A stretch of 64,000 nt of DNA from Marsupella aquatica (taxonomy: Eukaryota > Plantae > Marchantiophyta): NCBI GenBank assembly GCA_973895155.1, contig OZ316892.1:1-64000 (forward strand). Direction: 5' to 3'. Shown piece by piece: positions 1 to 64,000 of this stretch (positions within the stretch are counted from its first letter, which is position 1; every line of letters starts with the position of its first letter). The notes under the pieces were generated by a model that worked only from the letters and a program-made list of their open reading frames with translations, was not told the origin of the DNA and did not search any database. The translations under genes were made by a program, and so were the position numbers.

Positions 1-651
1 CTTTGCGTAGCTACATGCTCACGAATCCGGTCATCCCTGTTAGGTTCGCGTTACCACTTTTACACGGCCTCTCGTCAAGTCCTTTGGGCACACAATTCCT
101 AGTAAGGGCCCTACCTATATACGTATACTGGATGTTCTTCTGCGTTTCGACCTTACATTGCTGGGCAACTATACTTCTCACCTCTGAGCGCCCAAGGAAG
201 CGGGACAGAATCTCTTTTTCAGCCCGGGATACTGTCCATCCTGGTTCAAGTCCTGCTCATTTCTTGCATGACGTCTCCTGCTGCCTGAGCTCCTTTTATT
301 TCCCGTCACAATCTACATCAATTTTGTTGCCACTTGCTCGTTACTTGCTTGTTGCCACTTGTCGTCAATTCTTCGTTTTGTATGCACGACACTTCAGTTG
401 CAAAGGGTTCTTTCTTGGAGGGCGATAAACAAGAGCACTCGCGCCATAGTTTTTCAGAGGGCAATGTGCGGGTATGACGGTGGGTTGCTTTGGGGTTTGG
501 ATGGAAGATCTTCTCATACTTTTTCTTCTCAGAACTTGTAGTTTTGATTCTCAAGTTTTGATGGCAAAGCTGGGATGATTCGTAAACGAGTCCAGCAGGA
601 GGAATTTGATCCTGGAGAAGATACCGCTACTGCTATCAAATTCAGAACAAG

Positions 652-903
652 AGTGTTATTACTTGGACCAGCATGATTGCGGGATACGCTAGGAGTGATC
701 ATGTTCAATCTGCACTCGACATTTTCAATCTAATGCGCCAAGAAGGCGTGAAGCCAAATGAGATCACGTATCTGAGCATCCTGAATGCATGTGGCAGCCC
801 ATTAGCTCTAACATGCGGAAAATAAATTCATGAGCATGTTCGACAGGTCGGCTTTGAATCATCCGTGCGTGTAGGGTCTGCTCTCGTACTGATGTACGCT
901 AAA
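652..903 (+). pseudogene. PLS-class pentatricopeptide repeat (PPR) fragment
   Basis: Manual translation SVITWTSMIAGYARSDHVQSALDIFNLMRQEGVKPNEITYLSILNACGSPLALTCGK*IHEHVRQVGFESSVRVGSALVLMYAK matches P/L-type PPR motifs. In-frame TAA at 823-825; truncated on both sides. Confidence 0.85.
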
Positions 904-3900
904 TAGTTCGCATTTTGACCCGAAGCTGCCCTGACGAGATGTCAAGGTCTCTCTGGTTTGAGAGTCGAATGACGGATTGTGAATGAATGAGTTGACAAAG
1001 ATCCACAAATGATTTTTGACCTGAAACGACTTCACCATCATGTGAGCCTTCCGAATCATAATGAAGTCCTTCCAAAACATCAAACACATTAGTCTTCAGG
1101 ATGTCAAAGTGTTCCCTGAAGAGCTTCTTGGCTTCCTCTTCAAATTTAGTTGCTGCAAACTTCCGAGCGAGTTTGAGCATCTGCCGTACATTATCTACTC
1201 CTAATCGTCGGCAAAACTCAGTGTCGATGATTAATTATTTAGCATCTAGAACAAATTGGAAGGGATATCTAGTGAAGGCCGATCGCGATGTAGCAGTGAT
1301 GACAAAACAACGTTGTAGGTCCTGTTTGGAGGCCAATTCAACGACGGTGGTTTGTATCAGCCCATCAAAAGTGGAATAATGATCAGCGGAGGTCAACTAT
1401 TTTTGTAAATTTGTAGCGGGTCCTAGTACAGAACCATAGTACTGAAAGTTGCCCTTTCTTTTCCCGAGGGGACATTTATGGCAGGACGTGATTGTTTCTC
1501 ACCTAGAGATAGCCGATGGCATCACAATCTCTCTGGTGCTCCAGCCAAGCACAGCTCCTTGTTCCCAGAGCTACTGTCCAGAGTGCTAACTTACGTAGTG
1601 GCAGTCCTAGTGTGAATCAAGCTTTATCAGGCCCCAATAAACCTGACAGAGCGGCTACATACTGAGGCTTGATTCCAATCTTATCTGAGCATGCTTTGTC
1701 CCAGAGCGGCTACATACTGAGGCTTGATTCCAAGCTTATCTGAGCATGCTTTGTCCCAGATGGGAAGTCTGACCTCTGGGTCCCGCCCCGTAGCATCTGC
1801 TCGTCCCAGTTGTTTATCGAACTGTCCCCATCGCCCATTTGATCCCTAGGCTGTGTACAGCTGTAGCCCCTTTTCCTCCTTGCCCCCGCACTTCCGAATT
1901 GCAGCTTGAATGAATGTGCACTTTGTAGCCGACTGAGCAGCCAGGTGGATCAAATCAGCTTTAGTATTATGTCAGTCTTTTCCCTTTGGCCCAGTGTCCA
2001 AAGCTGCTGACATGGCTGTTCTAATCACATTGGCTTGCTACAACATTACTCCGACAGCATCTACTCTTAGTGACCCAACAGCATCGCGATCCCTAACTAC
2101 TCCGCCGAATTTTCCAAAGCTCAGCACAGTATTGACTTTACACGTGACCTCTTAAGCAAACCATTCATTCCTGTAGACTCAAGCAAGCGATGCTCAGAGT
2201 CTCATCGCCTTTCGCAGATCATTGGGGGGCAACAGACCACCGGCAGCACTTGAGAGATAGAATGCATGTCGACGCGGGAGCTCAATCACCACTGAACAGC
2301 CCCGCCTGGCATAAGGTTTCTTTACTCTAAGTACACACCAAACGCTCGTCCGCCGCAATGACATGAAAATCCCCCTCAAAACAAAATACATTGACGACAT
2401 CACTGTTTTGAGAATACAAGGATTACAGCAGTGCAAATATTTCGTCCACTAGGATCTCCACTTCTCCAGTCAATCAGTCCAAAGTAGGCGTTGAGATTCT
2501 CCGAATGATGAAACCTGTCCGGTAGAAGACTTTGGAACGCGCAACACTGCAACATGACCGAGTCACGTCAACGGTGCCCACATCTTGCGAACAACTCACT
2601 TTTGCATATTGTGTCGAGTTGCAAACGAACAAACCGGGATGCTGCTGTCATCTCTCGCTCTCTAGTCCCCACGGCCGATGTCGTCATTCTTTCTTGTGAG
2701 ATGTTTGGTTTTTTCATTTTCAATACCTTTGCGGACCCACTTGTTAGTGAGCACATGGGTCCTATGTTTTGCAGGGCCACAGGGATCCGTGTGTTTGAAG
2801 GTTGAGCGAATTAGTGAAGCGGCATATTGGGTTTAGGGTTGCATTCTCTGGCTCGTGGGGTCCCGCCTTCATTTCTTCATCGTTTTGCTTCTCGTTGGAC
2901 TATCGCAGCTTGAGTTTTTCAACTGGGCTTGTTACCAGTCTTGTCGTTTGAGCTTCATCGAGGAGTCTCTAACATGTGTACTTGTCACTCGTCTGGTTAG
3001 ATCGACTTTGTATCGACTGCTGCTGCCAACAGATCCTTGTGGTGTTCTCCCTTCTCTATTTCGAATGTATCTTCTCTCCATATATAGTTAGATCTGATCG
3101 GTAATTAGCTATTGCATCTCTCAATTATTTTGCACTTTATTAACTCAGGGTGCAAACATGGGATCATTAATTTGGCACTGCGAATGTGTTGGAATATATA
3201 TATTGCGCGTTGTTTTATGGGAGAAAGGTGCGAAAATAGTCCCAGCTAGATAATACACTTGACCTCCCGTGCAAATCTGATATTCAGGCCTGTGTTAAGT
3301 GCATAATTTCTTTTCGCTTCTAAACACTATTTTCGGTGCTTCATTCGTGCAAAAGAGAAAAGTTTTTGTTGTGATTATGTTGTGCCTCCCCCTAGAGTCC
3401 TGTGGGCAGGATATATAGAGATGGATACTCCGAGCTTGTATAGGAGGAGAGATTGATGGACAATGGTTTAATTACCAAAGAGGCGATTTGATCGCATGCA
3501 CAAGTATGCAGAGAATGATGTCATTGTCCCGGCAAAGTTTAAAGAGTTTCTGAACGCAGAGCAAGGTGAAACCGAGGTTGGGTGATGCCGAGAAGATCAT
3601 CAATGAGCAGATGGCTCACTAGAATACGATATTGATGAAAGCAAAGCACTCCTTCACATTGGATGCATTCCTCCAGTACCTTCTCGACCCGATTGTCAAC
3701 ATTGCTTACTTAAACAAGGTGAGACAAAACTAGACGCGTCAATTTTTCCGTTTCTCATGTCTCGAGTAAGGCACGAATTAGAGTGGAGCCAATCCAGTAC
3801 TTCACAGTGAATTCTAGCACACTATTGTGGCTGCGGTAGTCGGAAGATTGTATAAAGCTGTGAAGAGGGTCTATATATGGCGGATCTTTAGAGGTACGGA

Positions 3901-3975
3901 TGGCTCATAGGCAGTTTTGTGACTTTCGTGGTCGGAAGCTGCCTTCAATCTGTCCCTAGATAAGGCTGGGAAATT
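903..3975 (+). repeat. Segmental duplication copy A (paralog of 25327-27750)
   Basis: Near-identical sequence from ATAGTTC(G/A)CATTTTGACCCGAAGCTGCCCTGACGAG to GATAAGGCTG(G/A)GAAAT, with copy-specific indels (e.g. about 2313-2841 and 3082-3378 present only here). Confidence 0.95.
3463..3732 (+). pseudogene. Phosphoinositide phospholipase C EF-hand-like exon fragment, degraded copy
   Basis: Paralog of 27196-27471 with a small frameshifting deletion near 3580 and a GAG>TAG change at 3620. Confidence 0.75.
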
Positions 3976-5609
3976 GGCATAGAGACCTTGCCATGTATGT
4001 TGTATGAGATTGTGGCCGTTTCAGCCAATTCTTTTGATGCTTCAATCAACCGAGTGGTTGTTGCACCTCACTGGTCACGTCAAGTGAACTACTGTACTAG
4101 CTACTGCGTTTATGTCCACTAAGGCCTCTGGTGGCTGGTCGAGTAGAACTCCCACACCAATAATGAACCTGTTAGCCGAAGCCCGCCACAAAGTTGTTAG
4201 GGGATCGGGACCAAAAGGCTGAGGGCAGCGCCCTATTCTACCCAAAACGCCACTTTTGGAACTTTTTTAAGTAGTACACATTGCGCCTGTTTTTTTCTCC
4301 ACTTCCTGCTACAACTTTTTAGGTTTTGTGATTAGACTGCCTCGCCGCCATCAAAGCTTAACATTGGGCCTTGTAGACTGTTCGAGACTGCCAGCTGATT
4401 TCTCCAAAGGGTCGCCGCTATAGCTTCTCCAAGAGAACGAATGCCACTGCAGCTTCCCCAGCAGAGGGTGGTCAAAAATCTGGATCACGTCCCATAGCCT
4501 GTCCACCTTGCTCCAAGCACTCATAGAGTCTTGAGTTTACGTTGTGTGCACATTGTGCTCCCCGTAAAATTTTGTCATTTCGCGCGCGCGGCAACTTGGA
4601 CTTGGTTCCTCACAATCGCGCATGCGTGGAACTTGTGATTGCTCTGTTATAAAGACTTTCAACAAAGTTTAACTACAAAATCAATTACGTGTCCAAGTTC
4701 GTCTGTAACTGCGGGGCTATTGCCTTTACTTCCCACAATACCGTGATCTCCTTGTTAATCTTAACAAGAGCATCTACACATCTCTTAGCATGTACCCAAC
4801 TCTTAGCATCTACATAACTCTTAGCATCTACGCAAGTCTTCGTTTCCATTGGCAACCATTTCCACTGTGCAACGACCTGCCGAGCAGTACCTCCAGGAAT
4901 TTGGTATAACAATTGTAAGAGAAGGCCAGACATCATAGCCCCTTGAGTGTGCACCTCGGGATCTCCTGGGGGGACATCCATAGAAGGAGATCCTTCTTTC
5001 AATTGGAGAAGAGGGCGTTGAGTGCGGTTCTCGTTGATCCCTTCCCTTCACTGGGGCGAACGGATGAGGGTCTCTACGACAACTCAATGCAGTTCTAAAG
5101 ATTGTCGACAACCCAACAATTGAAAGAGGAATAGAATCTTGATCTGTGGGAATGAGCCCGTCCTTCCAACTTCTTGACATGCCTGGCCAAAGAGCTTGAT
5201 CGATTAACAGAGTCACTGGCCTGCTATATATCAAAACCTTTCATGGTAGTGATTGTCATTCAATCCAGGCATTCATCCAGAGCTAGAGACCTTGCAGTGG
5301 GCACTACTAGTACATAGTTGGACAGCTACAAGATACGGATGTTACATGCTGTTGCTTGAGCATTTAGACAGTGTTTGGTCACTTTAGTCTCTAGAAGATA
5401 TGAATGGTCTTGTTGCTCGCAGAAAATCTAGTCTCTACTTTAGATAGTGATAATACCTAGGTTAGCATGTTCTAAGTTCTTTGTAGTTATTGGCGGCTTG
5501 ATCAGGAATTTTCGATAGTGATAATACCTAGGTTAGCATAATTTCTGAATCTTTGTAGTTATTCGGAACTCAGGAATGTTGGCTCAGTCTTTGGTCTTCA
5601 AATGGTATT

Positions 5610-5775
5610 TCTCTGGTTTTCTCCCCTTTTGTGTGTCTCATTTAGTTGAGATCCTCTGTCTCTTCTCCCCTCTTGTGTGTCTCATTTAGTTGAGATCCTG
5701 TATCAGCTTCTCCCCGTTTTGGGGGGTCATGTAATTGGGATCCTGTCCCTTCTCCCCTTTATTGGGTCTCATCCA
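5610..5775. repeat. Short degenerate tandem repeat (TCTCCCC..GTGTGTCTCATTTAGTTGAGATCC)
   Basis: Three to four adjacent copies of about 43 bp visible by eye. Confidence 0.6.
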
Positions 5776-6072
5776 CAGATTTGGCTCATTTTGTTCTTTG
5801 GTAGAGTGATTCATTTCCATTTGGACCCTCATTAGATGTATGTAAGCTAACGGAACATATTAAACAAATGGGACCTGCCTGTGGGCAAAAACCTATTGGG
5901 ACCACATGTGAACCTTGTCCTCTATCTAGTACCCATTGTTGCTTCTTTCTTGCAGTTATTTTTCATCATTTTGTTACTGATAACAATTAATAAATTGAGC
6001 TCAAAATAATTGATTTAATTAACCTTTGCTGTGTTTGCATTTCCTTTCTAAATCACTTAAGCTGAGGGTAAA

Positions 6073-6480
6073 GTTTAGGGTTTAGGGTTTAGTTTATCTC
6101 TATAATTTGCTTTACTCCATTGTACTTTGTTTGGCCTTTTTCAGGAAATTGGTCCTTAGTTTTCTTAAATGTACTTCTTCCTCGTTTTCTATTTTAGTAA
6201 GGTCTCAATGTGGGGAGAGTTTTGTAGATCAATGAACTTAGAAAGTTTGTCTCTGCTTTGGAGCAATGTCGGCTTAATTTACAGCAGGGGAGTGTGAGTT
6301 CTTTGACAGTACTGGTCTAAGTATCCTAAATGTTAGATTCCCCTCAACAGACCCTACATGTGATCACACATTGAGACTTCACCCCTGGCTGCCTCTCACC
6401 AATATGTGCAACGTGCACTATATATATAAATTAACACACTTAGAATCAACTACTGTAGAAAGTTTAGGGTTTAGGGTTTA
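6073..6480 (+). repeat. Two interstitial plant telomere-like (TTTAGGG)2 motifs, at 6073-6090 and 6462-6480
   Basis: GTTTAGGGTTTAGGGTTT occurs twice. Confidence 0.7.
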
Positions 6481-8295
6481 CTAATGATTTCTTATTAATT
6501 TCTTCTAGTGATGCCCATCTTGCAGTCTTATGTAAACTGTCAGTGAAATAAGTGTCACTCCCCCTATAAAAGAGGGGAGTAAGCCCATTCCCTTCAATTA
6601 TCTGAGCTTTGCCTAAATACACACATTGCACTCACCCATGGTGGAATGTAAGTTTATGGCATTCAAAGTCCAAACTCCAGTTTGACTGCAACCAGCTAAA
6701 TTGTAGGGTGGACTCCCTTGCCAATTAACTGCTGAACTTATTGTTGTTAGTTTAGCAAATGAGTAGCTAAACTATTCACTTAGTTTTCTCACTTTGATAT
6801 CTTTTCCTCACTTTTACTCTTTCTCTCTCCTTGGTATGTTTTCTCATGTCAACATCTTTTGTTCAACGCACGGGCATTGGTCTAGTTATAGATATGAATA
6901 CTCCCTCAAATGCATAGCACAACAGAGTGCCCCAAAAGTGCAGAGATTTTGGTACTCTGGAGCTAGTCTGGATCTAGATATATCCTAATAACAAGGAACT
7001 GGCACTCCAGCTTGCTTTGATGAAAAAAGTCACAATGCCATTACCTTCTTATAAATTTACCCTTGTACATTTTATGGTTCAGATTGTTGAACGATTCAAA
7101 GTGTAAGCTCATATGGGATCCCATCCGGGTCCCATGCATCTAATCATTAAACTGTTAAACCCTTTCAAGGTATTATAAACACTTAATGAACACTCAACTA
7201 TTATTTGATTCCTAACCATAACAATCTTTATGGTGCAACCTCTCGCCAAGTAATGAGTATCCACTGATTCCACCAGGCTACAAGTAGTCAATTCAGATTG
7301 GCGGCAGAAGAATAATCATTTTGCCTTGAGTAACTCTGAAGTGTGATTCATTTATGCCTGGTTTGGCCTTGATTTGTCATCCGTCACACCTGGTCATCCC
7401 GCCCCTATCCTGACACCGTCCCAACCTCATCCCAACCCTATCCCAACCCCACCCGGTCCCAACCACACCCCGTAGGGCAACACGTAAACTTGCCCGTTAA
7501 CTCAAACCGGGCATTTATCCCACACAAAGATCATCCAACCCCAGGGGCAGGTGAATAATCATTATGCATGGAGTAACTCTGGAATGTGACTCATTTCTGC
7601 CAAGGGAAGATCATCCAAACCCAAGGGAATGCAGCACATTGAACATGGTCAGAACATTGAACTACACAAACAAGGAGGGAGCTCGACCTGTACTTGCTCT
7701 AGGTTGGTCTCCTAGTGGTGTTGGCTATGCTGATGAGGAAGAAGCCTGAAGCACTTGTTGCTGCAAGCTGCCTCTCTCCGGCCACAATTCCAGGATCCTG
7801 AAAATTAAGCTTCACACCCTGACTTGGGCGTATGCCCAGGTTGACATTTTCCCTCCCTATCATTCTTATTGTTCGGAGAACATGATTGACAGTGAGTTTT
7901 GAAGTAAATTCTGGTGTATTATCCTTTTCCTTTTAATTAGTAGATATTTAAAAAGCAGAAGGGTTTGCAGAATTTATCACAAAGGACATGGTTACATTTC
8001 ATTATATTGAGTTTATGATGGTTTTATTACATTTTGCTTTGAACTTTTTATTGAATACTCCACGTTTCTCAGATTGCACAAGGGGATCTGGTTGTTGGGA
8101 TGACTTTGTGAGTGCAAAATCTACTTCCTTTAGTAGTTGGGAAGCTATCGGCCCTCTTTCACAAGATATTGCCTTACACGTCATTCAAAAGTAAGTTGGC
8201 TTCAAGCACTATTGTTGCCAATGATATGAAGCTCTACATGCACTTGGACAAATGAGTTTCAGTTTCAGGTTTCTTGTCATTGTTTTTGGTCATCC

Positions 8296-8800
8296 TCAAG
8301 ACACTAAATCCTTTTAGTGTTCTGTGCAGTGTCATTCATGCCAACATTGTACAAATATTGAGGCGAGACCAAGGAAAGAACTGTACACTCCTTGGGACAA
8401 ATCAATAGTAGATTTATGAAGGTGAGTACCTCAACATCAAAATTCCCCCTTTCTCCCCACCTACATGTTGAATTATTCATAAATCTAATGATAAAAATTA
8501 CAACTTACGGCATTTCGGTACTCAGATCTGAAATGGTTCGTGTACTATTTGACCGGAATTGTAATATTTACTGAATTGGAATTAGAATAAACAAATTCAG
8601 TGGATTTGTTTGCTATAGTGTGGGAAAATCTAAAAAAATTGAACACCATAAAATTAAAGTTTACACTTTATTGGATTCTTTGTTATAAAAACATTCTTGA
8701 ACTGTTTGTTAGAAAAGTTCTTAAACTAAAGTCCTCAAGGTTTTGAAGGACAGTATTTTTGAATGGCTATGATCACAGATCTCACCTTTTGGACGTGGTT
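8296..8800 (+). pseudogene. 5' remnant of a fourth TET/JBP-like dioxygenase gene (paralog of 55658-56210)
   Basis: Nucleotide similarity to the upstream exon/intron of the 55961 gene (GAAGGTGAGTACC; TTACAACTTACGGCATTT.GGTACTCAGATCT.AAATGGTTCGTGTACTATTTGACCGGAATTGTAAT). 8597-8800 translates SVDLFAIVWENLKKLNTIKLKFTLYWILCYKNILELFVRKVLKLKSSRF*RTVFLNGY versus SVDVFATVWEDLKKLDTVKLKFALHWILCHDNILELFVKKVLKLESSRFSRTLFLNGY. TGA at 8744-8746. Confidence 0.9.
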
Positions 8801-8833
8801 ACAATTATCCCTATTTTCATTGCTCCCCATGTG

Positions 8834-9320
8834 AATGAGGGTACTTTTATCTCCTGAGGGTACCCTTGTGCATGAGGGTACTCTTATCAGTGAGGGTACT
8901 CTTATCAATGTGGTACATTTATCAACGATGGTACTTAATTAGATCAATGAGGGTACCCTTATCAATGAGGGTACTCTTATCTCCTGAGGGTACCCTTGTG
9001 CTTGAGGGTACTCTTATCAACGAGGGTACTCTTATCAGCGAGGGACTCTTATCAGCGAGGGTACTCTTATCAATGGGTACGCTTATCAACAATGGTACTT
9101 TGATCAGTGAGGGTACCCTTATCAATGAGGGTACTCTTATCTCCTGAGGGTACCCTTGCGTATGAGGGTACTCTTAAGTATCAATGAGGGTACACTTATC
9201 AACAATGGTACTTTGATAATGAGGGTACCCTTATCAGTGAGGGTACTCTTATCTCCTAAGGGTATCCTTGTGTTGGGCCTTGTCCATGAGGGTACTCTTA
9301 TTAATGATGGTACTTTTATT
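8834..9320. repeat. 18-bp minisatellite, consensus GAGGGTAC(T/C)CTTATCAAT
   Basis: Roughly 25 degenerate tandem units; explains the repetitive EGTLIN/RVLLS ORFs. Confidence 0.92.
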
Positions 9321-10519
9321 AGTCATAGCAAGCAACAAAGCGGGCAGGGACCCCATGAAGGCGCCCTGCGCCGGTAGAAGGACTCCAAACGTACTGAAAA
9401 GACCCTAAACCTCACCGGACCAGCATTTTGGGTATTGCAGGGACAAATACCAGCCAAAGTACATGCCTGAATTTACCTGCTCTATATTGGTTCCCTAAAC
9501 CAGAGGTGATTTTTTTCATCAAATCCATACATTGTATCCTAGTTTTTTTCGCACATGATGTACAAACCTACATAATGTGAAAGTGGGGGAGAAGAAAAAC
9601 AGCAAAAACCAAAGCAAGCAAAAAAAAATTCAGCTTTTTCCAGGAAGAAAAAAAAACTTCACCGTCAGGGGGGAAGGAAAAAAAAACTCCAGCTTCAGGC
9701 GCTAGGGAAAAAAACTTGAGGAAGGGCAGGGAAGGAAAAACAATTTGAGCTTCAGGAAAGGGAAACTTTAAGATTTTAGACGATAGGAAAACTTCAGGTA
9801 AGAGTCAAATGTTTTTTTGTAGTATTTGTAAATTAGAGTCAGGAGTTTTGAACTATCTATTCTCTTCGGTGAATTTGTTTTGGCTACCTTGTTCTCTAGA
9901 AAGGCAAGCATTGTGCATCGGTTGAAGTGCAAAGAAGATAGGACGGTATTTTCTTTCCTGGGTATCGATCAATAGACACGTTATTTAAATATGGGGTACC
10001 ATTTATTCTAGTAAACAATTCTCTCATTACATTCAATATAAATGGACCCTAAACTCCCCCTGCCCCATTCTGGTCTGGTCTAGTTTTACTCCTCGACACC
10101 TCCGTATCTATTTCATACTCAGATTATACATTTTCATTTTTACCATCAACCCTAGATTTTCAGAACCTAGAAGCGACGTGTGAGCCGCACTTCACACAAA
10201 TCAAAATTTATTTTCCCCAGTCCCACATGACCTGCCAATTTTCCCTCACACTGGACACTTACATCTAGATAAAAAAACACTACTCAAATGGATGGCTGTA
10301 TGACATAACAAATGTGTTGTACAACACCTCATTTGTGGCCGAAAACTCATTTGTGGCCGAAGACTGTTGGTGTAACAAACAATCTTCCTACTTTACCTGA
10401 CCTGCATGATTACATCATTTCGTCACGTTTATAGTCTTGTGTCCATGTATGTAAAACCCCACATTTTTACAGCCCAGCTTAGTACATTCCTTAATACATT
10501 CATTTGTACTTTAATTATG

Positions 10520-10910
10520 ATTATTAGATTACCCCGGCATTTGCTTCGTATCTATGTGTAGGATTACCCCAGCTTTGTATCCATGGGTGTGGCCAATTTC
10601 CAAACATTAACCTTACTAGTACTTTATTGATTATAAGATTACCCCGGCTTTTGTATTCATGTGTATGGCACAAATCCTAAACATTAATTAATGTATATTT
10701 ATTGATGGATAAGATTACCCCAACTTTCGTATCCGTGTGTATGGCACAATATCCTAAGATTAACTTGTCTAGTACATTGCTTTGTGATTGGATTACCCCG
10801 AGGTTCGGATGTATTCCTAACATTAACCTTAGTTGTACATTACTCGATTATTAGATTACCCTAGCTTGTGCATGATATCCACGTATATGGCCCAATTTCC
10901 TAAATAATAT
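10520..10910. repeat. Degenerate tandem repeat of about 80-110 bp (AGATTACCCC...GTATCC.TGTGTATGGC...CCTAAACATTAACC)
   Basis: Core GATTACCCC recurs about six times with shared downstream sequence. Confidence 0.65.
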
Positions 10911-11979
10911 GAACCATAATACCGCATTACATGACCTCAACTTTTGTATCTCTTACTGACAATGGCCATTTATCATGTAAACAGTGTCAACAGTGTGTGG
11001 TTTTCTCAGAATACTCTAAACCCTAAACCTTGTTCCTTTTCTTTCAATAGTGTTGTGTGGGTTTATCAGAATACTTGGCCTTTACAGATGAACACCTTTT
11101 AAGATTAAGAGTGTACCAAGGGTTAGCGCGAGGTGCAATACAATGCCCACAACAAGATAGATTAGGCAATTCAACCATACTACCCTGCTGTGCCTGTTTG
11201 TTCCCGAAAAAACCTTCACCCATACTGGAAGGTTGCCCATTCAACCTCCTTATAGTAGCAGACTGAACAGAAATCATCACAACTAATCCAAAAACGCAGA
11301 CTACTGGACAGTACAGTGAGTACTTCTGATTATTATACAGTAAGAGTGTGTGTGGTCAGTGATGATGTGGTTTGTCAATAGCTTCTCATCCCACTTTATA
11401 AAAACAACAGTGAGGACAGTCTGACCAGCACCGCATTTCTTCATTAATGAACATGTCTGTTTACGGTAGTCCACAAAACAAGACATTCCACTCGTAAACA
11501 AAATAAGACATTCCACTTAGAGCAGCATTGCTCTCCTATTGTTCAACTGAGTAATCACTTATCAAAGTGGCTTCAACTGTGGCTGTGCGTTATAGAATAC
11601 CCCCATCCCACGTACCCCCCTTCACCTTCAATACTGTAATTTTGATACGTAAAGACTTTCGTGGCTTTTCTCTTTGTATATTTGAGTGCATTAATTCTCC
11701 ATAATGCACCCCTTTTTTTGAGGAGGGGATTATACAAAACACCTACCTGATACTAACACAATATCTATGAATAGAATCTAATATAACTAAAGAAGGTATA
11801 TTTTTGGCCAATTCCATAGCAACCACTTCTTGGATGACCCTTTAATTTGAATTTTCTATTTCAGGGATTCACTTTTTCTTGTTTGTTACCAAAAAGTCAC
11901 TCAAGTTTTTACGTACATTAAATGTCCTAGTTACGGGCATTATATCCCACAATGCCCTCTAACCAGGACATTATCCTAT

Positions 11980-12245
11980 TAATACCCTTCAGAGCACATG
12001 GGCATTAATTTGCATTACCCCAGCCCATGGTGGCTGTGCATTTTAGAATACCCCATCCCTCATACCCCCAACCTTCAAAATACTGTAATTTGATACATAC
12101 ATACCCTTCGGAGCACATTGGCACTTGCATTACCCCAACACATGGTGGCTGTGCGTTTTGGAATACCCCATCCCTCGTAACCCCCAACCTTCAAAATACT
12201 GTAATTTGAAACATACATACCCATCTGAGCACATGGGCATTTCCC
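11980..12245. repeat. Tandem repeat of about 116 bp (two or more copies; related copy at 11578-11645)
   Basis: GTGGCTGTGC.TTT..GAATACCCCATCCCTC...CCTTCAAAATACTGTAATTTGA repeated. Confidence 0.8.
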
Positions 12246-12257
12246 ACGTCCAAAATT

Positions 12258-13376
12258 TTGTATCTCATTTCCCACGTCCAAAATTGAATGGTGACACATT
12301 TGATGCTAACGGAGTTTAAAGGTTTCAACATGAAAGCTATGGGAGTCTACGGTTTAACCGGAAATGTTATGGGAGCCTCCACTTTAACCGGAAATGTTGT
12401 GGGAGTCCATATGCTGAAACTTGGAGACATACCATGTATCGCATGTGAGACACAGCCTTTACATAAGAGTGTTGTATGGTGGGTTGGACAGTGAAGGCGA
12501 TTTGGGTCCTAGGAGTGTCTGAATGGAGTTGCAACACAGATGGAGGTGAGTAGCAAGGCATGGATACCGCAACCATGGATGTTGTACAGAAGAGAAGCTC
12601 CATCACTGCACACTCAGCCTGAAACCATGCCACGCCACTGCCACCAGTAAGCATAAAAAATGCAACCATTCGGAAATGCCTTCGCTCGAAGACTGCATCC
12701 GACAGTGAATGACTCTAATCCATCACTTGCTGCAATTATTGACGATGTCAGTACGCCATCCAAGCGATGCAAGATTCAAGATGCAGATTGAAGGGAATTT
12801 GGAGGTGGCGAGCACAGTCAGGACCAGATTGAAGGCCAGCGACAGGAATTCTCGAAGGCCAATGCTTCCCGACCAAAATACCGACCCAACAATAATGCAG
12901 AAGGGAATTTGAAGGTGACGAGCACATTAAGGAACCAGATTGAAGGCTGGTACAAGAATTCTAGAAGCATTGACCAAGCTTTGTTTCCTTTGTATTTCTC
13001 ACGAACCCAAATTGAATGGTGACACTTTTGATGCTAACGGAGTCCAATGGTTTCAACATGAATGTTATAGCTGCAAAAGACATTTATTGGAAATGTTATG
13101 GGAGTGCGGGACTACAAGTGAGTCACAATGAATGCTAGTGGTGTATGAACACTTAAAAAATAATGTTATGGGAGCCTACGGCAACCACCCGTAAGTCACC
13201 CTAATCAATACTAGTGGAGTTTAAAGGTTTTGATAATAATGTTGTGGGAGTCCAAATAATGAAATGTTGAGACCGTGCACTGCATGTAGGAGACCATGCA
13301 CCGCGGTCCCTAAATACCCTGAAATGGCCTGAAGACCGGCCTCATTGCACGCGCTGTGCAGAGAAGATATATACAG
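12258..13376 (+). repeat. Direct-repeat unit (copies at 15687-16725 and, in part, 15163-15499)
   Basis: TTTGTATCTCATTTCCCACGTCCAAAATTGAATGGTGACAC... recurs almost identically about 3.4 kb downstream; duplicated ORF translations (MVTHLMLTEFKG...) confirm it. Confidence 0.92.
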
Positions 13377-14340
13377 GAACCCCTCCCCCTCCCTCACCCC
13401 CAGCTCGTTACACCCCCAATGCTCAATTAGGGTTGCACACGCCCCCATGTGCACGCACCCCCAAAACTGGGGGCCACCCTCACCCTCAACCCCCATGGAA
13501 CCCCTCCCCCACCCTCACCCCCAGCTCGTTACACCCCCAATGCTCAATTAGGGTTGCACACGCCCCCATGTGCACGCACCCCCAAAACTGGGGGCCACCG
13601 TCACCCTCAACCCCCATGGAACCCCTCCCCCACCCTCACCCCCAGCTCGTTACACCCCCAATGCTACATTAGGGTTGCACACGCCCCCATGTGCACGCAC
13701 CCCCAAAACTGGGGGCCACCCTCACCCTCAACCCCCATGGAACCCCTCCCCCTCCCTCACCCCCAGCTCGTTACACCCCCAATGCTCAATTAGGGTTGCA
13801 CACGCCCCCATGTGCACGCACCCCCAAAACTGGGGGCCACCCTCACCCTCAACCCCCATGGAACCCCTCCCCCACCCTCACCCCCAGCTCGTTACACCCC
13901 CAATGCTACAGTAGGGTTGCACACGCCCCCATGTGCACGCACCCCCAAAACTGGGGGCCACCCTCACCCTCAACCCCCATGGAACCCCTCCCCCACCCTC
14001 ACCCCCAGCTCGTTACACCCCCAATGCTCAATTAGGGTTGCACACGCCCCCATGTGCACGCACCCCCAAAACTGGGGGCCACCCTCACCCTCAACCCCCA
14101 TGGAACCCCTCCCCCACCCTCACCCCCTGCTCGTTACACCCCCAATGCTACAGTAGGGTTGCACACGCCCCCATGTGCACGCACCCCCAAAACTGGGGGC
14201 CACCCTCACCCTCAACCCCCATGGAACCCCTCCCCCACCCTCACCCCCAGCTCGTTACACCCCCAAAAGCTACAGTAGGGTGGCACTCGCCCCCTGGTAC
14301 ACGCACCCCGAAAATTGCGGGGTACCCCCACCCCTAGCCC
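13376..14340. repeat. 121-bp C-rich tandem satellite, 8 copies
   Basis: Units start at 13376, 13497, 13618, 13739, 13860, 13981, 14102 and 14223 (GGAACCCCTCCCCCACCCTCACCCCCAGCTCGTTACACCCCCAATG...). The last unit is degenerate. Confidence 0.97.
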
Positions 14341-14451
14341 CTCCAAAATGCGCACACAACAAACTGGGGGTCAAACTCACCCCCAATATTCAATAATCAT
14401 ACCAGTACTTAAAAAACTGGTATGCCACATGTGAAAACTGGGGATGACACT

Positions 14452-14520
14452 CTAAACCCTCAACCCTCAACCCTCAACCCTAAAAACCCTCAACCCTCAA
14501 CCCTCAACCCTCCTCCCACC

Positions 14521-14551
<31 letters not shown>

Positions 14552-15162
14552 CTCCCAACCTCCCCATCCCAACCCCAACACACAACTCCCTAAACACCAC
14601 ACTCCTCTCAACCTCCCCATCCCAATACCCTCAACCCCCCTCACTCTCAACCTCCTAAACCCAACTCAACACACACCTCCCCCAAAACACTCCTCTCAAC
14701 CTCCGCATCCCAGCCCCACAACTCCCTCAACTTCCCCAACCCATCTCCAACACACAACTCCCTCAACCCCCCACCCCCCAAAACACTCCTCTCAACCTCC
14801 CCATCCCAACCCCAACACACAACTCCCTCAACCCCCCACACTCTCAACCTCCTAAACCCAACTCAACACACACCTCCCCCAAAAACACTCCTCTCAACCT
14901 CCCCATCCCAACCCCACAACTCCCTCAACCCCCCACCCCACACACCTCCACCAAAACACTCCTCTCAACCTCTCTATCTCAACCCCAACACACAACTCCC
15001 TAACCCCCCCACACTCTCAACCTCCTAATCCCAACTCAACACACACCTCCCCCAAAACACTCCTCTCAACCTCCCCATCCCAACCCCAACACACAACTCC
15101 CTCAACCCCCCACACTCTCAACCTCCTAATCCCAACTCAACACAGAACTCCCTAAACCCTAA
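14452..15162. repeat. C/A-rich telomere-like degenerate array (AACCCTC, CAACCCCAACACACAACTCCCTC) ending in CCCTAAACCCTAAA
   Basis: Almost G-free strand; begins with CTAAACCCT and ends with canonical plant telomere repeats. Confidence 0.9.
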
Positions 15163-16725
15163 AGCTGCAAAAGACTTTAATTGGAAATGTTATGGGAGTG
15201 CGGGATTACAAGTGAGCCACCATGAATGCTAGTGGTGTATGAATACTTCAAAAATAATGTTATGGGAGCCTACGGTAACCAGCCGTAAGTAACCCTAATC
15301 AATACTAGCGGAGTTTAAAGGCTTTAATAATAATGTTGTGGGAGTCCAAATGTTGAAACGTCAAGACCGTGCAGTGCATGTAGGAGACCGTGCACTAGGC
15401 TCCCTGAAATGGCCAGAAGACCGGCCTCATTGCACGCGCAGTGAGGAGAAGATATGTACAGGCCTCATTGCACGCGCTGTGCAGAGAAGATATATACAGG
15501 CGTAGGCTGAGGAGCAGCAACAACGGGAGGAAGCTGAATTACAACACCTGGCATTACGGGCCCAAGAGTTTGAGGCGGATCGGGTATAGACCCGAGTGTG
15601 GATTAGCATTGAGTCTAGAAAGTAAATAATATATCACAACTGTACAGAGTGAATTAGTTCTAATCAGGAAGCCTGGTCTTCTTTAATTTGTATCTCATTT
15701 CCCACGTCCAAAATTGAATGGTGACACATTTGATGCTAACGGAGTTTAAAGGTTTCAACATGAAAGCTATGGGAGTCTACGGTTTAACCGGAAATGTTAT
15801 GGGAGCCTCCACTTTAACCGGAAATGTTGTGGGAGTCCATATGCTGAAACTTGGAGACATACCATGCATCGCATGTGAGACACAGCCTTTACATAAGAGT
15901 CTTGTATGGTGGGTTGGACACTGAAGGTGATTTGGGTCCTAGGAGTGTCTGAATGGAGTTGCAACACAGATGGAGGTGAGTAGCAAGGCATGAATACCGC
16001 AACCATGGATGTTGTACAGAAGACAAGCTCCATCACTACAAACTCGGCCTGAAACCATGCCACTGCCACCAGTAAGCATAAAAAATGCAACCATTCGAAA
16101 ACGCCTTCGCTCAAAGACTGCATCCGACAATGACTCGAATCCATCACTTGCTGCAATTATTGACGACGTCAGTACGCCATCCAAGCGACGCAAGATTCAG
16201 GACCCTAAACCACCAGTAAGCATAAAAAACGTAACCATTCGGAAACGCCTTCGCTCAAAGACTGCATCCGACAATGACTCTAATCCATCACTTGCTGCAA
16301 TTATTGACGACGTCAGTACACCATCCAAGCAACGCAAGATTCAAGACGTAGAAGGGAATTTGGAGATGGCGAGCACTGTAAAGGACCACATTGAAGGCCA
16401 GCGACGGGAATTCTCAAAGGCCAAATGAATGCTTCCCGACAAAAATACCAACCCAACAATAATGCAGAAGGGAATTTGAAGGTGACAAGCACATTAAGGA
16501 ACCAGATTGAAGGCTGGTACGGGAATTCTAGAAGCATTGACCAAGCTTTGTTTCCTTTGTATTTCTCACGAACCTAATTGAATGGTGACACTTTTGATGG
16601 TAACGGAGTCCAATGGTTTCAACATGAATGTTATAGCTGCAAAAGACTTTAATTGGAAATGTTATGGGAGTGCGGCATTACAAGTGAGTCGCCATGAATG
16701 CTAGTGGTGTATGAACACTTAAAAA
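15163..16725 (+). repeat. Second copies of the 12258-13376 repeat unit, with an internal 144-bp tandem duplication (about 16066-16347)
   Basis: Direct sequence match; the KRLRSKTASDNDSNPSLAAIIDDVSTPSK peptide appears twice in ORF 16009-16428. Confidence 0.88.
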
Positions 16726-17529
16726 AAAATTGTAGAAGAACAGTAGGGTCTTTTGAATCCAATTTTTGGAATATTCCATCTTTATAGGGGTTAATTTTAT
16801 TTTTTTAAACTTTCATTTTAGGGGGTCCAAGGCCTAAAAACATCGCAGGTGATGGGGAGGTCCCCATATAGTGAGACCCCCGAGGCTGTGCGGAGAAGAT
16901 ATGTACAGATTGCCTCAACAATTTAAATTAAGAGGACTTGTGATGTTAGACACGCCCATGGAGGAGTTGCGAAGTGAAGGTGGGCAAAAGGAGAGCAAAG
17001 GAGAGCAAAAGGGTGAAATAAGGGAAGAAGACACACAGGGTGGGGTCTGATGGCCATGGAGTCGGTCATGGGTGGAGGTGTGGGCAGTTCATCGGGCAGT
17101 TAGGCGCTGCCACGGTCTGGCCAGTGTGGAGAGGCCTGGGAAAGGAAGGGGAGAGGGAGAAAGGGTAGGACAGGTATTTAAGAGGGATTGAAGAGAGTCA
17201 AGAGGGGCCAAGACTGATAAATAACCACCATTGGCCTCCATACATGCAACAACCAACCAAGCTTCCTTCCCCAAAGGAAGAAAAGCCCCACCACACAATC
17301 ACCAACCAAAAAACAAATATGACCTCTTAAAAAACACAAAATGGCAACAAACGTTCCAAAAACTGTCTCCCCACCTCCTAAAAAACATTAATATGGAAAG
17401 AGGGAAAACCTTTCCAAAAATGAAAAAAAATAACTCACTTTGGTCATCCGCCTTTCTCCATCCCTAGCCATCATGCTATACCTATCTGATTAAGTGTAGG
17501 CTGTACCTATATAACTTGCACATCCTGTA

Positions 17530-17830
17530 CCACTATCAAATGTACTCATATGAATTGTACTAACTGTCTACTCTTGAGACAAGTACTCTTAATAAACATT
17601 TGCTTTGGTTTATAGCTTGCCCCCATTTTCAGATAATTCACTCTATCAAATGGACTCATATGAAATCTACTAGCTACACTTGAGCCACATACTCTTATAC
17701 ATTTGCTTTAGTTTATAGCCTGCCCCATTTTCAGATAATTCACTCTATCAAATGGACTCATATGAATTGTACTCATTACACTTGAGAGGCCTCCGCATAC
17801 TTAGAAATGGACTCATATGAATTGTAGAGA
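17530..17830. repeat. Degenerate tandem repeat (CACTCTATCAAATGGACTCATATGAATTGTACT)
   Basis: Core AAATG(G/T)ACTCATATGAA seen four times. Confidence 0.7.
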
Positions 17831-19328
17831 ACAAATGAGAAGGATATCATGGATTCACTCCAAAAAGCTAGTTTGTATATGGACCACATAGTACTCTTTT
17901 TGGCTGGATTGAATATTATAGAGGTTAAGATAAGATTAAGAATCTGAGAGAATAAATTTGGAAACCTATGATGGACTCCCTCCAAAAGCTAGACTGTAAA
18001 CAAAGGAGTAACTGTCTCTGTTTTGGCAGCATTGGAAATTATTGTGGTTGATCTATGTTTGGTTAGACTAAAGGCCCAAATAATTGTCCTACCAACTAAG
18101 CCTAGGAAAAGCATACACTGGGACAGGGTTATAAGACTTCTCCTCTCTAACTTATGAATTCCTGGTATTTGAGAAATAATTGGCCGTGGTGGGTGTGAAC
18201 TTTGAGTCGCCACCTTCCCCATCTAAGGAAAATACAACTCAAGTTGAAAAACATCGAGAAAATGATGGTCCACATTGATTTCTCTTTGTAAGTTTTCGCA
18301 CCTGCAATTGATCTGAAGCCAATCAAGAATGCGTTCTTGACTTTTCGGCGATGGGAAGTCTTCCTAAAGAAGTTTGTACAGAAATATGTACCAATGAGAG
18401 AGAAGCGGAATTGATGCTCAGTCCAATAAATATAGTGAAAATATTCCCACGAATGATTACAGGCTAGTATTCGCACTGCTCTTGCCATCAAACCTGTGGG
18501 ATATATATCATTGCTTCTTGTTCGGTGCTCCGTGAGATACCATGTACAACTCGACTCCCGACGTCGATGCTCTTTGAGAACCAATTTGGATTTCCATTAG
18601 ACCTCCGCAGCTTCTTGCTGGCTAGTGAAGACCGCGAAGTTACAATGCAGTTATTGTACGTAGAGCCTTAAGATTGTCATGGCTGAAGTTTCCAGACTTT
18701 AAAACGGTATGTTCCACTCCCCCGGTAAGCTTCTCTAGCTGCTTTACTTTGTTGGTTTGGTGACCATCGACAACAAGATGTGAGCAATCCGACGTTTTGC
18801 AACTCCATCATTAAGTTAGAAGACAATTGCTTGCGTTTCCTCTGATAGTTGTTCAATTCGTAAGTGGCTCCTCCCATGAGTAGCGAACTACCTACCTTCA
18901 AGGTATCCCAAAAATCTAACTCTGACTCTTAGGCAGTCTATCCAATCATGTAAGGCTACCAGTAAACAAGACTTCAATTATTCTCTTGGGAGCGTTTAGG
19001 GTGCCATCCGATCCAGCCACCGACCTTGTTACCTCGCATGACGAAACCTACAAGCTCGCAACCCCGATCCACATGGCTGCGGAGTCCGATTTCAGTTGAA
19101 GATTTCATTCCGATTTCATTCCGAGGTGATCTAAAGAAATCTGTGATAATTGGCTTCACCGGCATAAAATAGTCATAGAGAGGCTAGATCGAACGTCCTT
19201 ATGGCTAAGTTCAATGGCGCAGCGTAAGCAAGTCTGTCAAAAGTGTCCACTGATTCATCCAGTACGTGTAGCTCGTCAATTAATGTCTGCGTAATTAAAA
19301 TCTACATTTCTTAGGATCTCCTTGCAAC

Positions 19329-20570
19329 TTAACCAGTTACAGACGCTTGATCACACAAAAGAAAGCATACTCGCGTGCTTAACTCCATCAAATTCTGCCC
19401 AGTGATCTGAAGGCCCACTCTGCAATTTAAGTTTCTTGATATCGCGGACTCATCGACTAAAAGTGACAGTGCCTGTGCGATAACCGGCCAAACATCACAG
19501 AAGGCAGCCAATTCTATCCATGAGATGATTCGAAGTAGATGTGCGAACTCCAGTGTTGATGAAACAGCTGAAATGATGTCAGGACAAAACGTAGTTAAGT
19601 AACTTAAGGAGCCAATTTGGAAAGTTGCGCCAAAGGACACATTTCTGGAGACATTGGATCATAACATAATTCTGCAAATTGCAGTTATGAACAGGATACA
19701 ATCTTGACAAGGGGCTGCACAAAACATTTTGTATGAGTTCCTGAATTTCTTGATCGACAACTATGCGTCACAACTACAAATACCTTCTGAATAACTCGAA
19801 GTGCAAGTGTATGCAAAGTTGATGGTACAGTCATATCTTGCACAACTGCAAAAACTCCCTCGAAGATATTGTCGCTAGCTTCTATACCGCAGAATACTTG
19901 TGGGACCAACTTGCTTAAACATTTCAGAGCTACAGCACGGACATTCATTCAAGGGTCACCGGCAATATAAGTAGGTAGGACATCCACCTGAAAGTACCAG
20001 GAAGTATTTTAGTGAAGCTTAGCCTTACAAATTGTCAATGTGGCTCAATTGGAAGAGTATAACGGAAAATCGTGCTATATGGGAGAGGCGAGTTGTACCT
20101 GGTTCCCCATAATAACACTGGACCCAGCGGCAAGCATTGTGAGAGATACGAGCATAGTGTTACAATCTCATCAAGAGGGTATCTTAGCAATATGCACCTT
20201 CCCATCTGCAGGTCGGAACGTCGAACTTAGCACCTTTCTTTCCATCACTTACATATTACAATTTTCCACGTGAGCCACTCTAAAGTACACCTTGCAAAGC
20301 AAAGAAGGCAAATTCTTTTAACATCCGTGAGGTCGCACATCACAACAATCCAAACTACACAAAGACCTAACCCAGCTGAACCGGTTCCAATCTCACCAAA
20401 GCTGAAGTATGGTAACCAAAACAAGAAACGTAGCCCTGCCATGTCCCCGAGAAGTTTAGTCTGGGCACAGTACTGACCTCAAAAGCTTGCAGAGAAAGCA
20501 CAGATGAGTTACCAAGCCTGGCAAAGAGGCGAACTGCCAACACTTTCACCTTAGCGTACATTCTCTGGTC
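19329..20570 (-). pseudogene. Fragments of an ARM/HEAT-repeat protein, possibly Integrator subunit 7-like
   Basis: KVKVLAVRLFARLGNSSVLSLQAFE and VRAVALKCLSKL...LHTLALRVIQKVF look like helical HEAT repeats and resemble plant INTS7 from memory. Interrupted by stops and frameshifts; family not verified. Confidence 0.4.
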
Positions 20571-20724
20571 CCTCGTAGAGAACCCATCCTGACAAGACAA
20601 GTCTTATCTCTGTCATTTCAGAAAATGCACGTCAAGTGTTAGGGGGTGTCGAGTATGTTATATTACAGCAATTTTTTTGTGAATTCTTCACTTTCAGGAT
20701 GGTTTTCAAGTAGTCTATACTTTC

Positions 20725-21258
20725 GTACCAGGAACATCTCTGCCTTCTTTCTCGATTGAAGGCGGACCACTCCGGTGGTAGATGCACACATGTCACCTTC
20801 CACTCTGACTGGTTTGTCAACTTCCTCTGACGTACTATTATCAGGAGCTCTGTAAAATGATGCATTATCCTCAACTGCTACTTTCTCTAAGCTCTTGCTC
20901 TCTGTTTCATGCAATTGCTCTTCATTCCTATCTACTAGTTCAGCATTCCCATTCACAGATCCTAGTCTACTGCTGCCATTCTTCTTCACGGTTGGTTTAT
21001 CAGAGATTCCATTTACATGACCGAAAGAAACATCTGCTTGTTGTGGTCGCTTACGAGCCTCTAGGACGTCCGCCCTTGGAATGCCTGGACTACTCGGGGT
21101 CCATCTATTTGTAGGTCCAGCAATATTTCCATTCAGGAGACCCAATCCATTGCTTGGCGGGGATGAATTCACAATTGGTTTACCTATCCTATTAGAGAAA
21201 AACATTGCAGGCACCTTACGCCGCTTATTTGCACATCACCTTAAACCGTTTAGGGCTT
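20725..21258 (-). pseudogene. NADK2: Internal fragment of a chloroplast NAD kinase 2-like gene
   Basis: VEGDMCASTTGVVRLQSRKKAEMFLVR matches the conserved NADK2 segment preceding the kinase domain; the kinase domain itself is absent. Confidence 0.75.
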
Positions 21259-24060
21259 TGTGATGTGCAAATAAGACCAAGTTTGATGATGGGAAGAACT
21301 TCGTCTTCAGGGAAAAGGCGAAGCTTCGGGTCAACACAGAAAAGGACCCGACCTTCGTCCAGCAGAGCACGAACAAAATCACACAATATTACAACATCAT
21401 CTTCCATATACTCTACGGGCCGTCTTCCTGTAACAAGCTCCAGTAGCAAAACTCCAAACCCATACACATCGCACTTCTCTGTAATTTTCAGGCTTTGACA
21501 TGCAAACTCTGGTGCCATATAGCCCAAGGCACTCTGCATTTTACTGCTCATCACGTAGGAGTCCAGCTTTGGTAGAAGCTTGGCGAGAGAGTAATCTGAT
21601 AGACGTGCCTCGTACTCTTCATCGAGTAGAATATTGGGATTTCACATCGTAATGTCGTAATGTATGAGTTGTGGGGTACATCCATGGTGAAGGTGAGCAA
21701 GCCCGTTAGCTGTACCTAGGGCAATCTTTAAATCTCATGCGCCAGCTCAATGGGGGCTCATCTTCTCGCCTTTCGTGCAGTTGGCTGTACAAGTTACCAT
21801 TCTGGAGGTAGTCATAGACCAGAAGCTGTAGTTGCTCTGTCCAGTAATAGCCTTGCAAGCTTACAAGATGTGGGTGCCTAACATTTCCGAGCATATGAAT
21901 GACCTTTTCAAAATCGTCGCGGGTCTTAACAAGCCTCCCCACCATCAGCTTCTTCATAGCAACAGTCTCGCCATGCGCCAAAACGGCTTTGAACACGGTT
22001 CCAAAACCGCCCCTGCCAATCTCACAGTCTTTGTTGAATATTGCGTGTGTGCTTGTCATCCAGTAATCCGACTTGGGGTCACTTTTCCGAGTGAACATCA
22101 CCAATTTCCCCATTGCCATCTCAGCGGTATTTGGAGATTGAGGATCGCTGTCGACGGTGCAGACATTCAACCTGCGCCTCGTCTGGGTGTACATGTTTAA
22201 TAGAGTGACCATAATCACTCCCAAAGCAATAGCCGCTGCAGCCGAAATAGACGTAATAGCCGAGACGCTCAATATAGTCTGACTTCTCTTGCTCTTGAAC
22301 AGGGGAGAGAGGCCTCCTGGCTGTGAATTCGGGTCGTTTGGATTTATGATGAGTGGGTTGGGAAATGTTGAACACGAGAGGTTGATAGCTGATCCACAGA
22401 GCCCCGTATCCTGGTCAAACACAGAGGTGTTCGTATGATTAAAGACACCACCAGTGGGTATAGGACCCTGCAATTGATTATGAGAGACGTTTATCGCTTG
22501 AAGATTTTGCAGTTGGCCCAGATCGTCTGGTATCTGTCCCGTAAAGAAATTGATCGAGAGGTCCAGAAACTCCAGGTTTACGAGCCGGCCTAATTCGTTC
22601 GGAATCGGTCCTGTCAAATTGTTTTGAGCAATATTCAAGTCTACAAGAGAAGTCGCATTGCCAAGCTCGCCTGGCAAGGAGCCATTGAGAAAATTGCCAT
22701 TAAGCCGCAATATTTGAGTTGAAGGAGCGTTTCCTAAGCTGGCGGGAATGGTGCCGATCACATAGTTGTCGCTGAGGTCAAGGACAGCCAGAAAAGGCAG
22801 AGAATCGAAGTCAATTGGAACATACGACGCTAGCATGTTTCCGGATAAGCTCAAATAGTGGAGGCTGGAGCAGGACGAAAGATTGGGGGGAACAGCACCG
22901 GAAAGGCCATTGTGAGATAGGTCCAGCCACTGTAGATTTTGACAGCCGCCATTTGAAGAGTAATCGGGAACACCTCCAGTGAAGAAATTGTTGGACAGAC
23001 GGATCACCCGCGGAAGAGTAGTCAGCTTGAGGGGAATGTTCCCAGTGAGGTTATTCCAACTGAGGTCGATGGTCTCCAGCGTCTGCAGGGACCGGAAAGA
23101 CGAAGGGATCTGGCCTCCAAATTGGTTCCCAGCCAAATTGAGCGATGTCAAACATATCATGTTGAAGAGCCAAGACGGGATGCTACCGGATAAATAGTTC
23201 CAACCCAAGTCAAAGTACGGAGAGAAACCTCAAGTTGCCCAGCTGGAGTGGCAGCTCGCCAGAGAAGTGGTTCGAGTTCAGAACGAGTTCCTGCAGGAGC
23301 CCACAGTTGCCAAGCTCTGAGGGGACTTGCCCTGAAAAGCCATTTCCCTGGAGACTCAGGGAAGTCAGATTGGTCAAGAAACCAACACCCACTGGAATTT
23401 GGCTTGAGAGAGAATTGTAGGAAAGGTCCATAGTTTGCAAACCTGCCAGAGAAAGAATTAGAAGAGAAGTTCAGTTCCTGCAGTTCCAAGCAAGAGCCAA
23501 CAGAGAGAGGTATCGGGCCCTTAAGCCGGTTATTAGCCACAGAGATGTACCGCAAGCTCTGGCAATCGTTTGAAAAGATCTGCGGAGGGAGTGGTCCCGA
23601 GAGACCATTATTGGACAGATCAAGGGAGTAGAGGCTTCCAGCATTGCCAAATTCAGACGGTATGGTACCGCTGAGGGCGTTGTGACTAAAGTTCATCGAT
23701 CCCAGCTTTGGAATCTGGGCAAGCTCTGGGTTGATGATGCCGGAGAAGTTGTTATAAGCCAAGTTGACACTCTCCAGCTAGTCTAGCTTCAGCAGAGCTC
23801 TCCCGATTGACCCCAAAAGAGAGAGTCCTACCAGATTCAACTGTGTGACTCTGCCACTGCTCGGTCTGCAGATAACTCCGTTCCACTTGCATGGGTTGGA
23901 GTCGTTGTCATTCCAAGAACTAAGCACCGAGTTGGGATCGCTTGAAAACAAGCAGAGCCATTACATCGTCGCTGATGAGCGGCACTGCCCCTGTGCTTGC
24001 CACTCCGCCAAGAAGTAAATGCACCAGACATGAAACCCATAGCTAGCCTCCAGTCGCTGC
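21259..24060 (-). pseudogene. LRR receptor-like kinase (LRR-VII, IRK/PXC2-like), frameshifted and C-terminally truncated
   Basis: Plant LRRs (LDLSxNxLxGxIP), a transmembrane segment, kinase GRGGFGTVFKA and SSKMQSALGYMAPEFACQSLKITEKCDVYGFGVLLLELVTGRRPVEYMEDDVV, spread across several frames with stops. Confidence 0.92.
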
Positions 24061-24374
24061 CCGGACGTTTTTACAATGCTGTGAAATAGGTGAATACGGA
24101 GACCTCCGAGCAATAGGACGTGATTTCCTCAAGAGCGCCATTTCTGCGTTTGTTGATGACTCTCTCATGATTGGATCAAATGATCCCTCATCAGCTGCAG
24201 AATTGGCAACAAGCTGCTGTGGCGCTGCTCTCCTTTGTACTGCGCGTGGGAAGACCGAAATCTAGCGACATTTTCAAACCATGTATTGTGCAGCCGTTAT
24301 GAGCAACTCGCATCCTTTGCTCACGAATTAACTGTCTCCTGTCACGCCCACGGTTTTGCTGCTGAACTCTGCAG

Positions 24375-24605
24375 TTTCAAACGTGGAGCTGGGTGAACTG
24401 GCCGCTAACAAGCTTTTCAAGTTGGAACCCGGTAAGCCCTATACATATGTGCTGCTCTCCAATATCTATGCTGCAGCTGGGAAGTGGAAGAAGGTGTCAT
24501 CTGTGCGCACTATGATGCAACAGAGAGGTGTTCGGAAGGAGCCTGGACGTAGCTGGATCGAAGTTCATAACAAGATCCATGAATTTGTGGTGGGGGATAC
24601 ACATC
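24375..24605 (+). pseudogene. PPR E/E+ domain fragment (RNA-editing type), DYW domain missing
   Basis: NVELGELAANKLFKLEP..YVLLSNIYAAAGKW...RGVRKEPGRSWIEVHNKIHEFVVGD (E domain and PG box). Confidence 0.9.
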
Positions 24606-25217
24606 AAACATTGCAAACATTTAGTAAATCACCGATCTGAGTGGGTTAGGGTTATATAGTATAATAGCCTGAGAAATTGTATGTTTCTACTTAGACGGGC
24701 CCACATGACCACTGGACACGAGCTTCACAGAGCACACATGGAATCTGATGTCAGTAAGGCCCTTTTCTATTATAACTAACCTACCGCTAATTGGTCAAGT
24801 CTAAATTGTGCTAGAATGGAAGAAGACTGATCATAACGCTTGTGCTTTTCAGTGAGTATCGACCCAATTAAACAAGCATCTTTCAAGGAATGAACGAAAT
24901 CTCTCAAATGAATCAGAGCAATGAGTGAGTTGCTGCGATTCTTCTTCCTTCAAAGTCCCTACATATTGCTTTTTGATGTGAAGCTACCACTACCCGACAT
25001 ATGGACAGGGGCCCTAAGGCACTTTCTGTCGGCCTCGTTTCCACCAGGCTGCTCCTACTTGGATGTCAATGTCTACCAAGGTGATTGCAGTGGTGATGCC
25101 ATAGACCCTAATCTGTCACTCCGAATAATGTTGGACCCAGCAAAGCTGAGCTTAGAATAAACAATTGGGCAGCAACAGGCGTTTGATACCCAACGACGAT
25201 TGGAATGGATTGAATGC

Positions 25218-25261
25218 CTCTCTCCTCTCCTCTCCTCTCCTCTCCTCTCCTCTCCTCTCCT
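25218..25261. repeat. (CTCTC)n pentanucleotide microsatellite
   Basis: About eight tandem TCTCC units. Confidence 0.9.
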
Positions 25262-25326
25262 TGTCTCTGCTGCTGCCTTTTGAGCTGCAATCGGAAGCGC
25301 TTCATCTTTCTTCGAGAACTCTGGCG

Positions 25327-27750
25327 ATAGTTCACATTTTGACCCGAAGCTGCCCTGACGAGATGTCAAGATCTCTCTGGTTTGAGAGTCGAATGACGGA
25401 TTGTGAATGAGTGAGTTGACAAAGATCCACAAATGATTTTTGACCTGAAACGACTTCACCATCATGTGAGCCTTCCGAATCATAATGAAGTCCTTCCAAA
25501 ACATCAAACACATTAGTCTTCAGGATGTCAAAGTGTTCCCTGAAGAGCTTCTCGGTTTCCTCTTCAAATTTAGTTGCTGCAAACTTCCGAGCAAGTTTGA
25601 GCATCTGCCGTACATTATCTACTCCTAATCGTTGGCAAAGCTCAGCCTCGCAAAACTCAGCGTCGATGATTAATTAGCATCTAGAACAAATTGGAAGGGA
25701 TATCTAGTGAAGGCCGATCGCGATGTAGCAGTGATGACAAAACAACGTTGTAGGTCCTGTTTGGAGGCCAATTCAACGACAGTGGTTTGTATCAGCCCAT
25801 CAAAAGCGGAATAATGATCAGCGGAGGTTAACTATTTTTGTAAATTTGTAGCAGGTCCTAGTACAGAACCATAGTGCTGAAAGTTGCCCTTTCTTTCCCG
25901 GGGGGACATTTATGACAGGACGTGATTGTTTCTCTCACCTAGAGATAGCCGATGGCATCACAATCGCTCTGGTGCTCCAGCCAAGCACAGCTCCTTGTTC
26001 CCAGAGCTACTGTCCAGAGTGCAAACTTACGTCGTGGCAGTCCTAGTGTGAACCAACCTTGATCAGGCCCCAAGAAAGCTGACAGAGCGGCTACATATTG
26101 AGGCTTGATTCCAAGCTATGCAAATCTTGCACTTATGTGAGCATGCTTTGTCCCAGATGGGAACTCTGCCCTCTGGGTCCGGCCCCGTAGCACCTGCTTG
26201 TCCCAGCTGTTTATCGAACTGTCCCCATTGCCCATTTGATCCGGCACTGTACAGCTGTAGCCCCTTTTCCTCCTTGCCCCCGCACTTTCGAATTGCAGCT
26301 CGAATGAATGTGCACCGACTGAGCAGCCAGGTGGATCAAATCAGCTTTAGTATTATGTCAGTCTTTGCCTGCTGTTGCTCCCTTTGGCTCAGCATCCAAA
26401 GCTGCTGACTACCTCGGGCTTGTTTGATAGTAGGTAGGCATGGGGTCACTGCGAGTTGTTGTACTGTCCTGTATACTTTAGTGGCGCACCTCCTACCGAA
26501 GTATCATGTCTTTCCCCTGCTCAAATCGGCTAAGGTTCTGTACCATAGCATCCGTCTATCATCGGTATCAAGTTCTAATCACATTGGCTTGCTACAACAT
26601 TACTCCGACAAGTCTCAGTGACCCAACAGCATCGCGATCCCTAACTACTCCGCCAAATTTTCCAAAGCTCAGCACAGTATTGACTTTATACGTGACCTCT
26701 TAAGCAAACCATTCATTCCTGTAGACTCAAGCAACCGATGCTCAGAGTCTCATCGCCTTCGCAGATCATTGGGGGGCAACAAACCACCGGCAGCACTTGA
26801 GAGATAGAAGGGATGCATGCCGACGCGGGAGCTCAATCACCACTGAACAGCCCCGCCTGGCATCACCATTCTCTGGCTCGTGGGGTCCCGCCTTCATTTC
26901 TTCATCGTTTTGCTTCTCGTTGGACTATCGCAGCTTGAGTTTTTCAATTGGGCTTGTTACCAGTCTTGTCGTCTTGAGCTTCATCGAGGAGTCTCTAACA
27001 TGTGTACTTGTCGCTCGTCTGGTTAGATCGACTTTGTATCGACTGCTGCTGCCAACAGATCCTTGTGGTGAGTTCTCCCTTCTCTAGTTCGAATGTAATA
27101 TCTTCCCTCCATTCTGTTGTGCCTCCCCCTAGAGTCCTGTGGGCAGGATAGAGATGGATCCTCCGAGCTTGTATAGGAGGAGAGATTGATGGACAATGGT
27201 TCAATTAGCAAAGAGGCGATTTGATCGCATGCGTAAGTATGCAGAGAATGATGTCATTGTCCCGGCGAAGTTAAAAGAGTTTCTGAACGCAGAGCAAGGT
27301 GAAACCGAGGTTACATTGGGTGATGCCGAGAAAATCATCAATGAGCAGATGGCTCACGAGAATACGATATTGATGAAAGCGAAGCACTCCTTCACATTGG
27401 ATGCATTCCTCCGGTACCTTCTCGACCCGGTTGTCAACATTGCTTACTTAAACAAGGTGAGACGAAACTAGACGCGTCAATTTTTCCGTTTCTCATGTCT
27501 CGAGTAAGGCACGAATTAGAGTGGAGCCAATCCAGTACTTCACGGTGAATTCTAGCACACTATTGTGGCTGCGGTAGTCGGCAGATCGGTGCAGATTGAC
27601 TTGTGTGTTCCGACAATGAGTGATTCTATAAAGCTGTGAAGAGGGTCTATATATGGCGGATCTTTATAGGTACGGATGGCTCATAGGCAGTTTTGTTGAC
27701 TTTCGTGGTCGGAAGCTGCCTTCAATCTGTCCCGAGATAAGGCTGAGAAA
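25327..27750 (+). repeat. Segmental duplication copy B (paralog of 903-3975)
   Basis: Direct alignment by eye; B-specific inserts at about 26408-26570 and 27585-27625. Confidence 0.95.
27196..27457 (+). pseudogene. Phosphoinositide-specific phospholipase C N-terminal EF-hand-like exon fragment
   Basis: KYAENDVIVPAKLKEFLNAEQGE...DAEKII...FTLDAFLRYLLDPVVNIAYLNKV is typical of plant PI-PLC. It ends at an AAG|GTGAG donor and no X/Y catalytic exons follow. Confidence 0.8.
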
Positions 27751-28461
27751 TGCTTGCCATATTCAGGGGAAACTAGGTTCTCATTGTGTGTAAATTAAGG
27801 CTTCAAGAAAAAATGACTAGTCTTGAGGGCTATAGTTCAATTTTATTGATCATTGATCTGAGGTTTTGTCCTTCTTCTACATTGCAGGATGTTGTGCATC
27901 TATAGTGAGAAATAATTATATCTCGTCATTGAGTTTGATGACCTGGACTTCAAGAGGCATGGACTTCTCCCCACATTTTGAAATTACATTCTGGTGGGTG
28001 CAATAGGTCCAATTTATATGTGTGGTGCAACGTTACATTGAAAAACCTCAATTGGTGCTTCTACTAGAGCAAGGTTGAGGTGAGCCGGGGAGTTGGAGTT
28101 TCTATCTAATCTTTGCAATTCATATTTCAATGAGATCTGTGCAGACACATTGACCGTGTATTTTTCTACAAGTTTTATTCTTCAAAAATCCAAAAAATGA
28201 CATTTCCACAACCCACTCAAGTAAGTAACATAATATCTATTTTTTTCAATCATTTTTAAAAAAATTATTAATATAATAGACATTATGGATTTAAGTAACT
28301 AAAAAATATTATATTATTACAAGTTTATATTAATTTTTTAATCAAAATTCTGATTGGTAATAAATATTTACTATATTTAATAGTGTAACAGTTTTATTTA
28401 AAAAGTTTGGAAAACAATTTGATTAGTACTGACACAAAAATGCAAATTGACAATTTTGCAG

Positions 28462-29838
28462 ATGCTCCATAAACGAAGGGAGAGGAGAAAAAATGAAAAT
28501 AAATTTCATGAATATGGCGCCGAATTTTCTATCATAACATTTTGTTCAATATGGGATTATCTAAGCAAATTATGTGAATCTAAACAACAATTTATTTTAT
28601 ATTGGATTTTAAAAAATGAAAATATTTTTGTATATTTTGTTACACACATTTTACAAATAAATGTGTCCAATTTTTCAAGAGCTAAATTTTTGAATGGGTA
28701 TAACAACTGCAGAAGTGCAATTTCACCAATTCTCCCTCTTCAAACACTTCAACAAACCGAGAAAATCTTTCATCATCATCAACAGAGACAAAAATTGCCT
28801 CCACTATTGAAAAAATTCATGGGAAAATTTCACATCCTTAACCTATCCCAACTCCGTACCTTACAAGTAGAGAGGGTAGCTTCTTGTAAAGTTGACAATA
28901 CATTCTCTTCAACACAAGTAGAAGTGCAACAAATATCAAAATCACAACTGAAAAAATTGACTGGAGTGATAATGGGAAATTGGAATGAAGACATGACTAA
29001 AACCAATCATAGTAATCTTACATTCACATTTGAGCGTTATCCATCAAATTTTCTAGTGATAGAGAAATCTGAAAATATTGTTTACTTTTACGATAAGTCA
29101 GGGAAAAAGCCTTGGCTTGTAGCAATGCTTATGCACCAACAAATATTGGGAGTGACAACATTACAATTCATTCGAAAACTTTTGAGTGCATTGTTTGTTG
29201 CTCATTCTCCATTTCAAAGAGGCGAGGGGAAAAAAGCTTTTGACAGCTTCATGACAGGATATGGTCCTTGGAATAGCAGTTACATGGGTGGCCGTTTGAC
29301 TTATTACACACACCAGAAGAAGATGAATACCATTTTCGATGATTGCCTTGATGTCAAAGATTTTGAGAAGTGGATCGATAAATATTCACATATTGAACTT
29401 ATGGATATTATATTGGGGCTTTATATGTGGTGGTGCCCAGAGATGATAGAGTGTTTTTTGGAATACTCTCATCCGTACTTACTATCATCTGATCGTGACA
29501 AATATCATGGAAGTGAAGAGCAGATAGGGGAGAATGTTAGACCTAGTACTTACCAATTATATATAAGTGAGGATTATTGTGTGCAAACACATGCTGATGA
29601 TGATGCAACTGACTTCACCTTAGCGTATGCTAGTCATCCTGACCATTTCCTTTCAGCAATCGATTTTGTAATTCCAGAGTATGGAATTCGATTGCCAATT
29701 AGAGATGGAAATCTATTTGCATTTCGGAGCGATGTTGTTCATGGTACAGGCTTTAGAATGAAAACATCGAATCCTGCATATGTTGGAGCTATTACCGTGA
29801 ATAAAAACCTCAGCAGACTGATGCAAAAATTACATTAA
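28462..29838 (+). CDS. TET/JBP-like Fe(II)-dependent dioxygenase, paralog 1 (458 aa)
   Basis: Intact ORF. C-terminal double-stranded beta-helix signature QLYISEDYCVQTHADDD (HxD, His 29590) ... FVIPEYGIRLPIRDGNLFAFRSDVVHGT (distal His 29740). The ATG follows TTTTGCAG; putative intron 28221-28461. The ORF is certain; the family assignment is motif-based. Confidence 0.72.
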   Translation: MLHKRRERRKNENKFHEYGAEFSIITFCSIWDYLSKLCESKQQFILYWILKNENIFVYFVTHILQINVSNFSRAKFLNGYNNCRSAISPILPLQTLQQTEKIFHHHQQRQKLPPLLKKFMGKFHILNLSQLRTLQVERVASCKVDNTFSSTQVEVQQISKSQLKKLTGVIMGNWNEDMTKTNHSNLTFTFERYPSNFLVIEKSENIVYFYDKSGKKPWLVAMLMHQQILGVTTLQFIRKLLSALFVAHSPFQRGEGKKAFDSFMTGYGPWNSSYMGGRLTYYTHQKKMNTIFDDCLDVKDFEKWIDKYSHIELMDIILGLYMWWCPEMIECFLEYSHPYLLSSDRDKYHGSEEQIGENVRPSTYQLYISEDYCVQTHADDDATDFTLAYASHPDHFLSAIDFVIPEYGIRLPIRDGNLFAFRSDVVHGTGFRMKTSNPAYVGAITVNKNLSRLMQKLH

Positions 29839-30745
29839 AATTATTGTGTAGATGTGCTCTCCCGGGGCAAGCTGAGAGCGCTTGGAGGGGCTACTCAAAG
29901 TGGTGAGTGCTCGTAGGGTGGAGATGACACCATGGTCATTTTGGATTTAGCCTGGTCATCATTATATTTGGTATTGAAATTCAGATTCTGACATCATTTT
30001 AGCGATTCTTTCAAGAAGAGTAAGGGTTTGGCATAATCTCGTTGAAAAATGGAATGTTGTCATCATGACTTTGCAATATTGGGCATGTTGAGGTGTGAAA
30101 GGTAAGGCATGTTACTTGTTATGGGGGTGATATATTGAAATGCGGAGGTTTTGCAAGATAGAAGAACTCAAATAAATCAAGTCAAAGGTGGAATTGACAT
30201 GATCAGCACACGTACCCTTGAGAGTAACAAACACTTTGATGATGAGGCACCAACCACAAGTTGCAAACCCCAAAGGACAAGGGTGGGTGTGGATGTCCGG
30301 AAAATGGTCTTATTCTTGTGGGGTTAGTGGTATGCATTCATTGTATGACTTTGTAGAAGAAACATACAGGCAACTTCACCTTGTTTAGTAAATCACCCTT
30401 ATTGGGCTCGTTACTTGCTTCCCATGGGCTGAAGATACAACTGTAGAGATTCTATATAGGTGGGCATCCAAACTCATCAAGGGCATAGTTACACTTGATT
30501 TGCGTGAACACCTCCAGTCATCAAATTATTGAATGTTGTCCAAACTAATCTTCTAAGCCATTTTGGTTTGCCATGACACAACCCATGCAGACCATTGAAA
30601 TAAGCACATGTGAAACTGATTTTTTTGAATACCCTGTCTGATTCTTGTAGGCCCGCTTGTAGGTCCATTACAAGGAGAGTGAATTGCAGAATTGGCCATT
30701 GTTTCTAACGGGTCTGGAAGGCTTGACAAGGTTAGTACATCTTAA

Positions 30746-31395
30746 CACTTGCATTTTATGATTGACATGAGGGCATTCCAGCACTCATGTTGCAAGGCAG
30801 GGGGCTGTTTCACCTGGATTCAATTATGATAAGAATTACATATAAAAGTAGTTCTAAAGGAAGAATTAAATTCACATCCTTTATTGCCTCCTATTATTTT
30901 CACCTTCCCATGTACTTGTTTCGTCTTAGGGTATCACAATATTTCTGGGGGCGGTGGTGGTTGGAAAAGGTTGGCACATTTTGACACTTGCATTTAACAA
31001 TTGAGATAAGGGCATTCCGGCACTCATGTTGCAAGGCAGGGGGCTGTTTGACCCGGAGTCAATCATACAAAAATTATATATAAAAGTAGAAAGAAAAAAA
31101 ACCAAATTCACATCCTACATTTCCTCCTACTGTTTTCCCTCTCCTGCTTGTTTCTATTATGGTATCATATTATTTCTAAAGAAGGAGGGGGGCAGCTCAA
31201 AAAAGTTAATATATCTTGACACTTACATTTTAATGATTGAGATGAGGGCATTCCGGCACTCATGTTGCAAGGCAGGGGGCTGTTTGACCCGGACTCAATC
31301 ATACAAGAATTACATATAAAAGTAGAAAAGAAAAACCAAATTCACATTCTACATTTCCTCCTACTATTTTCACTTTCTTACTTGTTTCTATTATA
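30746..31395. repeat. Tandem repeat of about 235-240 bp, 3 copies
   Basis: GGGCATTCC.GCACTCATGTTGCAAGGCAGGGGGCTGTTT at about 30771, 31010 and 31246. Confidence 0.9.
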
Positions 31396-34027
31396 GTTGT
31401 AGTTTGCCAGAGAGAACCAAAAGCACACTTTTATGTCTCTAAACTTTTATGAACCCTAAAGTTCCACTGACCATTTGTCTTATGAATCTATACAACACAG
31501 CGGTGTTATATGAATTCACATGGTCCGAGAATTCCCAAGATTACAGGGATTTATGAAAATATACATTTTGACTAGGATGACAAAGATTTAGAGTAAAGAA
31601 TTCTTTATTTTCACACAAAGTGCATTTTGGAATGACATGGGAGTTTAAAAGTTTACATGGATATCCTCTACGAATGCATGATTCTTTCAACATCCCATCC
31701 GAGCTTATGACTCTTTTTGGTCTTTCGCCGTGGTTTAAAAAGCAAAAGCCAACGCCCGCTGAATGACTCCCTTTTTGCTAAAAGACGTTAAAACAAAAGC
31801 TCAATTTAGTCAATTGACACATTAGCTGTCCGCTATAAAGTTGGATTGCACGACATCACGAGTGACGTGTTTACCATGTTTTGGGAGCTATTCCTTCACA
31901 GTAGCTGTAACCTTCTCCCAAGCCTGGTGGGTTGTGTTGTTGAGAGATCGCTACTACTACAGTACTCGTTCTGTTGACGGACGATCAGCTGGGCAGGAAA
32001 GCAAGGAGCGATACAAATCAGACTTTGAGATTTGTAACTCGATTCTGACCTCTGTGTCAATTAGTAACATTTGGCAGTACTATCTGCGGGTTTCCTTCTC
32101 AAGCTATCACCAATGGAGAAATCGAGTCGTTGGTCAGTCTGTTTTACTGGACCATTGCACCTTCATTCGCCGGTGCCCCATGATCAGAAACCAGCGTCAA
32201 TTGTATCAGAATTTGTGAAATCAAGATCTAAAGTGCCTTGGTCCTCTTAAAGCGACAGGTTGCCAACCAGCTTTCATAGCAGATCGGAAGGAAAAATTGA
32301 ACTAAGTCTGCCTCACTGAAGGTGCATGTTTACGGATTTTACACGTCTTGCCTCTACCACTTCTGTTGACATTTTGTCCTAGCTCAGTGACTGAGGTAGA
32401 CTTGTGATGATATCCGAAACTCTATGTTAAGTGTATGCGGAAAAGAGATAGTCCTATGAATATCTTAAGAACGTCCTTGAACTAAAGGACATGAGGGGCA
32501 TTTTGACTAAAGCTTTGTACAGATCATTTAGAGTAGGTCCATATCAATAGACATAAGTTTACGGCTGGAGTTAGTAGCCATTCGGATTAATACAACACGG
32601 CACCTTAGGCATACTCCAAATCCCACCTTGTAATTTTACTGGAGACCCCAGTTTTGATCAGGTTGACGGCACTTTGTCTAGCTACTCAATTGATTCAGAG
32701 CCCTACACCAGCTTGCCAATTTGTGATGGCATAAATGAAGGAATTTTGCGTCCTCATCGGCCGCTGCAGTCTAGCTCGTCTACCAGCAAGACAAGCGCGA
32801 ACCATACTTACACCAATAGGTTCAGATCCATGATTTAGGAAAATAACCTTTTTTGGGAAGCGTTCGCGGCACCAGATGGGACCCGGCCCCATGCCTATCG
32901 ATCTCATGAGTGCCTCTGTAATTATTTGCCTTGTTTTGAGCAGTCACTTACATAATCGTACTGTCTGGAGTCTCCAGACAAGAAGTTTTGTTTGATTTGC
33001 CTTGTTTTGAGCTGAGGCAAGAATCGTACCCACATCTTAATTTCAATGAAGAGCAGATTGAGACTCTGCAATAATACTGCAAGAAGTCGCCCACGTACGA
33101 AAGGTTGTTCTGAAATTGGCTAGTGACCGAGTTCCAGTAATAATGATTCAACTTAGATTACAAACGTTATAGACGAGGAGAGAAGTAGTTTTCACCGCAT
33201 TCTGCAGACCACGACCGACCTAATCTGAAACGTCGAGGCTCTTATTCACAATGAGGAGTAATCCCCAAAATCAGGCAGCTTGAAATCTGAAACCTTGGAT
33301 AATAAGTGGGCTGCTATGGCAGTATAGTGTTGACAACACCTCAGAAACACAGACCTCTAAATCTTGTGGAGATGAAAGCACCGACTGATTTCTCACATGG
33401 TAAGGGACTCCATTAATCTTAATAAACGATCATGATATGGCCAGGAACTAAACTGTAGCAGAAGATAGTTTATTGCGTTGATCTTTATGCACCACCAAGC
33501 CAGTAGCATCTTCTAAACCAAGTCAACTGGATAGAAAGTCGGAATTAGGTCCAGAACATTATTTTGTAGCTAAACAAAAACAATTACGACACAGGAGCAC
33601 ATATCCACCATCATTTCTTATGTTTTCCTAAATTGCCATCTACAGAAAATATCGTAGATGTCCCTAGCCCTCATATGCAGAAGGCATTCACGAAATCACA
33701 TTCCATTTCCAATGACAAGAGCACAGCTTATAGGGAAGAGTACAACTGCAGCAGCTCGAAACAACCTAGACAGACATTGAAGGAGAAGTATTTCGCCCCG
33801 TACAGAGTGCGCATTTACACATTGGAGATTCGAGAAGAATTTTCATCTCGAAATACTTCACACTATTGTGTCATGTTGGTCATGCCAATTTGCACCTTGC
33901 TGCAAATGCATGGCTGGCTGCTGGCGCGGCCAAATAGAAAGGGGGAGTGTTGGGTAGACATTAGTCGTATGCGGGTGCTCATCTTGCTTTAAGATAGAGG
34001 CGATGGGGCAAGGGTAGGCGCTGAGGT

Positions 34028-34670
34028 ATGATTAACAAAATATCGAAGCGCCTGTCGATTTGCAACAAAGGGAGTAATGGGCCGAATGACCCCAATGAAC
34101 CAGGATCTGTAGGCGCCTCAACAACTGGAGGGGTTGGACCTGCAGCTCTGGCCCCAGCCCCGGCTGCTGCATATTTAGTTAATCTGCTGCGGGAGCTAGG
34201 GCTGCTGTAGGCCCCAGTAGCAGGAATAACGCTTTGATCAACGGCATCGGTACCCCAAGATTTGGACCAGGAAAGGAGAAGTTGTTACCAAACTTGACTC
34301 ACAATGGTTGAGGTCCCTTTTTCTATCCTCTGCCTGCTTTCAAAGACCTTCCAAATTTTGACAGGCAGAACTTGTTCATTAACAGCTCCATCTTTGCTGT
34401 TACACTTTTGACTTCACTGACCCGACAAAGAATGTCAATGACAAAGAGATTAAGAAGCAAACCTTAGTGGAGCTGATGGAAGATGCGACATCGGGAACAG
34501 GGAAGTTCACGGAGGCTGTGTTCGAAGATATCACCAAAATGCATGTAACAAGCCTGTTTCGTACGCTACCCCCCTCCTCTCATGAAAATACCGGAGTTGA
34601 TAACTTTGATCCCAAAGAGGAGGATCCAACCTTAGAACCGGCATGGCCCCATCTTCAAATACTGTACGAG
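34028..34670 (+). pseudogene. PP2A B' (B56) regulatory subunit 5' fragment
   Basis: PLPAFKDLPNFDRQNLFI / LCCYTFDFTDPTKNVNDKEIKKQTLVELME...LFRTLPP...DPKEEDPTLEPAWPHLQILYE, with a frameshift and stops; the rest of the gene is absent. Confidence 0.9.
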
Positions 34671-35189
34671 GTACGTATTTGAAGTCAATTTACAGGATAT
34701 CAATGAAGTCAAAAGCGGGCACTTCGGGTTTCAGCCCGGATCGCTCAGCTTGAGCATAGAATGCACTCAGTTACAGCAGTCAAATCTCTGTGGCTAGACG
34801 TACTACGAGTGCTGAATCTGCACTTCAATGTAGCCGCTTCGGTGAGCGTCCGAGGTCCACACTTTGAAGCATTCAGCTCCACTGGCGCACAATAAGAGGC
34901 ACGACAAATCTAATTACTTTTGAACAATCTAACTCTCTCAAAAGCGGGACTTCTAGGCAATGGATCATCAAGGTTTAATTCACTCTCCACAAGGTGCATG
35001 ATCTTGCAACTTGGTCAGCACACTCTTCGGTTCAATCCCCCCAAGACTTTGGGTCTGCTTAGCTTGGTCGGGATGCCCGATCCTACATCCTATTGTTATA
35101 TGTTGTTTCTTTGGCGTCTAGGTACCGTGGTTTCCCCATATGGATTGATCTGGGCCTTTCTCCCCTGACTCTCGGCCTTTGGCACTGAA

Positions 35190-35428
35190 GCAAAAGTTTT
35201 GGCCTTTTCTTGCCTCCTCAGCTCAACCTCCCCCTCTCACCCACCCCTTCCTGAAAGGAAAAAAAATTCACACATCAGGAGAGTCCGTAAAGCAGGTCAG
35301 TTGTAAGAAAGAGAAAAAGCTTAGCAAAAGTTTTGGCCTTTGATTGCCTCTCAACCTCCCCCTGCCACCCACCCTTCCCGAACGAAAGAAAAATTCACAC
35401 ATCAGGAGAGTCCGTAAAGCAGGTCAGC
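35190..35428. repeat. Tandem duplication of about 130 bp
   Basis: GCAAAAGTTTTGGCCTTT...AAAATTCACACATCAGGAGAGTCCGTAAAGCAGGTCAG occurs twice. Confidence 0.85.
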
Positions 35429-36963
35429 TTGTCAGCTGTAAGAGAGAGAAATATTGTTAGTATATAGGATTTATGTTGGCCCTATGAAGGTGGGTCAAAG
35501 GTGTGCATTGCGCCTAGCTAGGGTGCCTGTAAGACGCATGTGTAATGGTGGAATGCAATTCTATACATATTATTTTCGAGGCTAAGGGGGTGGGACAAGG
35601 TGGCTGCACAGAGCCTGTCATTATGTTATCAGTATGCTCATCATCTTTCCTCTCCAGCCTTCTGCTGCTATGCTTGGGAAGCCTGGGATTCCCTTTCGGG
35701 TTGTTATGTTGTTTTGGACTAAGATAATCCAATGAAGGTAAACGACAGAACAAGAAGATGATATTTCTAGGAGAAGCTCCGTGCATGCACAATGGGTTAA
35801 AGAGTGGAGATTCGGACACAGGAGGCCGGGGAGAAGGACCCTGAAAATCGGGAATCGGCAAAGGAAATGTAAACACAAGCAGCGTTGTGCTAGAGCAGCG
35901 GCCAGATTTGCTTCTTTAAATAGAAGGCAGTAGAAAGGGAAGGGGGGATGTAATCAAATTCGCGGCAGCTTCATTCGGTGGGCCACATTGGCTGACAATT
36001 GTTTTTTGAAACCGCGGACTTGAGATTTAGTTGGCTTCTATGTGCTGGGCACTTAAGATCGAGCTTGGAGCTTCAAAAGTAGAAATTGGGATGTATGAGC
36101 TGCAATTGCCAAAATGCGTATGAGCTGCAATTGCTAAACTGCGTCTTGTTGATTGATCACTCTACTATAGAGGCCGCCTTCAGTATATTGACCCCACGTC
36201 AGTACAGTGCTCGCTAAAATGATTAGAGACTACAAACATATAAAGACAAATAATGCCACTCAATTGACGACAATCTTTATTTTTGGTTCTTTTGTTTGTA
36301 CACCAACAACTGATTCATAGATCCACAATTTCATCATTATTGTAATGCAAGGTACACGGGCCGTACCAATCCGGCAGAAGTACATCTTGGTTCGTCTAAG
36401 CAACTATCCTTTCGTTCTCGGTTGACTAACCCCTATCTGCATTTCAGCGCACTGAGACCATTCTTGGTCCGTCTAAGGAACTATCTTCTTGCTCTCGCTT
36501 GACTAGTCCTTATCAGTATGTGCATCCACTGAGACATTGCTTGTGGAGAGAGCATTTGCTTTGAACTAGATCAAACAGAGTACTAAAGCTCTATTATTGA
36601 ACTTCAAGGAATTCTCGTGGTTCAAGCATCGTCAGAATGAGCTGAAAATTCAAATACAGCTCTGGAAATAAATGAGTAACAACATCAATTGACACAGCTG
36701 TGCATGTAACTCGGGCAACTGCAATGAACATTACTGAGAGCTAATAAGTCTTCTGAAGGACTAGATTTCACTTTTGTCAGCTGCGGCTAGGATGTTGTAC
36801 TTCTCCGCCCGGACCGCCCGGGTCTCCGCCTCTCTTGGGTGTGTTAGATATTTCTCTTCTTGTCGGTACTTGAGTCATTTGACCACCGGCATCAATGAAG
36901 GCAGCAACTGCAGCCATCGCTGCTCCGGCTCCCAGTCCCACAGGTATTCTGCCAGCTCTCAAG

Positions 36964-37214
36964 GCCTAGAATAGAACCAGCCAAAACAAACTTGAGAGGG
37001 GACAAAAACAGCAACCCTTAATCAGCGCTAACCTCTGTTAGGGTATATGCTCAAGCCTAGAATAGAACCAGCCAAAACAAACTTGAGAGAGACAAAAACA
37101 ACAACCTCTGTTACGTATATGCTCAAGCCTAGAATAGAACCAGCCAAAACAAACTTGAGAGGGGACAAAAACAGCAACCCTTAATCAGCGCTAGCCTTTG
37201 TTAGGTATATGCTC
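36964..37214. repeat. Tandem repeat, 3 copies (GCCTAGAATAGAACCAGCCAAAACAAACTTGAGAG)
   Basis: Directly visible. Confidence 0.88.
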
Positions 37215-37549
37215 CCAGCAGGGACATTACCTTGTTATTTTGGGGGGCGGTTTGTCTTTCTGGCTACTTTAATTAGCGGTGTTGTGCTGGGGATAACCGG
37301 GGACATAGATTGGTTAGGACAAGGCACTTGATACTCACTAGCATAATCTTAATTAAACTAACAAAACTCCACGAGGCAAGCATGACCTTCTTTCTCAGAT
37401 CAGGTTTAGGTAGCACGAAGTCACTACAATTTCTGCATGTGTAGCACAAGATTAATCATATATATACTACTAGTTAGCGGGGATCAATTGTACAGGCTTC
37501 ATTAGTATCTCACTTGGAATCAGACTTGGGTGGCATAATAGCGGTACAA

Positions 37550-37748
37550 TACTATGTGCTTCGGTAGCTTAATATGATCGATAGAGTTTGTACCATCGGC
37601 GAGAGGTGCTCGCCTACTATGTGCTTCTGTAGCTTATGATCGATAGAGTTTGTACCATCAGCAAGAGGTGCTCGCGGAGGTGCTCGCCTACTATGTGCTT
37701 CTGTAGCCTATGATCGATAGAGTTTGTACCATCAGCAAGAGGTGCTCG
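37550..37748. repeat. Tandem repeat, 3 copies (TACTATGTGCTTC.GTAGC..ATGATCGATAGAGTTTGTACCATC)
   Basis: Directly visible. Confidence 0.88.
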
Positions 37749-40600
37749 TCGTCGTTGTAGTATGTTGGCAGGCATATATTTCTGTTGCTCCCGACATTTG
37801 CAGAATTTTAAGATACTCGTACCAGTTGATAGTGGGAGTTGTAGACAACGTTCCTTTGGAACTCACAGGCACTTCTAGCTCGTTCATCAGCGGGCCAGCA
37901 AGCCAGCCAGCCACGCCGTCGTCAACTGAGAGAGGTAATTCAATTTCTCCGTGAACCTTGTGCATTGATAAAAATGACACTGCTATCTTCCCTCACTCTT
38001 GCTCAGCTAAAGATCGGGAAATATATAGGGGGGTCATTTCTACCTGAAGCTTTTGAATTGATAAACGGTAATCCGTCTGTGCTCTCTCGATCCCCTGAAT
38101 CTTGCTTTGACAAACAATGCTTGTTTCTCGGGGTGCAATCTTGGTTTGGTTGAAGACGAAGATGACGTTTACTTGTGGCAAGCACATCATGCATCATTTG
38201 AATTGCGGCTTCGTCTGCTGCCTTTTTGTCCCTTTTCCTAATCCTGTGGAGGATTTCCCTGTAAATGAGGACCAAGCGTGCGTTGCTGGGTTCGTTGGTG
38301 GAATAACAAAAGAGAAAGGGAGAGACACGGGACAATTTGTAGATATCCTGTCCTTGAGTCACTCATGCCCTACGGTCGTGTTTCTGTTTCTCGATTGTGG
38401 TCTTGCTCTGTCTGACTCTTACCTGGTTGAGCTTTCTATCGAATTCCCCTACTTCCCTGGACTTTGTAATTTTATTCAACAGCAATTTATTCTCTCCAGT
38501 TGCAATAGCTGCATCCAGATCCTTTCAAAGATCGCATACTCGTTTTGGGCTGCATTAGATTTTAGGCTTTCTTGTGCGAGTATGCCTACCAGTCGAGCTC
38601 CCAGTTCTTTGTTTGTTGGACTAAGTCCGACGCAAGTGATACTGATCTTCCCCGGCCAGTCTTTCGATTTCTTCCTTGAGGGAATTGTGTAAAACGAACA
38701 GTATTTTGCTCGCGGAATGCTGCAGCAGAATCTTTGGTGGGTATATGTCTGGTGCTGGAAATTTCATTGCCTCTAGGTCAATGTACAGGAAATTGGAGTG
38801 TAATCAAACGACAAACTGAGAGGTCTGTGTGTCATCTATGTGGTCTTTGGCAGTCTGTGACGCTCTTGTCTTCCTTCTTCCGTGTCTTCGGTCTGTCTGT
38901 GGAATTGACGATGTTTAAGCCCGACATGCTGATTGAACTGAGGTCATTTGCAATAGCAATTTCTTGATTTTCCCCTTGTAAATTGACTTGCATTGAAATC
39001 GTGGTGCTTCAATCCCAGTCTACTTCTAATCTTCTTCCGTAACAGCCTTTCTCGGGCAGCCTTTTGTAGTAGTATTCAACCAACGAGCACCTGCACGAGA
39101 AACTGAGAAAGTGCTGTGGATGAAGTACTGTAGTTGATTAGATGCTTCTGAGAGTTTGCAATAATTGTCCAAACTTGTCCAAACCCACTTCACCACAATG
39201 AAAACAATGTAGATAAGCGTGAAATCTTGGCAGCTCTCTAGACAATCTCATGTCCCTGCTGTGCAACTGGGAGGGTAGGGTACGTTTACTGCCTTCGCGG
39301 TAAGGAAATTGCGACACTGAAATGTAAGGTGACCGACTCTCCCGCATTTCTTACAGGCACCATAGACGTCATCCGCGCTCGAGCCTGTGAGACGGGCTAA
39401 GGCGAGAAGCCCTTGGAAACTGTCATACGCATTCTGCTGGTCCTCTATTATCCTGCCTTCTGGAACAGATGCACTCGGGCCCCCCGCTGGAGCACCGCGG
39501 AGGGCATCCGCTTGGAATGCTCGCGCTGCCTTCTGGTCCGGAGCATAAGGATCGTAACTTTGATTTGAAGTGAATTATAAATCAAATCTTCTCCCCACAC
39601 TTCAGGGACTTTGCAATCTGTTCCAACGCAAAGGACCCTGGTGAGCTCAGCTCAACTCAGTGGGGCCGCAGCATAAGTAGAAGGTCCTTCATTGATCTTC
39701 TAGCTCCCAACACTTCAGGCACTTTGCATGAGTCTCGTCGTAGTAGTACGTACCCGTAAATTGTGGCGCTTGATTCAATTGTTGAGTTATATGGCATTCT
39801 GGAGCTTTACTTCTCCTTCTCAACAAGCGGGGTTGCACACCAACTTTGCCACAACACTTGCTACCACCCATCAACAAGCTAGTTGATTTTGAGCACAACC
39901 TTTACATGGTATGCTTCTTAGTTGGTATTTTTGAAATGTCTTTTAATTGGAAGTTCACACCCATTGATTCAGTCCTTAGATTGATTTTTGGTAGGGTGCA
40001 GCTCATATAGAATTAGTGATACAATGATTGTTTCTTTCACGTTCCTAACCTCACAGAGTTTACTTTAGTCTCTTTTGGATACCCTGTTACAATCTACAAA
40101 GTAGTTATTTGCTTTTAGGTAAACATTTGTCTTGCATGTCATTTGTACTTTGCTAGGTTGGAAGTCTAAATGCTAACACTTTGGCAACAATAGGTTCCAG
40201 TTTCCTATGTTAAATGTGTACAGTCAGAAGGGAGCCAGAGTATATTCTTAAGGGCTTTTGTTCTTCAAGGACTTACTGCAAGCAAGTGAAACTTGTTAGT
40301 TAAGTACAAGCTCATTTTGGCATTAATTTGATGTTTGTTTGCAATCAGCTCAAGTTGCTACGTGGAGCCCCAAATACTAACCTAGAAGTTGGGAAATCAT
40401 ACTTGAATTTCGTTTATTTTCTCTAAGGTGAGTTCCTACTATCATTTATTTGTTTTAAGTATAATTCATGAAGGACATGGAAAAATAAAATAAAGCAAAG
40501 AAAATATAAGTATTTTAAAACAAATATTGACTATATTTTTCTACTTATTATCTTATGAATTTGCCTAACATATGTATTATAAAACTAAACAATTGACTTT

Positions 40601-40764
40601 ATTTTGAAATATATATTTGGCATGCTTTTCTGATTATTGTTATTTAATAGTTCCAGATAGTTTGGCCGGAGATATGTATTTTGAAATATGTATCTGGCAT
40701 ACTTTTCTGGTTATTGTTATTTAATAGTTCCAGATAGTTTGACTGGAGATATGTATTTTGAAAT
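40601..40764. repeat. Tandem duplication of about 77 bp inside the predicted intron of dioxygenase paralog 2
   Basis: ATTTTGAAATAT.TAT.TGGCAT.CTTTTCTG.TTATTGTTATTTAATAGTTCCAGATAGTTTG occurs twice. Confidence 0.85.
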
Positions 40765-40806
40765 AAATATCTGTATAAATTAAAGTATGTTTTTGGAATT
40801 TTTCAG

Positions 40807-42249
40807 ATGGCAAAACGAAAGTTTTGGAAAGTGAACAAACAAATGAAGGAAGATGGCAAATATGAGTATGAGAAAATGAAATTTGCAATGGACGTTTTCA
40901 TTCAAATTTTTTCAGCGATCATGATATTGCATCCACGTTCACAAAAGTTTGCCATGTTATTTCTTCTTCAAGAAGATAATATTTTTCAAGCATTTGTACA
41001 AAATGTATTGAATATTAAACATACTGTATCGAAAGCAATGATATATAATGCTTACTATAGATTTAAAGAAATTGGACCACCAAAAACCTTTACTTCTTGC
41101 GCATGGGAGAATATCTGTGATATTCTTGATCATCATTATTCTTTAGATTCAGTACCCTATAGTATAAGAAAATACATCCATTTTCTTAGGTCATCTACCT
41201 ATATTGAAGAGTGTGTAAAAAGAGAAAAAAATATGCTAGAGAAAAAAGAAATGGTGTTTGAAAAAATTATTTCCCAATTTTGGTGGGGAAATGTGAATCC
41301 AATGGAATTAGTGCAAGGATTTTGGGGAAGAGTTGATGATGAAGGTGAATGTTTTTATCGCTTAGAATTAGAAAAAACATTACAAATACTTTCTAGAAGA
41401 AAAAACAAAGGGAAAGAAATTGAAATTGAAGAGGCACCTATATATAGGGAGCTTCCAATTTCTTACGTTGAAATCCAAAAAACAAAACAGGTTACGGAGA
41501 TCTATGATAAAATCTCAAGTGAGCTAGTGGGTATCCATATTCGCCCTAAAGATGTTCATAAATCTTTTACTATATTGATGCGAACTTATCTTAAAGATCT
41601 TTTTTGTGCTCATCCAAGTTCAAAAAGATCTAAAACTAGAGCATCCTATATGAGTGAAATGGTGGGGTTCGGTCCATTTCACCATACATGGACACCTGGA
41701 AAAAATGTTACATCTTTCTACACTCATAGTAATAAGTTAGTAAAAGCTTCAAAACCTTTAAAAGATTTTGGTAGATTTATTGATCGATTTGCACATGGGG
41801 CTGTGGTAGAAATTTTAATGTCTATGTGGTTTAGATATTATCCTACGTTATTACATACTTTTCTTAGATGTTGTAACCCTTACTTAGAAACTTCCCAATA
41901 TATTAAGGAAGGTGTTGAGATACCATTTTTTGATAAGCACATGAAGAAGGGACCTCCTGCTTATCAACTATTCATTACTAGAGATTATTGTTCACGTTTT
42001 CATGTAGACAATGATAGGACAGAGTGGACACTAGCATATACTAGTCACCCTGATGAACATATTTCACCAGTTGATTTTGTATTTGCCAAACATGGATTTA
42101 TATTACCTTTGCATAATGGTGATTTATTTGCATTCAAAGGCAAACATCTCCATGGTATGGCTTTTAGAAAACCAACAGAAAATCCTGCATATATTGCAGC
42201 TTTAGTTATGAATAGTGGCTTAGGACAATTATTAAATAGAATAGAGTAA
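40807..42249 (+). CDS. TET/JBP-like Fe(II)-dependent dioxygenase, paralog 2 (480 aa, most divergent)
   Basis: Intact ORF. SEMVGFGPF; YQLFITRDYCSRFHVDND (HxD, His 42001); DFVFAKHGFILPLHNGDLFAFKGKHLHGM (His 42151). The ATG follows TTTTCAG; putative intron 40428-40806. Confidence 0.72.
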   Translation: MAKRKFWKVNKQMKEDGKYEYEKMKFAMDVFIQIFSAIMILHPRSQKFAMLFLLQEDNIFQAFVQNVLNIKHTVSKAMIYNAYYRFKEIGPPKTFTSCAWENICDILDHHYSLDSVPYSIRKYIHFLRSSTYIEECVKREKNMLEKKEMVFEKIISQFWWGNVNPMELVQGFWGRVDDEGECFYRLELEKTLQILSRRKNKGKEIEIEEAPIYRELPISYVEIQKTKQVTEIYDKISSELVGIHIRPKDVHKSFTILMRTYLKDLFCAHPSSKRSKTRASYMSEMVGFGPFHHTWTPGKNVTSFYTHSNKLVKASKPLKDFGRFIDRFAHGAVVEILMSMWFRYYPTLLHTFLRCCNPYLETSQYIKEGVEIPFFDKHMKKGPPAYQLFITRDYCSRFHVDNDRTEWTLAYTSHPDEHISPVDFVFAKHGFILPLHNGDLFAFKGKHLHGMAFRKPTENPAYIAALVMNSGLGQLLNRIE

Positions 42250-42751
42250 ATTAGATATGTTTCAGGTATCATGAAACAAACTTTAATGTATCTTTTTAGA
42301 AACAATTATGAAATTTATTAAATATGTATTTAATATTTGGACCAATTTAGTTTAGGATTGTAATTGTAATATAAATACTTATGTTTGACAAAATCTTTAT
42401 GTATATTGACTTACTTTAGAAAATAATTTACAACTCTTATAGCTCTAGAAGTTAATAGGCCTAGGGTAGAGTAGGTAAAATCTATAAGGCAAAACTAACA
42501 CACCCAAATAAATCAAAATTATCCCACCTTATGTAGATAATTTGCGTAGCCAGAGGCCTTTATTGGGTCAGCCTACTCAGGCACCAACTATATATGCAGC
42601 CCAAATGCCAACTCTACAGTCCAAATAGGTTAATTGGCTAGTTAATGCTACAAACTTTCCATGACCTTGGGTGGAGGGTTTGAAGACCTTTGGTGGAGGG
42701 CTTGAAGGGGTTTAGGGAGATTTAAACCAAGGAGAAGTAGGGCAAGTTTCG

Positions 42752-42860
42752 GGATGTGTTTGTATTTCAGGTGTCTGATGCTCATAATTAGACCATCCTC
42801 AGTCCAAGCGGGGACATTAAAACTCTCCTTCTCAATTAAAAGCCTGTGATGCAGCATGCT
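42752..42860 (-). pseudogene. Anthranilate synthase beta (glutamine amidotransferase) exon fragment
   Basis: HHRLLIEKESFNVPAWTEDGLIMSIRHLKYKHI resembles the plant ASB motif YHSLVIEKESF...AWTEDGLIMAARH.KYKH. Confidence 0.7.
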
Positions 42861-44557
42861 ATGAATGGGCTATGACCATAGAAAACACATTAGAAATTGT
42901 CAGAATTGCAAATCAAAGACAATGTCCAACGTCATGGTTGTAAACCAACGTTGTTTTTAGGCACAAAATAAGCATCAACTCTGCGCTGCCCTATCCTGTG
43001 CTTTACTGCTCTCCATCCATGGCCGTTCTCAGTTGAAGAAGCATCGAGACGATCAACCCAGATGTTTAGAGAAAAAGGAGGCATACTCTGTACTATGATT
43101 ACTGCTTCTTTATTACCGGTCGACTACTGTCAATCCATATTTGATGCTACATGTTTTGCAGCACAAGAGCTCTCCTTAGGGTCACTGTTTGTTAGTGTCA
43201 TCCATGCCTCCCGGGTAGTAGATGTGCTGTGTGTTGATCTCCTGAACGGGGCGCACATTTGGCATAAGCCGCAGGAACATCACAAACCAAAAGTCCGTCA
43301 TATCATTTCGATTGCACCAATTTCATTTGATCAGGGTTAACTCTTCAATTTGATAACAGGCTCCATAACTACCAACCAGAAGCCAAGTGTCAATCTCTTC
43401 TTGTGAAAAACAAGTGAATGCTCACCTCAAGGGTCTTGCCGTCTCCACGACTGTAGCGTGGGCAGAGTGGTAGTAAATTTTGGCAGAGACATCCACGGTT
43501 CCTCGTCGATGTCTACGGAGCTCTGGTTGGCTCCCTTGCTGCATTTGTTCCATTCTCTAGACAACTCTCCCTAGTGAGCAGGCCCATTGGGCCCTTCACT
43601 ATAATCTCATTCGATATCTGGACCGACACAAGACCCCCCAAAAATCAATGATGTGTGGAACCACTATGGCATTGAACTCGAACCGAGCTTTGATGGTGAG
43701 TACGCTCTGCAAAGTCTGAAGAAAAGAAGTTTACTGTGAATGTACCTGATTTGGTCAGCACAGATTGTAAACCAGATGAAAATAGCCCCGAGAGGTTGGA
43801 CTGTCGGACAGGGGCCGGGGGCTGTCGTCTCTTAATGCTCTCAAAATTGTTTCACTCTTTGGTGAATTATAGGTGAAGCAAGATACAACACAGAGTCCTC
43901 AAGAGTATTTTGAGCCTGGTCCAATGTGAGCTGGAAAATCGCTTGGTTCCGTGGGGGCAAAGTAGAGTAATGTTATTAGTTAATAGAGGATTTAGACGGT
44001 TATCATATGCTTCAATTGTTACGAGCTTATTTGCATTAGACAAGCACAAAGAGAGCGTTGCAAATGGTCTCTCGCTTAATTCTTTGGCAAAAACAGAGTC
44101 AATTTTGACTATCATATATTTTATTCTGAGGTTTGGTTTTGTTCTCTCTCAATGCGTGATCATCAATGGTTTGATTCACCTTTGACGGTTGTTTCACGAA
44201 GACGATTGAAAGTTTATGTATTGAGGTCAATGTGGCAACCCCAATTGCTCTACAGATCTGGTATTCTGCTGAAGAAACCATTCATGCCGTCAAAACCTGA
44301 CAAGTCACAAGTTTAGGGTCATCATTTATTTTGGTACTGTTGTGAATGTCTGTTTCAAGGAGATTACAATTGAATTTGCTCTCCTGACACAGCAACTGAA
44401 GCGCAATATATATATTCCTAGATTAGTTGATCTTGAACGCAAAAGTCTCCTTTTTGGATAGCCTACATGTTCAAATGAAACAGAAACAAAGGGTACGTAG
44501 TTTGAGACTCTAGATCATAGACCCTTGCTCTGGGCACTGCGGCTGAGACAAAGCAGG

Positions 44558-45857
44558 CTTAAGGATGAAGTCGGTGATGATCTCCAGAATGAAGGATTGC
44601 CTGTCTTTACCAGCGGGTAGAATGGCCCCGAGATGCCCATGATCCCTGAAGATAGCCTGAGACAATACCCTGCACAGATTCCAACCGCTATTTGACCGCC
44701 AATGTAGAATGGCACCTGTGGTGTACAGCATTGCAATTGACCCCTGGGTTTAGTGCAATCCATCATCTGTTGTTGATTTGACTTGATCTCGATCCTCTAC
44801 GACCCCGTACCCAACTTCCACTAAAGAATATGCTTGATGGAAAGATTGCTTATCTAGGCAAGCATTCTGGCAAAAGCACTCACATCTTTCCAGGGAAAAT
44901 GCTGCACAGTTGCAAAGGCAACGGTGACCGAAGGATTCAAGTGTGCACCTGAAATGTGACCCACTGCATATATCATGTTCATGACAACAATCCCAAAAGA
45001 TAAAGACATGCCCACATGCGTCACGGCTCCATTGATCGAGCTTCGCATCCACTACCGCAGATCCACAATCAGTGAACACCAGGATGAAAGTAGCAATGAT
45101 TTCTGCTCCAACCTGCTTCAATACAAGGATTTCTCCTGGTTAGCTGGTGAGATTGGCCGTTGGCATTGTTCTCCTCAAGGGATGTGGTCTTCACTCACTT
45201 ATTGCATTGACCCCATTGAGGATGTCTACGTTCAGATTCATTTCGTTCGTATAAGCTTCAAAGGAATGTTATTTAGCTTCCCAACAGCAATACTGCGGAC
45301 AGTATCACAAGCTCCCAAGTATTAATCGGGATTAATTACAAGGACTTATGTGAGGACTGGGTAGAGGGGTCCATGACATTCATTTGAAACTTTTAAAAAA
45401 GCCTGTAGTAGTCCTCACCGAGAAGTTCGGAGCGAGTGCTTTCAATGCAGCATGCAAGCCAAAAAAGATTAATGTGCGAGGAAGAGGTTCCAAGATGTGG
45501 TAATTGCCAAAAAGATGAGAGATCTTGAGAAACTATGCTACTACAAAAACAAGCTAGCATAGTACAGAGATGAAATTTATCAGTGTGCAACCGGTAGTAG
45601 GAACTTACCTTTCGCATAAGACATGTATATGGCAATTTCAAGGATCCCAAATATCCACACCCTGGTTGTTCGTCTGCGAGAGGCATATCGACGGTCTGGT
45701 CAAGGGGAGAATTCTCAAATCGCTGGCTCAATGACGGATGTTTTGCTGCAGCAGGAGGAACGTCAGTTGGAACACGGGTATCGTTCCCCAACACATAATG
45801 GTCCTTGGCTTGCAGTTTTGCTCTTCCTGCCATCTGGTCGTTCGAATGATCTGCCAT
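44558..45857 (-). pseudogene. NIP (NOD26-like) aquaporin 5' half with introns; exons about 45857-45609, 45112-44884 and 44715-44558
   Basis: KVGAEIIATFILVF, GHISGAHLNPSVTVAFA (NPA-box variant), QVPFYIGGQI. GT-AG borders are present; frameshifts in exons 2 and 3; second NPA half missing. Confidence 0.88.
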
Positions 45858-47029
45858 TTTTCTGGCTGCAAACAGATTGTCGTCTGCTTACAAGTAGTTC
45901 TGGCACCTGCAGCACGTACGTACCGGCACCTAACGATGATCCTCTACCGTTACATACATTGACATCCTTAATTGGAAGGAGCCAGACAGTGCAGCAACCC
46001 CACTACTGTGAACTCGTTAACCCGTGAAGAAGTAATTCTGGCTCGTTCAACTTGGGATGTCAGAACAGGACTGCAATATAGGTCATGCACATGCGTGCAC
46101 AATTGTAAGAGAGCAACGATGAAGAAAGCTGAAGCTTCATTGATTGCGGAATCCCACAAATCGATCACCACACAAACCTATTCTCTAATGAGACAACCAG
46201 TCATTCTCAATCCTGATATCTCTCACACTAGCACACTTCGCCCCTTGTAACATTCGATTGTGCTGACAGGTCTAGCTAGGCAGCAAGTATCACAATCACC
46301 ACTTCCACATTTGTGACTTCTAGTCGGTCCCTCCCTCTGTCTGAGACCATAAAACTTAGCATGTAGACCCCAGTTGCCACCATGATTTCACAACCCTTCT
46401 ATATTCCCAACCTCTGTCAGCCCTTGCACTCTCTAGCTCCATTTGGGACCCTTTTTGAAAAGTGGGAACAAAGATTGAAGACTACTTCTGCCCCCCTTGG
46501 GGCCTCTCTCCTCGACCAGTGAGAAGAAGGACAAGACAAAGTTTAGGGTGGAGAATGAATACTGCACATCAAAGCACCGAGAGGGGGGGGGGAACGGAGC
46601 AGAGAAATAAACTCAGTGATTTAGTTTTCACAGGCCTGCCAAGGCAAGATGCATGAAACAAGCTCTCTAATACCATGATGAATTTTGAATACTTTACTCA
46701 ACTTGATCATCCCACGTAAAGTTAACAAGAAATAGCTTTGCCCCAAACTGACTCCTAAGTCACAAAATAGGAGTAGGAAATAATCTGGGTCTAACAAAGC
46801 ATATCCTATTTAAACTTCAAACAGCTAGAGAGAGCTGACCTGCATGCCAATGTGATCTACATTAAGAAACCGAAGCTAAAGTATGGATCTCTCCCCTGAA
46901 ACTTTCCCACCGAACACCATACTTCCATCTAAGTAGTCTGATATTCATTTCACCCTTCATCTCCTGAACTTCACTTTTGAAATCTTCCAAGTAATTTACC
47001 ACACTGTCCGGCCTCTATAAGAATTCTTC

Positions 47030-50000
47030 TCAATTCTCACACCGAAATTCAGGATACTTGATCCTCACAATGGTTGCTACAAGACGCATAAAATTGTTGC
47101 CCAGAGCCTCAGGACTTGTAGACACAACCCATTCACACAGCTCCTGGTCACTTTTCCCTTTGATTTCAGGAATTGCTCGGAATAAATCGCTCTGTATGTT
47201 ATCAAATCGCCATGCCTTCCACACAAAAAGCCGCAATCTCTCTCCTGATTCATCTTCACACTGATCTCCATACAGCCCTTCATGAAATCTCATCCCACTA
47301 GGCTGGTGTGGGAAGTGACACTTGAAACAAGTGTCTGGTCGAGAAGGAAACTTGTTATCGCAATTTGCACGGTTGTGTGTTCCTAGACACTTCACACATC
47401 GTCCCCGTACATAAGGACATTGCAAAATACCATGAGGAACACTCTTTGAGAGGGGACTCCAACACATCAAGCACTTTTTCCTATCCCCAGCAAATTTACG
47501 GATGATACAAATCTTATTCATGGCTTCGTCAATTCTTTGTTTGATGAGTGTTGGTCGAGCTCTTGCCACAACCGTGGTTGTGGTTCCTTTGCCTTGGGAT
47601 GATCCGAGTGATGATGCTGGTGTTGTTCTTTCACCTGGTGCTGTAACCCTAACACTCTGTCCTCCTTGTATGTTTTGGGAGATGCTCCCCTGAGATACAA
47701 TTTCAACCACTTCTGACCTAGCTTGTGATAATTCTTCGGCCTCATATTCCATTGGTAGTTCCTGATTGTCTGCTGCTTGGGAGCATATGTCACAAGGAAT
47801 TGCATCCGGGATGAGGTAACACATCTGTGGCTTACCATCAACGCTAGCATGTAGTGCAAAGCGACGACACATTTTTGTCTCCTCAATCCATTTGTTTGGA
47901 ATCTTGAAGTTGGAGTCCATCCTCAAGGCCTCATTGCGGTAGCTGGAGTTAGAAACAACAGTGCTTATTGCTAATAAACCATCACGCCCAGCTCGGCCAG
48001 ATTCCTGATGAAATTGCTCAAAGGACCTGAAATTACCTCTGTGAATTACAAGTCTGATTGACTTGTAATTATAGCCAGAACCAATGACCCCAGTTGCCAC
48101 CATGATTTCACAACCCTTCGACTCCCACTTCTTCAAGGTTTTCACGGTGTCTGCTGTGCTACATCCTGCATGCAAAAATGTACAGCACAAGTTCCTGGCT
48201 TCGAGTAGCTTTGCCATCTCTTGGACTTCATCTCTTGTTAGGCAATAGACAATGGCCCGGTCATGAACCAGGCTAGATCTCTTCCAATCTTGAAGCTGTC
48301 TAACTATTTCTCCATCCATGTCAGGCACTTCCACAACCATGTATCGGATGTTTGGCCTAACAGTAGAAGAACGAACCCAATGTAATCTTGAACCCAAAGT
48401 CAGTTCGATATCAGATTGTTGTGTGGGTGGTAATGTCGCTGTTAATCCTATAATTTGACAGGGAACTTTCATTAGAGAAATCAGATTTCTCATTTTTGGA
48501 CGGAAATGACACTGTAGTGTATGAATCTCATCAAAAACAATCGAATGCAATCTTTGTGTAGCTTGCAAGTGGTTTGCAAAGACACCAAATGTATCTGAAT
48601 CAGCTGCAGTCTCGATAGATACAAAAACAATTGCAGGTGTTACTCCTATCCCGAGTGCAAATCCACTTGTAAACACAGTGTGACCAATTCCTGCTTTTCT
48701 GCATTCAGATAAGTGACCCGATATGAGAGATTTGAATGGGACTACCACAATCACTGTTTTGTCCATCAATGTGGAAGGGGCCATGAAAATCAATGACTTT
48801 CCTGTTCCAGTGGGAAGTACAGTTACAAAATCCACAGTGTTTTCAATAGCCAAAGCAACAGAGATTGCTTGTTCAGTTGACCTCCACCTTTTGTGACCCA
48901 ACTTGTGTAGAGCTATGGAAGCTCTTATACTTGTGTCGTGACAGATGTGCAGTGCCGAATCAACATCTCCCACAACTGATGTTGATGGTTCTCCATAGGC
49001 AGGGCAATAAACAACCCTTGTCTTGCTTGGAACATGATCAATTTCAAGCTCAATGTCATGACGTGGACGTAGAACAGTAGTGGTTCTTGGAAAAGGATCT
49101 AGTGTGACTTCCCTGCAACCTGTTGTTGAGCAATCCAGATGAATCAATCTTGGGGACTTATCCGAAAGATTAAGCAATGCATGCCACTTATCTGTAAATA
49201 TTCGGAATGCTCTCAAGAGATGTCCATCAATAGCTCTTAAATCTTTTACACTTTGAGCATAATGATGTCCCATTGTAGCTGTTGTATGTCCACCTGCCAC
49301 ATCTACAATATCATCAAGATCTTGAGTGCGTTGGTCTCGAATCTTTTCTGAAAAAAATGCTGCTAGGTGTCGGTATTCTGAAAGCCCGAATGTGACTCCA
49401 CAACGCTTAAAGAAATTGTTGTGTATGCTCTTGGAAAGATCATGTGCATCTTGCTTTTTATCCATATCAACGAACCAACAATCATCATAATTACGGGCAA
49501 CCTCCTTTCCCCATATTTTCTGTGCAACATAAGATTGTGTAGGCCTCACCAAACAAAAGTATACCAGAAACAGAGTTCTTAAAGAACTTGGAAGAAACCG
49601 TATAAGTGGTTTCATTGGAGCACCTGTATTTGCACCTTTATGATAGGTTTGAAAGAGCGCTATTGTATGATGCTCTAACAATTTTGTTGTTGGATCATCA
49701 TCTGGGCCTGCTGTTGCCCAATAAAATGACCTCTCGCTTGTGGCTGTGTTGCGAATCAAGAAACTGTTGTACTCTTCGCCCCTTGCTGGTAGACCGGCAG
49801 TGAAATGTATAAGCAGATTCAATTTTTCTTGTAAATCAGAGCAAGCAGTCATCCACTTATAAAGTGTGATATCATTCCAAATGACATCATTTCGATCTGT
49901 CCGCCCGAGAATAAAGTGTCCTCTAATCTTAGGATCAACAAACAAGTGTGTTAGTAGATCGAGGCCATGTTGCTGAAGAATCCGGTTGCGAGGATCTATG

Positions 50001-52000
50001 ACAAAGTTGTACCCAACTTCTGTGTTGTTGACATCGTCGTAAATAGCACGACTCTCCTTAAGTAATTTGTCAACCCAATCTGTTCGGAGACCAAGAAGCA
50101 CATCACAATTTAAAATTGAGTGGGCTTCTTGAATAATAGCATGCACCATATCTCGAAAATTGTCGATTGTAATAGATTCACCATCAACTAGACATGCTGT
50201 ATTATTGGCATTCAATGGTACTAGTCTTGGCCATACTGGAGTCCCTACAGTAATCCTATTTGCCAAGCGCAGAGATTGCGATACAATAGTAAATGGAGTA
50301 GGTAGTGCTATGTCACTTAAATATTGAAGAAGTCGATCAGCTTCTTCATTAAGAATGGTGCTTGGGTTTTTATGCCAAAAACATTGTGCAAGGTGCATCA
50401 AAATGGTCGCCCTAGCCCAATATTTGAGTATCGCCATTGGTTGTGTAAGATGACGAACATGCCGAAATGAATACTCTTCTGCTTCTGGACTGTGGCCAAC
50501 TTTTATGAGTGAATGTAAAATAAGAAACCGAGTGAAAATACAGTTCGCTGCTCTTCCTGCTTCAAGTGTTGCAGGCATCTTTGGAGTCCAAAGATGAATC
50601 AACACATTATGTAGAACAGCTAAATCAACATTGTCAATAGAATTGTCATCTAATTCATTGAGTTGACTCATGAATTTTTGAAGAGCAATTTCCATTTCTT
50701 CTCTGTTTGTTTGAAAAACATGAATGTCCGAACTAAGCTCATTAGAAGATGATCGAAGCAAGCAGAGAATGAATTCTGTGATTATATCATAGTACCTACT
50801 CCTTGATGATTTTGAGTTCAATTGATTGAATCCCACTGCAACATCATCATTGATATTTGTCTTCTCCACTAGTCTTCTCAATCTGTAATCCACCTCTTTA
50901 AGAACCAAATCTTGTACATTGTTCATGTAGATAGTCACCACTTGACTGACATATGAGAGTGGAGATTTGCCCTGCTTTGGTGGTGGGAGCATCTGTGCTT
51001 TCACCTGCAAAAATGGTACCCCTTTTGGCATGAATTGGGCCGCAAGCTCATGCCATTTAGACTGTGCTAGCCATGGAGTTAGCTCAGCAATTGGAGGTAG
51101 AAGTTCTAACCGCAAAGACTGAAAATGGTCATCAAACTCCTTTGTGATTATAGCCCTCAAACTTTTAGATTGCAAGTGACAGTCATCCCCATCGAGATTG
51201 AGATTGTGATGTTGAACACCGAAGTATTTGAGGCCTATAACACGATCTGAGAGGATTTGAACTTGGCATTCACTCTTCACATTGACATAGGACAACTCAG
51301 GATGTTTTCTCAAACGATGATTGGACATTGACCTTTTCTCCCCACAATAGTAGATGCATTGTTTGCAAGAAAAGCCGTGTCGAATGACAACACCTGGTAC
51401 TGGAGAAAGCAATGCAGCTGGTGGATCTCTTGTATATGGTAATATGGATGTATCATCCATGCTTGTAAAAGAGAACTGTTGTAAGCTCCTCAATAGTTGA
51501 TGACTGTCGTAGTCTGATGCTATTCGATGACACCTTGATTTCTCCCGTTGATGCTTTTGAACATGATGAATGATATTGATATTTTCATTGTATATGAGTA
51601 CCGAATGACACTCTATACATACAAGGAAAACCAATTCCTCATGACGAACAACGCAGAGATTAACACTTCTCAAGATCTCTGGTGTACCAGAATGATCTGG
51701 TGTAATGCACAATCCTTCATTAACCGCCAAGTCGTGTGGATCAACAAATCTTTCGACTTGATTAACATGGATTGTGTCATAGTGTCGGCGAAGACTATCG
51801 CCGCGTGTGTAATACTGACAACACATATTATCGGGGCATGCGAACATCCCATTTTCAGACTTGTGGAGGATCTCCACAGTGCCATCGCAATGCTTGAATT
51901 TGAACGTCATCCTGTGCTCAAAACGTTTGTGAGCATCTCTTGCTCTTGCTGATTGAAAAATCTGCTCACACGCACTACATGGAAAAATGGTTGTCTCCAT
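47030..52000 (-). CDS. Zn-finger / tyrosine-recombinase-like / RecQ-type SF2 helicase fusion (1656 aa), telomere-linked-helicase-like
   Basis: Intact intronless ORF. N-terminal C2H2 fingers and a DUF3505/OrsD-like Cys/His region. Helicase motifs WRSTEQ, LPTGTGKS, VPFKSL, DEIH, LTATLPP, IVYCLTR, VATGVIG, QESGRAGRDG, then a CRR..C..CDIC Zn site and a Cys-rich C-terminus. First ATG at 52000 (the track start at 52024 is TTG). Confidence 0.88.
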   Translation of the reverse strand: METTIFPCSACEQIFQSARARDAHKRFEHRMTFKFKHCDGTVEILHKSENGMFACPDNMCCQYYTRGDSLRRHYDTIHVNQVERFVDPHDLAVNEGLCITPDHSGTPEILRSVNLCVVRHEELVFLVCIECHSVLIYNENINIIHHVQKHQREKSRCHRIASDYDSHQLLRSLQQFSFTSMDDTSILPYTRDPPAALLSPVPGVVIRHGFSCKQCIYYCGEKRSMSNHRLRKHPELSYVNVKSECQVQILSDRVIGLKYFGVQHHNLNLDGDDCHLQSKSLRAIITKEFDDHFQSLRLELLPPIAELTPWLAQSKWHELAAQFMPKGVPFLQVKAQMLPPPKQGKSPLSYVSQVVTIYMNNVQDLVLKEVDYRLRRLVEKTNINDDVAVGFNQLNSKSSRSRYYDIITEFILCLLRSSSNELSSDIHVFQTNREEMEIALQKFMSQLNELDDNSIDNVDLAVLHNVLIHLWTPKMPATLEAGRAANCIFTRFLILHSLIKVGHSPEAEEYSFRHVRHLTQPMAILKYWARATILMHLAQCFWHKNPSTILNEEADRLLQYLSDIALPTPFTIVSQSLRLANRITVGTPVWPRLVPLNANNTACLVDGESITIDNFRDMVHAIIQEAHSILNCDVLLGLRTDWVDKLLKESRAIYDDVNNTEVGYNFVIDPRNRILQQHGLDLLTHLFVDPKIRGHFILGRTDRNDVIWNDITLYKWMTACSDLQEKLNLLIHFTAGLPARGEEYNSFLIRNTATSERSFYWATAGPDDDPTTKLLEHHTIALFQTYHKGANTGAPMKPLIRFLPSSLRTLFLVYFCLVRPTQSYVAQKIWGKEVARNYDDCWFVDMDKKQDAHDLSKSIHNNFFKRCGVTFGLSEYRHLAAFFSEKIRDQRTQDLDDIVDVAGGHTTATMGHHYAQSVKDLRAIDGHLLRAFRIFTDKWHALLNLSDKSPRLIHLDCSTTGCREVTLDPFPRTTTVLRPRHDIELEIDHVPSKTRVVYCPAYGEPSTSVVGDVDSALHICHDTSIRASIALHKLGHKRWRSTEQAISVALAIENTVDFVTVLPTGTGKSLIFMAPSTLMDKTVIVVVPFKSLISGHLSECRKAGIGHTVFTSGFALGIGVTPAIVFVSIETAADSDTFGVFANHLQATQRLHSIVFDEIHTLQCHFRPKMRNLISLMKVPCQIIGLTATLPPTQQSDIELTLGSRLHWVRSSTVRPNIRYMVVEVPDMDGEIVRQLQDWKRSSLVHDRAIVYCLTRDEVQEMAKLLEARNLCCTFLHAGCSTADTVKTLKKWESKGCEIMVATGVIGSGYNYKSIRLVIHRGNFRSFEQFHQESGRAGRDGLLAISTVVSNSSYRNEALRMDSNFKIPNKWIEETKMCRRFALHASVDGKPQMCYLIPDAIPCDICSQAADNQELPMEYEAEELSQARSEVVEIVSQGSISQNIQGGQSVRVTAPGERTTPASSLGSSQGKGTTTTVVARARPTLIKQRIDEAMNKICIIRKFAGDRKKCLMCWSPLSKSVPHGILQCPYVRGRCVKCLGTHNRANCDNKFPSRPDTCFKCHFPHQPSGMRFHEGLYGDQCEDESGERLRLFVWKAWRFDNIQSDLFRAIPEIKGKSDQELCEWVVSTSPEALGNNFMRLVATIVRIKYPEFRCEN

Positions 52001-52009
52001 CGATCCTAG

Positions 52010-52300
52010 GGGTTGTGGGTTCAAGGGGAAGTTGTGTCTTGGGTTGGGTAGGTTGAGAGTTGTGTGTTGGGGGTTGAGTGAGTTGGGGATTTAATTTGTT
52101 GTAGAGTTGGGTGTTGGGGGTTCAGGAATTGGAAGTTGTGTCTTGGGTTGGGTAGGTAGACAGTTGTATGTTGGGGGTTGAGGGAGTTGGGGAGTTATGT
52201 GTTGGAGGTTGAAGGAGTTTGGAGTTTGGTTGTGGGTGGGGGTTGACATTGTGGGTTGGGGGAGTTGTGGGTTGGGAGTTGCCGGGGAAGTTGTTTGTTG
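52010..52300. repeat. G/T-rich telomere-like degenerate array immediately upstream of the helicase start
   Basis: Runs of GGGTTG, GAGTTGGG and GTTGTGTGTTGGGGGTTGAG; the reverse complement resembles 14452-15162. Confidence 0.8.
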
Positions 52301-52689
52301 GGATAGAGACAACCATGTTGTAAAAGATGGACAAGAAAGATGATAAAGAAAATCCAACACAAAAGGGAAAATCAACACTAAACCTTTGAACCTTTGATCC
52401 CTGAGTATAGACAGCCACAACAAGGGCAGACTGACACATTGGGCAGTCAGTTGTAAAAGATGGACAAGGAAGATGATAAAGAAAAGCCAACACTTAGTCT
52501 AGAAAGAGGGGAAATTCAGAGAAAATCTGGACTGTCAATAAGAAGAGATAGATGGGCAAGATCATGTGCAAGGACTTCAATTCAATCCAATCTTCAATGG
52601 AAAATCCCAGTTCTTACAATATACGGTTAACATAATTATGTATACAAATCATCATTCCTGCTTATATGTCACAAGTATCTCCTCGACAA

Positions 52690-52890
52690 GACAAGTCAAC
52701 AATAAATATCAACCTGCTTATCCGCCACAAGTATCTCCTCGATAGGACAAGCCAACAATAAATATCAACCGTGAAAAGTCAAAAATAAATGTTAGCCGTG
52801 GAAAGTACCTCCTTGACACGACAAGTCAACAATAAATATCAGCCATCGAAACAATAAATATTAGCATGGAAAGTCAACAATGAATGTTGG
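52690..52890. repeat. Degenerate short repeats (GACAAGTCAACAATAAATATCAACC)
   Basis: Five to six degenerate copies. Confidence 0.7.
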
Positions 52891-53890
52891 CCGTGGATTT
52901 TAAATGAACGGGCCAGATGCTTGTATACACACGACCACACCATCTTCTTCACGACCGCCACTACACTTGTTACAGGCCTCCAAAACAGCCACACAGCCGC
53001 TGCACTACGGCCGTAATGCGCCGATAATATATATAGGACTTCTGATTGCTGGTCTCATAGCTCGCAAGGTGCACTGTCAAATTCCCATAACGCCACGTTC
53101 GACTGGCTCAGCTCCGCTGTCAAGAACGATGGGCTTAGCCTTCTTAAGGTCGATCCACTTACGGTGACAATTCTCCGAGGAGAGCTCCTGGTCAAACTCT
53201 TGAGTGTCGTCCACCTTGAAGGAACCGGAGCTAACTCCTTTCCAGCTTCCTTTCTTCAACTGCGCATGGCCAGCCTGCTCTACTTTCAGCTTTCCAGATG
53301 CTACTGCGCGTCAGGGAGAGCACTATGGGTTGTGGGTTGGGCAAAGCCTTCCCTCAAATCCACAATAGTTTTGAATCCCTTTCCACCAGCCGGCTTAGCC
53401 CTGCCTCACTGATGTCCCCACCTCGCCAGAAAGCCACATTTTCATCCTTGTAAAGGGATCGTGCACTTTTGGAAGACCGAAGCCTAACGGGTGCAAGATT
53501 GGGGATATCAGCGGAACTAGGGATTCCCCGGAAAACCAGCATCCAGGCAAGGCATTCTTCAGTTTCAGCATCCTTTCCTGAGCTTCCAATCCTTGCTGAG
53601 AATCAAAGGGCAAGAGGGATTCCAGAGCCCACTCTAGTGTTTGATGCTATGGAATGACATCTAATTTTAGGGTCCCTAAACCCTAGTGACATCTATTTGT
53701 AGGAAAGAAGTCTTCATTGTTTACAAACTTGATTCATGCTTGTTTCATAGCAGTCCTTGTATTAATTAAAACATCAATGTGCTCTTAGTTAAGAAAACTA
53801 CTATTGGGGAATAAATGACCTTGCCATGAGTACTCTATTTGGATGGCAGTTTTTACTGCAAAAGTGAGGAGGTCTGGCTGGGATGGGACA

Positions 53891-54133
53891 TCATTGGGTT
53901 TGCGCATTCTTAAGCCATGAATTGCTGACTATTTTGTTCAAGATGACTCCAAAATTCAATGAATCCAGTATATACTAGATGGACTAGGTCTATGCAACTA
54001 GGATGGGAGACCTTTTAATATTCATTGGGTTTGCACATTCTTAAGCTATGAATTGCTGACTAGTTTGTTCAAGATGACTCCAAAATTCAATGAATCTAGT
54101 ATATACTAGATGGACTAGGTCTATGCAACTAGG
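53891..54133. repeat. Tandem duplication of about 131 bp
   Basis: CATTGGGTTTGC.CATTCTTAAGC...GGACTAGGTCTATGCAACTAGG occurs twice. Confidence 0.9.
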
Positions 54134-54628
54134 TTAGGTTTTCTCTTCTGACCATGTTGTCATTATTATAACAAAAATTAACAATCTTTATTTAGTCCAA
54201 TTTTAACTCACAAATTTCCAACCATACTTTAATAACCTATAATTAATTTTTATAGATAATTTTTGGTTACATGCATGAATGATCTTAGTGTACACATGAT
54301 ATATGACATTGAAATCTACAATTTATTATGTAACCCTAAGGATTATCATTGCAATGACAATAATTCTTTTGAATCCTTTGTATTTTATCTCATTCGTATC
54401 CTTGTTTGAAATGGTGTTGCAGAGTTCTTTTGGCTCTTCATGTCAACATAGAATCAAGGTGTAGGGTGAGCAATTGTAGTAGTGGATCAGATCTCTGCGT
54501 GGGCTCACGAACCTGAAGGTAGGGCTGGTGTCCATCCTATACACAGTGACACTTCCAATTCATTCCAATTACAACAAATATCTTTCCAGCATGTCAACTA
54601 AATTGCAATGTCTTATTGATTTGTAGGC

Positions 54629-55309
54629 ATGGCACGTAACAAGCAGAAGGCCAAGAAGCCTAAGACGGAGGTGAGCAACACACAGGTGTCTTGCACAGAT
54701 TGTGAGAATTTCTCCAAGAGTCAAGTGTACCAGAAGGCAGCTCATTGTTGTGCCATTTGTGATGATGGTGGGGGCTTGGTTATCTGTGATGGCCCATGCA
54801 CAAGACATTTCCACCTAAACCCTGAGTCTAACCTTGCTGTAGAGAACAATTGTCCAGGGGTGGGGCTCCCCTCTGCACACAAGGGAGCCTGGATGTGCAC
54901 TGATTGTGTAGAGAAGCAAGCTAAGTGTGCACAGTGTGGAAAGTTGGGGTCTTATGAGACCTTTGCTGATGCCGGACTAGTTGTTAGGAAATGCCCTGAC
55001 AGATTTTGCATAAGATTTTATTGTTTGTCATGTTTGCCTACTCATGCCACAGTCTGCCCACTTCATACATGCAAGGCATGTGGTGAGCATGATGATGAGT
55101 ATTGGACAGACATAGTCCATTGTGTTAGATGTCCCACAATGTGACATTTTCATTGTTTGAAGGACCTTCAAGCAGAAGGCTATGCTTGTGACAGAGAAAT
55201 CTATGATCACTCTGCACATGGCGTTGATCGATGGATCTTTTACTGTCATCGCCATCCGATTGATCCTACTTTGCATACTCCTGTCAGAGATCACATATCT
55301 TGGCTTTGA
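54629..55309 (+). pseudogene. Stand-alone EDM2/NSD-type composite PHD-finger gene (226 codons) with one premature TGA at 55142-55144
   Basis: CAICDDGGGLVICDGPCTRHFH...WMCTDC..KQAKCAQCGKLGS...C.RFYC..C...CPLHTCKAC...CVRCPT. The frame continues past the TGA as HFHCL...RWIFYCHRHPIDPTLHTPVRDHISWL*, matching the EDM2 PHD tail motif (IYC..H.ID..L.TPVRDH). Confidence 0.82.
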
Positions 55310-55960
55310 AGCTGAACGAAGTGGGTTGGTACAGTGCCCCTAATGTGGATGTATTGTTTGGAGATTACAGAGAGTTCATTTTTGATGAGAAGGGCCATTG
55401 AAATATTAGGCAACAGTTATCTTGTGCTTACATGTGGCTAGGTACATGCCACTAAAAACTTACCTTAAGCCTTCCATGATCTCTTCAGACTGAGCAATCA
55501 TTTTGAAAATTAATAAAATTATAAACTTATTGTTATGTGTCTATGAAGTATAAGGCTTTCGGATGACAAATTCTTAGTTTGTATAAATTCTTGATTCTGA
55601 TTCAATGGGTAGTCCTTCATTTATAACATACTTTATATGTATTATCACAAAACAATACTCAAGACACTATCTCCTTTTTGTATTCTGTGCAGTATCATTC
55701 ATATCAACATTTGTACAATATTGAAGCCAGACCCAAGAAAAGAAGTGACAACTGCTTTCGACAAATCAGTACTTTGGGAAGGTGAGTACCTAAACATCAA
55801 ATTTATTTCTTTCTGTCCTCCTAAATCTTAAATGGTTCATAAATCCAATGACAAAAGTTACAACTTACGGCATTTTGGTACTCAGATCTTAAATGGTTCG
55901 TGTACTATTTGACCGGAATTGTAATTTTTACTAAATAAATTATTTGTTCTTACATGGCAG

Positions 55961-57325
55961 ATGGGAAAAAGAAAGCATAATACTTTAAGAAAAAAAGAAT
56001 TGGGGGAAGATTTTTCTGTGGATGTATTTGCTACAGTGTGGGAAGACCTCAAAAAATTAGATACCGTAAAATTGAAGTTTGCACTTCATTGGATTCTATG
56101 TCATGACAACATTCTTGAACTTTTTGTTAAAAAAGTTCTTAAACTAGAGTCTTCAAGATTTTCAAGAACACTATTCTTGAATGGGTATCAAAATTGTAGA
56201 AGCCATATCATTCAGATCTTTCCTCCTGAGGTGTTCATTGAAATTGATGATATCTTTTTTCATCATGGTTTCAGACTAAAATTACCTCAACCTTTGAAAA
56301 ATTCAATTACTATGTTTTCTAATCTTGACATTAGAAAGCTTAAACTTTTTCAAAAAGAAAGAGATAATCTTTGTAGAAATGGAGGAACTTATGCTAAAGT
56401 TGAAGTAGACGTTCAACGTATTTCCTCTTCAAAACTAAAAACACTTACTGGTGTAATTTTAGGTGATTGGGATCAAACTACAACAACATTTACCTCTGAT
56501 CCAAACTTTATTTTCTTAAAATTTCCATCAGACCTCATTATCGTAGAAGAAAAGAAAGGATTTACCTATCTTTTTGATAGGTCTGGAGTCAAACCATATT
56601 TGATAGCAATGATATTCCATCAAGATATCCTATCACCTGATTCAATGGTCTTCATTCGAAGATTATTAGAACAATTACATGCTGCCCATCATGTTATCCA
56701 AAGAGGGAAAGGAAAAAGATCATGGGAAAGTAAGATGACAGGGTTTGGTCCTTTTCATAATCCTTACAAAAAAGATCAAAGTTGTGTATCTTTTTATACT
56801 CATGAACAAAAGATAAAGACATTCTTCAATCAAGATTGTCCCGATGCAGCCAATTTTGAAGACATGGTAGATAAATATTCTCATCGAGAGTTAATCGACA
56901 TTATTCTTGGACTCTACATGTGGTTATGTCCACAAATGTTAGACAGCTTTTTAGATTATTCTCATCCTTACTTATGTTCAAATGATTATAAGATGAACAT
57001 ATTTGAGAAAGCACTAAAATGTAAAGGTCCTAGTGCTTATCAATTATATATTAGTAAAGATTATTGTGTAGAAACTCATGCTGATCATGATACAGCAGAA
57101 TTTACTTTATGTTATGTTAGTCATCCTGATGCCAAGATTTCTCCTGAAAACTTTGTTATTCCAGAGTATGGAATATTATTACCTATTAGAGATGGTAATT
57201 TATTTTCATTTTGTAGTGACATTATCCATGGCACAAGATATAGAATTCCAACATCAAATTCTATATATGTAGGAGCTGTTACCATAAACAAAAAATTAGA
57301 TAGACTTTTACAAAGAAAACATTAA
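55961..57325 (+). CDS. TET/JBP-like Fe(II)-dependent dioxygenase, paralog 3 (454 aa)
   Basis: Intact ORF. SKMTGFGPF; YQLYISKDYCVETHADHD (His 57077); FVIPEYGILLPIRDGNLFSFCSDIIHGT (His 57227). The ATG follows GGCAG; putative exon 55693-55781 and intron 55782-55960. Confidence 0.72.
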   Translation: MGKRKHNTLRKKELGEDFSVDVFATVWEDLKKLDTVKLKFALHWILCHDNILELFVKKVLKLESSRFSRTLFLNGYQNCRSHIIQIFPPEVFIEIDDIFFHHGFRLKLPQPLKNSITMFSNLDIRKLKLFQKERDNLCRNGGTYAKVEVDVQRISSSKLKTLTGVILGDWDQTTTTFTSDPNFIFLKFPSDLIIVEEKKGFTYLFDRSGVKPYLIAMIFHQDILSPDSMVFIRRLLEQLHAAHHVIQRGKGKRSWESKMTGFGPFHNPYKKDQSCVSFYTHEQKIKTFFNQDCPDAANFEDMVDKYSHRELIDIILGLYMWLCPQMLDSFLDYSHPYLCSNDYKMNIFEKALKCKGPSAYQLYISKDYCVETHADHDTAEFTLCYVSHPDAKISPENFVIPEYGILLPIRDGNLFSFCSDIIHGTRYRIPTSNSIYVGAVTINKKLDRLLQRKH

Positions 57326-59199
57326 TAAAAAAGTAAATATATTATTTGTATTTATCATTATTTTTTATTACTTTGGACAAGTTAAAGTATGGATTCTTTA
57401 ATTTAAGGAATATAGGATCATAGGAAAATGTGTAAGAGTAGGAATCATGGCATCTTATGCTAGGAGTGGAAAAACCAGAGGGTTAAGAGGAGATGATGGT
57501 CCAACAAAGAAAAGCTTCTTCAAGAGGAGGAGGTGAAAAGGACCTAGACAGTAGTGAAAGTAAGAATCTCAATATCAAGTGGATAATTTTCCTCAACATA
57601 TCATACATCTCCCTTAAGTTCTTATAGAACCTTGAAAGGCCTATAAATACATCATCCATTTTGACACTCCCATCCACTACTAGGTGATTTATCTTGGAGA
57701 ATAGAATGAGAGTGGTATTCTTGACCAAGTATTCATCATGTTGGACCCTAGATATATCATTCATTTCATTTCATGACAATGAGCTTTAGAACCAATTTTC
57801 TAGAGGCAACTCAAAGGCTAGTTAGGACCTGATAGGCACAGTACCAATCCTAATATTTCTTCAAACCAAGTAAATAGTTTTTTTTTCTTTCAAAAAAACC
57901 ATAGAAACCCATGGGAAGGGGGGCCCAACAGGGCAATAAAAACCGAAGCAGCAAAATGCAAACTTGGTGAGACCAAAGGAGTCCAAAGGTGCGAGGGCTC
58001 AAAAGGAGGGAACAAGGTAGGAAAAAACACTAGTCAAAGGAAAATCCTGTAAGCTATGATTGTTTCAACTAGAAAGCCATGCATCCGAACGAGTAATCCA
58101 CCTAAGACGTTCCTTACTCACCAACTCTTTGACTCTTAATAATCTAGTATGTTTTCTACTAGGACCCGAGGCCTCATAAAGGCCATGCAAGGCATCCAAT
58201 ATTTCTGAAAGGAGGAGATTCAAGTTGAACCTTCTACTTGTCGTATAGCAATAAGTATCAAAAGTGTAATTTCTCACTTAAAACCAAGATTCTGATCCCT
58301 TAAAGAACGTATTTTGGTATGAATTGACTAACTTTCATCATTCTGAGTGATATAGAACTCATAGCTCTACACTTTCTTTACTTCTCAACAAAATAAAGTA
58401 AACAAAACATAAAAGTAACTTAACTTCAGATTTACAGACTAGAAAGGAAATGATTCCAGTTTTGGAGACTCTAGTAAATTATTGCCACACCTTCAGAAAG
58501 GACTTGGTCTCAATATAAGCACGCCTAAAGTCTCTCAACTCATCAATCTTTCTACTGAAGATACAAAATTGAACAGAGATGAAGTTCTAAATCTGATAAA
58601 CAAAGCAGCTTTTTGGTTGCAAATGTAATGATATGCCTTAAAATGCCATCAACACGGTTTGACATCAGTGTCACACAATTCAGTCGAACTCTAAGTCATA
58701 TTCCGGAACAAAGCAACTGTACTGAAAGCTCTGAGAATCAAATTTATTTCTCATTCATCAACAACTACTCTTGAATTGGCTAGCGAATCTTGACTCTACA
58801 AGCAAGCCTAGCAGTGAATTCAATACGAGTCTCAGAAGTCTGTAATTGAATTCAATCACCACAGGAATTCCTGAGTTTCAATCACAACTTCAAACAAATG
58901 TTGTTTCATTTCCATACAACGCACTCTCAACATGCCTTGTTACAATGGGAGGAGGGACTATTCAAAAGATCCAATTCTGAATAAAGTGTTGTCTCTGACT
59001 CTCTCTCTCCCTCTCTAGTTCAAATGAGCATCCTACTATGTCTTATAAGTGCTAAGGTCCTAAAATGAAGGAAATATGAAAAGCTATACCTGTTGAACTT
59101 GAACTAAGTATGAGGAAAGTATAGCATAAGTACTTAGAGGTCGGAAAATACTACTATATGGGTAATCTATTTTGAAAGTTAAATCTAAGTATCGGAAAT

Positions 59200-59410
59200 A
59201 AGGGACGCTTCTAAAAGCGTCTGGTGTGGATGGACGCTTCTGAGCGTCAAGTCAGAGTGGACGCTTTTAGAAGCGTCATGAGTTAAAGTACTTGGGAATA
59301 GTCGACGCTGCTGAAAGCGTCGGGAGTGAATCATTGGATAAGACTGGACATTTTTGGAAGCGTCGGTCAAAAAATGGTCGATGAGGGTAGACATTTTTGT
59401 TTAGCGTCCA
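59200..59410. repeat. Cluster of short hairpin-type inverted repeats GACGCT(T)-N4-6-(A)AGCGTC
   Basis: Perfect stems at 59204-59221, 59233-59248, 59260-59277 and 59303-59322, plus two degenerate ones. Confidence 0.85.
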
Positions 59411-59561
59411 GAATAGAACAAATGCTTGAAAAATGTTGAAAATAAACTGTCTTCCAAGAGGAATGGTAGAGATCATCATTCCACATAGCCCTCCACTGAA
59501 ATTTTGCCGTGTCCACACAAGACAACCACGCTTTGATTAAAGACCAGTGCTAGATTCTTCA

Positions 59562-59930
59562 TCAAAAATCTTCTGGCTTGGGAATCCAAGTGGTACTCAA
59601 GACCATTGATGGAATATGGTTGTCATTGGGGTTCACAACATAAAAATCAAGGTCATAAAATTCTTCTCCAATTTGTAATGGCACTTGTTTTACTCTTCCC
59701 CAAAGTGAAATTAATCGTCCATCGATTGAGATTTGAGCACATATGGGCTGAACGTGTTGGCAAACTAATTGATGAAACAGTCTGTGGGACAGTAAATTTA
59801 TTCCGGAGCCTGGATCAATAACAAAGTGCTGAATAGTGTGTCCTTCCAATTTAATCTCCCCTTCAAGAGAATACTGAAATGCGCGGGAGAGAAAATCACA
59901 ACAATCCATAGTAGCTTTTACGGTCCACAT
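59562..59930 (-). CDS. Retropepsin-like aspartic protease domain ORF
   Basis: FVIDPGSGINLLS (D-x-G-S active-site-like) followed by G...VPLQIG...LDFYVV and MVLS..W, typical of gag-asp proteases. Confidence 0.6.
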   Translation of the reverse strand: MWTVKATMDCCDFLSRAFQYSLEGEIKLEGHTIQHFVIDPGSGINLLSHRLFHQLVCQHVQPICAQISIDGRLISLWGRVKQVPLQIGEEFYDLDFYVVNPNDNHIPSMVLSTTWIPKPEDF

Positions 59931-60039
59931 GATGACTCAAACAGAATAAGTGCTCCTCAGTGCTTCAATTAGGTCCATTCATACTCCAGGGAATAAACGC
60001 CCCTTCAAATCTTATATACATGAAGACGTTGCAAATCTG

Positions 60040-61245
60040 CTATCTACTCAACAACCCTTGAGTGACAACGTCCGGCCACGAAGGAGGAGTAGGTAACCTT
60101 ACTAGTCTCCTAAGTGATTTATACCCTTGAGCAGAAGAGTTCATAGCCTTATTCCGTATCAACTGTTCTCGTAGCTTAACAAGCTCTTTCTCGTACTTAT
60201 GTGGAACAACATACCCTTCATGGCAGACCCAAACAGAGTATTGGTATGGCCAAGGAAACTCTGGAGTTATTGGCGGAAAAGGAGCTTCAGCACGTCGGAG
60301 GACATATACCCAACACCAAATTTCATATTCCGAAAATTTATATCTTCTACCCTTATCAATGGGAGGAATAGCCTTACCCGGCTTATAAGTGGGAATCAAC
60401 ATTCGAATACTCGGTAGATACGTACCAGGTAAAATCTGTTGTTGTTGATGTATACTCTCCATTTCCAGATGTCCGAAAGCTATCCGAAAATCATTCTTCT
60501 CCCACTTATGAATTGAAGCAAGGTTAGGTATAGGAATTAGGGATGGTAGTACCACTGTGTACCGAAGTTTGGGAGGTACTCTGATAATACGAGGATCTTC
60601 GTCTTCCTCTCCATCGCTTGGAGCTCCTTTCCAACGAAAAATAATGTATGGGTTTGAAGAAGGTATCACCGACTCCTTAGTAGGCCAACGTGATAGTACA
60701 ACAGGAGATGAAGATGCAGGAGGTGGAGAAGAATTCCCCATTGTCGTGTTGATGGGCTTCAGCTGCTCAAAATCTGGTGAATTTGCTTCATGAAAGATCT
60801 GTTGATTTCTTACACGACGCAACCTTTTCCCAGGTCTTCGAGTATATGTCACTTGAAATTGCTCCGTAATAAGTGAACTCTCATCTCCAAGTGATATCCG
60901 AGTACCCTTATCTTTGCTTGAATCCAGTAAGATAGAAGCTGATGCAGAGCTAAATGCCAAATCAGGTGTTCCAGACAAAGGTATGGGTGGAGATACACTC
61001 TTGGTCTCAGGTAGCCCTAAATTGCTTGAAGGTCCAAGAGATGGAGTGGTTTGTAGACTGTGTTGAGACTCAAGTAATCTCTCTTCTGGAAGGTAAGCTG
61101 GAGAAACCCAATCAATAGATGGGTGTGGAGGAGGCCCTTTTCTCGCCAATGCTTCTGCTAACTCCTCAGACATAATCAGCGCAACTGTTATTCTAGTTTC
61201 AGGGGGCGGTTTCAGGGGTCGGCCACATAGGAAATGGCATGACAA
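60040..61245 (-). CDS. Retrotransposon-associated extra ORF, unknown function (up to 401 aa, Ser/Pro-rich N-terminal half)
   Basis: Long open frame downstream of integrase on the same strand; no recognised domain. Confidence 0.5.
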   Translation of the reverse strand: MSCHFLCGRPLKPPPETRITVALIMSEELAEALARKGPPPHPSIDWVSPAYLPEERLLESQHSLQTTPSLGPSSNLGLPETKSVSPPIPLSGTPDLAFSSASASILLDSSKDKGTRISLGDESSLITEQFQVTYTRRPGKRLRRVRNQQIFHEANSPDFEQLKPINTTMGNSSPPPASSSPVVLSRWPTKESVIPSSNPYIIFRWKGAPSDGEEDEDPRIIRVPPKLRYTVVLPSLIPIPNLASIHKWEKNDFRIAFGHLEMESIHQQQQILPGTYLPSIRMLIPTYKPGKAIPPIDKGRRYKFSEYEIWCWVYVLRRAEAPFPPITPEFPWPYQYSVWVCHEGYVVPHKYEKELVKLREQLIRNKAMNSSAQGYKSLRRLVRLPTPPSWPDVVTQGLLSR

Positions 61246-62536
61246 AATTAGGTGAAGTTGGTTGTCCAGCTACTCCTTCTACATCTACTATTTTGTCCTC
61301 TGAATCAGCCTTAAACAACTTTACAAGCTCCTGGCATGATACCGCCGGAGGTTCCATTGATTGTTGTACAAGAGGAACCACATCTAGGTTTGGGGAGGGA
61401 CTACGAGAATCTTCCAAATTATACTCCTGTAAAGCTTTTAAAGCATTATTACTCACTTCCATGGGTGGTGAAGCAGGGTTCTGTGAAGTTTTATCATACC
61501 CATCCGCTGCAGTAGTATATTGTTGAGGAGGTTCTCCTGGTAAGCTTTCTTCATCCACATCCATCCTGTCTTCATCATTCGCTCTGAAAGCAAAATTGTC
61601 CTGATCAAGATCTTGATCCTCTGATGGGTGGGAAAGAATTGGCTCGTCTCTCCCGCCAACTGGTTCTCTTGTCTCTTTCAGTCTCCGAACTTCATTTACC
61701 AGCTCAGATTCTTCGCAAGTGAGTAGTTTGCATAACGCCACCAGTGTTGAACTGGATCGGACTTCTCGTACTTCCGGCAACTCATTTGCTTCACAGGTAG
61801 ATGCGCTCCAATGGGTACGATAGAAGACTTTCTCTGAAAGGAGCAGACATTTATGCTTGTGATAAATGTGAGCTAGATAGGGAGTCAAGTTGGTAAATCT
61901 TAACTTTCCAGCTTGCAACCTGCTACAAAAGTTCTTTACCTGGGTATGAATTACCCTATATAAGATCTTCGTCCAATTGATGGTCTGCTTCTGTTCTAAT
62001 GAAGAGATAACGGTGGCAGCAAAAGAAAGAGTAATACATGTCTGACTCTCTGGATAGAAAATTGGTGACAAAAATCGAAAAACATGCTGCAAAGAGGTAA
62101 CTAAACAGTCCGTGGTTACCCAACCATTTCGCCTCTTAAAGGATTCAGGAGCAAAGAAAGACTCTATATAAGCTCGGGGCTCTCCATCAATCTTCTGCAA
62201 ATCCTCGCCCGTTGTCGGCGTCGAGTAGACTCCCGCTATGAGCGCTTCAGTCCAAACACTTGGACGCGAGCGGACACCGATTCCTTCCTCAGCATCCCAC
62301 ACACCTTGGTCGATGAGGCTGAACTCGCACATCCTCCAAGGGAAACGAAGTAATTTCTTCAAGCCCATCAATGCAAGATTCGTCCTCAATTGTCGGCGGT
62401 CCACCATATTCGACGGGATAATTGCGAGTATTGGTCGCGTCGTAAGTTTGGACTCCACCATCGCATCAATCGTAAAGGACGCTTCTCTTGCCGTTCCTAG
62501 AAGTGGACGCTTCTCGCAGCGTCCCGTCAAGACCAA
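61199..62536 (-). CDS. Retrotransposon-associated extra ORF (up to 445 aa)
   Basis: Long open frame directly 3' of integrase. Globular N-terminal half (FLSPIFYPE...INWTKILY...LTPYLAHIY) and acidic C-terminal half; similar in position to Athila/Tat-type additional ORFs. Confidence 0.55.
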   Translation of the reverse strand: MVLTGRCEKRPLLGTAREASFTIDAMVESKLTTRPILAIIPSNMVDRRQLRTNLALMGLKKLLRFPWRMCEFSLIDQGVWDAEEGIGVRSRPSVWTEALIAGVYSTPTTGEDLQKIDGEPRAYIESFFAPESFKRRNGWVTTDCLVTSLQHVFRFLSPIFYPESQTCITLSFAATVISSLEQKQTINWTKILYRVIHTQVKNFCSRLQAGKLRFTNLTPYLAHIYHKHKCLLLSEKVFYRTHWSASTCEANELPEVREVRSSSTLVALCKLLTCEESELVNEVRRLKETREPVGGRDEPILSHPSEDQDLDQDNFAFRANDEDRMDVDEESLPGEPPQQYTTAADGYDKTSQNPASPPMEVSNNALKALQEYNLEDSRSPSPNLDVVPLVQQSMEPPAVSCQELVKLFKADSEDKIVDVEGVAGQPTSPNFVMPFPMWPTPETAP

Positions 62537-62566
62537 GTTTTAGGGTGGACGCTTCTCTCAGCGTCC
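62477..62566. repeat. Second cluster of GGACGCTTCTC-N-AGCGTCC hairpin motifs
   Basis: Three copies at about 62477, 62505 and 62547. Confidence 0.8.
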
Positions 62567-62701
62567 AGTGCAAAAACTAAAATTCCGAACACTTGTGAAG
62601 GGGGAGGGAATGCTGATTCTAATAAAGTACAAACTACCTACCGCCCTCCACTGAAACTATGACCTGTCCCAGGTGAAACACTAAATAGGAGACTCATGAT
62701 A

Positions 62702-64000
62702 TCACTTAACCCAGAATCCATTGATTCGGGTGTCAAGTGGGTGACCGTCTAAGGTAGTCAAGGAAACCGAACTGTTAGCCCAGATTTGGGTAACTCGATA
62801 AGGACCAATCCAATGGGTATGGAGTTTCCCAGGAAATAACATATAACGGGAATCAAAGACTAATGCTAAATCACCAACATCTAAATTCACGACTCACAGC
62901 TTTTGATCATAAACAAGCTTACGCTTGTTCTGAATTGTAGCTGTATGGTCTAACGCTAAAAGTCTAACTTCTTCTAATTTGACAATATCAGAAAACCTAT
63001 GTGGGAGACTAGCCGCTGGAGAGAGACGGTTGGATACCAAGAGTCATTCTGTTGGGAAGGAGAATTCAATAGGAATGATACTGTCCAGGCCATAAGTCAG
63101 GTAGAAGGGAGTGTGAAGGGTTGTAATTTTCTCGGCAGTACGGTAAGCCCATAATGCAGAATGTAACTTCACATCCCAGTCTGTCTTGTGAGACTCTACT
63201 ATCTTATTCAGGATCTTGCCCACAATGCCATTAGCTCTTTCCGTTAAGCCATTAGCTCTGGGGTTGTAAGGAGTAGTTTTGCGATGCTTGATAAGATATG
63301 TGTTAGTAATTAACTCAATAGTTGAGTTAAGAAAATGCAAACCCCTATCGCTTACCAACTCCAAAGGACACCCGAACCGAGTAATAATGTGCTCAAAGAG
63401 AAATGCAGCCGCTGTTGTAGCATCATTCTTGCGAGTGGCTTTAGCCTCCACCCATTTGGTGGCATAATCAGTGGCCAGAATAATGTATTTACTTTGGCTT
63501 TTTCGAGCTGCTGGTGAAATTGGGCCAATAAAATCAATACCCCATTTCTCAAATGGTGTCAAAGGCAGGATGGGCGTAAGAGGCCATTTGGAACTAGCAG
63601 TGGGTTTCCCTATTCTTTGACAGGGGTCACACGTCTTAATAAAGTTGTAAGTATCTCTATGCATGGTAGGCCACCAGTACCCAGCATCCAAAATTTTCTT
63701 TACAGTAGTATTGATAGCATAATGGCCACGTGTTTCTCCATAATGTAAAGCTTCAATTACTTGTGGGAGTTCCCTGTTCTCCAGACATCGTCGCATCTTC
63801 TGATCAGGACCTTGTTTAAACAAAGTGCCCTGAAGGATAGTATAAGGTCCCACCTTATGTGCAAAAACAGCTCATTCTTCCGCATTAAGGCCTTCAGGAA
63901 AACTACCATGAATCAACATGTGCACAATATCGAAATACGGTGAAGACTATCCTTCAATGTGCCACAAATGCTCATCTGGGAATTCATCAGAAAGATTATG
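62702..64000 (-). mobile_element. Ty3/gypsy LTR retrotransposon pol (integrase), with in-frame stops; continues beyond the window
   Basis: HHCC zinc motif (LHYGETRGHY...CDPCQR), DDE core (WGIDFIGP / VSDRGLHF / NGLTERAN) and GPY/F motif (GKLHTHWIGPY) in one frame interrupted by stops. Confidence 0.95.

Follow-up and report, generated by a model that had tools for sequence, protein, structure and literature searches.

TET enzymes chemically alter methylated DNA bases, and to our knowledge flowering plants are without them. Two arginines are strictly conserved in these enzymes for 2-oxoglutarate (2OG) binding; the Chlamydomonas reinhardtii enzyme CMD1 keeps both and shuts out 2OG via Trp358 (PMC7854593). 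In CMD1, W358 and R244 are essential, and the R244A and R418A substitutions abolish activity. TET genes are carried by 11 fungal transposon lineages (PMC12730594), and a giant-virus TET has been implicated in the removal of 5-methylcytosine (5mC) (10.64898/2026.10.09.758095). Our literature search found no paper on the family described here or on land-plant TET/JBP genes; the Iyer 2013/2014 surveys, which perhaps list plant members, were outside its reach.

The window analysed in this work, a stretch of 64,000 nucleotides from the liverwort Marsupella aquatica (contig OZ316892.1), contains three genes with a predicted TET fold, paralogs A, B and C, and a truncated copy, D (Table 1). Intact and selected genes of this kind in a land plant would call into question the absence of TETs from plants as far as early-diverging lineages are concerned, and they are candidates for the enzymes behind oxidised cytosines in plant DNA.

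The three genes and their surroundings

The sequence-only reading of this DNA had proposed three intact frames belonging to an expanded family under selection in a plant, and these proposals were borne out. A, B and C all lie on the + strand without stops, the probability of such frames by chance, given the base composition, being 1e-16 to 1e-18, and in each of them a predicted intron acceptor stands immediately 5΄ of the ATG. The frames are AT-rich (31–35% GC) and CpG-poor (o/e 0.24–0.51). A and C share 48–49% identity, and B is 26–28% identical to either. A comparison of dN/dS between paralogs, which that reading had suggested, gave 0.33 for A and C, the closest pair, so that selection is purifying and the frames have stayed open despite their divergence.

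Table 1. Features of the TET-like loci and their neighbourhood (positions in the window)
Feature	Position	Strand	Description
Copy D	8331..8776 (about)	+	C-type truncated pseudogene, fourth copy
Predicted GT-AG intron abutting ATG of A	28221..28461	+	From the sequence
Paralog A	28462..29838	+	Intact TET/JBP-like dioxygenase of 458 aa, coded in one exon; ORF list
Predicted GT-AG intron abutting ATG of B	40428..40806	+	From the sequence
Paralog B	40807..42249	+	480 aa, intact, most diverged of the three; ORF list
1656-aa ORF between B and C	47030..52000	-	Intact; OrsD domain, tyrosine-recombinase-like motifs, RecQ-type helicase
NSD-type PHD-finger ORF	54629..55309	+	Lies 650 bp 5΄ of C; matches Pfam PF23011 with E 9e-5, short of the curated cut-off
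Predicted GT-AG intron abutting ATG of C	55782..55960	+	From the sequence
Paralog C	55961..57325	+	454 aa, intact; from a multi-copy subfamily
Catalytic domain of C, residues 150-454	56408..57322	+	Double-stranded beta-helix predicted, flanked by TET-type elements
Paralog C, residues of note			H373-x-D375...H423 triad, F265, Y363, D377, R428, I435, T441, N443

Paralog A is crossed by gap-free contigs in run X3, and paralog B by a single gap-free contig in X1 and another in X4, with 1–2 differences. Paralog C has many diverged copies, one of them with a frameshift; read depth serves here as a hint of extra copies only and gives no copy number. Among the variants of C, 6 of the 12 best supported are synonymous, where about 21% of sites are synonymous, a ratio that transitions inflate and that we did not count as evidence. 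Copy D retains an upstream exon, an intron and 60 codons, with a stop at 8744–8746, and the catalytic domain is absent; it matches positions 55655–56188 with 82–84% DNA identity and 71% protein identity. No related loci were found in metagenome contigs, viral contigs or phage records, and word-index protein searches with the family returned 1 and 3 matches.

The neighbours of the TET genes are captured host-gene fragments, and the land-plant setting is confirmed by PPR fragments and an LRR receptor kinase of the IRK/PXC2 type in the window. Read from the sequence, the host is probably a non-seed plant: the receptor kinase clusters with a lycophyte and apart from the angiosperms (support 0.86), a weak placement in a tree with few non-seed sequences. 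The PHD-finger ORF is a very high-copy repeat (depth 30–200x background), interrupted by a TGA at 55142–55144 where other copies have TGG. Its fusion to C was considered and discarded: the PHD frame has its own stop, and the exon preceding C is without upstream phase evidence. The 1656-aa ORF matches the Pfam families DEAD, Helicase_C and OrsD, its recombinase motifs were recognised by eye, and its Atlas neighbours are ascomycete clusters; the literature search found no description of this recombinase-RecQ type of ORF. Among 232 ORFs scanned in the window there is no transposase of the TET-bearing types (KDZ, hAT, EnSpm, Plavaka, Helitron), and none of the 25 longest inverted repeats brackets any of the three genes, in a window that is short. 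Transposase and termini would also be missing from non-autonomous copies.

Fold and pocket residues

The catalytic domain of C was modelled with confidence (pLDDT 88.9, pTM 0.88). As the sequence-only reading had expected, its best structural matches are TET-type enzymes, ahead of AlkB: the VIA Z is 15.5 for CMD1 (244 residues aligned, rmsd 4.1), 15.4 for TET2 (238 aligned, rmsd 4.2), 13.8 for NgTET1, 12.9 for CcTet and 12.6 for AlkB (172 aligned). The Z margin over AlkB-type N-demethylases is just about 3. TET-type matches align over 200–245 residues versus about 172 for AlkB, and the CMD1/TET2/NgTET1/CcTet group also leads Foldseek and a Foldseek-free search of 48,161 chains, in which the top eight rows are nucleic-acid oxygenases, not the oxygenases of other substrates that would have spoken against the assignment. 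By sequence, the family profile matches CMD1 (E 0.001), its sole match in the TET family, and Atlas neighbours include clusters annotated as Tet_JBP in 16% and as 2OG-FeII_Oxy_6 in 15% of their members. At the curated cut-offs, neither Pfam Tet_JBP (PF12851) nor 2OG-FeII_Oxy_6 (PF20515) matches A, B or C; below the cut-off, PF12851 is found in 1 and PF20515 in 6 of 64 family members (best E 0.0014). On the predicted structure, the family belongs to the TET/JBP fold in spite of the missing Pfam matches. A fold predicted from 4 sequences had a pLDDT of 40 and no structural match. The N-terminal ~150 residues of C form a helical region outside the modelled domain. Sequence matches to USP16 and Rad50 were dismissed as chance, since they lie outside the catalytic core and are absent from the structure searches.

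The motifs quoted in the earlier reading are all present: MxGxGP(F/W), YQL(Y/F)IxxDYC, HxDxD, FV..G..LP, the distal HG(T/M) and the three strings that follow the distal His. The H-x-D...H iron triad is found in the three paralogs and in 30 of 34 aligned sequences, the Asp being lost in two chytrid relatives. At the canonical C5-carboxylate arginine site (TET2 R1896/NgTET1 R289), A and B have Ala and C has Ile435, and Arg occupies position 435 in none of 24–26 core sequences. The loss of this arginine had been recognised from the sequence, but with a register off by one: it had been placed at a Tyr, and profile alignment puts the Arg on the Ala/Ile preceding it (hhalign profile-profile against five Arg-keeping relatives, probability 98.7%, E 1.8e-16). 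The five relatives also have Tyr, Phe or Ile at the +1 position.

Judging from the alignments, remodelling of the pocket is more extensive than had been noted, as the second 2OG arginine and the base-stacking aromatic are also gone. The second arginine, which binds the C1 carboxylate and stacks on the base (TET2 R1261/NgTET1 R224), is replaced by Trp, Phe and Phe in the three paralogs; its column, placed via relatives and not by direct alignment to TET2, has Arg in 2 of 33 core versus 4 of 4 outer sequences. The aromatic at Arg+6 (TET2 Y1902) is Thr, Val or Ala in 24 of 27 core sequences (Thr/Val in the paralogs), the His at Arg+8 (TET2 H1904) is Asn (N443) in 22 of 27, and the hydroxyl site of R-x-S/T, position 437, is Val, Ile or Met in 24 of 25. 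D377 is kept in 32 of 34 core sequences and Y/F363 in 34 of 35.

Could another arginine take over? Five residues after the distal His, the three paralogs and 18 of 24 core sequences have an Arg (R428 in C), which the five canonical-Arg relatives all lack at that position. Of the 34 sequences covering the last hairpin, 29 have Arg at the canonical site, at His+5 or at His+6; the hairpin Arg is absent altogether in 4 of 24 core sequences. Because the canonical-Arg relatives form one clade (support 99/100), the swap would be one event and not many. The Arg at His+5 may, on sequence grounds, stand in for the canonical one. Of the earlier claim on 2OG binding the loss of the canonical residue stands, but the refuting case named along with it, an Arg from elsewhere in the 2OG site, is a live one.

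Possible activities

Our tentative proposal, which builds on the open frames, their purifying selection, the iron triad and the model, is that A, B and C are Fe(II) dioxygenases derived from a mobile element and probably oxidising 5mC with 2OG; it is likely that a DNA base is oxidised in a rebuilt pocket. In this mechanism, the H-x-D...H triad would bind Fe(II), and R428 would reach into the space freed by the small I435/Ala to hold the C5 carboxylate of 2OG. The flipped base would be stacked between F/W265, in place of TET2 R1261, and Y/F363, in place of the TET2 Y1902 aromatic, and be read by D377, near CMD1 D350, and by N443, at the position of TET2 H1904/CMD1 R418. The product might lower the silencing of repeats bearing TET genes, and A and B, now single-copy, are possibly domesticated. 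Besides the model, the kept triad and pocket residues, the arginines of the last hairpin, the many copies of C, the host-gene fragments nearby and the AT-rich, CpG-poor frames favour this proposal. The loss of both 2OG arginines, the origin of the Arg swap in one event, the 4 of 24 core sequences without the hairpin Arg, the small Z margin over AlkB-type enzymes and the lack of transposase and termini speak against it.

It is rather unlikely that the proteins act as 2OG dioxygenases on a different nucleic-acid substrate, such as thymine, an N-methylated base (6mA, 4mC, 3mC) or RNA. All base-contacting positions differ from those of TET2, NgTET1 and CMD1 (an aromatic lid, a moved floor, Asn for His/Arg), CcTet also acts on 6mA and NgTET1 on thymine, and 4mC is reportedly abundant in a liverwort. 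However, an invariant Asp adjoins the position that reads cytosine N4, most characterised TET/JBP enzymes modify 5-methylpyrimidines (PMC4738411), and 5mC is the plant silencing mark.

Unlikely, too, is a change of co-substrate (to ascorbate or another small acid) or of product, by which a non-canonical DNA base would be written, as the sequence-only reading had proposed. The two canonical arginines and the hydroxyl of R-x-S/T have given way to non-polar residues, CMD1 is the top Foldseek match as well as the only TET-family sequence match, and its T337 and T399 correspond in this family to Ser/Thr and, for the most part, Thr. Nevertheless, the W358 and R244-type columns, both essential in CMD1, have changed, CMD1 and TET2 tie in Z, and a conserved alternative Arg is present. 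Taken on its own, a non-canonical base product is possible from the sequences. We would give the same low standing to a combined scenario, a TET lineage of non-seed plants in which all contacts to co-substrate and base except the iron triad were rebuilt, making a base new to plants through a non-2OG co-substrate or from a base other than 5mC, and which travelled with a mobile element that captures genes before being domesticated.

That the proteins are binders of methylated DNA, with fold and metal site kept and little or no catalysis, is improbable: loss of both 2OG arginines would normally cripple catalysis and two chytrid relatives lack the triad Asp, but triad and pocket residues are the best-conserved columns among sequences 20–50% identical. 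Very improbable is contamination by fungal or protist DNA, or a non-nucleic-acid substrate, since, even if all relatives with a name come from fungi and amoebae and the coding regions are intron-free and AT-rich, A and B have, in runs X1 and X4 from two studies, the depth of the plant-gene fragments that flank them, and the leading structural matches argue against other substrates.

Comparison with known TET enzymes

The nearest named relatives are from chytrids (Geranomyces) and from Planoprotostelium fungivorum (E 2e-5 to 5e-4), which, unlike A, B and C, keep the canonical C5 Arg (5/5) and the C1 Arg (4/4 aligned). Similarly to human TET2 and Naegleria NgTET1, the plant family has the fold with its flanking elements and the H-x-D...H triad; unlike them, it has the helical N-terminal region, and R1261/R224, R1896/R289, Y1902/F295 and H1904/H297 are all replaced (in a register inferred via relatives).

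CMD1 (PDB 7CY4–7CY8) is the top structural match (Foldseek E 1.4e-8), and the weak sequence match to it covers the core from HxD to the distal His. The columns of F371 and of the vitamin-C contacts T337 (S/T in 30 of 35 core sequences) and T399 (T in 20 of 27; Met in B) are kept, although those of T337 and T399 are not diagnostic because the canonical-Arg relatives have them too. The analogy with CMD1 drawn in the sequence-only reading does not transfer: at 14% identity, the column of W358, which occupies the 2OG Arg site in CMD1 and is with R244 one of its vitamin-C residues, is Val/Ala/Thr here (direct HMM alignment to 7cy4), the retained R244 and R410 correspond to F/W and A/I, and T/V and N stand where CMD1 has F416 and R418, the columns of R244 and R418 being inferred, as both residues lie, like His249, outside the directly aligned stretch.

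Among fungal transposon TETs, those of the PU type have the same motif order, as judged by eye, and their C5-Arg site also varies (Arg in 10, His in 5, Gln in 2 and Lys in 1 of 18 rows, by eye), whereas G-(W/F)-R, unlike in the plant family, is kept in 18 of 18 rows. The PE type has no Arg two residues after the conserved Gly (4 of 4 rows, by eye) and differs from the plant family by its HxE. The His+5 Arg is absent from the rows compared of both types, which sit in transposons with transposase and termini in fungal hosts, whereas A, B and C lie in a plant window. Loss of the canonical Arg is thus, as far as these sequences go, not special to this plant, since the 2OG arginines have been lost in transposon TETs of rusts and truffles, too. 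A pocket without both arginines thought essential for 2OG would point to either a new mode of 2OG binding or a new base chemistry, and either outcome would also inform on the arginine-less TETs of fungal transposons.

Genes, relatives and fold of the three paralogs

The three frames described by the sequence-only reading are indeed open, all on the plus strand, and all the motifs quoted there were found in them (Table). Paralogs A, B and C (458, 480 and 454 aa) can be aligned over their full length, with an identity of 48–49% between A and C and of 26–28% for B, and the chance of open frames as long as these is 1e-16 to 1e-18. The dN/dS ratio (Nei-Gojobori) is 0.33 for A–C and about 0.6 for the pairs involving B, where dS is close to saturation. 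A CAG acceptor immediately 5' of each ATG and a GT(A/G)AGT donor 180–380 bases further upstream suggest that the three genes have a common predicted 5' intron. When all 1608 frames of at least 25 aa were searched with a profile, no additional catalytic domain was found in the window.

Pfam gave no match for A, B or C. A HMMER search against 1.84 billion representatives returned 72 proteins at E ≤0.001 (43 at 1e-10); here the 10 distant matches are called outer, and the remaining matches plus A, B and C are called core. Our domain alignment (A4, 64 rows) excludes 11 N-terminal-only or chimeric matches. The organism names found among 20 relatives looked up were two Geranomyces chytrids and Planoprotostelium, all three in the distant ring. 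In the ESM Atlas the domain lies near fungal clusters and clusters labelled in part Tet_JBP and 2OG-FeII_Oxy_6, and the family profile matched CMD1 in the PDB (E 0.001) from the HxD to the distal His, the last His of the iron triad.

The TET/JBP fold and family membership of A, B and C are well supported. An AlphaFold2 model of C residues 150–454, with A4 as input, reached a pLDDT of 88.9 and a pTM of 0.88; the N-terminal 150 residues are predicted, at low confidence, to be helical. Foldseek ranked CMD1 (E 1.4e-8), TET2 and CcTet over FTO and every other oxygenase. The structure comparison VIA, against 48,161 chains, gave Z scores of 15.1 for TET2, 14.5 for CMD1, 13.6 for NgTET1, 12.3 for AlkB and 12.1 for CcTet; in a second comparison CMD1 (15.5) tied with TET2 (15.4), with about 240 residues aligned versus 172 for AlkB. 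The named best viral structural matches were TET/JBP domains of phages and giant viruses.

Active site and possible activity

As described by Li et al. 2021 (PMC7854593), 2-oxoglutarate (2OG) is bound by R1261 and R1896 in TET2 (R224/R289 in NgTET1; counterparts R244/R410 in CMD1), and in TET/CMD1 enzymes the base is stacked by an aromatic at the second Arg+6 and read by His or Arg at +8, its N4 being read by Asp/Asn at the first His+5. The sequence-only reading had put a Tyr in place of the second Arg. The loss of this Arg holds, since none of the 24 core sequences spanning the hairpin has the canonical C5 Arg, while the register was off by one: by hhalign (98.7%) and MAFFT, the invariant Arg ahead of the last strand in five outer relatives aligns to I435 of C (Ala in A and B), and Tyr436 is the next residue. 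The upstream Arg column of the outer relatives is F265 in C and Trp in A (hhalign alignment); in the core it holds Arg in 2/33 and an aromatic in 22/33, and its place in the motif suggests the TET2 R1261 position. On residue tests A, B and C fall within neither the canonical TETs nor CMD1, which weakens the case for an enzyme of the TET2 or CMD1 kind and leaves untouched the case that they work like a TET.

In the core an Arg follows the distal His at +5 in 18/24 sequences and at +6 in 2/24 (none in 4/24), and among the 10 outer sequences five have the canonical Arg, four others an Arg at +6 and one neither. This pattern suggests that the 2OG-binding Arg may have moved to the distal His+5 in the family. 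CMD1 has Leu at this position. Against this, the rows with the canonical Arg form a single clade (tree of 35 of the 64 rows). We tentatively favour 2OG-dependent 5mC oxidation through the relocated Arg. A separate TET-like clade (P0063, P0064, P0066, P0068, P0071) is likewise without the C5 Arg, and four of its five members have Arg at the distal His+6. Two Geranomyces TET-like proteins (P0059, P0069) keep the canonical Arg and have H-x-A for H-x-D, as 2OG halogenases do.

The stacking column (+6) is Thr/Val/Ala in 24/27 core sequences and the base-reading column (+8) is Asn in 22/27. The CMD1 S335 column is Tyr/Phe in 34/35 sequences, and that of CMD1 W358 is Val/Ala/Thr in the family, so CMD1's way of excluding 2OG is absent here. 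The iron triad is retained in 30/34 sequences. As alternatives to the favoured reading, action on another base or on RNA is rather unlikely, an altered co-substrate or product slightly more so, and a non-catalytic binder improbable.

Host and genomic setting

The broken IRK/PXC2-type kinase, likely a pseudogene or a captured copy, is equally close to proteins of angiosperms and of a lycophyte lineage (about 40% identity), and a quick tree places it outside the angiosperm clade. Since PPR and E-motif fragments are also present in the window, the host is a land plant, and probably a non-seed one. Single contigs span A and B at background depth in X1 and X4, sequencing runs that come from two studies, which argues against contamination.

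Features of the window
Feature	Position	Strand	Remarks
Isolated PPR, E-motif, PP2A B56, zinc knuckle, aquaporin, NAD-kinase phosphatase fragments	610-822, 24332-24637, 34383-34679, 39251-39574, 44857-45051, 53357-53602		
Duplicated block	903-3974 and 25327-27751		Topoisomerase II and phospholipase C EF-hand fragments; 89% identical
Copy D	8331-8776		Fourth copy; reduced to an upstream exon, an intron and 60 codons that include a stop
Tandem array	13376-14341		Eight 121-bp copies
C-rich telomere-like repeats	14450-15160		After 121-bp array; 68-72% inverse-complementary to 52009-52293
LRR receptor kinase, IRK/PXC2 type	21228-23960	-	Split over four frames
Paralog A	28462-29838	+	Open frame
Paralog B	40807-42249	+	Open frame
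OrsD-RecQ ORF	47030-52000	-	1656 aa, intact, intronless; zinc fingers, OrsD, RecQ helicase
PHD-finger ORF, NSD-type	54629-55309	+	Broken by one TGA; TGG in other copies
Paralog C	55961-57325	+	Open frame
LTR retroelement part	59400-64000	-	Integrase (rve); two 400-aa ORFs that overlap and have no Pfam match

From its sequence setting, a mobile origin of A, B and C is likely. A survey of 218 ORFs of at least 55 aa found around them fragments of PPR, topoisomerase II (twice), phospholipase C EF-hand, PP2A B56, zinc knuckle, aquaporin and NAD-kinase phosphatase genes; such a mosaic of isolated host-gene fragments is typical of gene-capturing elements. The duplicated blocks lie 4.3 kb 5' of copy D and 0.7 kb 5' of A. 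The open EF-hand exon at 27196-27456 has a phase-0 end and could therefore be joined to A by splicing. Flanking A, B and C in the window we found no DDE or Helitron transposase and no terminal inverted repeat. The OrsD-RecQ ORF, single-copy by depth, has tyrosine-recombinase-like motifs (by eye) and ascomycete closest Atlas clusters; it may power a mobile element, so far undescribed, in a plant genome. Telomere-like repeats (52000-52290) lie immediately upstream of it.

The PHD ORF, which is similar to the PHD region of EDM2, is present at 30–200 times background depth, bounded sharply near 54730 and 55317, and most of its listed variants are synonymous, as would be expected of a high-copy element under selection. 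The adjoining paralog C is far less repeated (up to about 10x background in run X3); at each site it is matched by several diverged contigs, of which one carries a 1-base insertion.

Comparison with known TET systems

Reviews state a glycosylase-only view for plants and a narrow range for CMD1. Our literature searches found no paper on land-plant TET/JBP genes, although Iyer 2013 and 2014 could already list some. Chlamydomonas has Helitron-borne TETs, and an endogenous giant-virus TET has been implicated in keeping its own element unmethylated (preprint 10.64898/2026.10.09.758095). Fungal transposons carry TETs in 11 lineages, all types having in common only H, D/E and H (Kojima 2025, PMC12730594); in 22 rows of Table S1 of that paper, compared by eye, 8/18 of type PU are without the C5 Arg and 4/4 of type PE without the upstream Arg. 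Thus, Arg loss by itself is not new, while the combination seen in A, B and C and the plant host appear to be.

What the first reader, a model, noticed from the sequence alone, without database searches (positions are those of the whole stretch)
47030..57325. Candidate new mobile system: recombinase-helicase plus PHD histone reader plus TET/JBP-like DNA dioxygenase
Seen: three compact, intron-poor genes within 10 kb. A YR-like/RecQ fusion (minus) diverges from an EDM2-type PHD gene and a TET/JBP-like gene (both plus). They are intact or nearly so, while every neighbouring host gene is a fragment. Known: TET/JBP genes travel on KDZ (Kyakuja-Dileera-Zisupton) and Plavaka-type transposons in fungi; tyrosine recombinases mobilise Cryptons and Starships; EDM2 PHDs read H3K9me2-containing marks. 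Inference: a large self-mobilising element that reads silenced chromatin and modifies methylated bases to evade or rewrite host silencing. I do not know of this combination being described in plants. Termini were not identified.
Basis: partly seen in the sequence, partly recalled or inferred. Interest (0 to 1): 0.92.

Follow-up and report, generated by a model that had tools for sequence, protein, structure and literature searches.

The report
Repeated PHD-TET cassette beside telomere-type helicase
In a land-plant genome (likely a bryophyte), a repeated gene pair for a predicted histone-reading finger protein and a predicted DNA-base-oxidising (TET-like) enzyme sits next to a low-copy gene of the fungal telomere-linked helicase type; these are likely two separate mobile passengers rather than one new element, and the pair likely helps transposons escape methylation silencing.

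Summary
The three genes exist, but the evidence favours two neighbours over one element. (1) 47030-52000(-): an intact 1656-aa protein with the domain order of fungal telomere-linked helicases (C2H2 fingers, OrsD, middle domain, RecQ helicase). Its only full relative found is from the liverwort Calypogeia fissa (58%). Tyrosine-recombinase motifs are visible by eye; my fold test failed. (2) The PHD gene carries a premature stop (W172). (3) The TET/JBP-like ORF is intact, keeps HxD...H, and has three more copies in the window, none beside a PHD or helicase gene. In public runs the helicase gene lies at about flank depth, PHD relatives far above it in 4 of 4 runs, and TET about ten-fold above in 2 of 4. 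Contigs of matching raised depth tile PHD through TET. A broken NAD-kinase fragment at flank depth separates helicase from PHD. No termini or empty site were found. Best reading: a multicopy PHD+TET anti-silencing cassette of an unidentified DNA transposon beside a low-copy TLH element. The plant-type TET family lacks the usual 2-oxoglutarate-binding arginine (0 of 22), so its chemistry may be unusual.

The parts
47030..52000 (-). Intact single-ORF TLH-type gene, 1656 aa: C2H2 fingers (aa 8-29, 55-78), OrsD/DUF3505 (120-233), middle domain with YR-like motifs, RecQ-type helicase (1044-1341), Cys-rich C-terminus
   Evidence: 58% identity to Calypogeia fissa CAM6130039.1; nearest Atlas clusters mostly ascomycete, one with OrsD in 65% of members
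49121..49933 (-). TLH middle domain (aa 690-960) with candidate tyrosine-recombinase residues R740, K788, R877-H878, H905, Y914; Ser at the usual HxxR histidine position
   Evidence: motifs by eye, all identical in the liverwort relative; structure test inconclusive
52005..52300 (+). Degenerate G-rich, telomere-like repeat array directly upstream of the TLH start; same repeat family as the C-rich array at 14450-15160
   Evidence: local score 142 against a maximum of 113 in 200 Markov-3 shuffles; tandem repeats
53150..53600 (-). Frameshifted host NAD-kinase fragment between the helicase and PHD genes
   Evidence: Pfam PTP-NADK E 3.8e-9; frames; flank-level depth
54629..55311 (+). NSD-type tandem-PHD gene, 226 codons, with a premature stop at codon 172 in this copy; member of a highly repeated family
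   Evidence: up to 31 variant contigs at one site
55693..55781 (+). Predicted upstream exon (splice motifs by eye), shared with the TET copy at 8.3 kb; out of frame with the TET ORF
   Evidence: 83% DNA identity of 55655-55936 with 8292-8576; sequence
55961..57325 (+). Intact TET/JBP-like 2OG-Fe(II) dioxygenase ORF, 454 aa, H373-x-D375...H423; no Arg at the usual co-substrate column
   Evidence: dN/dS about 0.3 against the 28.4-kb paralog
28423..29838 (+). Intact paralog of the TET-like gene (48% identity)
40762..42249 (+). Intact distant paralog of the TET-like gene (28% identity)
8292..8797 (+). 5' fragment of a fourth TET-like copy (83-84% DNA identity to the 55.7-56.2 kb copy)

Best explanation
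The block is likely two separate mobile passengers side by side: a low-copy telomere-linked-helicase (TLH)-type gene, and a repeated PHD + TET/JBP-like cassette that is likely the anti-silencing cargo of a DNA transposon whose transposase was not found in the window. Shown: the ORFs, their domains, the stop in this PHD copy, four TET copies in the window, and unequal read depth. Inferred: the PHD fingers would bind histone H3 tails in silenced chromatin, and the Fe(II) dioxygenase would oxidise or otherwise modify 5-methylcytosine on the element, so that methylation is lost or unreadable. Because the usual 2-oxoglutarate-binding Arg is missing, the reaction may be non-standard, as it is in CMD1. 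Inferred: TET genes are passed between elements and paired with different chromatin genes (PHD here, a decayed APOBEC-like gene at 7.6-8.2 kb). Inferred: the TLH protein would cut and rejoin DNA with its YR-like domain and unwind it with its RecQ domain to move itself, and probably entered bryophytes from fungi. This copy of the cassette is half dead (PHD stop).
For: contigs of 4 of the 6 listed runs; summed depth is a rough signal, not a copy count. Median bin depth for flank / TLH / spacer / PHD / TET: X4 783 / 688 / 542 / 63,207 / 5,300; X2 (57% read) 469 / 353 / 309 / 20,997 / 484; X5 2.0 / 5.2 / 2.3 / 67 / 2.7. In X6, single contigs of depth 63, 53, 58 and 46 tile 54734-57178, against 4-8 for flank contigs; one crosses the PHD stop into the spacer and one crosses the TET intron. 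X4 shows indel variants of the PHD-TET spacer. X4 contigs with 0-2 differences over 400-1255 bases cover parts of the TLH gene at depth 432-631, like flank contigs (296-525). The other three TET copies lack PHD or TLH neighbours and share no flanks beyond the 8.3-kb exon. TLH architecture matches the published definition (10.1101/2024.02.27.582403). The 11 fungal TET-bearing transposon lineages are DDE transposons or Helitrons, and TET genes move passively between them (PMC12730594). Dioxygenase fold class. Purifying selection on TET.
Against: No genome assembly, so no flanks of other copies, termini, target-site duplications or transposase were seen; 'transposon cargo' is inferred from repetition and precedent. 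TET amplification is seen in only 2 of 4 runs (X4, X6), not in X2 or X5. No single listed contig spans PHD to TET; linkage rests on matching depth. One helicase bin (48338-49004) is about twice flank depth in X2 and X4, and the 51.7-53.0 kb stretch is 2-4 fold raised, so TLH is not strictly single-copy. X2 and X4 share this locus with the window, so there is no polymorphism evidence. The TET model is poor (pLDDT 39.8; best Z 8.2 to OGFOD1, NgTET1 7.1), so TET versus another 2OG oxygenase subfamily is not settled by fold. No expression data.
Confidence: 0.6

Rival explanations
1. One large element moved by the YR-like/RecQ protein carries PHD, TET and captured host fragments; the amplified PHD-TET copies would be deletion derivatives moved in trans.
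For: Adjacency; intact TLH ORF amid broken host genes; YR-like motifs conserved in a liverwort relative; related telomere-like arrays at 14.5 and 52 kb in inverted orientation; a window full of host-gene fragments.
Against: Derivatives should keep both ends, yet the TLH left flank (46337-47003) and the 53.0-54.3 kb spacer are at flank depth in X2 and X4; other TET copies have no TLH neighbour; Starship captains read into their cargo (recalled), whereas TLH reads away from PHD-TET; no termini found; YR fold unproven.
Confidence: 0.15
2. The TET-like genes are a domesticated host family in a dispersed tandem cluster; the PHD gene is an unrelated high-copy repeat that inserted next to one member.
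For: Four same-strand copies in 50 kb with 28-48% protein identity among the three intact ones and dN/dS about 0.3; TET not amplified in X2 and X5; PHD far more repeated than TET.
Against: Matching raised depth across PHD, spacer and TET in X6 and X4; about ten-fold differences between closely related runs; none of the close relatives looked up carries an organism name from an annotated genome, which a conserved host gene would more likely have.
Confidence: 0.17
3. The 454-aa protein is another kind of 2OG-Fe(II) oxygenase, or is inactive, and has no role in DNA methylation.
For: No Pfam Tet_JBP hit; best fold match is OGFOD1; co-substrate Arg absent; Atlas recognition 1742, below the 2300 mark.
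Against: All ten best named Atlas hits share the Tet_JBP/2OG-FeII_Oxy_6 family or clan; weak PF20515 hits in the 40.8-kb paralog and in 3 of 32 relatives; iron triad kept in 44/46, 40/47 and 36/36 rows.
Confidence: 0.08

Closest known systems
Fungal and choanoflagellate telomere-linked RecQ helicases (TLH; M. oryzae TLH1, S. pombe tlh1, F. oxysporum TLH)
   Same: Single ORF of about 5 kb; two N-terminal C2H2 motifs fitting the published patterns; OrsD; conserved domain upstream of a RecQ helicase; telomere-like repeats beside it
   Different: In a land plant; low copy; not shown at a chromosome end; homology of the middle domain to the published TLH domain not aligned directly; the passages read do not call that domain a recombinase
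TET+ DNA transposons of fungi (KDZ, Plavaka, hAT7, IS3EU, EnSpm, ESTA, PHISTA, Helitron; Kojima 2025, PMC12730594)
   Same: Repeated, intact TET/JBP-like ORF with HxD...H, many diverged paralogs per genome, changing gene neighbours
   Different: Plant host; paired with a stand-alone tandem-PHD gene; no transposase or termini identified; co-substrate Arg absent; none of the 11 lineages uses a tyrosine recombinase
Chlamydomonas CMD1 on DNA-1_cRei and TET/JBP genes on Helitron2 families; PHD fingers as accessory domains of Chlamydomonas transposons
   Same: Green-lineage TET/JBP on transposons; an element with no recognisable transposase; PHD accessories; departure from standard 2-oxoglutarate binding
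   Different: No sequence match to CMD1 (fold Z 5.0); CMD1 keeps Arg410 but turns it away, whereas here the residue is replaced; land plant rather than alga
Starships and Cryptons (YR-mobilised DNA elements)
   Same: Candidate R-K-(H)-R-H-Y catalytic residues in the right order
   Different: No DUF3435 or other YR profile hit; fused to RecQ; no boundary or target motif found; gene reads away from the supposed cargo
EDM2 / NSD-type PHD cassette
   Same: Tandem NSD-type PHD fingers (weak Pfam hits)
   Different: Only 226 aa with no further domain; highly repeated; histone-mark binding untested; EDM2 features are recalled, not from a call

Membership tests
Telomere-linked helicase (TLH) | Two N-terminal C2H2 motifs (Cx2-3Cx8-14Hx3-5H; Cx2-5Cx11-16Hx4-5H) | tested here: met
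   aa 8-29 and 55-78 fit; two further fingers at 128 and 212; patterns from 10.1101/2024.02.27.582403
Telomere-linked helicase (TLH) | RecQ-type SF2 helicase domain | tested here: met
   DEAD E 1e-16, Helicase_C E 2e-15; the weaker hits include proteins named RecQ
Telomere-linked helicase (TLH) | TLH domain upstream of the helicase | tested here: inconclusive
   No named TLH protein was aligned; Atlas feature hits 0.94-0.97 to unnamed, mostly ascomycete clusters and 0.88 to an OrsD cluster; OrsD E 3e-7
Telomere-linked helicase (TLH) | Multicopy at chromosome ends beside telomere repeats | tested here: inconclusive
   Degenerate telomere-like array adjoins the start, but depth is 1-2 times flank and the window continues for 12 kb; chromosome position unknown
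Tyrosine recombinase | Catalytic R-K-H-R-H/W-Y in order on the YR fold | tested here: inconclusive
   R740, K788, R877, H905, Y914 conserved in 2 of 2 sequences, Ser at the HxxR histidine; model pLDDT 33.8 gave only helix-bundle matches
YR-mobilised cargo element (Starship/Crypton-like) | Recombinase and cargo share copy number, termini and an empty site | tested here: not met
   TLH, spacer and left flank at flank depth while PHD (4 of 4 runs) and TET (2 of 4) are raised; no termini. Test limited to contig depth; no assembly
TET/JBP dioxygenase | DSBH fold with HxD...H iron triad | tested here: met
   Triad conserved; nearly all of the top 50 fold matches are 2OG-Fe(II) oxygenases by title, NgTET1 Z 7.1, rmsd 5.0, 177 aligned (low-confidence model)
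TET/JBP dioxygenase | Match to Tet_JBP or Tet-like profile above cut-off | tested here: inconclusive
   No hit for the window ORF; PF20515 E 0.08 for a paralog and E 0.002-0.049 for 3 of 32 relatives, all under cut-off; Atlas 0.92-0.93
TET/JBP dioxygenase | Arg on the last core strand that binds the 2-oxoglutarate C5 carboxylate | tested here: not met
   0 of 22 close rows against 5 of 13 distant rows have Arg at that column; 18 of 21 close rows have Arg five residues after the last His instead. Column assignment is by sequence alignment only
TET/JBP dioxygenase | Activity on 5mC or T in DNA | not testable with these tools
   needs an assay
TET+ DNA transposon (KDZ, CMCT, Helitron) | Transposase, termini and target-site duplication enclosing the TET gene | tested here: inconclusive
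   No transposase among 115 frames scanned (15, 100); no Helitron-type end or inverted repeat around the cassette; multicopy signal present
EDM2-type PHD reader | Binding of H3K9me2-containing tails; EDM2 domain set | not tested
   only weak NSD-type PHD hits

The most novel reading that the evidence does not exclude
A TLH-type recombinase-helicase of fungal origin drives a Starship-like giant element in bryophytes that gathers host-gene fragments and an epigenetic toolkit (TET-like dioxygenases, tandem PHD readers, an APOBEC-like deaminase); its Arg-less TET family writes a non-standard modified cytosine into a land-plant genome.
Probability: 0.12. Interest if true: 0.9.

Novelty: new variant of a known kind. 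Interest (0 to 1): 0.56.

Why it matters
Land plants are generally held to remove 5mC with glycosylases and to lack TET enzymes (recalled). A repeated, selectively conserved TET/JBP-like family paired with a histone reader in a land plant extends the transposon anti-silencing strategy known from fungi and Chlamydomonas, and gives a direct test: look for 5hmC, 5gmC or new cytosine adducts in this plant's DNA. The missing co-substrate arginine makes unusual chemistry plausible. An intact TLH gene in a plant, away from any shown chromosome end, is a handle on the open question of how TLH genes spread and what their middle domain does. The headline claim of one new three-gene mobile system is not supported.

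Tried and rejected
No genome held, so no genome-wide linkage test. Scans for relatives with flanks found none: metagenome contigs with the TET and TLH alignments, viral contigs, prokaryote genomes; phage and plasmid tblastn gave only chance hits. YR test: PHROGs, Pfam and PDB-sequence searches blank; two-sequence AlphaFold model pLDDT 33.8, fold searches uninformative; this neither supports nor excludes YR. X6 shows no cover over 47671-50338 (most of the TLH gene) while PHD and TET are covered; no contig joins across, so this is not used as evidence of an empty site. No RNA holder listed. Termini: the 26-nt inverted pair 7161/57614 is about what chance gives by my rough estimate; the Helitron-end scan found 8 hits against 3-10 in shuffles and none after the cassette. 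An in-frame PHD-TET fusion through the upstream exon was rejected by reading the frames. Fungal contamination rejected: an X4 contig bridges the TLH 3' end into the flank, depth matches flank contigs, and the nearest relative is a liverwort protein. The TET tree (28 rows, quick method, long branches flagged) puts the window's three proteins apart from the named chytrid and amoebozoan hits but cannot show a donor. A finer map of cassette boundaries from reads is missing, which leaves the termini open. Print searches found no paper on TET/JBP or TLH genes in bryophytes, nor TLH with 'tyrosine recombinase', but the term 'TET/JBP' could not be searched as written, the Iyer/Aravind papers were not readable (one tried), and Repbase and all supplements were not seen; these may already list plant TET/JBP genes.
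Full report
Observation. The window is land-plant DNA: it holds an LRR receptor kinase, a PPR E motif, a NIP aquaporin, NAD kinase and PP2A pieces. A bryophyte is likely (inference from the nearest named relative below). No assembly is held. The three genes are at the stated places. The ORF 52000->47030 (-) is stop-free for 1656 aa and 55961-57325 (+) for 454 aa; 100 local shuffles gave at most 202 aa. The PHD gene (54629-55311) has TGA at codon 172, where both intact 220-226 aa relatives have Trp.

The helicase gene. Pfam gives OrsD/DUF3505 (aa 120-233), DEAD and Helicase_C. Two N-terminal C2H2 motifs fit the patterns published for telomere-linked helicases (10.1101/2024.02.27.582403, parts 1-2 of 4 read), whose ORFs are 4.7-4.9 kb. 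OrsD plus helicase in 1400-1500 aa subtelomeric proteins is also reported in 10.1101/721753 (passages). Of 13 hits, only one covers more than the helicase: Calypogeia fissa CAM6130039.1, 58% identical over 57% of the query. Atlas feature neighbours of aa 280-960 are mostly ascomycete clusters. So this is a TLH-type gene in a plant. Candidate recombinase residues R740, K788, R877, H905 and Y914 are identical in the liverwort protein; Ser stands at the usual HxxR histidine. No profile supports YR, and a two-sequence model failed (pLDDT 33.8). Earlier AI notes from this scan read the TLH domain as YR-like in fungi and mosses; they are leads, not evidence. A degenerate G-rich array adjoins the start codon and is related to a telomere-like array at 14.5 kb.

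The dioxygenase. It has three more copies in the window: 48% and 28% identical intact ORFs and a 5' fragment. Crude dN/dS against the 28.4-kb paralog is 0.45/1.41. A profile search found 72 relatives at E <= 0.001. I looked up 27 of them; three carry organism names (two Geranomyces, one Planoprotostelium), all distant hits, and the close ones are unnamed. The iron triad is kept in 44/46, 40/47 and 36/36 rows. The model is poor (pLDDT 39.8), yet nearly all of its top 50 matches are 2OG-Fe(II) oxygenases by title: OGFOD1 Z 8.2, NgTET1 Z 7.1 (rmsd 5.0, 177 aligned), TET2 6.4, CcTet 5.1, CMD1 5.0. The Atlas points to Tet_JBP and Tet-like clusters but with a low recognition value; Pfam hits are under cut-off. 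'TET/JBP-like' is therefore fair, membership unproven. At the column where 5 of 13 distant rows have Arg, 0 of 22 close rows do; 18 of 21 have Arg five residues after the last His. In TET2 and NgTET1 an Arg on this strand binds 2-oxoglutarate, and CMD1, which cannot use its equivalent, takes vitamin C instead (PMC7854593, passages). Non-standard chemistry here is an inference from a sequence alignment.

Do they travel together? Six public runs were listed, five holding the stretch or part of it, none RNA; I laid four on 41001-61000 at 85% likeness. All are contigs, so summed depth is a rough signal and not a count. Long, nearly identical pieces show the organism is in X2 and X4. Median bin depths, flank / TLH / spacer / PHD / TET: X4 783 / 688 / 542 / 63,207 / 5,300; X2, 57% read, 469 / 353 / 309 / 20,997 / 484; X5 2.0 / 5.2 / 2.3 / 67 / 2.7. 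In X6 the PHD and TET medians are 590 and 57, and single contigs of depth 46-63 tile 54734-57178 against 4-8 for flank contigs. So PHD is highly repeated in 4 of 4 runs, TET about ten-fold in 2 of 4, with matching depth across PHD, spacer and TET in X6, and indel variants of that spacer in X4. TLH, its left flank and the NAD-kinase spacer stay near flank depth. Against my reading: one helicase bin is doubled in X2 and X4, 51.7-53.0 kb is 2-4 fold raised, no listed contig spans PHD to TET, and TET is not raised in X2 or X5. Within the window, profile searches found one PHD gene and one TLH gene for four TET copies, flanks are unrelated apart from the 8.3-kb exon and intron, and GC3 differs among the three genes. 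No termini, target-site duplication, transposase or empty site was found.

Mechanism. Most likely (0.6), the PHD+TET pair is accessory cargo of a multicopy DNA transposon: the fingers would bind H3 tails in silenced chromatin and the dioxygenase would modify 5mC on the element, easing silencing. These steps are inferred. The TLH gene is likely a separate low-copy element that would move by its YR-like and RecQ domains; also inferred. A decayed APOBEC-like gene before the 8.3-kb TET copy suggests that TET genes swap partners. Rivals: one YR-driven element (0.15), a domesticated TET cluster with a chance PHD insertion (0.17), a non-TET or inactive oxygenase (0.08).

Comparison with what is known. 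Kojima 2025 (PMC12730594; parts 1-4 of 7 and passages read) finds TET/JBP on 11 fungal lineages, all DDE transposons or Helitrons, moving passively between them; the text has no mention of tyrosine recombinase, Crypton, Starship or PHD. In Chlamydomonas, CMD1 lies on an element without a recognisable transposase, other TET/JBP genes on Helitrons, and PHD fingers are accessory domains of several transposons (10.1101/2022.06.16.496473, passages). Starship captains carry an RKHRY pentad and stand first in the element (PMC10104507, passages). In Botrytis, TLH genes are flanked by Helitron-like elements (10.1101/2022.03.07.483234, passages). Passages of PMC10288648 and PMC8381367 added nothing. My searches listed no paper on these genes in bryophytes, but the Iyer/Aravind surveys, Repbase and all supplements were not seen and may cover plant copies.

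Verdict. Observation partly confirmed; interpretation partly supported. This is a new variant of known kinds: a land-plant TET/JBP-like family with an altered co-substrate site in a repeated PHD cassette, beside a plant TLH gene. It is not shown to be one new mobile system. Interest 0.56; the giant-element reading keeps probability 0.12 and would merit 0.9.

Noticed in passing
window 7630-8190 (+): Decayed AID/APOBEC-like deaminase exons directly upstream of the TET 5' fragment: Pfam APOBEC_C E 0.003, APOBEC3G structures E 4e-5 at best and about 0.02 for single-domain entries, degraded HxE and WSP motifs by eye in shifted frames. Suggests a deaminase+TET cassette as an alternative to PHD+TET.
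   Followed up: partly
window 14450-15160 (+) and 52005-52300 (-): Related telomere-like arrays (AACCCTC units and degenerate forms) in inverted orientation 37 kb apart, enclosing two TET genes, several host-gene fragments and the TLH gene.
   Followed up: partly
window 46366-46399: 34-base exact copy of a piece of the TLH helicase coding sequence (48086-48119), about 630 bases beyond the gene's 3' end; perhaps filler DNA at a junction.
   Followed up: no
window 6860-6886 (+): Decayed Helitron-like 3' end (hairpin remnant then CTAG; motif recalled, located).
   Followed up: no
window 903-3974 and 25327-27751: Duplicated segment (89-96% identity) with a gyrase B fragment in both copies and a phospholipase C EF-hand fragment.
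   Followed up: no
window 21225-23777 (-), 24332-24637, 34383-34679, 44500-45139: Frameshifted LRR receptor kinase and fragments of a PPR E motif, PP2A B56 and a NIP aquaporin: a mosaic typical of gene-capturing transposons.
   Followed up: partly
window 58300-64000 (-): Gypsy-type LTR retrotransposon (integrase at 63047-63871) with two extra long ORFs of no Pfam family tested or found and a 35-base hairpin at 59204-59277.
   Followed up: no
window 13376-14341: 121-base tandem array, 8 copies, about 96% identical.
   Followed up: no

Follow-up and report, generated by a model that had tools for sequence, protein, structure and literature searches.

A gene of the liverwort Marsupella aquatica that automatic annotation would name RecQ, so that the family it belongs to (1516 representatives) is hidden in annotations, carries a further domain in front of its helicase. 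Here we ask what this middle domain is and what the gene does. The function of the fungal telomere-linked helicases (TLH), to which the protein is related, has been an open question, and a recombinase active site would make it directly testable. The window, that is, the whole stretch of DNA analyzed, comprises 64,000 nucleotides (assembly GCA_973895155.1, contig OZ316892.1, positions 1 to 64,000 of the forward strand). Residue numbers refer throughout to the frame of 1664 codons.

Layout of the gene and its relatives

The gene is a single reading frame on the minus strand that opens with TTG; its first ATG is found at 51998-52000, which gives 1656 codons. The initial annotation had picked out four motifs as a tyrosine-recombinase catalytic set, and all four were located in this one frame, where it had placed them, in an open reading frame (ORF) without internal stop. 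The parts of the protein follow each other in the order zinc fingers/OrsD, middle domain, RecQ-like helicase and C-terminal Cys/His motifs:

47030-52024, minus strand: ORF of 1664 codons from TTG, no internal stop, intron-free; predicted TLH-type recombinase-helicase
51767-51979, minus strand: two N-terminal C2H2-type motifs (aa 16-37 and 63-86), regex fit to published TLH patterns
51302-51643, minus strand: OrsD (DUF3505) zinc-finger domain (aa 128-241), Pfam PF12013, E 3e-7, 31.3 bits against a cut-off of 26.6
50372-51127, minus strand: region aa 300-551, alignable with the close relative P0112
49154-49885, minus strand: predicted tyrosine-recombinase catalytic domain (aa 714-957), from fold models and conservation
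49781-49783, 49637-49639 and 49370-49372, minus strand: candidate catalytic codons R748, K796 and R885
49286-49288 and 49259-49261, minus strand: candidate catalytic codons H913 and Y922
49379-49381, minus strand: S882, in place of His-II
49367-49369, minus strand: H886
47978-48871, minus strand: RecQ-like superfamily-2 helicase core (aa 1052-1349), Pfam DEAD E 1e-16, Helicase_C E 2e-15
47300-47476, minus strand: C-terminal CxxC/His cluster (aa 1517-1575), with similar motifs in P0112, P0118 and P0119

The patterns for the C2H2 motifs were taken from a published description of TLH proteins (10.1101/2024.02.27.582403). The region aa 300-551 is possibly the DNA core-binding part of the recombinase, and the C-terminal cluster, judged by its residues, likely binds zinc. 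Within the helicase, the Pfam spans are aa 1052-1202 (DEAD) and aa 1254-1349 (Helicase_C), with Walker A at 1070, DEIH at 1165 and motif VI at 1340. A family-profile search of the PDB returned RecQ5, BLM and RecQ1 as best relatives; the search was filled by helicases because the alignment contained full-length rows.

The protein is assigned by sequence to the TLH type because of its C2H2 patterns, its domain order and the clade of its helicase. In a quick helicase tree of 47 rows, for which the program gave a long-branch warning, the window protein and P0002 of the liverwort Calypogeia fissa form a long branch within a TLH-like clade of 33 rows (SH-aLRT 100). This clade is set apart from canonical RecQ, and one of its members is named 'telomere-associated recQ-like helicase'. 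The likeness to fungal telomere-linked helicases that had been pointed out before is thus borne out by the helicase tree, in which the protein groups with the TLH type and not with canonical RecQ. By position, the middle domain is the published 'TLH domain'. It is shared with named fungal proteins, P0033 among them; the tyrosine of the domain lies 91-167 residues ahead of Walker A.

With the TLH proteins of fungi (Magnaporthe TLH1, S. pombe Tlh1/2 and Fusarium oxysporum TLH) the window protein shares the N-terminal C2H2 motifs (10.1101/2024.02.27.582403), a conserved domain, about 250 residues long, in front of the RecQ helicase, and repeats just upstream of the start (10.1101/2024.02.27.582403, PMC1635262). 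It differs from them in coming from a land plant, whereas TLH is given for fungi and a choanoflagellate only in the available text of these sources (10.1101/2024.02.27.582403, PMC1635262). The intact land-plant copy widens the range described there and offers a usable protein. Furthermore, the same texts assign no function to the TLH domain, which is here predicted to be a recombinase. The terms recombinase and integrase do not occur in the available text of 10.1101/2024.02.27.582403 and 10.1101/721753, and we found no description of the TLH domain as a recombinase in the literature, where preprint supplements, subscription journals and Repbase could contain one.

P0002 is the closest named relative (62-66% identical), and a second, deeply different C. 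fissa protein belongs to the family as well. Most of the named relatives are fungal, and a Mucoromycota relative is on record. P0112 is a full-length relative with 33% identity over 1607 columns; P0114 consists of zinc fingers and the recombinase domain with no helicase, although it may be a truncated call. In the catalytic domain, identity to the helicase-found homologs other than P0002, a set that includes all named ascomycetes, is 13-24%. When 55 rows of the recombinase region were put into a quick tree, the window protein joined the two C. fissa proteins and unnamed sequences in a clade of 15 rows (support 97), and six named ascomycete proteins fell elsewhere. A horizontal origin had been considered for the gene; recent transfer from fungi is unsupported, with identities of at most 24% and a separate, liverwort-containing clade, and recent transfer from ascomycetes was rejected on these grounds. 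Searches for related loci confirmed none among 22 candidates in viral contigs and 337 candidates in metagenome contigs, and a homolog search with a two-sequence alignment of the domain found none among 4057 candidates.

Predicted fold and candidate active site of the middle domain

The fold was predicted with AlphaFold2 for aa 552-964 (413 aa; 67 rows, pLDDT 81.5, pTM 0.82) and for aa 714-957 (244 aa; 86 rows, pLDDT 78.8, pTM 0.75), and both models were used to search 48,161 solved chains. With the larger model the top 31 rows all have the tyrosine-recombinase or topoisomerase-IB fold, and the first unrelated row has a Z of 4.8. The best match is XerA (4a8e; Z 11.7, rmsd 2.9, 171 aligned), and XerH (10.6), XerD (9.3-9.6), bacterial topoisomerase IB (9.2, with topoisomerase IB chains spanning 8.1-9.2) and Cre (9.1) were matched as well. 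Ndc10, MrpR and SroF share the fold at Z 5.3-6.8. The smaller model gave the same order, with XerA at Z 11.4 (rmsd 2.9, 153 aligned) and the top 29 rows belonging to the fold. A comparison with Cre, XerD and TelK had been proposed as a check of the recombinase reading, and in both models, each led by XerA, a recombinase fold is predicted, with Xer/Cre at Z 9-11.7. The kinship with telomere resolvases that had also been suggested holds in part: TelA (5.2) and TelK (5.0) do share the fold, but at Z 4.8-5.2 in the 413-aa model they lie below Xer/Cre, and protelomerases are absent from the matches listed for the 244-aa model.

Foldseek against the PDB placed Cre first with weak E-values (0.074 and 0.021 for the two models), and against the viral library BFVD it returned mostly integrases, again weakly (best E 0.0036). 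In the ESM Atlas, clusters that are unnamed and largely fungal were matched at 0.97; a PF00589 cluster at 0.86 is a lead only. No recombinase match was obtained by sequence in Pfam, PHROGs, PDB phmmer or phage tblastn. The structural alignments mostly end four to five residues before Y922, in a tyrosine loop with pLDDT below 50. Gap-free extension of the last aligned pair puts Y922 on Y344 of XerH (PMC5241119) and Y324 of Cre (PMC4381057) in both models; on Y379 of Tn1549 (numbered after the PDB title) it falls in the 413-aa model and is one off in the 244-aa model. Y922 is the predicted nucleophile.

Conservation of the candidate residues was determined in homologs collected with aa 700-1420 as query. 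This gave 110 proteins, 96 of which were kept, many of them matched by BLAST over the helicase alone; the 14 left out comprise five canonical RecQ proteins that carry RQC/HRDC-type families, eight fusions of bacterial type, and P0110, placed with these fusions in the helicase tree. R748 (94/96), K796 (96/96), R885 (92/96), H913 (93/96) and Y922 (96/96) are near-invariant, which answers the conservation check suggested for an R/K/R/H/Y set, and 88 of the 96 carry all five, with most homologs only about 20% identical. Across aa 552-964 the window residue is present in at least 94% of the rows in 22 of 413 columns (median column 3%), and the five candidates are all among these 22. Full conservation (96/96) was seen only for the tyrosine, the lysine and one other arginine. 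The distance from histidine to tyrosine is nine residues in 95 of the 96 homologs, the spacing that is also found between H335 and Y344 of XerH (PMC5241119). A profile search recovered the 1516 family representatives at E ≤ 0.001; among the best 150 of them (149 new) 122 cover the five positions and 117 of these read R-K-R-H-Y, a count that is partly circular, as the set was found with the domain and aligned to the profile of the first set.

One element of the active site differs. The initial annotation had paired R885 with the histidine next to it, H886, which is kept in only 21/96 homologs (Q in 61/96) and was rejected as a catalytic histidine; the histidine of the HxxR position, three residues before R885, is replaced by S882, in a column with S in 42, A in 36, R in 11 and H in 3 of the 96. 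The Cre mutant H289A is still recombination-competent, so that loss of His-II is tolerated (PMC4381057). Because Cre H289A remains active, the absent His-II weakens membership in the tyrosine recombinases without excluding it.

The window domain thus resembles XerA, XerD, XerH and Cre in its predicted fold (Z 9-11.7), in the R-K-R-H-Y order and in the histidine-to-tyrosine spacing. It differs from simple tyrosine recombinases in that His-II is replaced by Ser/Ala/Arg across the family, in that it is embedded in a 1660-aa zinc-finger/helicase protein, and in having no PF00589 match; R748 and K796 are 48 residues apart against 26 in XerH, in line with longer insertions. With TelA/TelK and topoisomerase IB it shares the fold family and, as predicted, the tyrosine chemistry. 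We know of no protelomerase or topoisomerase IB that is fused to a RecQ helicase. A recombinase reading of the middle domain as an Xer/Cre-like tyrosine-recombinase fold is well supported by prediction and conservation, and the domain is very probably a catalytically competent enzyme of this fold.

Surroundings, ends and copy number

Three features lie close to the gene:

52009-52302, plus strand: G/T-rich degenerate repeat block, starting about 9 bases upstream of the ATG
52657-52897, plus strand: second upstream tandem block with periods of 56, 27 and 22 bases, from repeat analysis
46366-46399, plus strand: exact 34-base copy of ORF positions 48086-48119 (helicase motif V region), 630 bases past the stop codon

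The G/T-rich block is about 74% like an inverted C/A-rich block at 14745-14939 and occurs elsewhere in the genome too; in the sequencing runs X1 and X2 it shows raised summed depth and loose contig ends. Its position recalls, by analogy only, the helicase-associated repeats upstream of Magnaporthe TLH genes, where the repeat array stops 181 bases before the TLH start (PMC1635262). A decayed second ORF copy was sought around the 34-base duplicate and not found. The window contains no telomere array, the plant heptamer being present singly or in short runs only; the nearest heptamer array is a degenerate (AACCCTC)14 at 14455-14551, and the sequence is free of telomere arrays for 47 kb 3' of the gene and for 12 kb 5' of it. 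The Magnaporthe genes, in contrast, have their ends no more than about 5.5 kb from the telomere (PMC1635262). Rfam gave no match in 40-60 kb.

The earlier suggestion that the protein could excise, integrate or resolve its own element found no counterpart in the flanks, in which ends, a target duplication and an empty site were looked for without success. Terminal inverted or direct repeats did not rise above shuffles: the flanks share no exact match longer than 12 bases, a length reached or exceeded in 66/100 shuffles. Repeats of 4-8 bases are detectable only with a second copy or an empty site, and six runs yielded no contig that skips the gene. Three lox-like palindromes (0-1 in ten mononucleotide shuffles) were set aside, as the control is weak and two of them lie inside the ORF.

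Four public runs hold 90-95% of the words of the ORF. Near-identical, gap-free contigs with 0-5 differences cover it in X1 (47277-52008) and X2 (47268-51802), either of which may itself be the source of the window. Beside the stop, a 7-base insertion is present in X1-X4; by our reading it alters only the last three residues. One X1 contig bridges the end of the ORF and the flank (46370-47117), and summed X1 depth stays level at about 180-220 through most of 40-52 kb; a PHD-like stretch at 54675-55341 is about 100 times deeper. Contig depth in X1, which is not the same as copy number, suggests a low copy number and no recent burst.

In run X6, pieces 92-95% identical to both flank and ORF were found, the flank pieces with many gaps, together with one 83% piece over the catalytic region. 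These flank and ORF pieces suggest an old, stationary insertion. Contigs in X5 and X2 match only short conserved parts; they may stem from other organisms or be diverged copies. Depth is low in X6 and X5, and the stretches of the ORF without cover in these two runs were not taken as absence. In a neutral simulation, which is valid only if the X6 pieces are orthologous to the ORF, the frame stayed open in 0/300 trials at 3.5% substitution and in 58/300 at 1%. Given orthology, this points to an open frame under selection, which fits an active element and domestication alike. The gene is located amid LTR and repeat debris; the window also contains a broken LRR receptor kinase, a Gypsy-type integrase and a putative PPR-like fragment, which together with the C. 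fissa relative point to a land plant as host.

What the predicted recombinase-helicase may do

The gene has an intact frame, the TLH domain order and a conserved R-K-R-H-Y set, and is kin to the fungal TLH genes. We consider it somewhat probable that this fusion of a predicted recombinase with a RecQ-like helicase drives a low-copy DNA element that propagates itself; cleavage, movement and a role of the helicase are inferred in the following form. The zinc fingers and aa 300-551 would bind sites at the element ends or telomere-like repeats. Y922 would then attack a phosphodiester activated by R748, K796, R885 and H913, yielding a 3'-phosphotyrosine and a free 5'-OH, and strand exchange would excise a circle or join the element to a new site. 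Unwinding from the nick, or migration of the junction, would fall to the fused helicase, and the element could thereby be copied or moved with no need for long homology. Such a mechanism might account for the spread of fungal TLH regions between chromosome ends; around the plant copy the DNA is rich in repeats, and the window has no telomere array.

This reading is favored by a 5-kb intron-free frame amid LTR/repeat debris, by the 1516 family representatives, by two divergent C. fissa proteins, by partial matches in other runs that span the catalytic motifs and are diverged, and by helicase-less forms such as P0114. Against it stand the lack of terminal repeats above chance and of a contig joining across the gene, the flat X1 depth, the X6 pieces of flank and ORF at 92-95%, the weak Foldseek E-values, the lack of a sequence-level match, the tyrosine loop with pLDDT below 50 and the absent His-II. 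Eukaryotic elements moved by a divergent tyrosine recombinase with zinc fingers are known as Crypton and Starship/Enterprise (PMC8092012). Like these (DUF3435 captain), the window gene is predicted to combine a tyrosine recombinase with zinc fingers, but whole protein and domain gave no DUF3435 Pfam match, the recombinase lies mid-protein and is fused to RecQ, and neither a target duplication nor defined ends were found. More tentatively, the TLH genes of fungi and early land plants may be the motors of an undescribed class of eukaryotic elements, in which one protein with tyrosine recombinase and RecQ helicase excises or nicks, copies and reinserts its element and builds the fungal subtelomere. 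If so, the intact plant copy would mean that the class lives outside fungi and away from telomeres, and TLH genes would have to be seen not as helpers of telomere maintenance but as self-spreading elements by which chromosome ends are shaped.

An unlikely alternative to the self-propagating element is a resident or domesticated maintenance enzyme in a gene that does not move itself. Coupled to the helicase, the recombinase fold would here serve as a swivel in the manner of topoisomerase IB or as a junction resolvase, in a one-chain analogue of RecQ-plus-topoisomerase partnerships. The Z of topoisomerase IB (8.1-9.2) is close to Xer/Cre, the frame is intact though the X6 pieces differ by about 5-8% and the flank has many gaps, and the simulated neutral frames closed at 3.5% substitution if X6 is orthologous. 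The flat X1 depth would suit a resident gene, as would the expression of TLH under telomerase loss in yeasts that is cited in 10.1101/2024.02.27.582403. However, Xer-type enzymes outrank topoisomerases in both models and the gene lacks introns; in Magnaporthe, moreover, only 4/11 TLH genes are unbroken and ends that lack TLH are propagated normally (PMC1635262), as would be expected of a selfish element. It appears improbable that the enzyme resembles a telomere resolvase and caps, heals or exchanges chromosome ends by cutting and rejoining telomere-like repeats. TelA and TelK are among the fold matches, the fungal relatives are telomere-linked (PMC1635262) and a degenerate G/T-rich block adjoins the start codon, but protelomerases rank far under Xer/Cre and the nearest array in the window is the degenerate one at 14455-14551.

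The two remaining alternatives concern the domain itself. It is very improbable that it is a catalytically dead DNA-binding domain of recombinase ancestry which, like Ndc10 or MrpR, only targets the helicase: these proteins and SroF share the fold, His-II is replaced and the tyrosine loop is poorly modelled, yet R, K, R, H and Y are near-invariant at about 20% identity, and these are the residues that a dead domain should be the first to lose. The missing recombinase match at the sequence level and the mostly fungal named relatives could raise the suspicion of chance motifs or of fungal contamination in the assembly of the plant contig. This explanation is largely refuted and retains next to no probability: fold and conservation agree, the closest named relative is a liverwort protein, the X1 contig joins the end of the ORF to its flank, and the depth is even across the gene and its surroundings.

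Candidate TET/JBP-like genes around the recombinase-helicase gene

Three intact, AT-rich and intron-free ORFs encoding 454-480 aa were identified in the window, together with a partial copy:

28447-29838, +, candidate TET/JBP-like ORF
40807-42249, +, candidate TET/JBP-like ORF
55961-57325, +, candidate TET/JBP-like ORF
near 8292-8770, partial copy of a candidate TET/JBP-like ORF

The three intact ORFs have an HxD...H motif in common and show pairwise identities of 29-49%. A Pfam scan returned no match for any of them; among their look-alikes in the ESM Atlas are clusters with the families Tet_JBP, at 16% of the members, and 2OG-FeII_Oxy_6, at 15%. The three ORFs are likely to be TET/JBP-like dioxygenases, and two of them flank the recombinase-helicase gene at a distance of 4-5 kb. 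Fungal TET/JBP genes are carried by transposons.

One TET-like ORF is located just downstream of a PHD-finger-like ORF fragment:

54629-55341, NSD-type PHD, below the Pfam cut-off

In four public sequencing runs the summed contig depth of this fragment, which does not equal copy number, was approximately 100 times that of its surroundings; the stretch is a high-copy repeat.

Viral structural matches and a short duplicate of helicase sequence

We used an AlphaFold model of the predicted recombinase region for a fold search, in which the best viral structural match was an uncharacterized 620 aa protein of Feldmannia species virus (E 0.0036, probability 1.00); FirrV-1-B4 was another of the viral matches listed. 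A link to algal-virus recombinases is possible.

A short exact duplicate is found 630 bases beyond the stop codon of the recombinase-helicase gene:

46366-46399, 34 bases, identical to helicase sequence 48086-48119

No further gene remnant was found around this duplicate, which is possibly a templated insertion.

Gene remains and repeats

The window also contains the following features:

21225-23777, -, LRR receptor-like kinase, split by frameshifts into three pieces
44750-45121, -, fragment resembling an aquaporin (MIP); the Pfam match is weak (E 0.044)
59562-63871, -, LTR-retrotransposon remains with integrase core and zinc-binding domain; aspartyl protease match weak
903-3974 and 25327-27751, repeat present twice, in several blocks of ~91-96% identity
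13376-15152, tandem array, followed first by a degenerate run of telomere-like repeats, (AACCCTC)14, and then by a C/A-rich block

The tandem array comprises 7.9 copies of a 121-base unit (96% matches), and the C/A-rich block is ~74% similar to the inverted block upstream of the recombinase-helicase gene.
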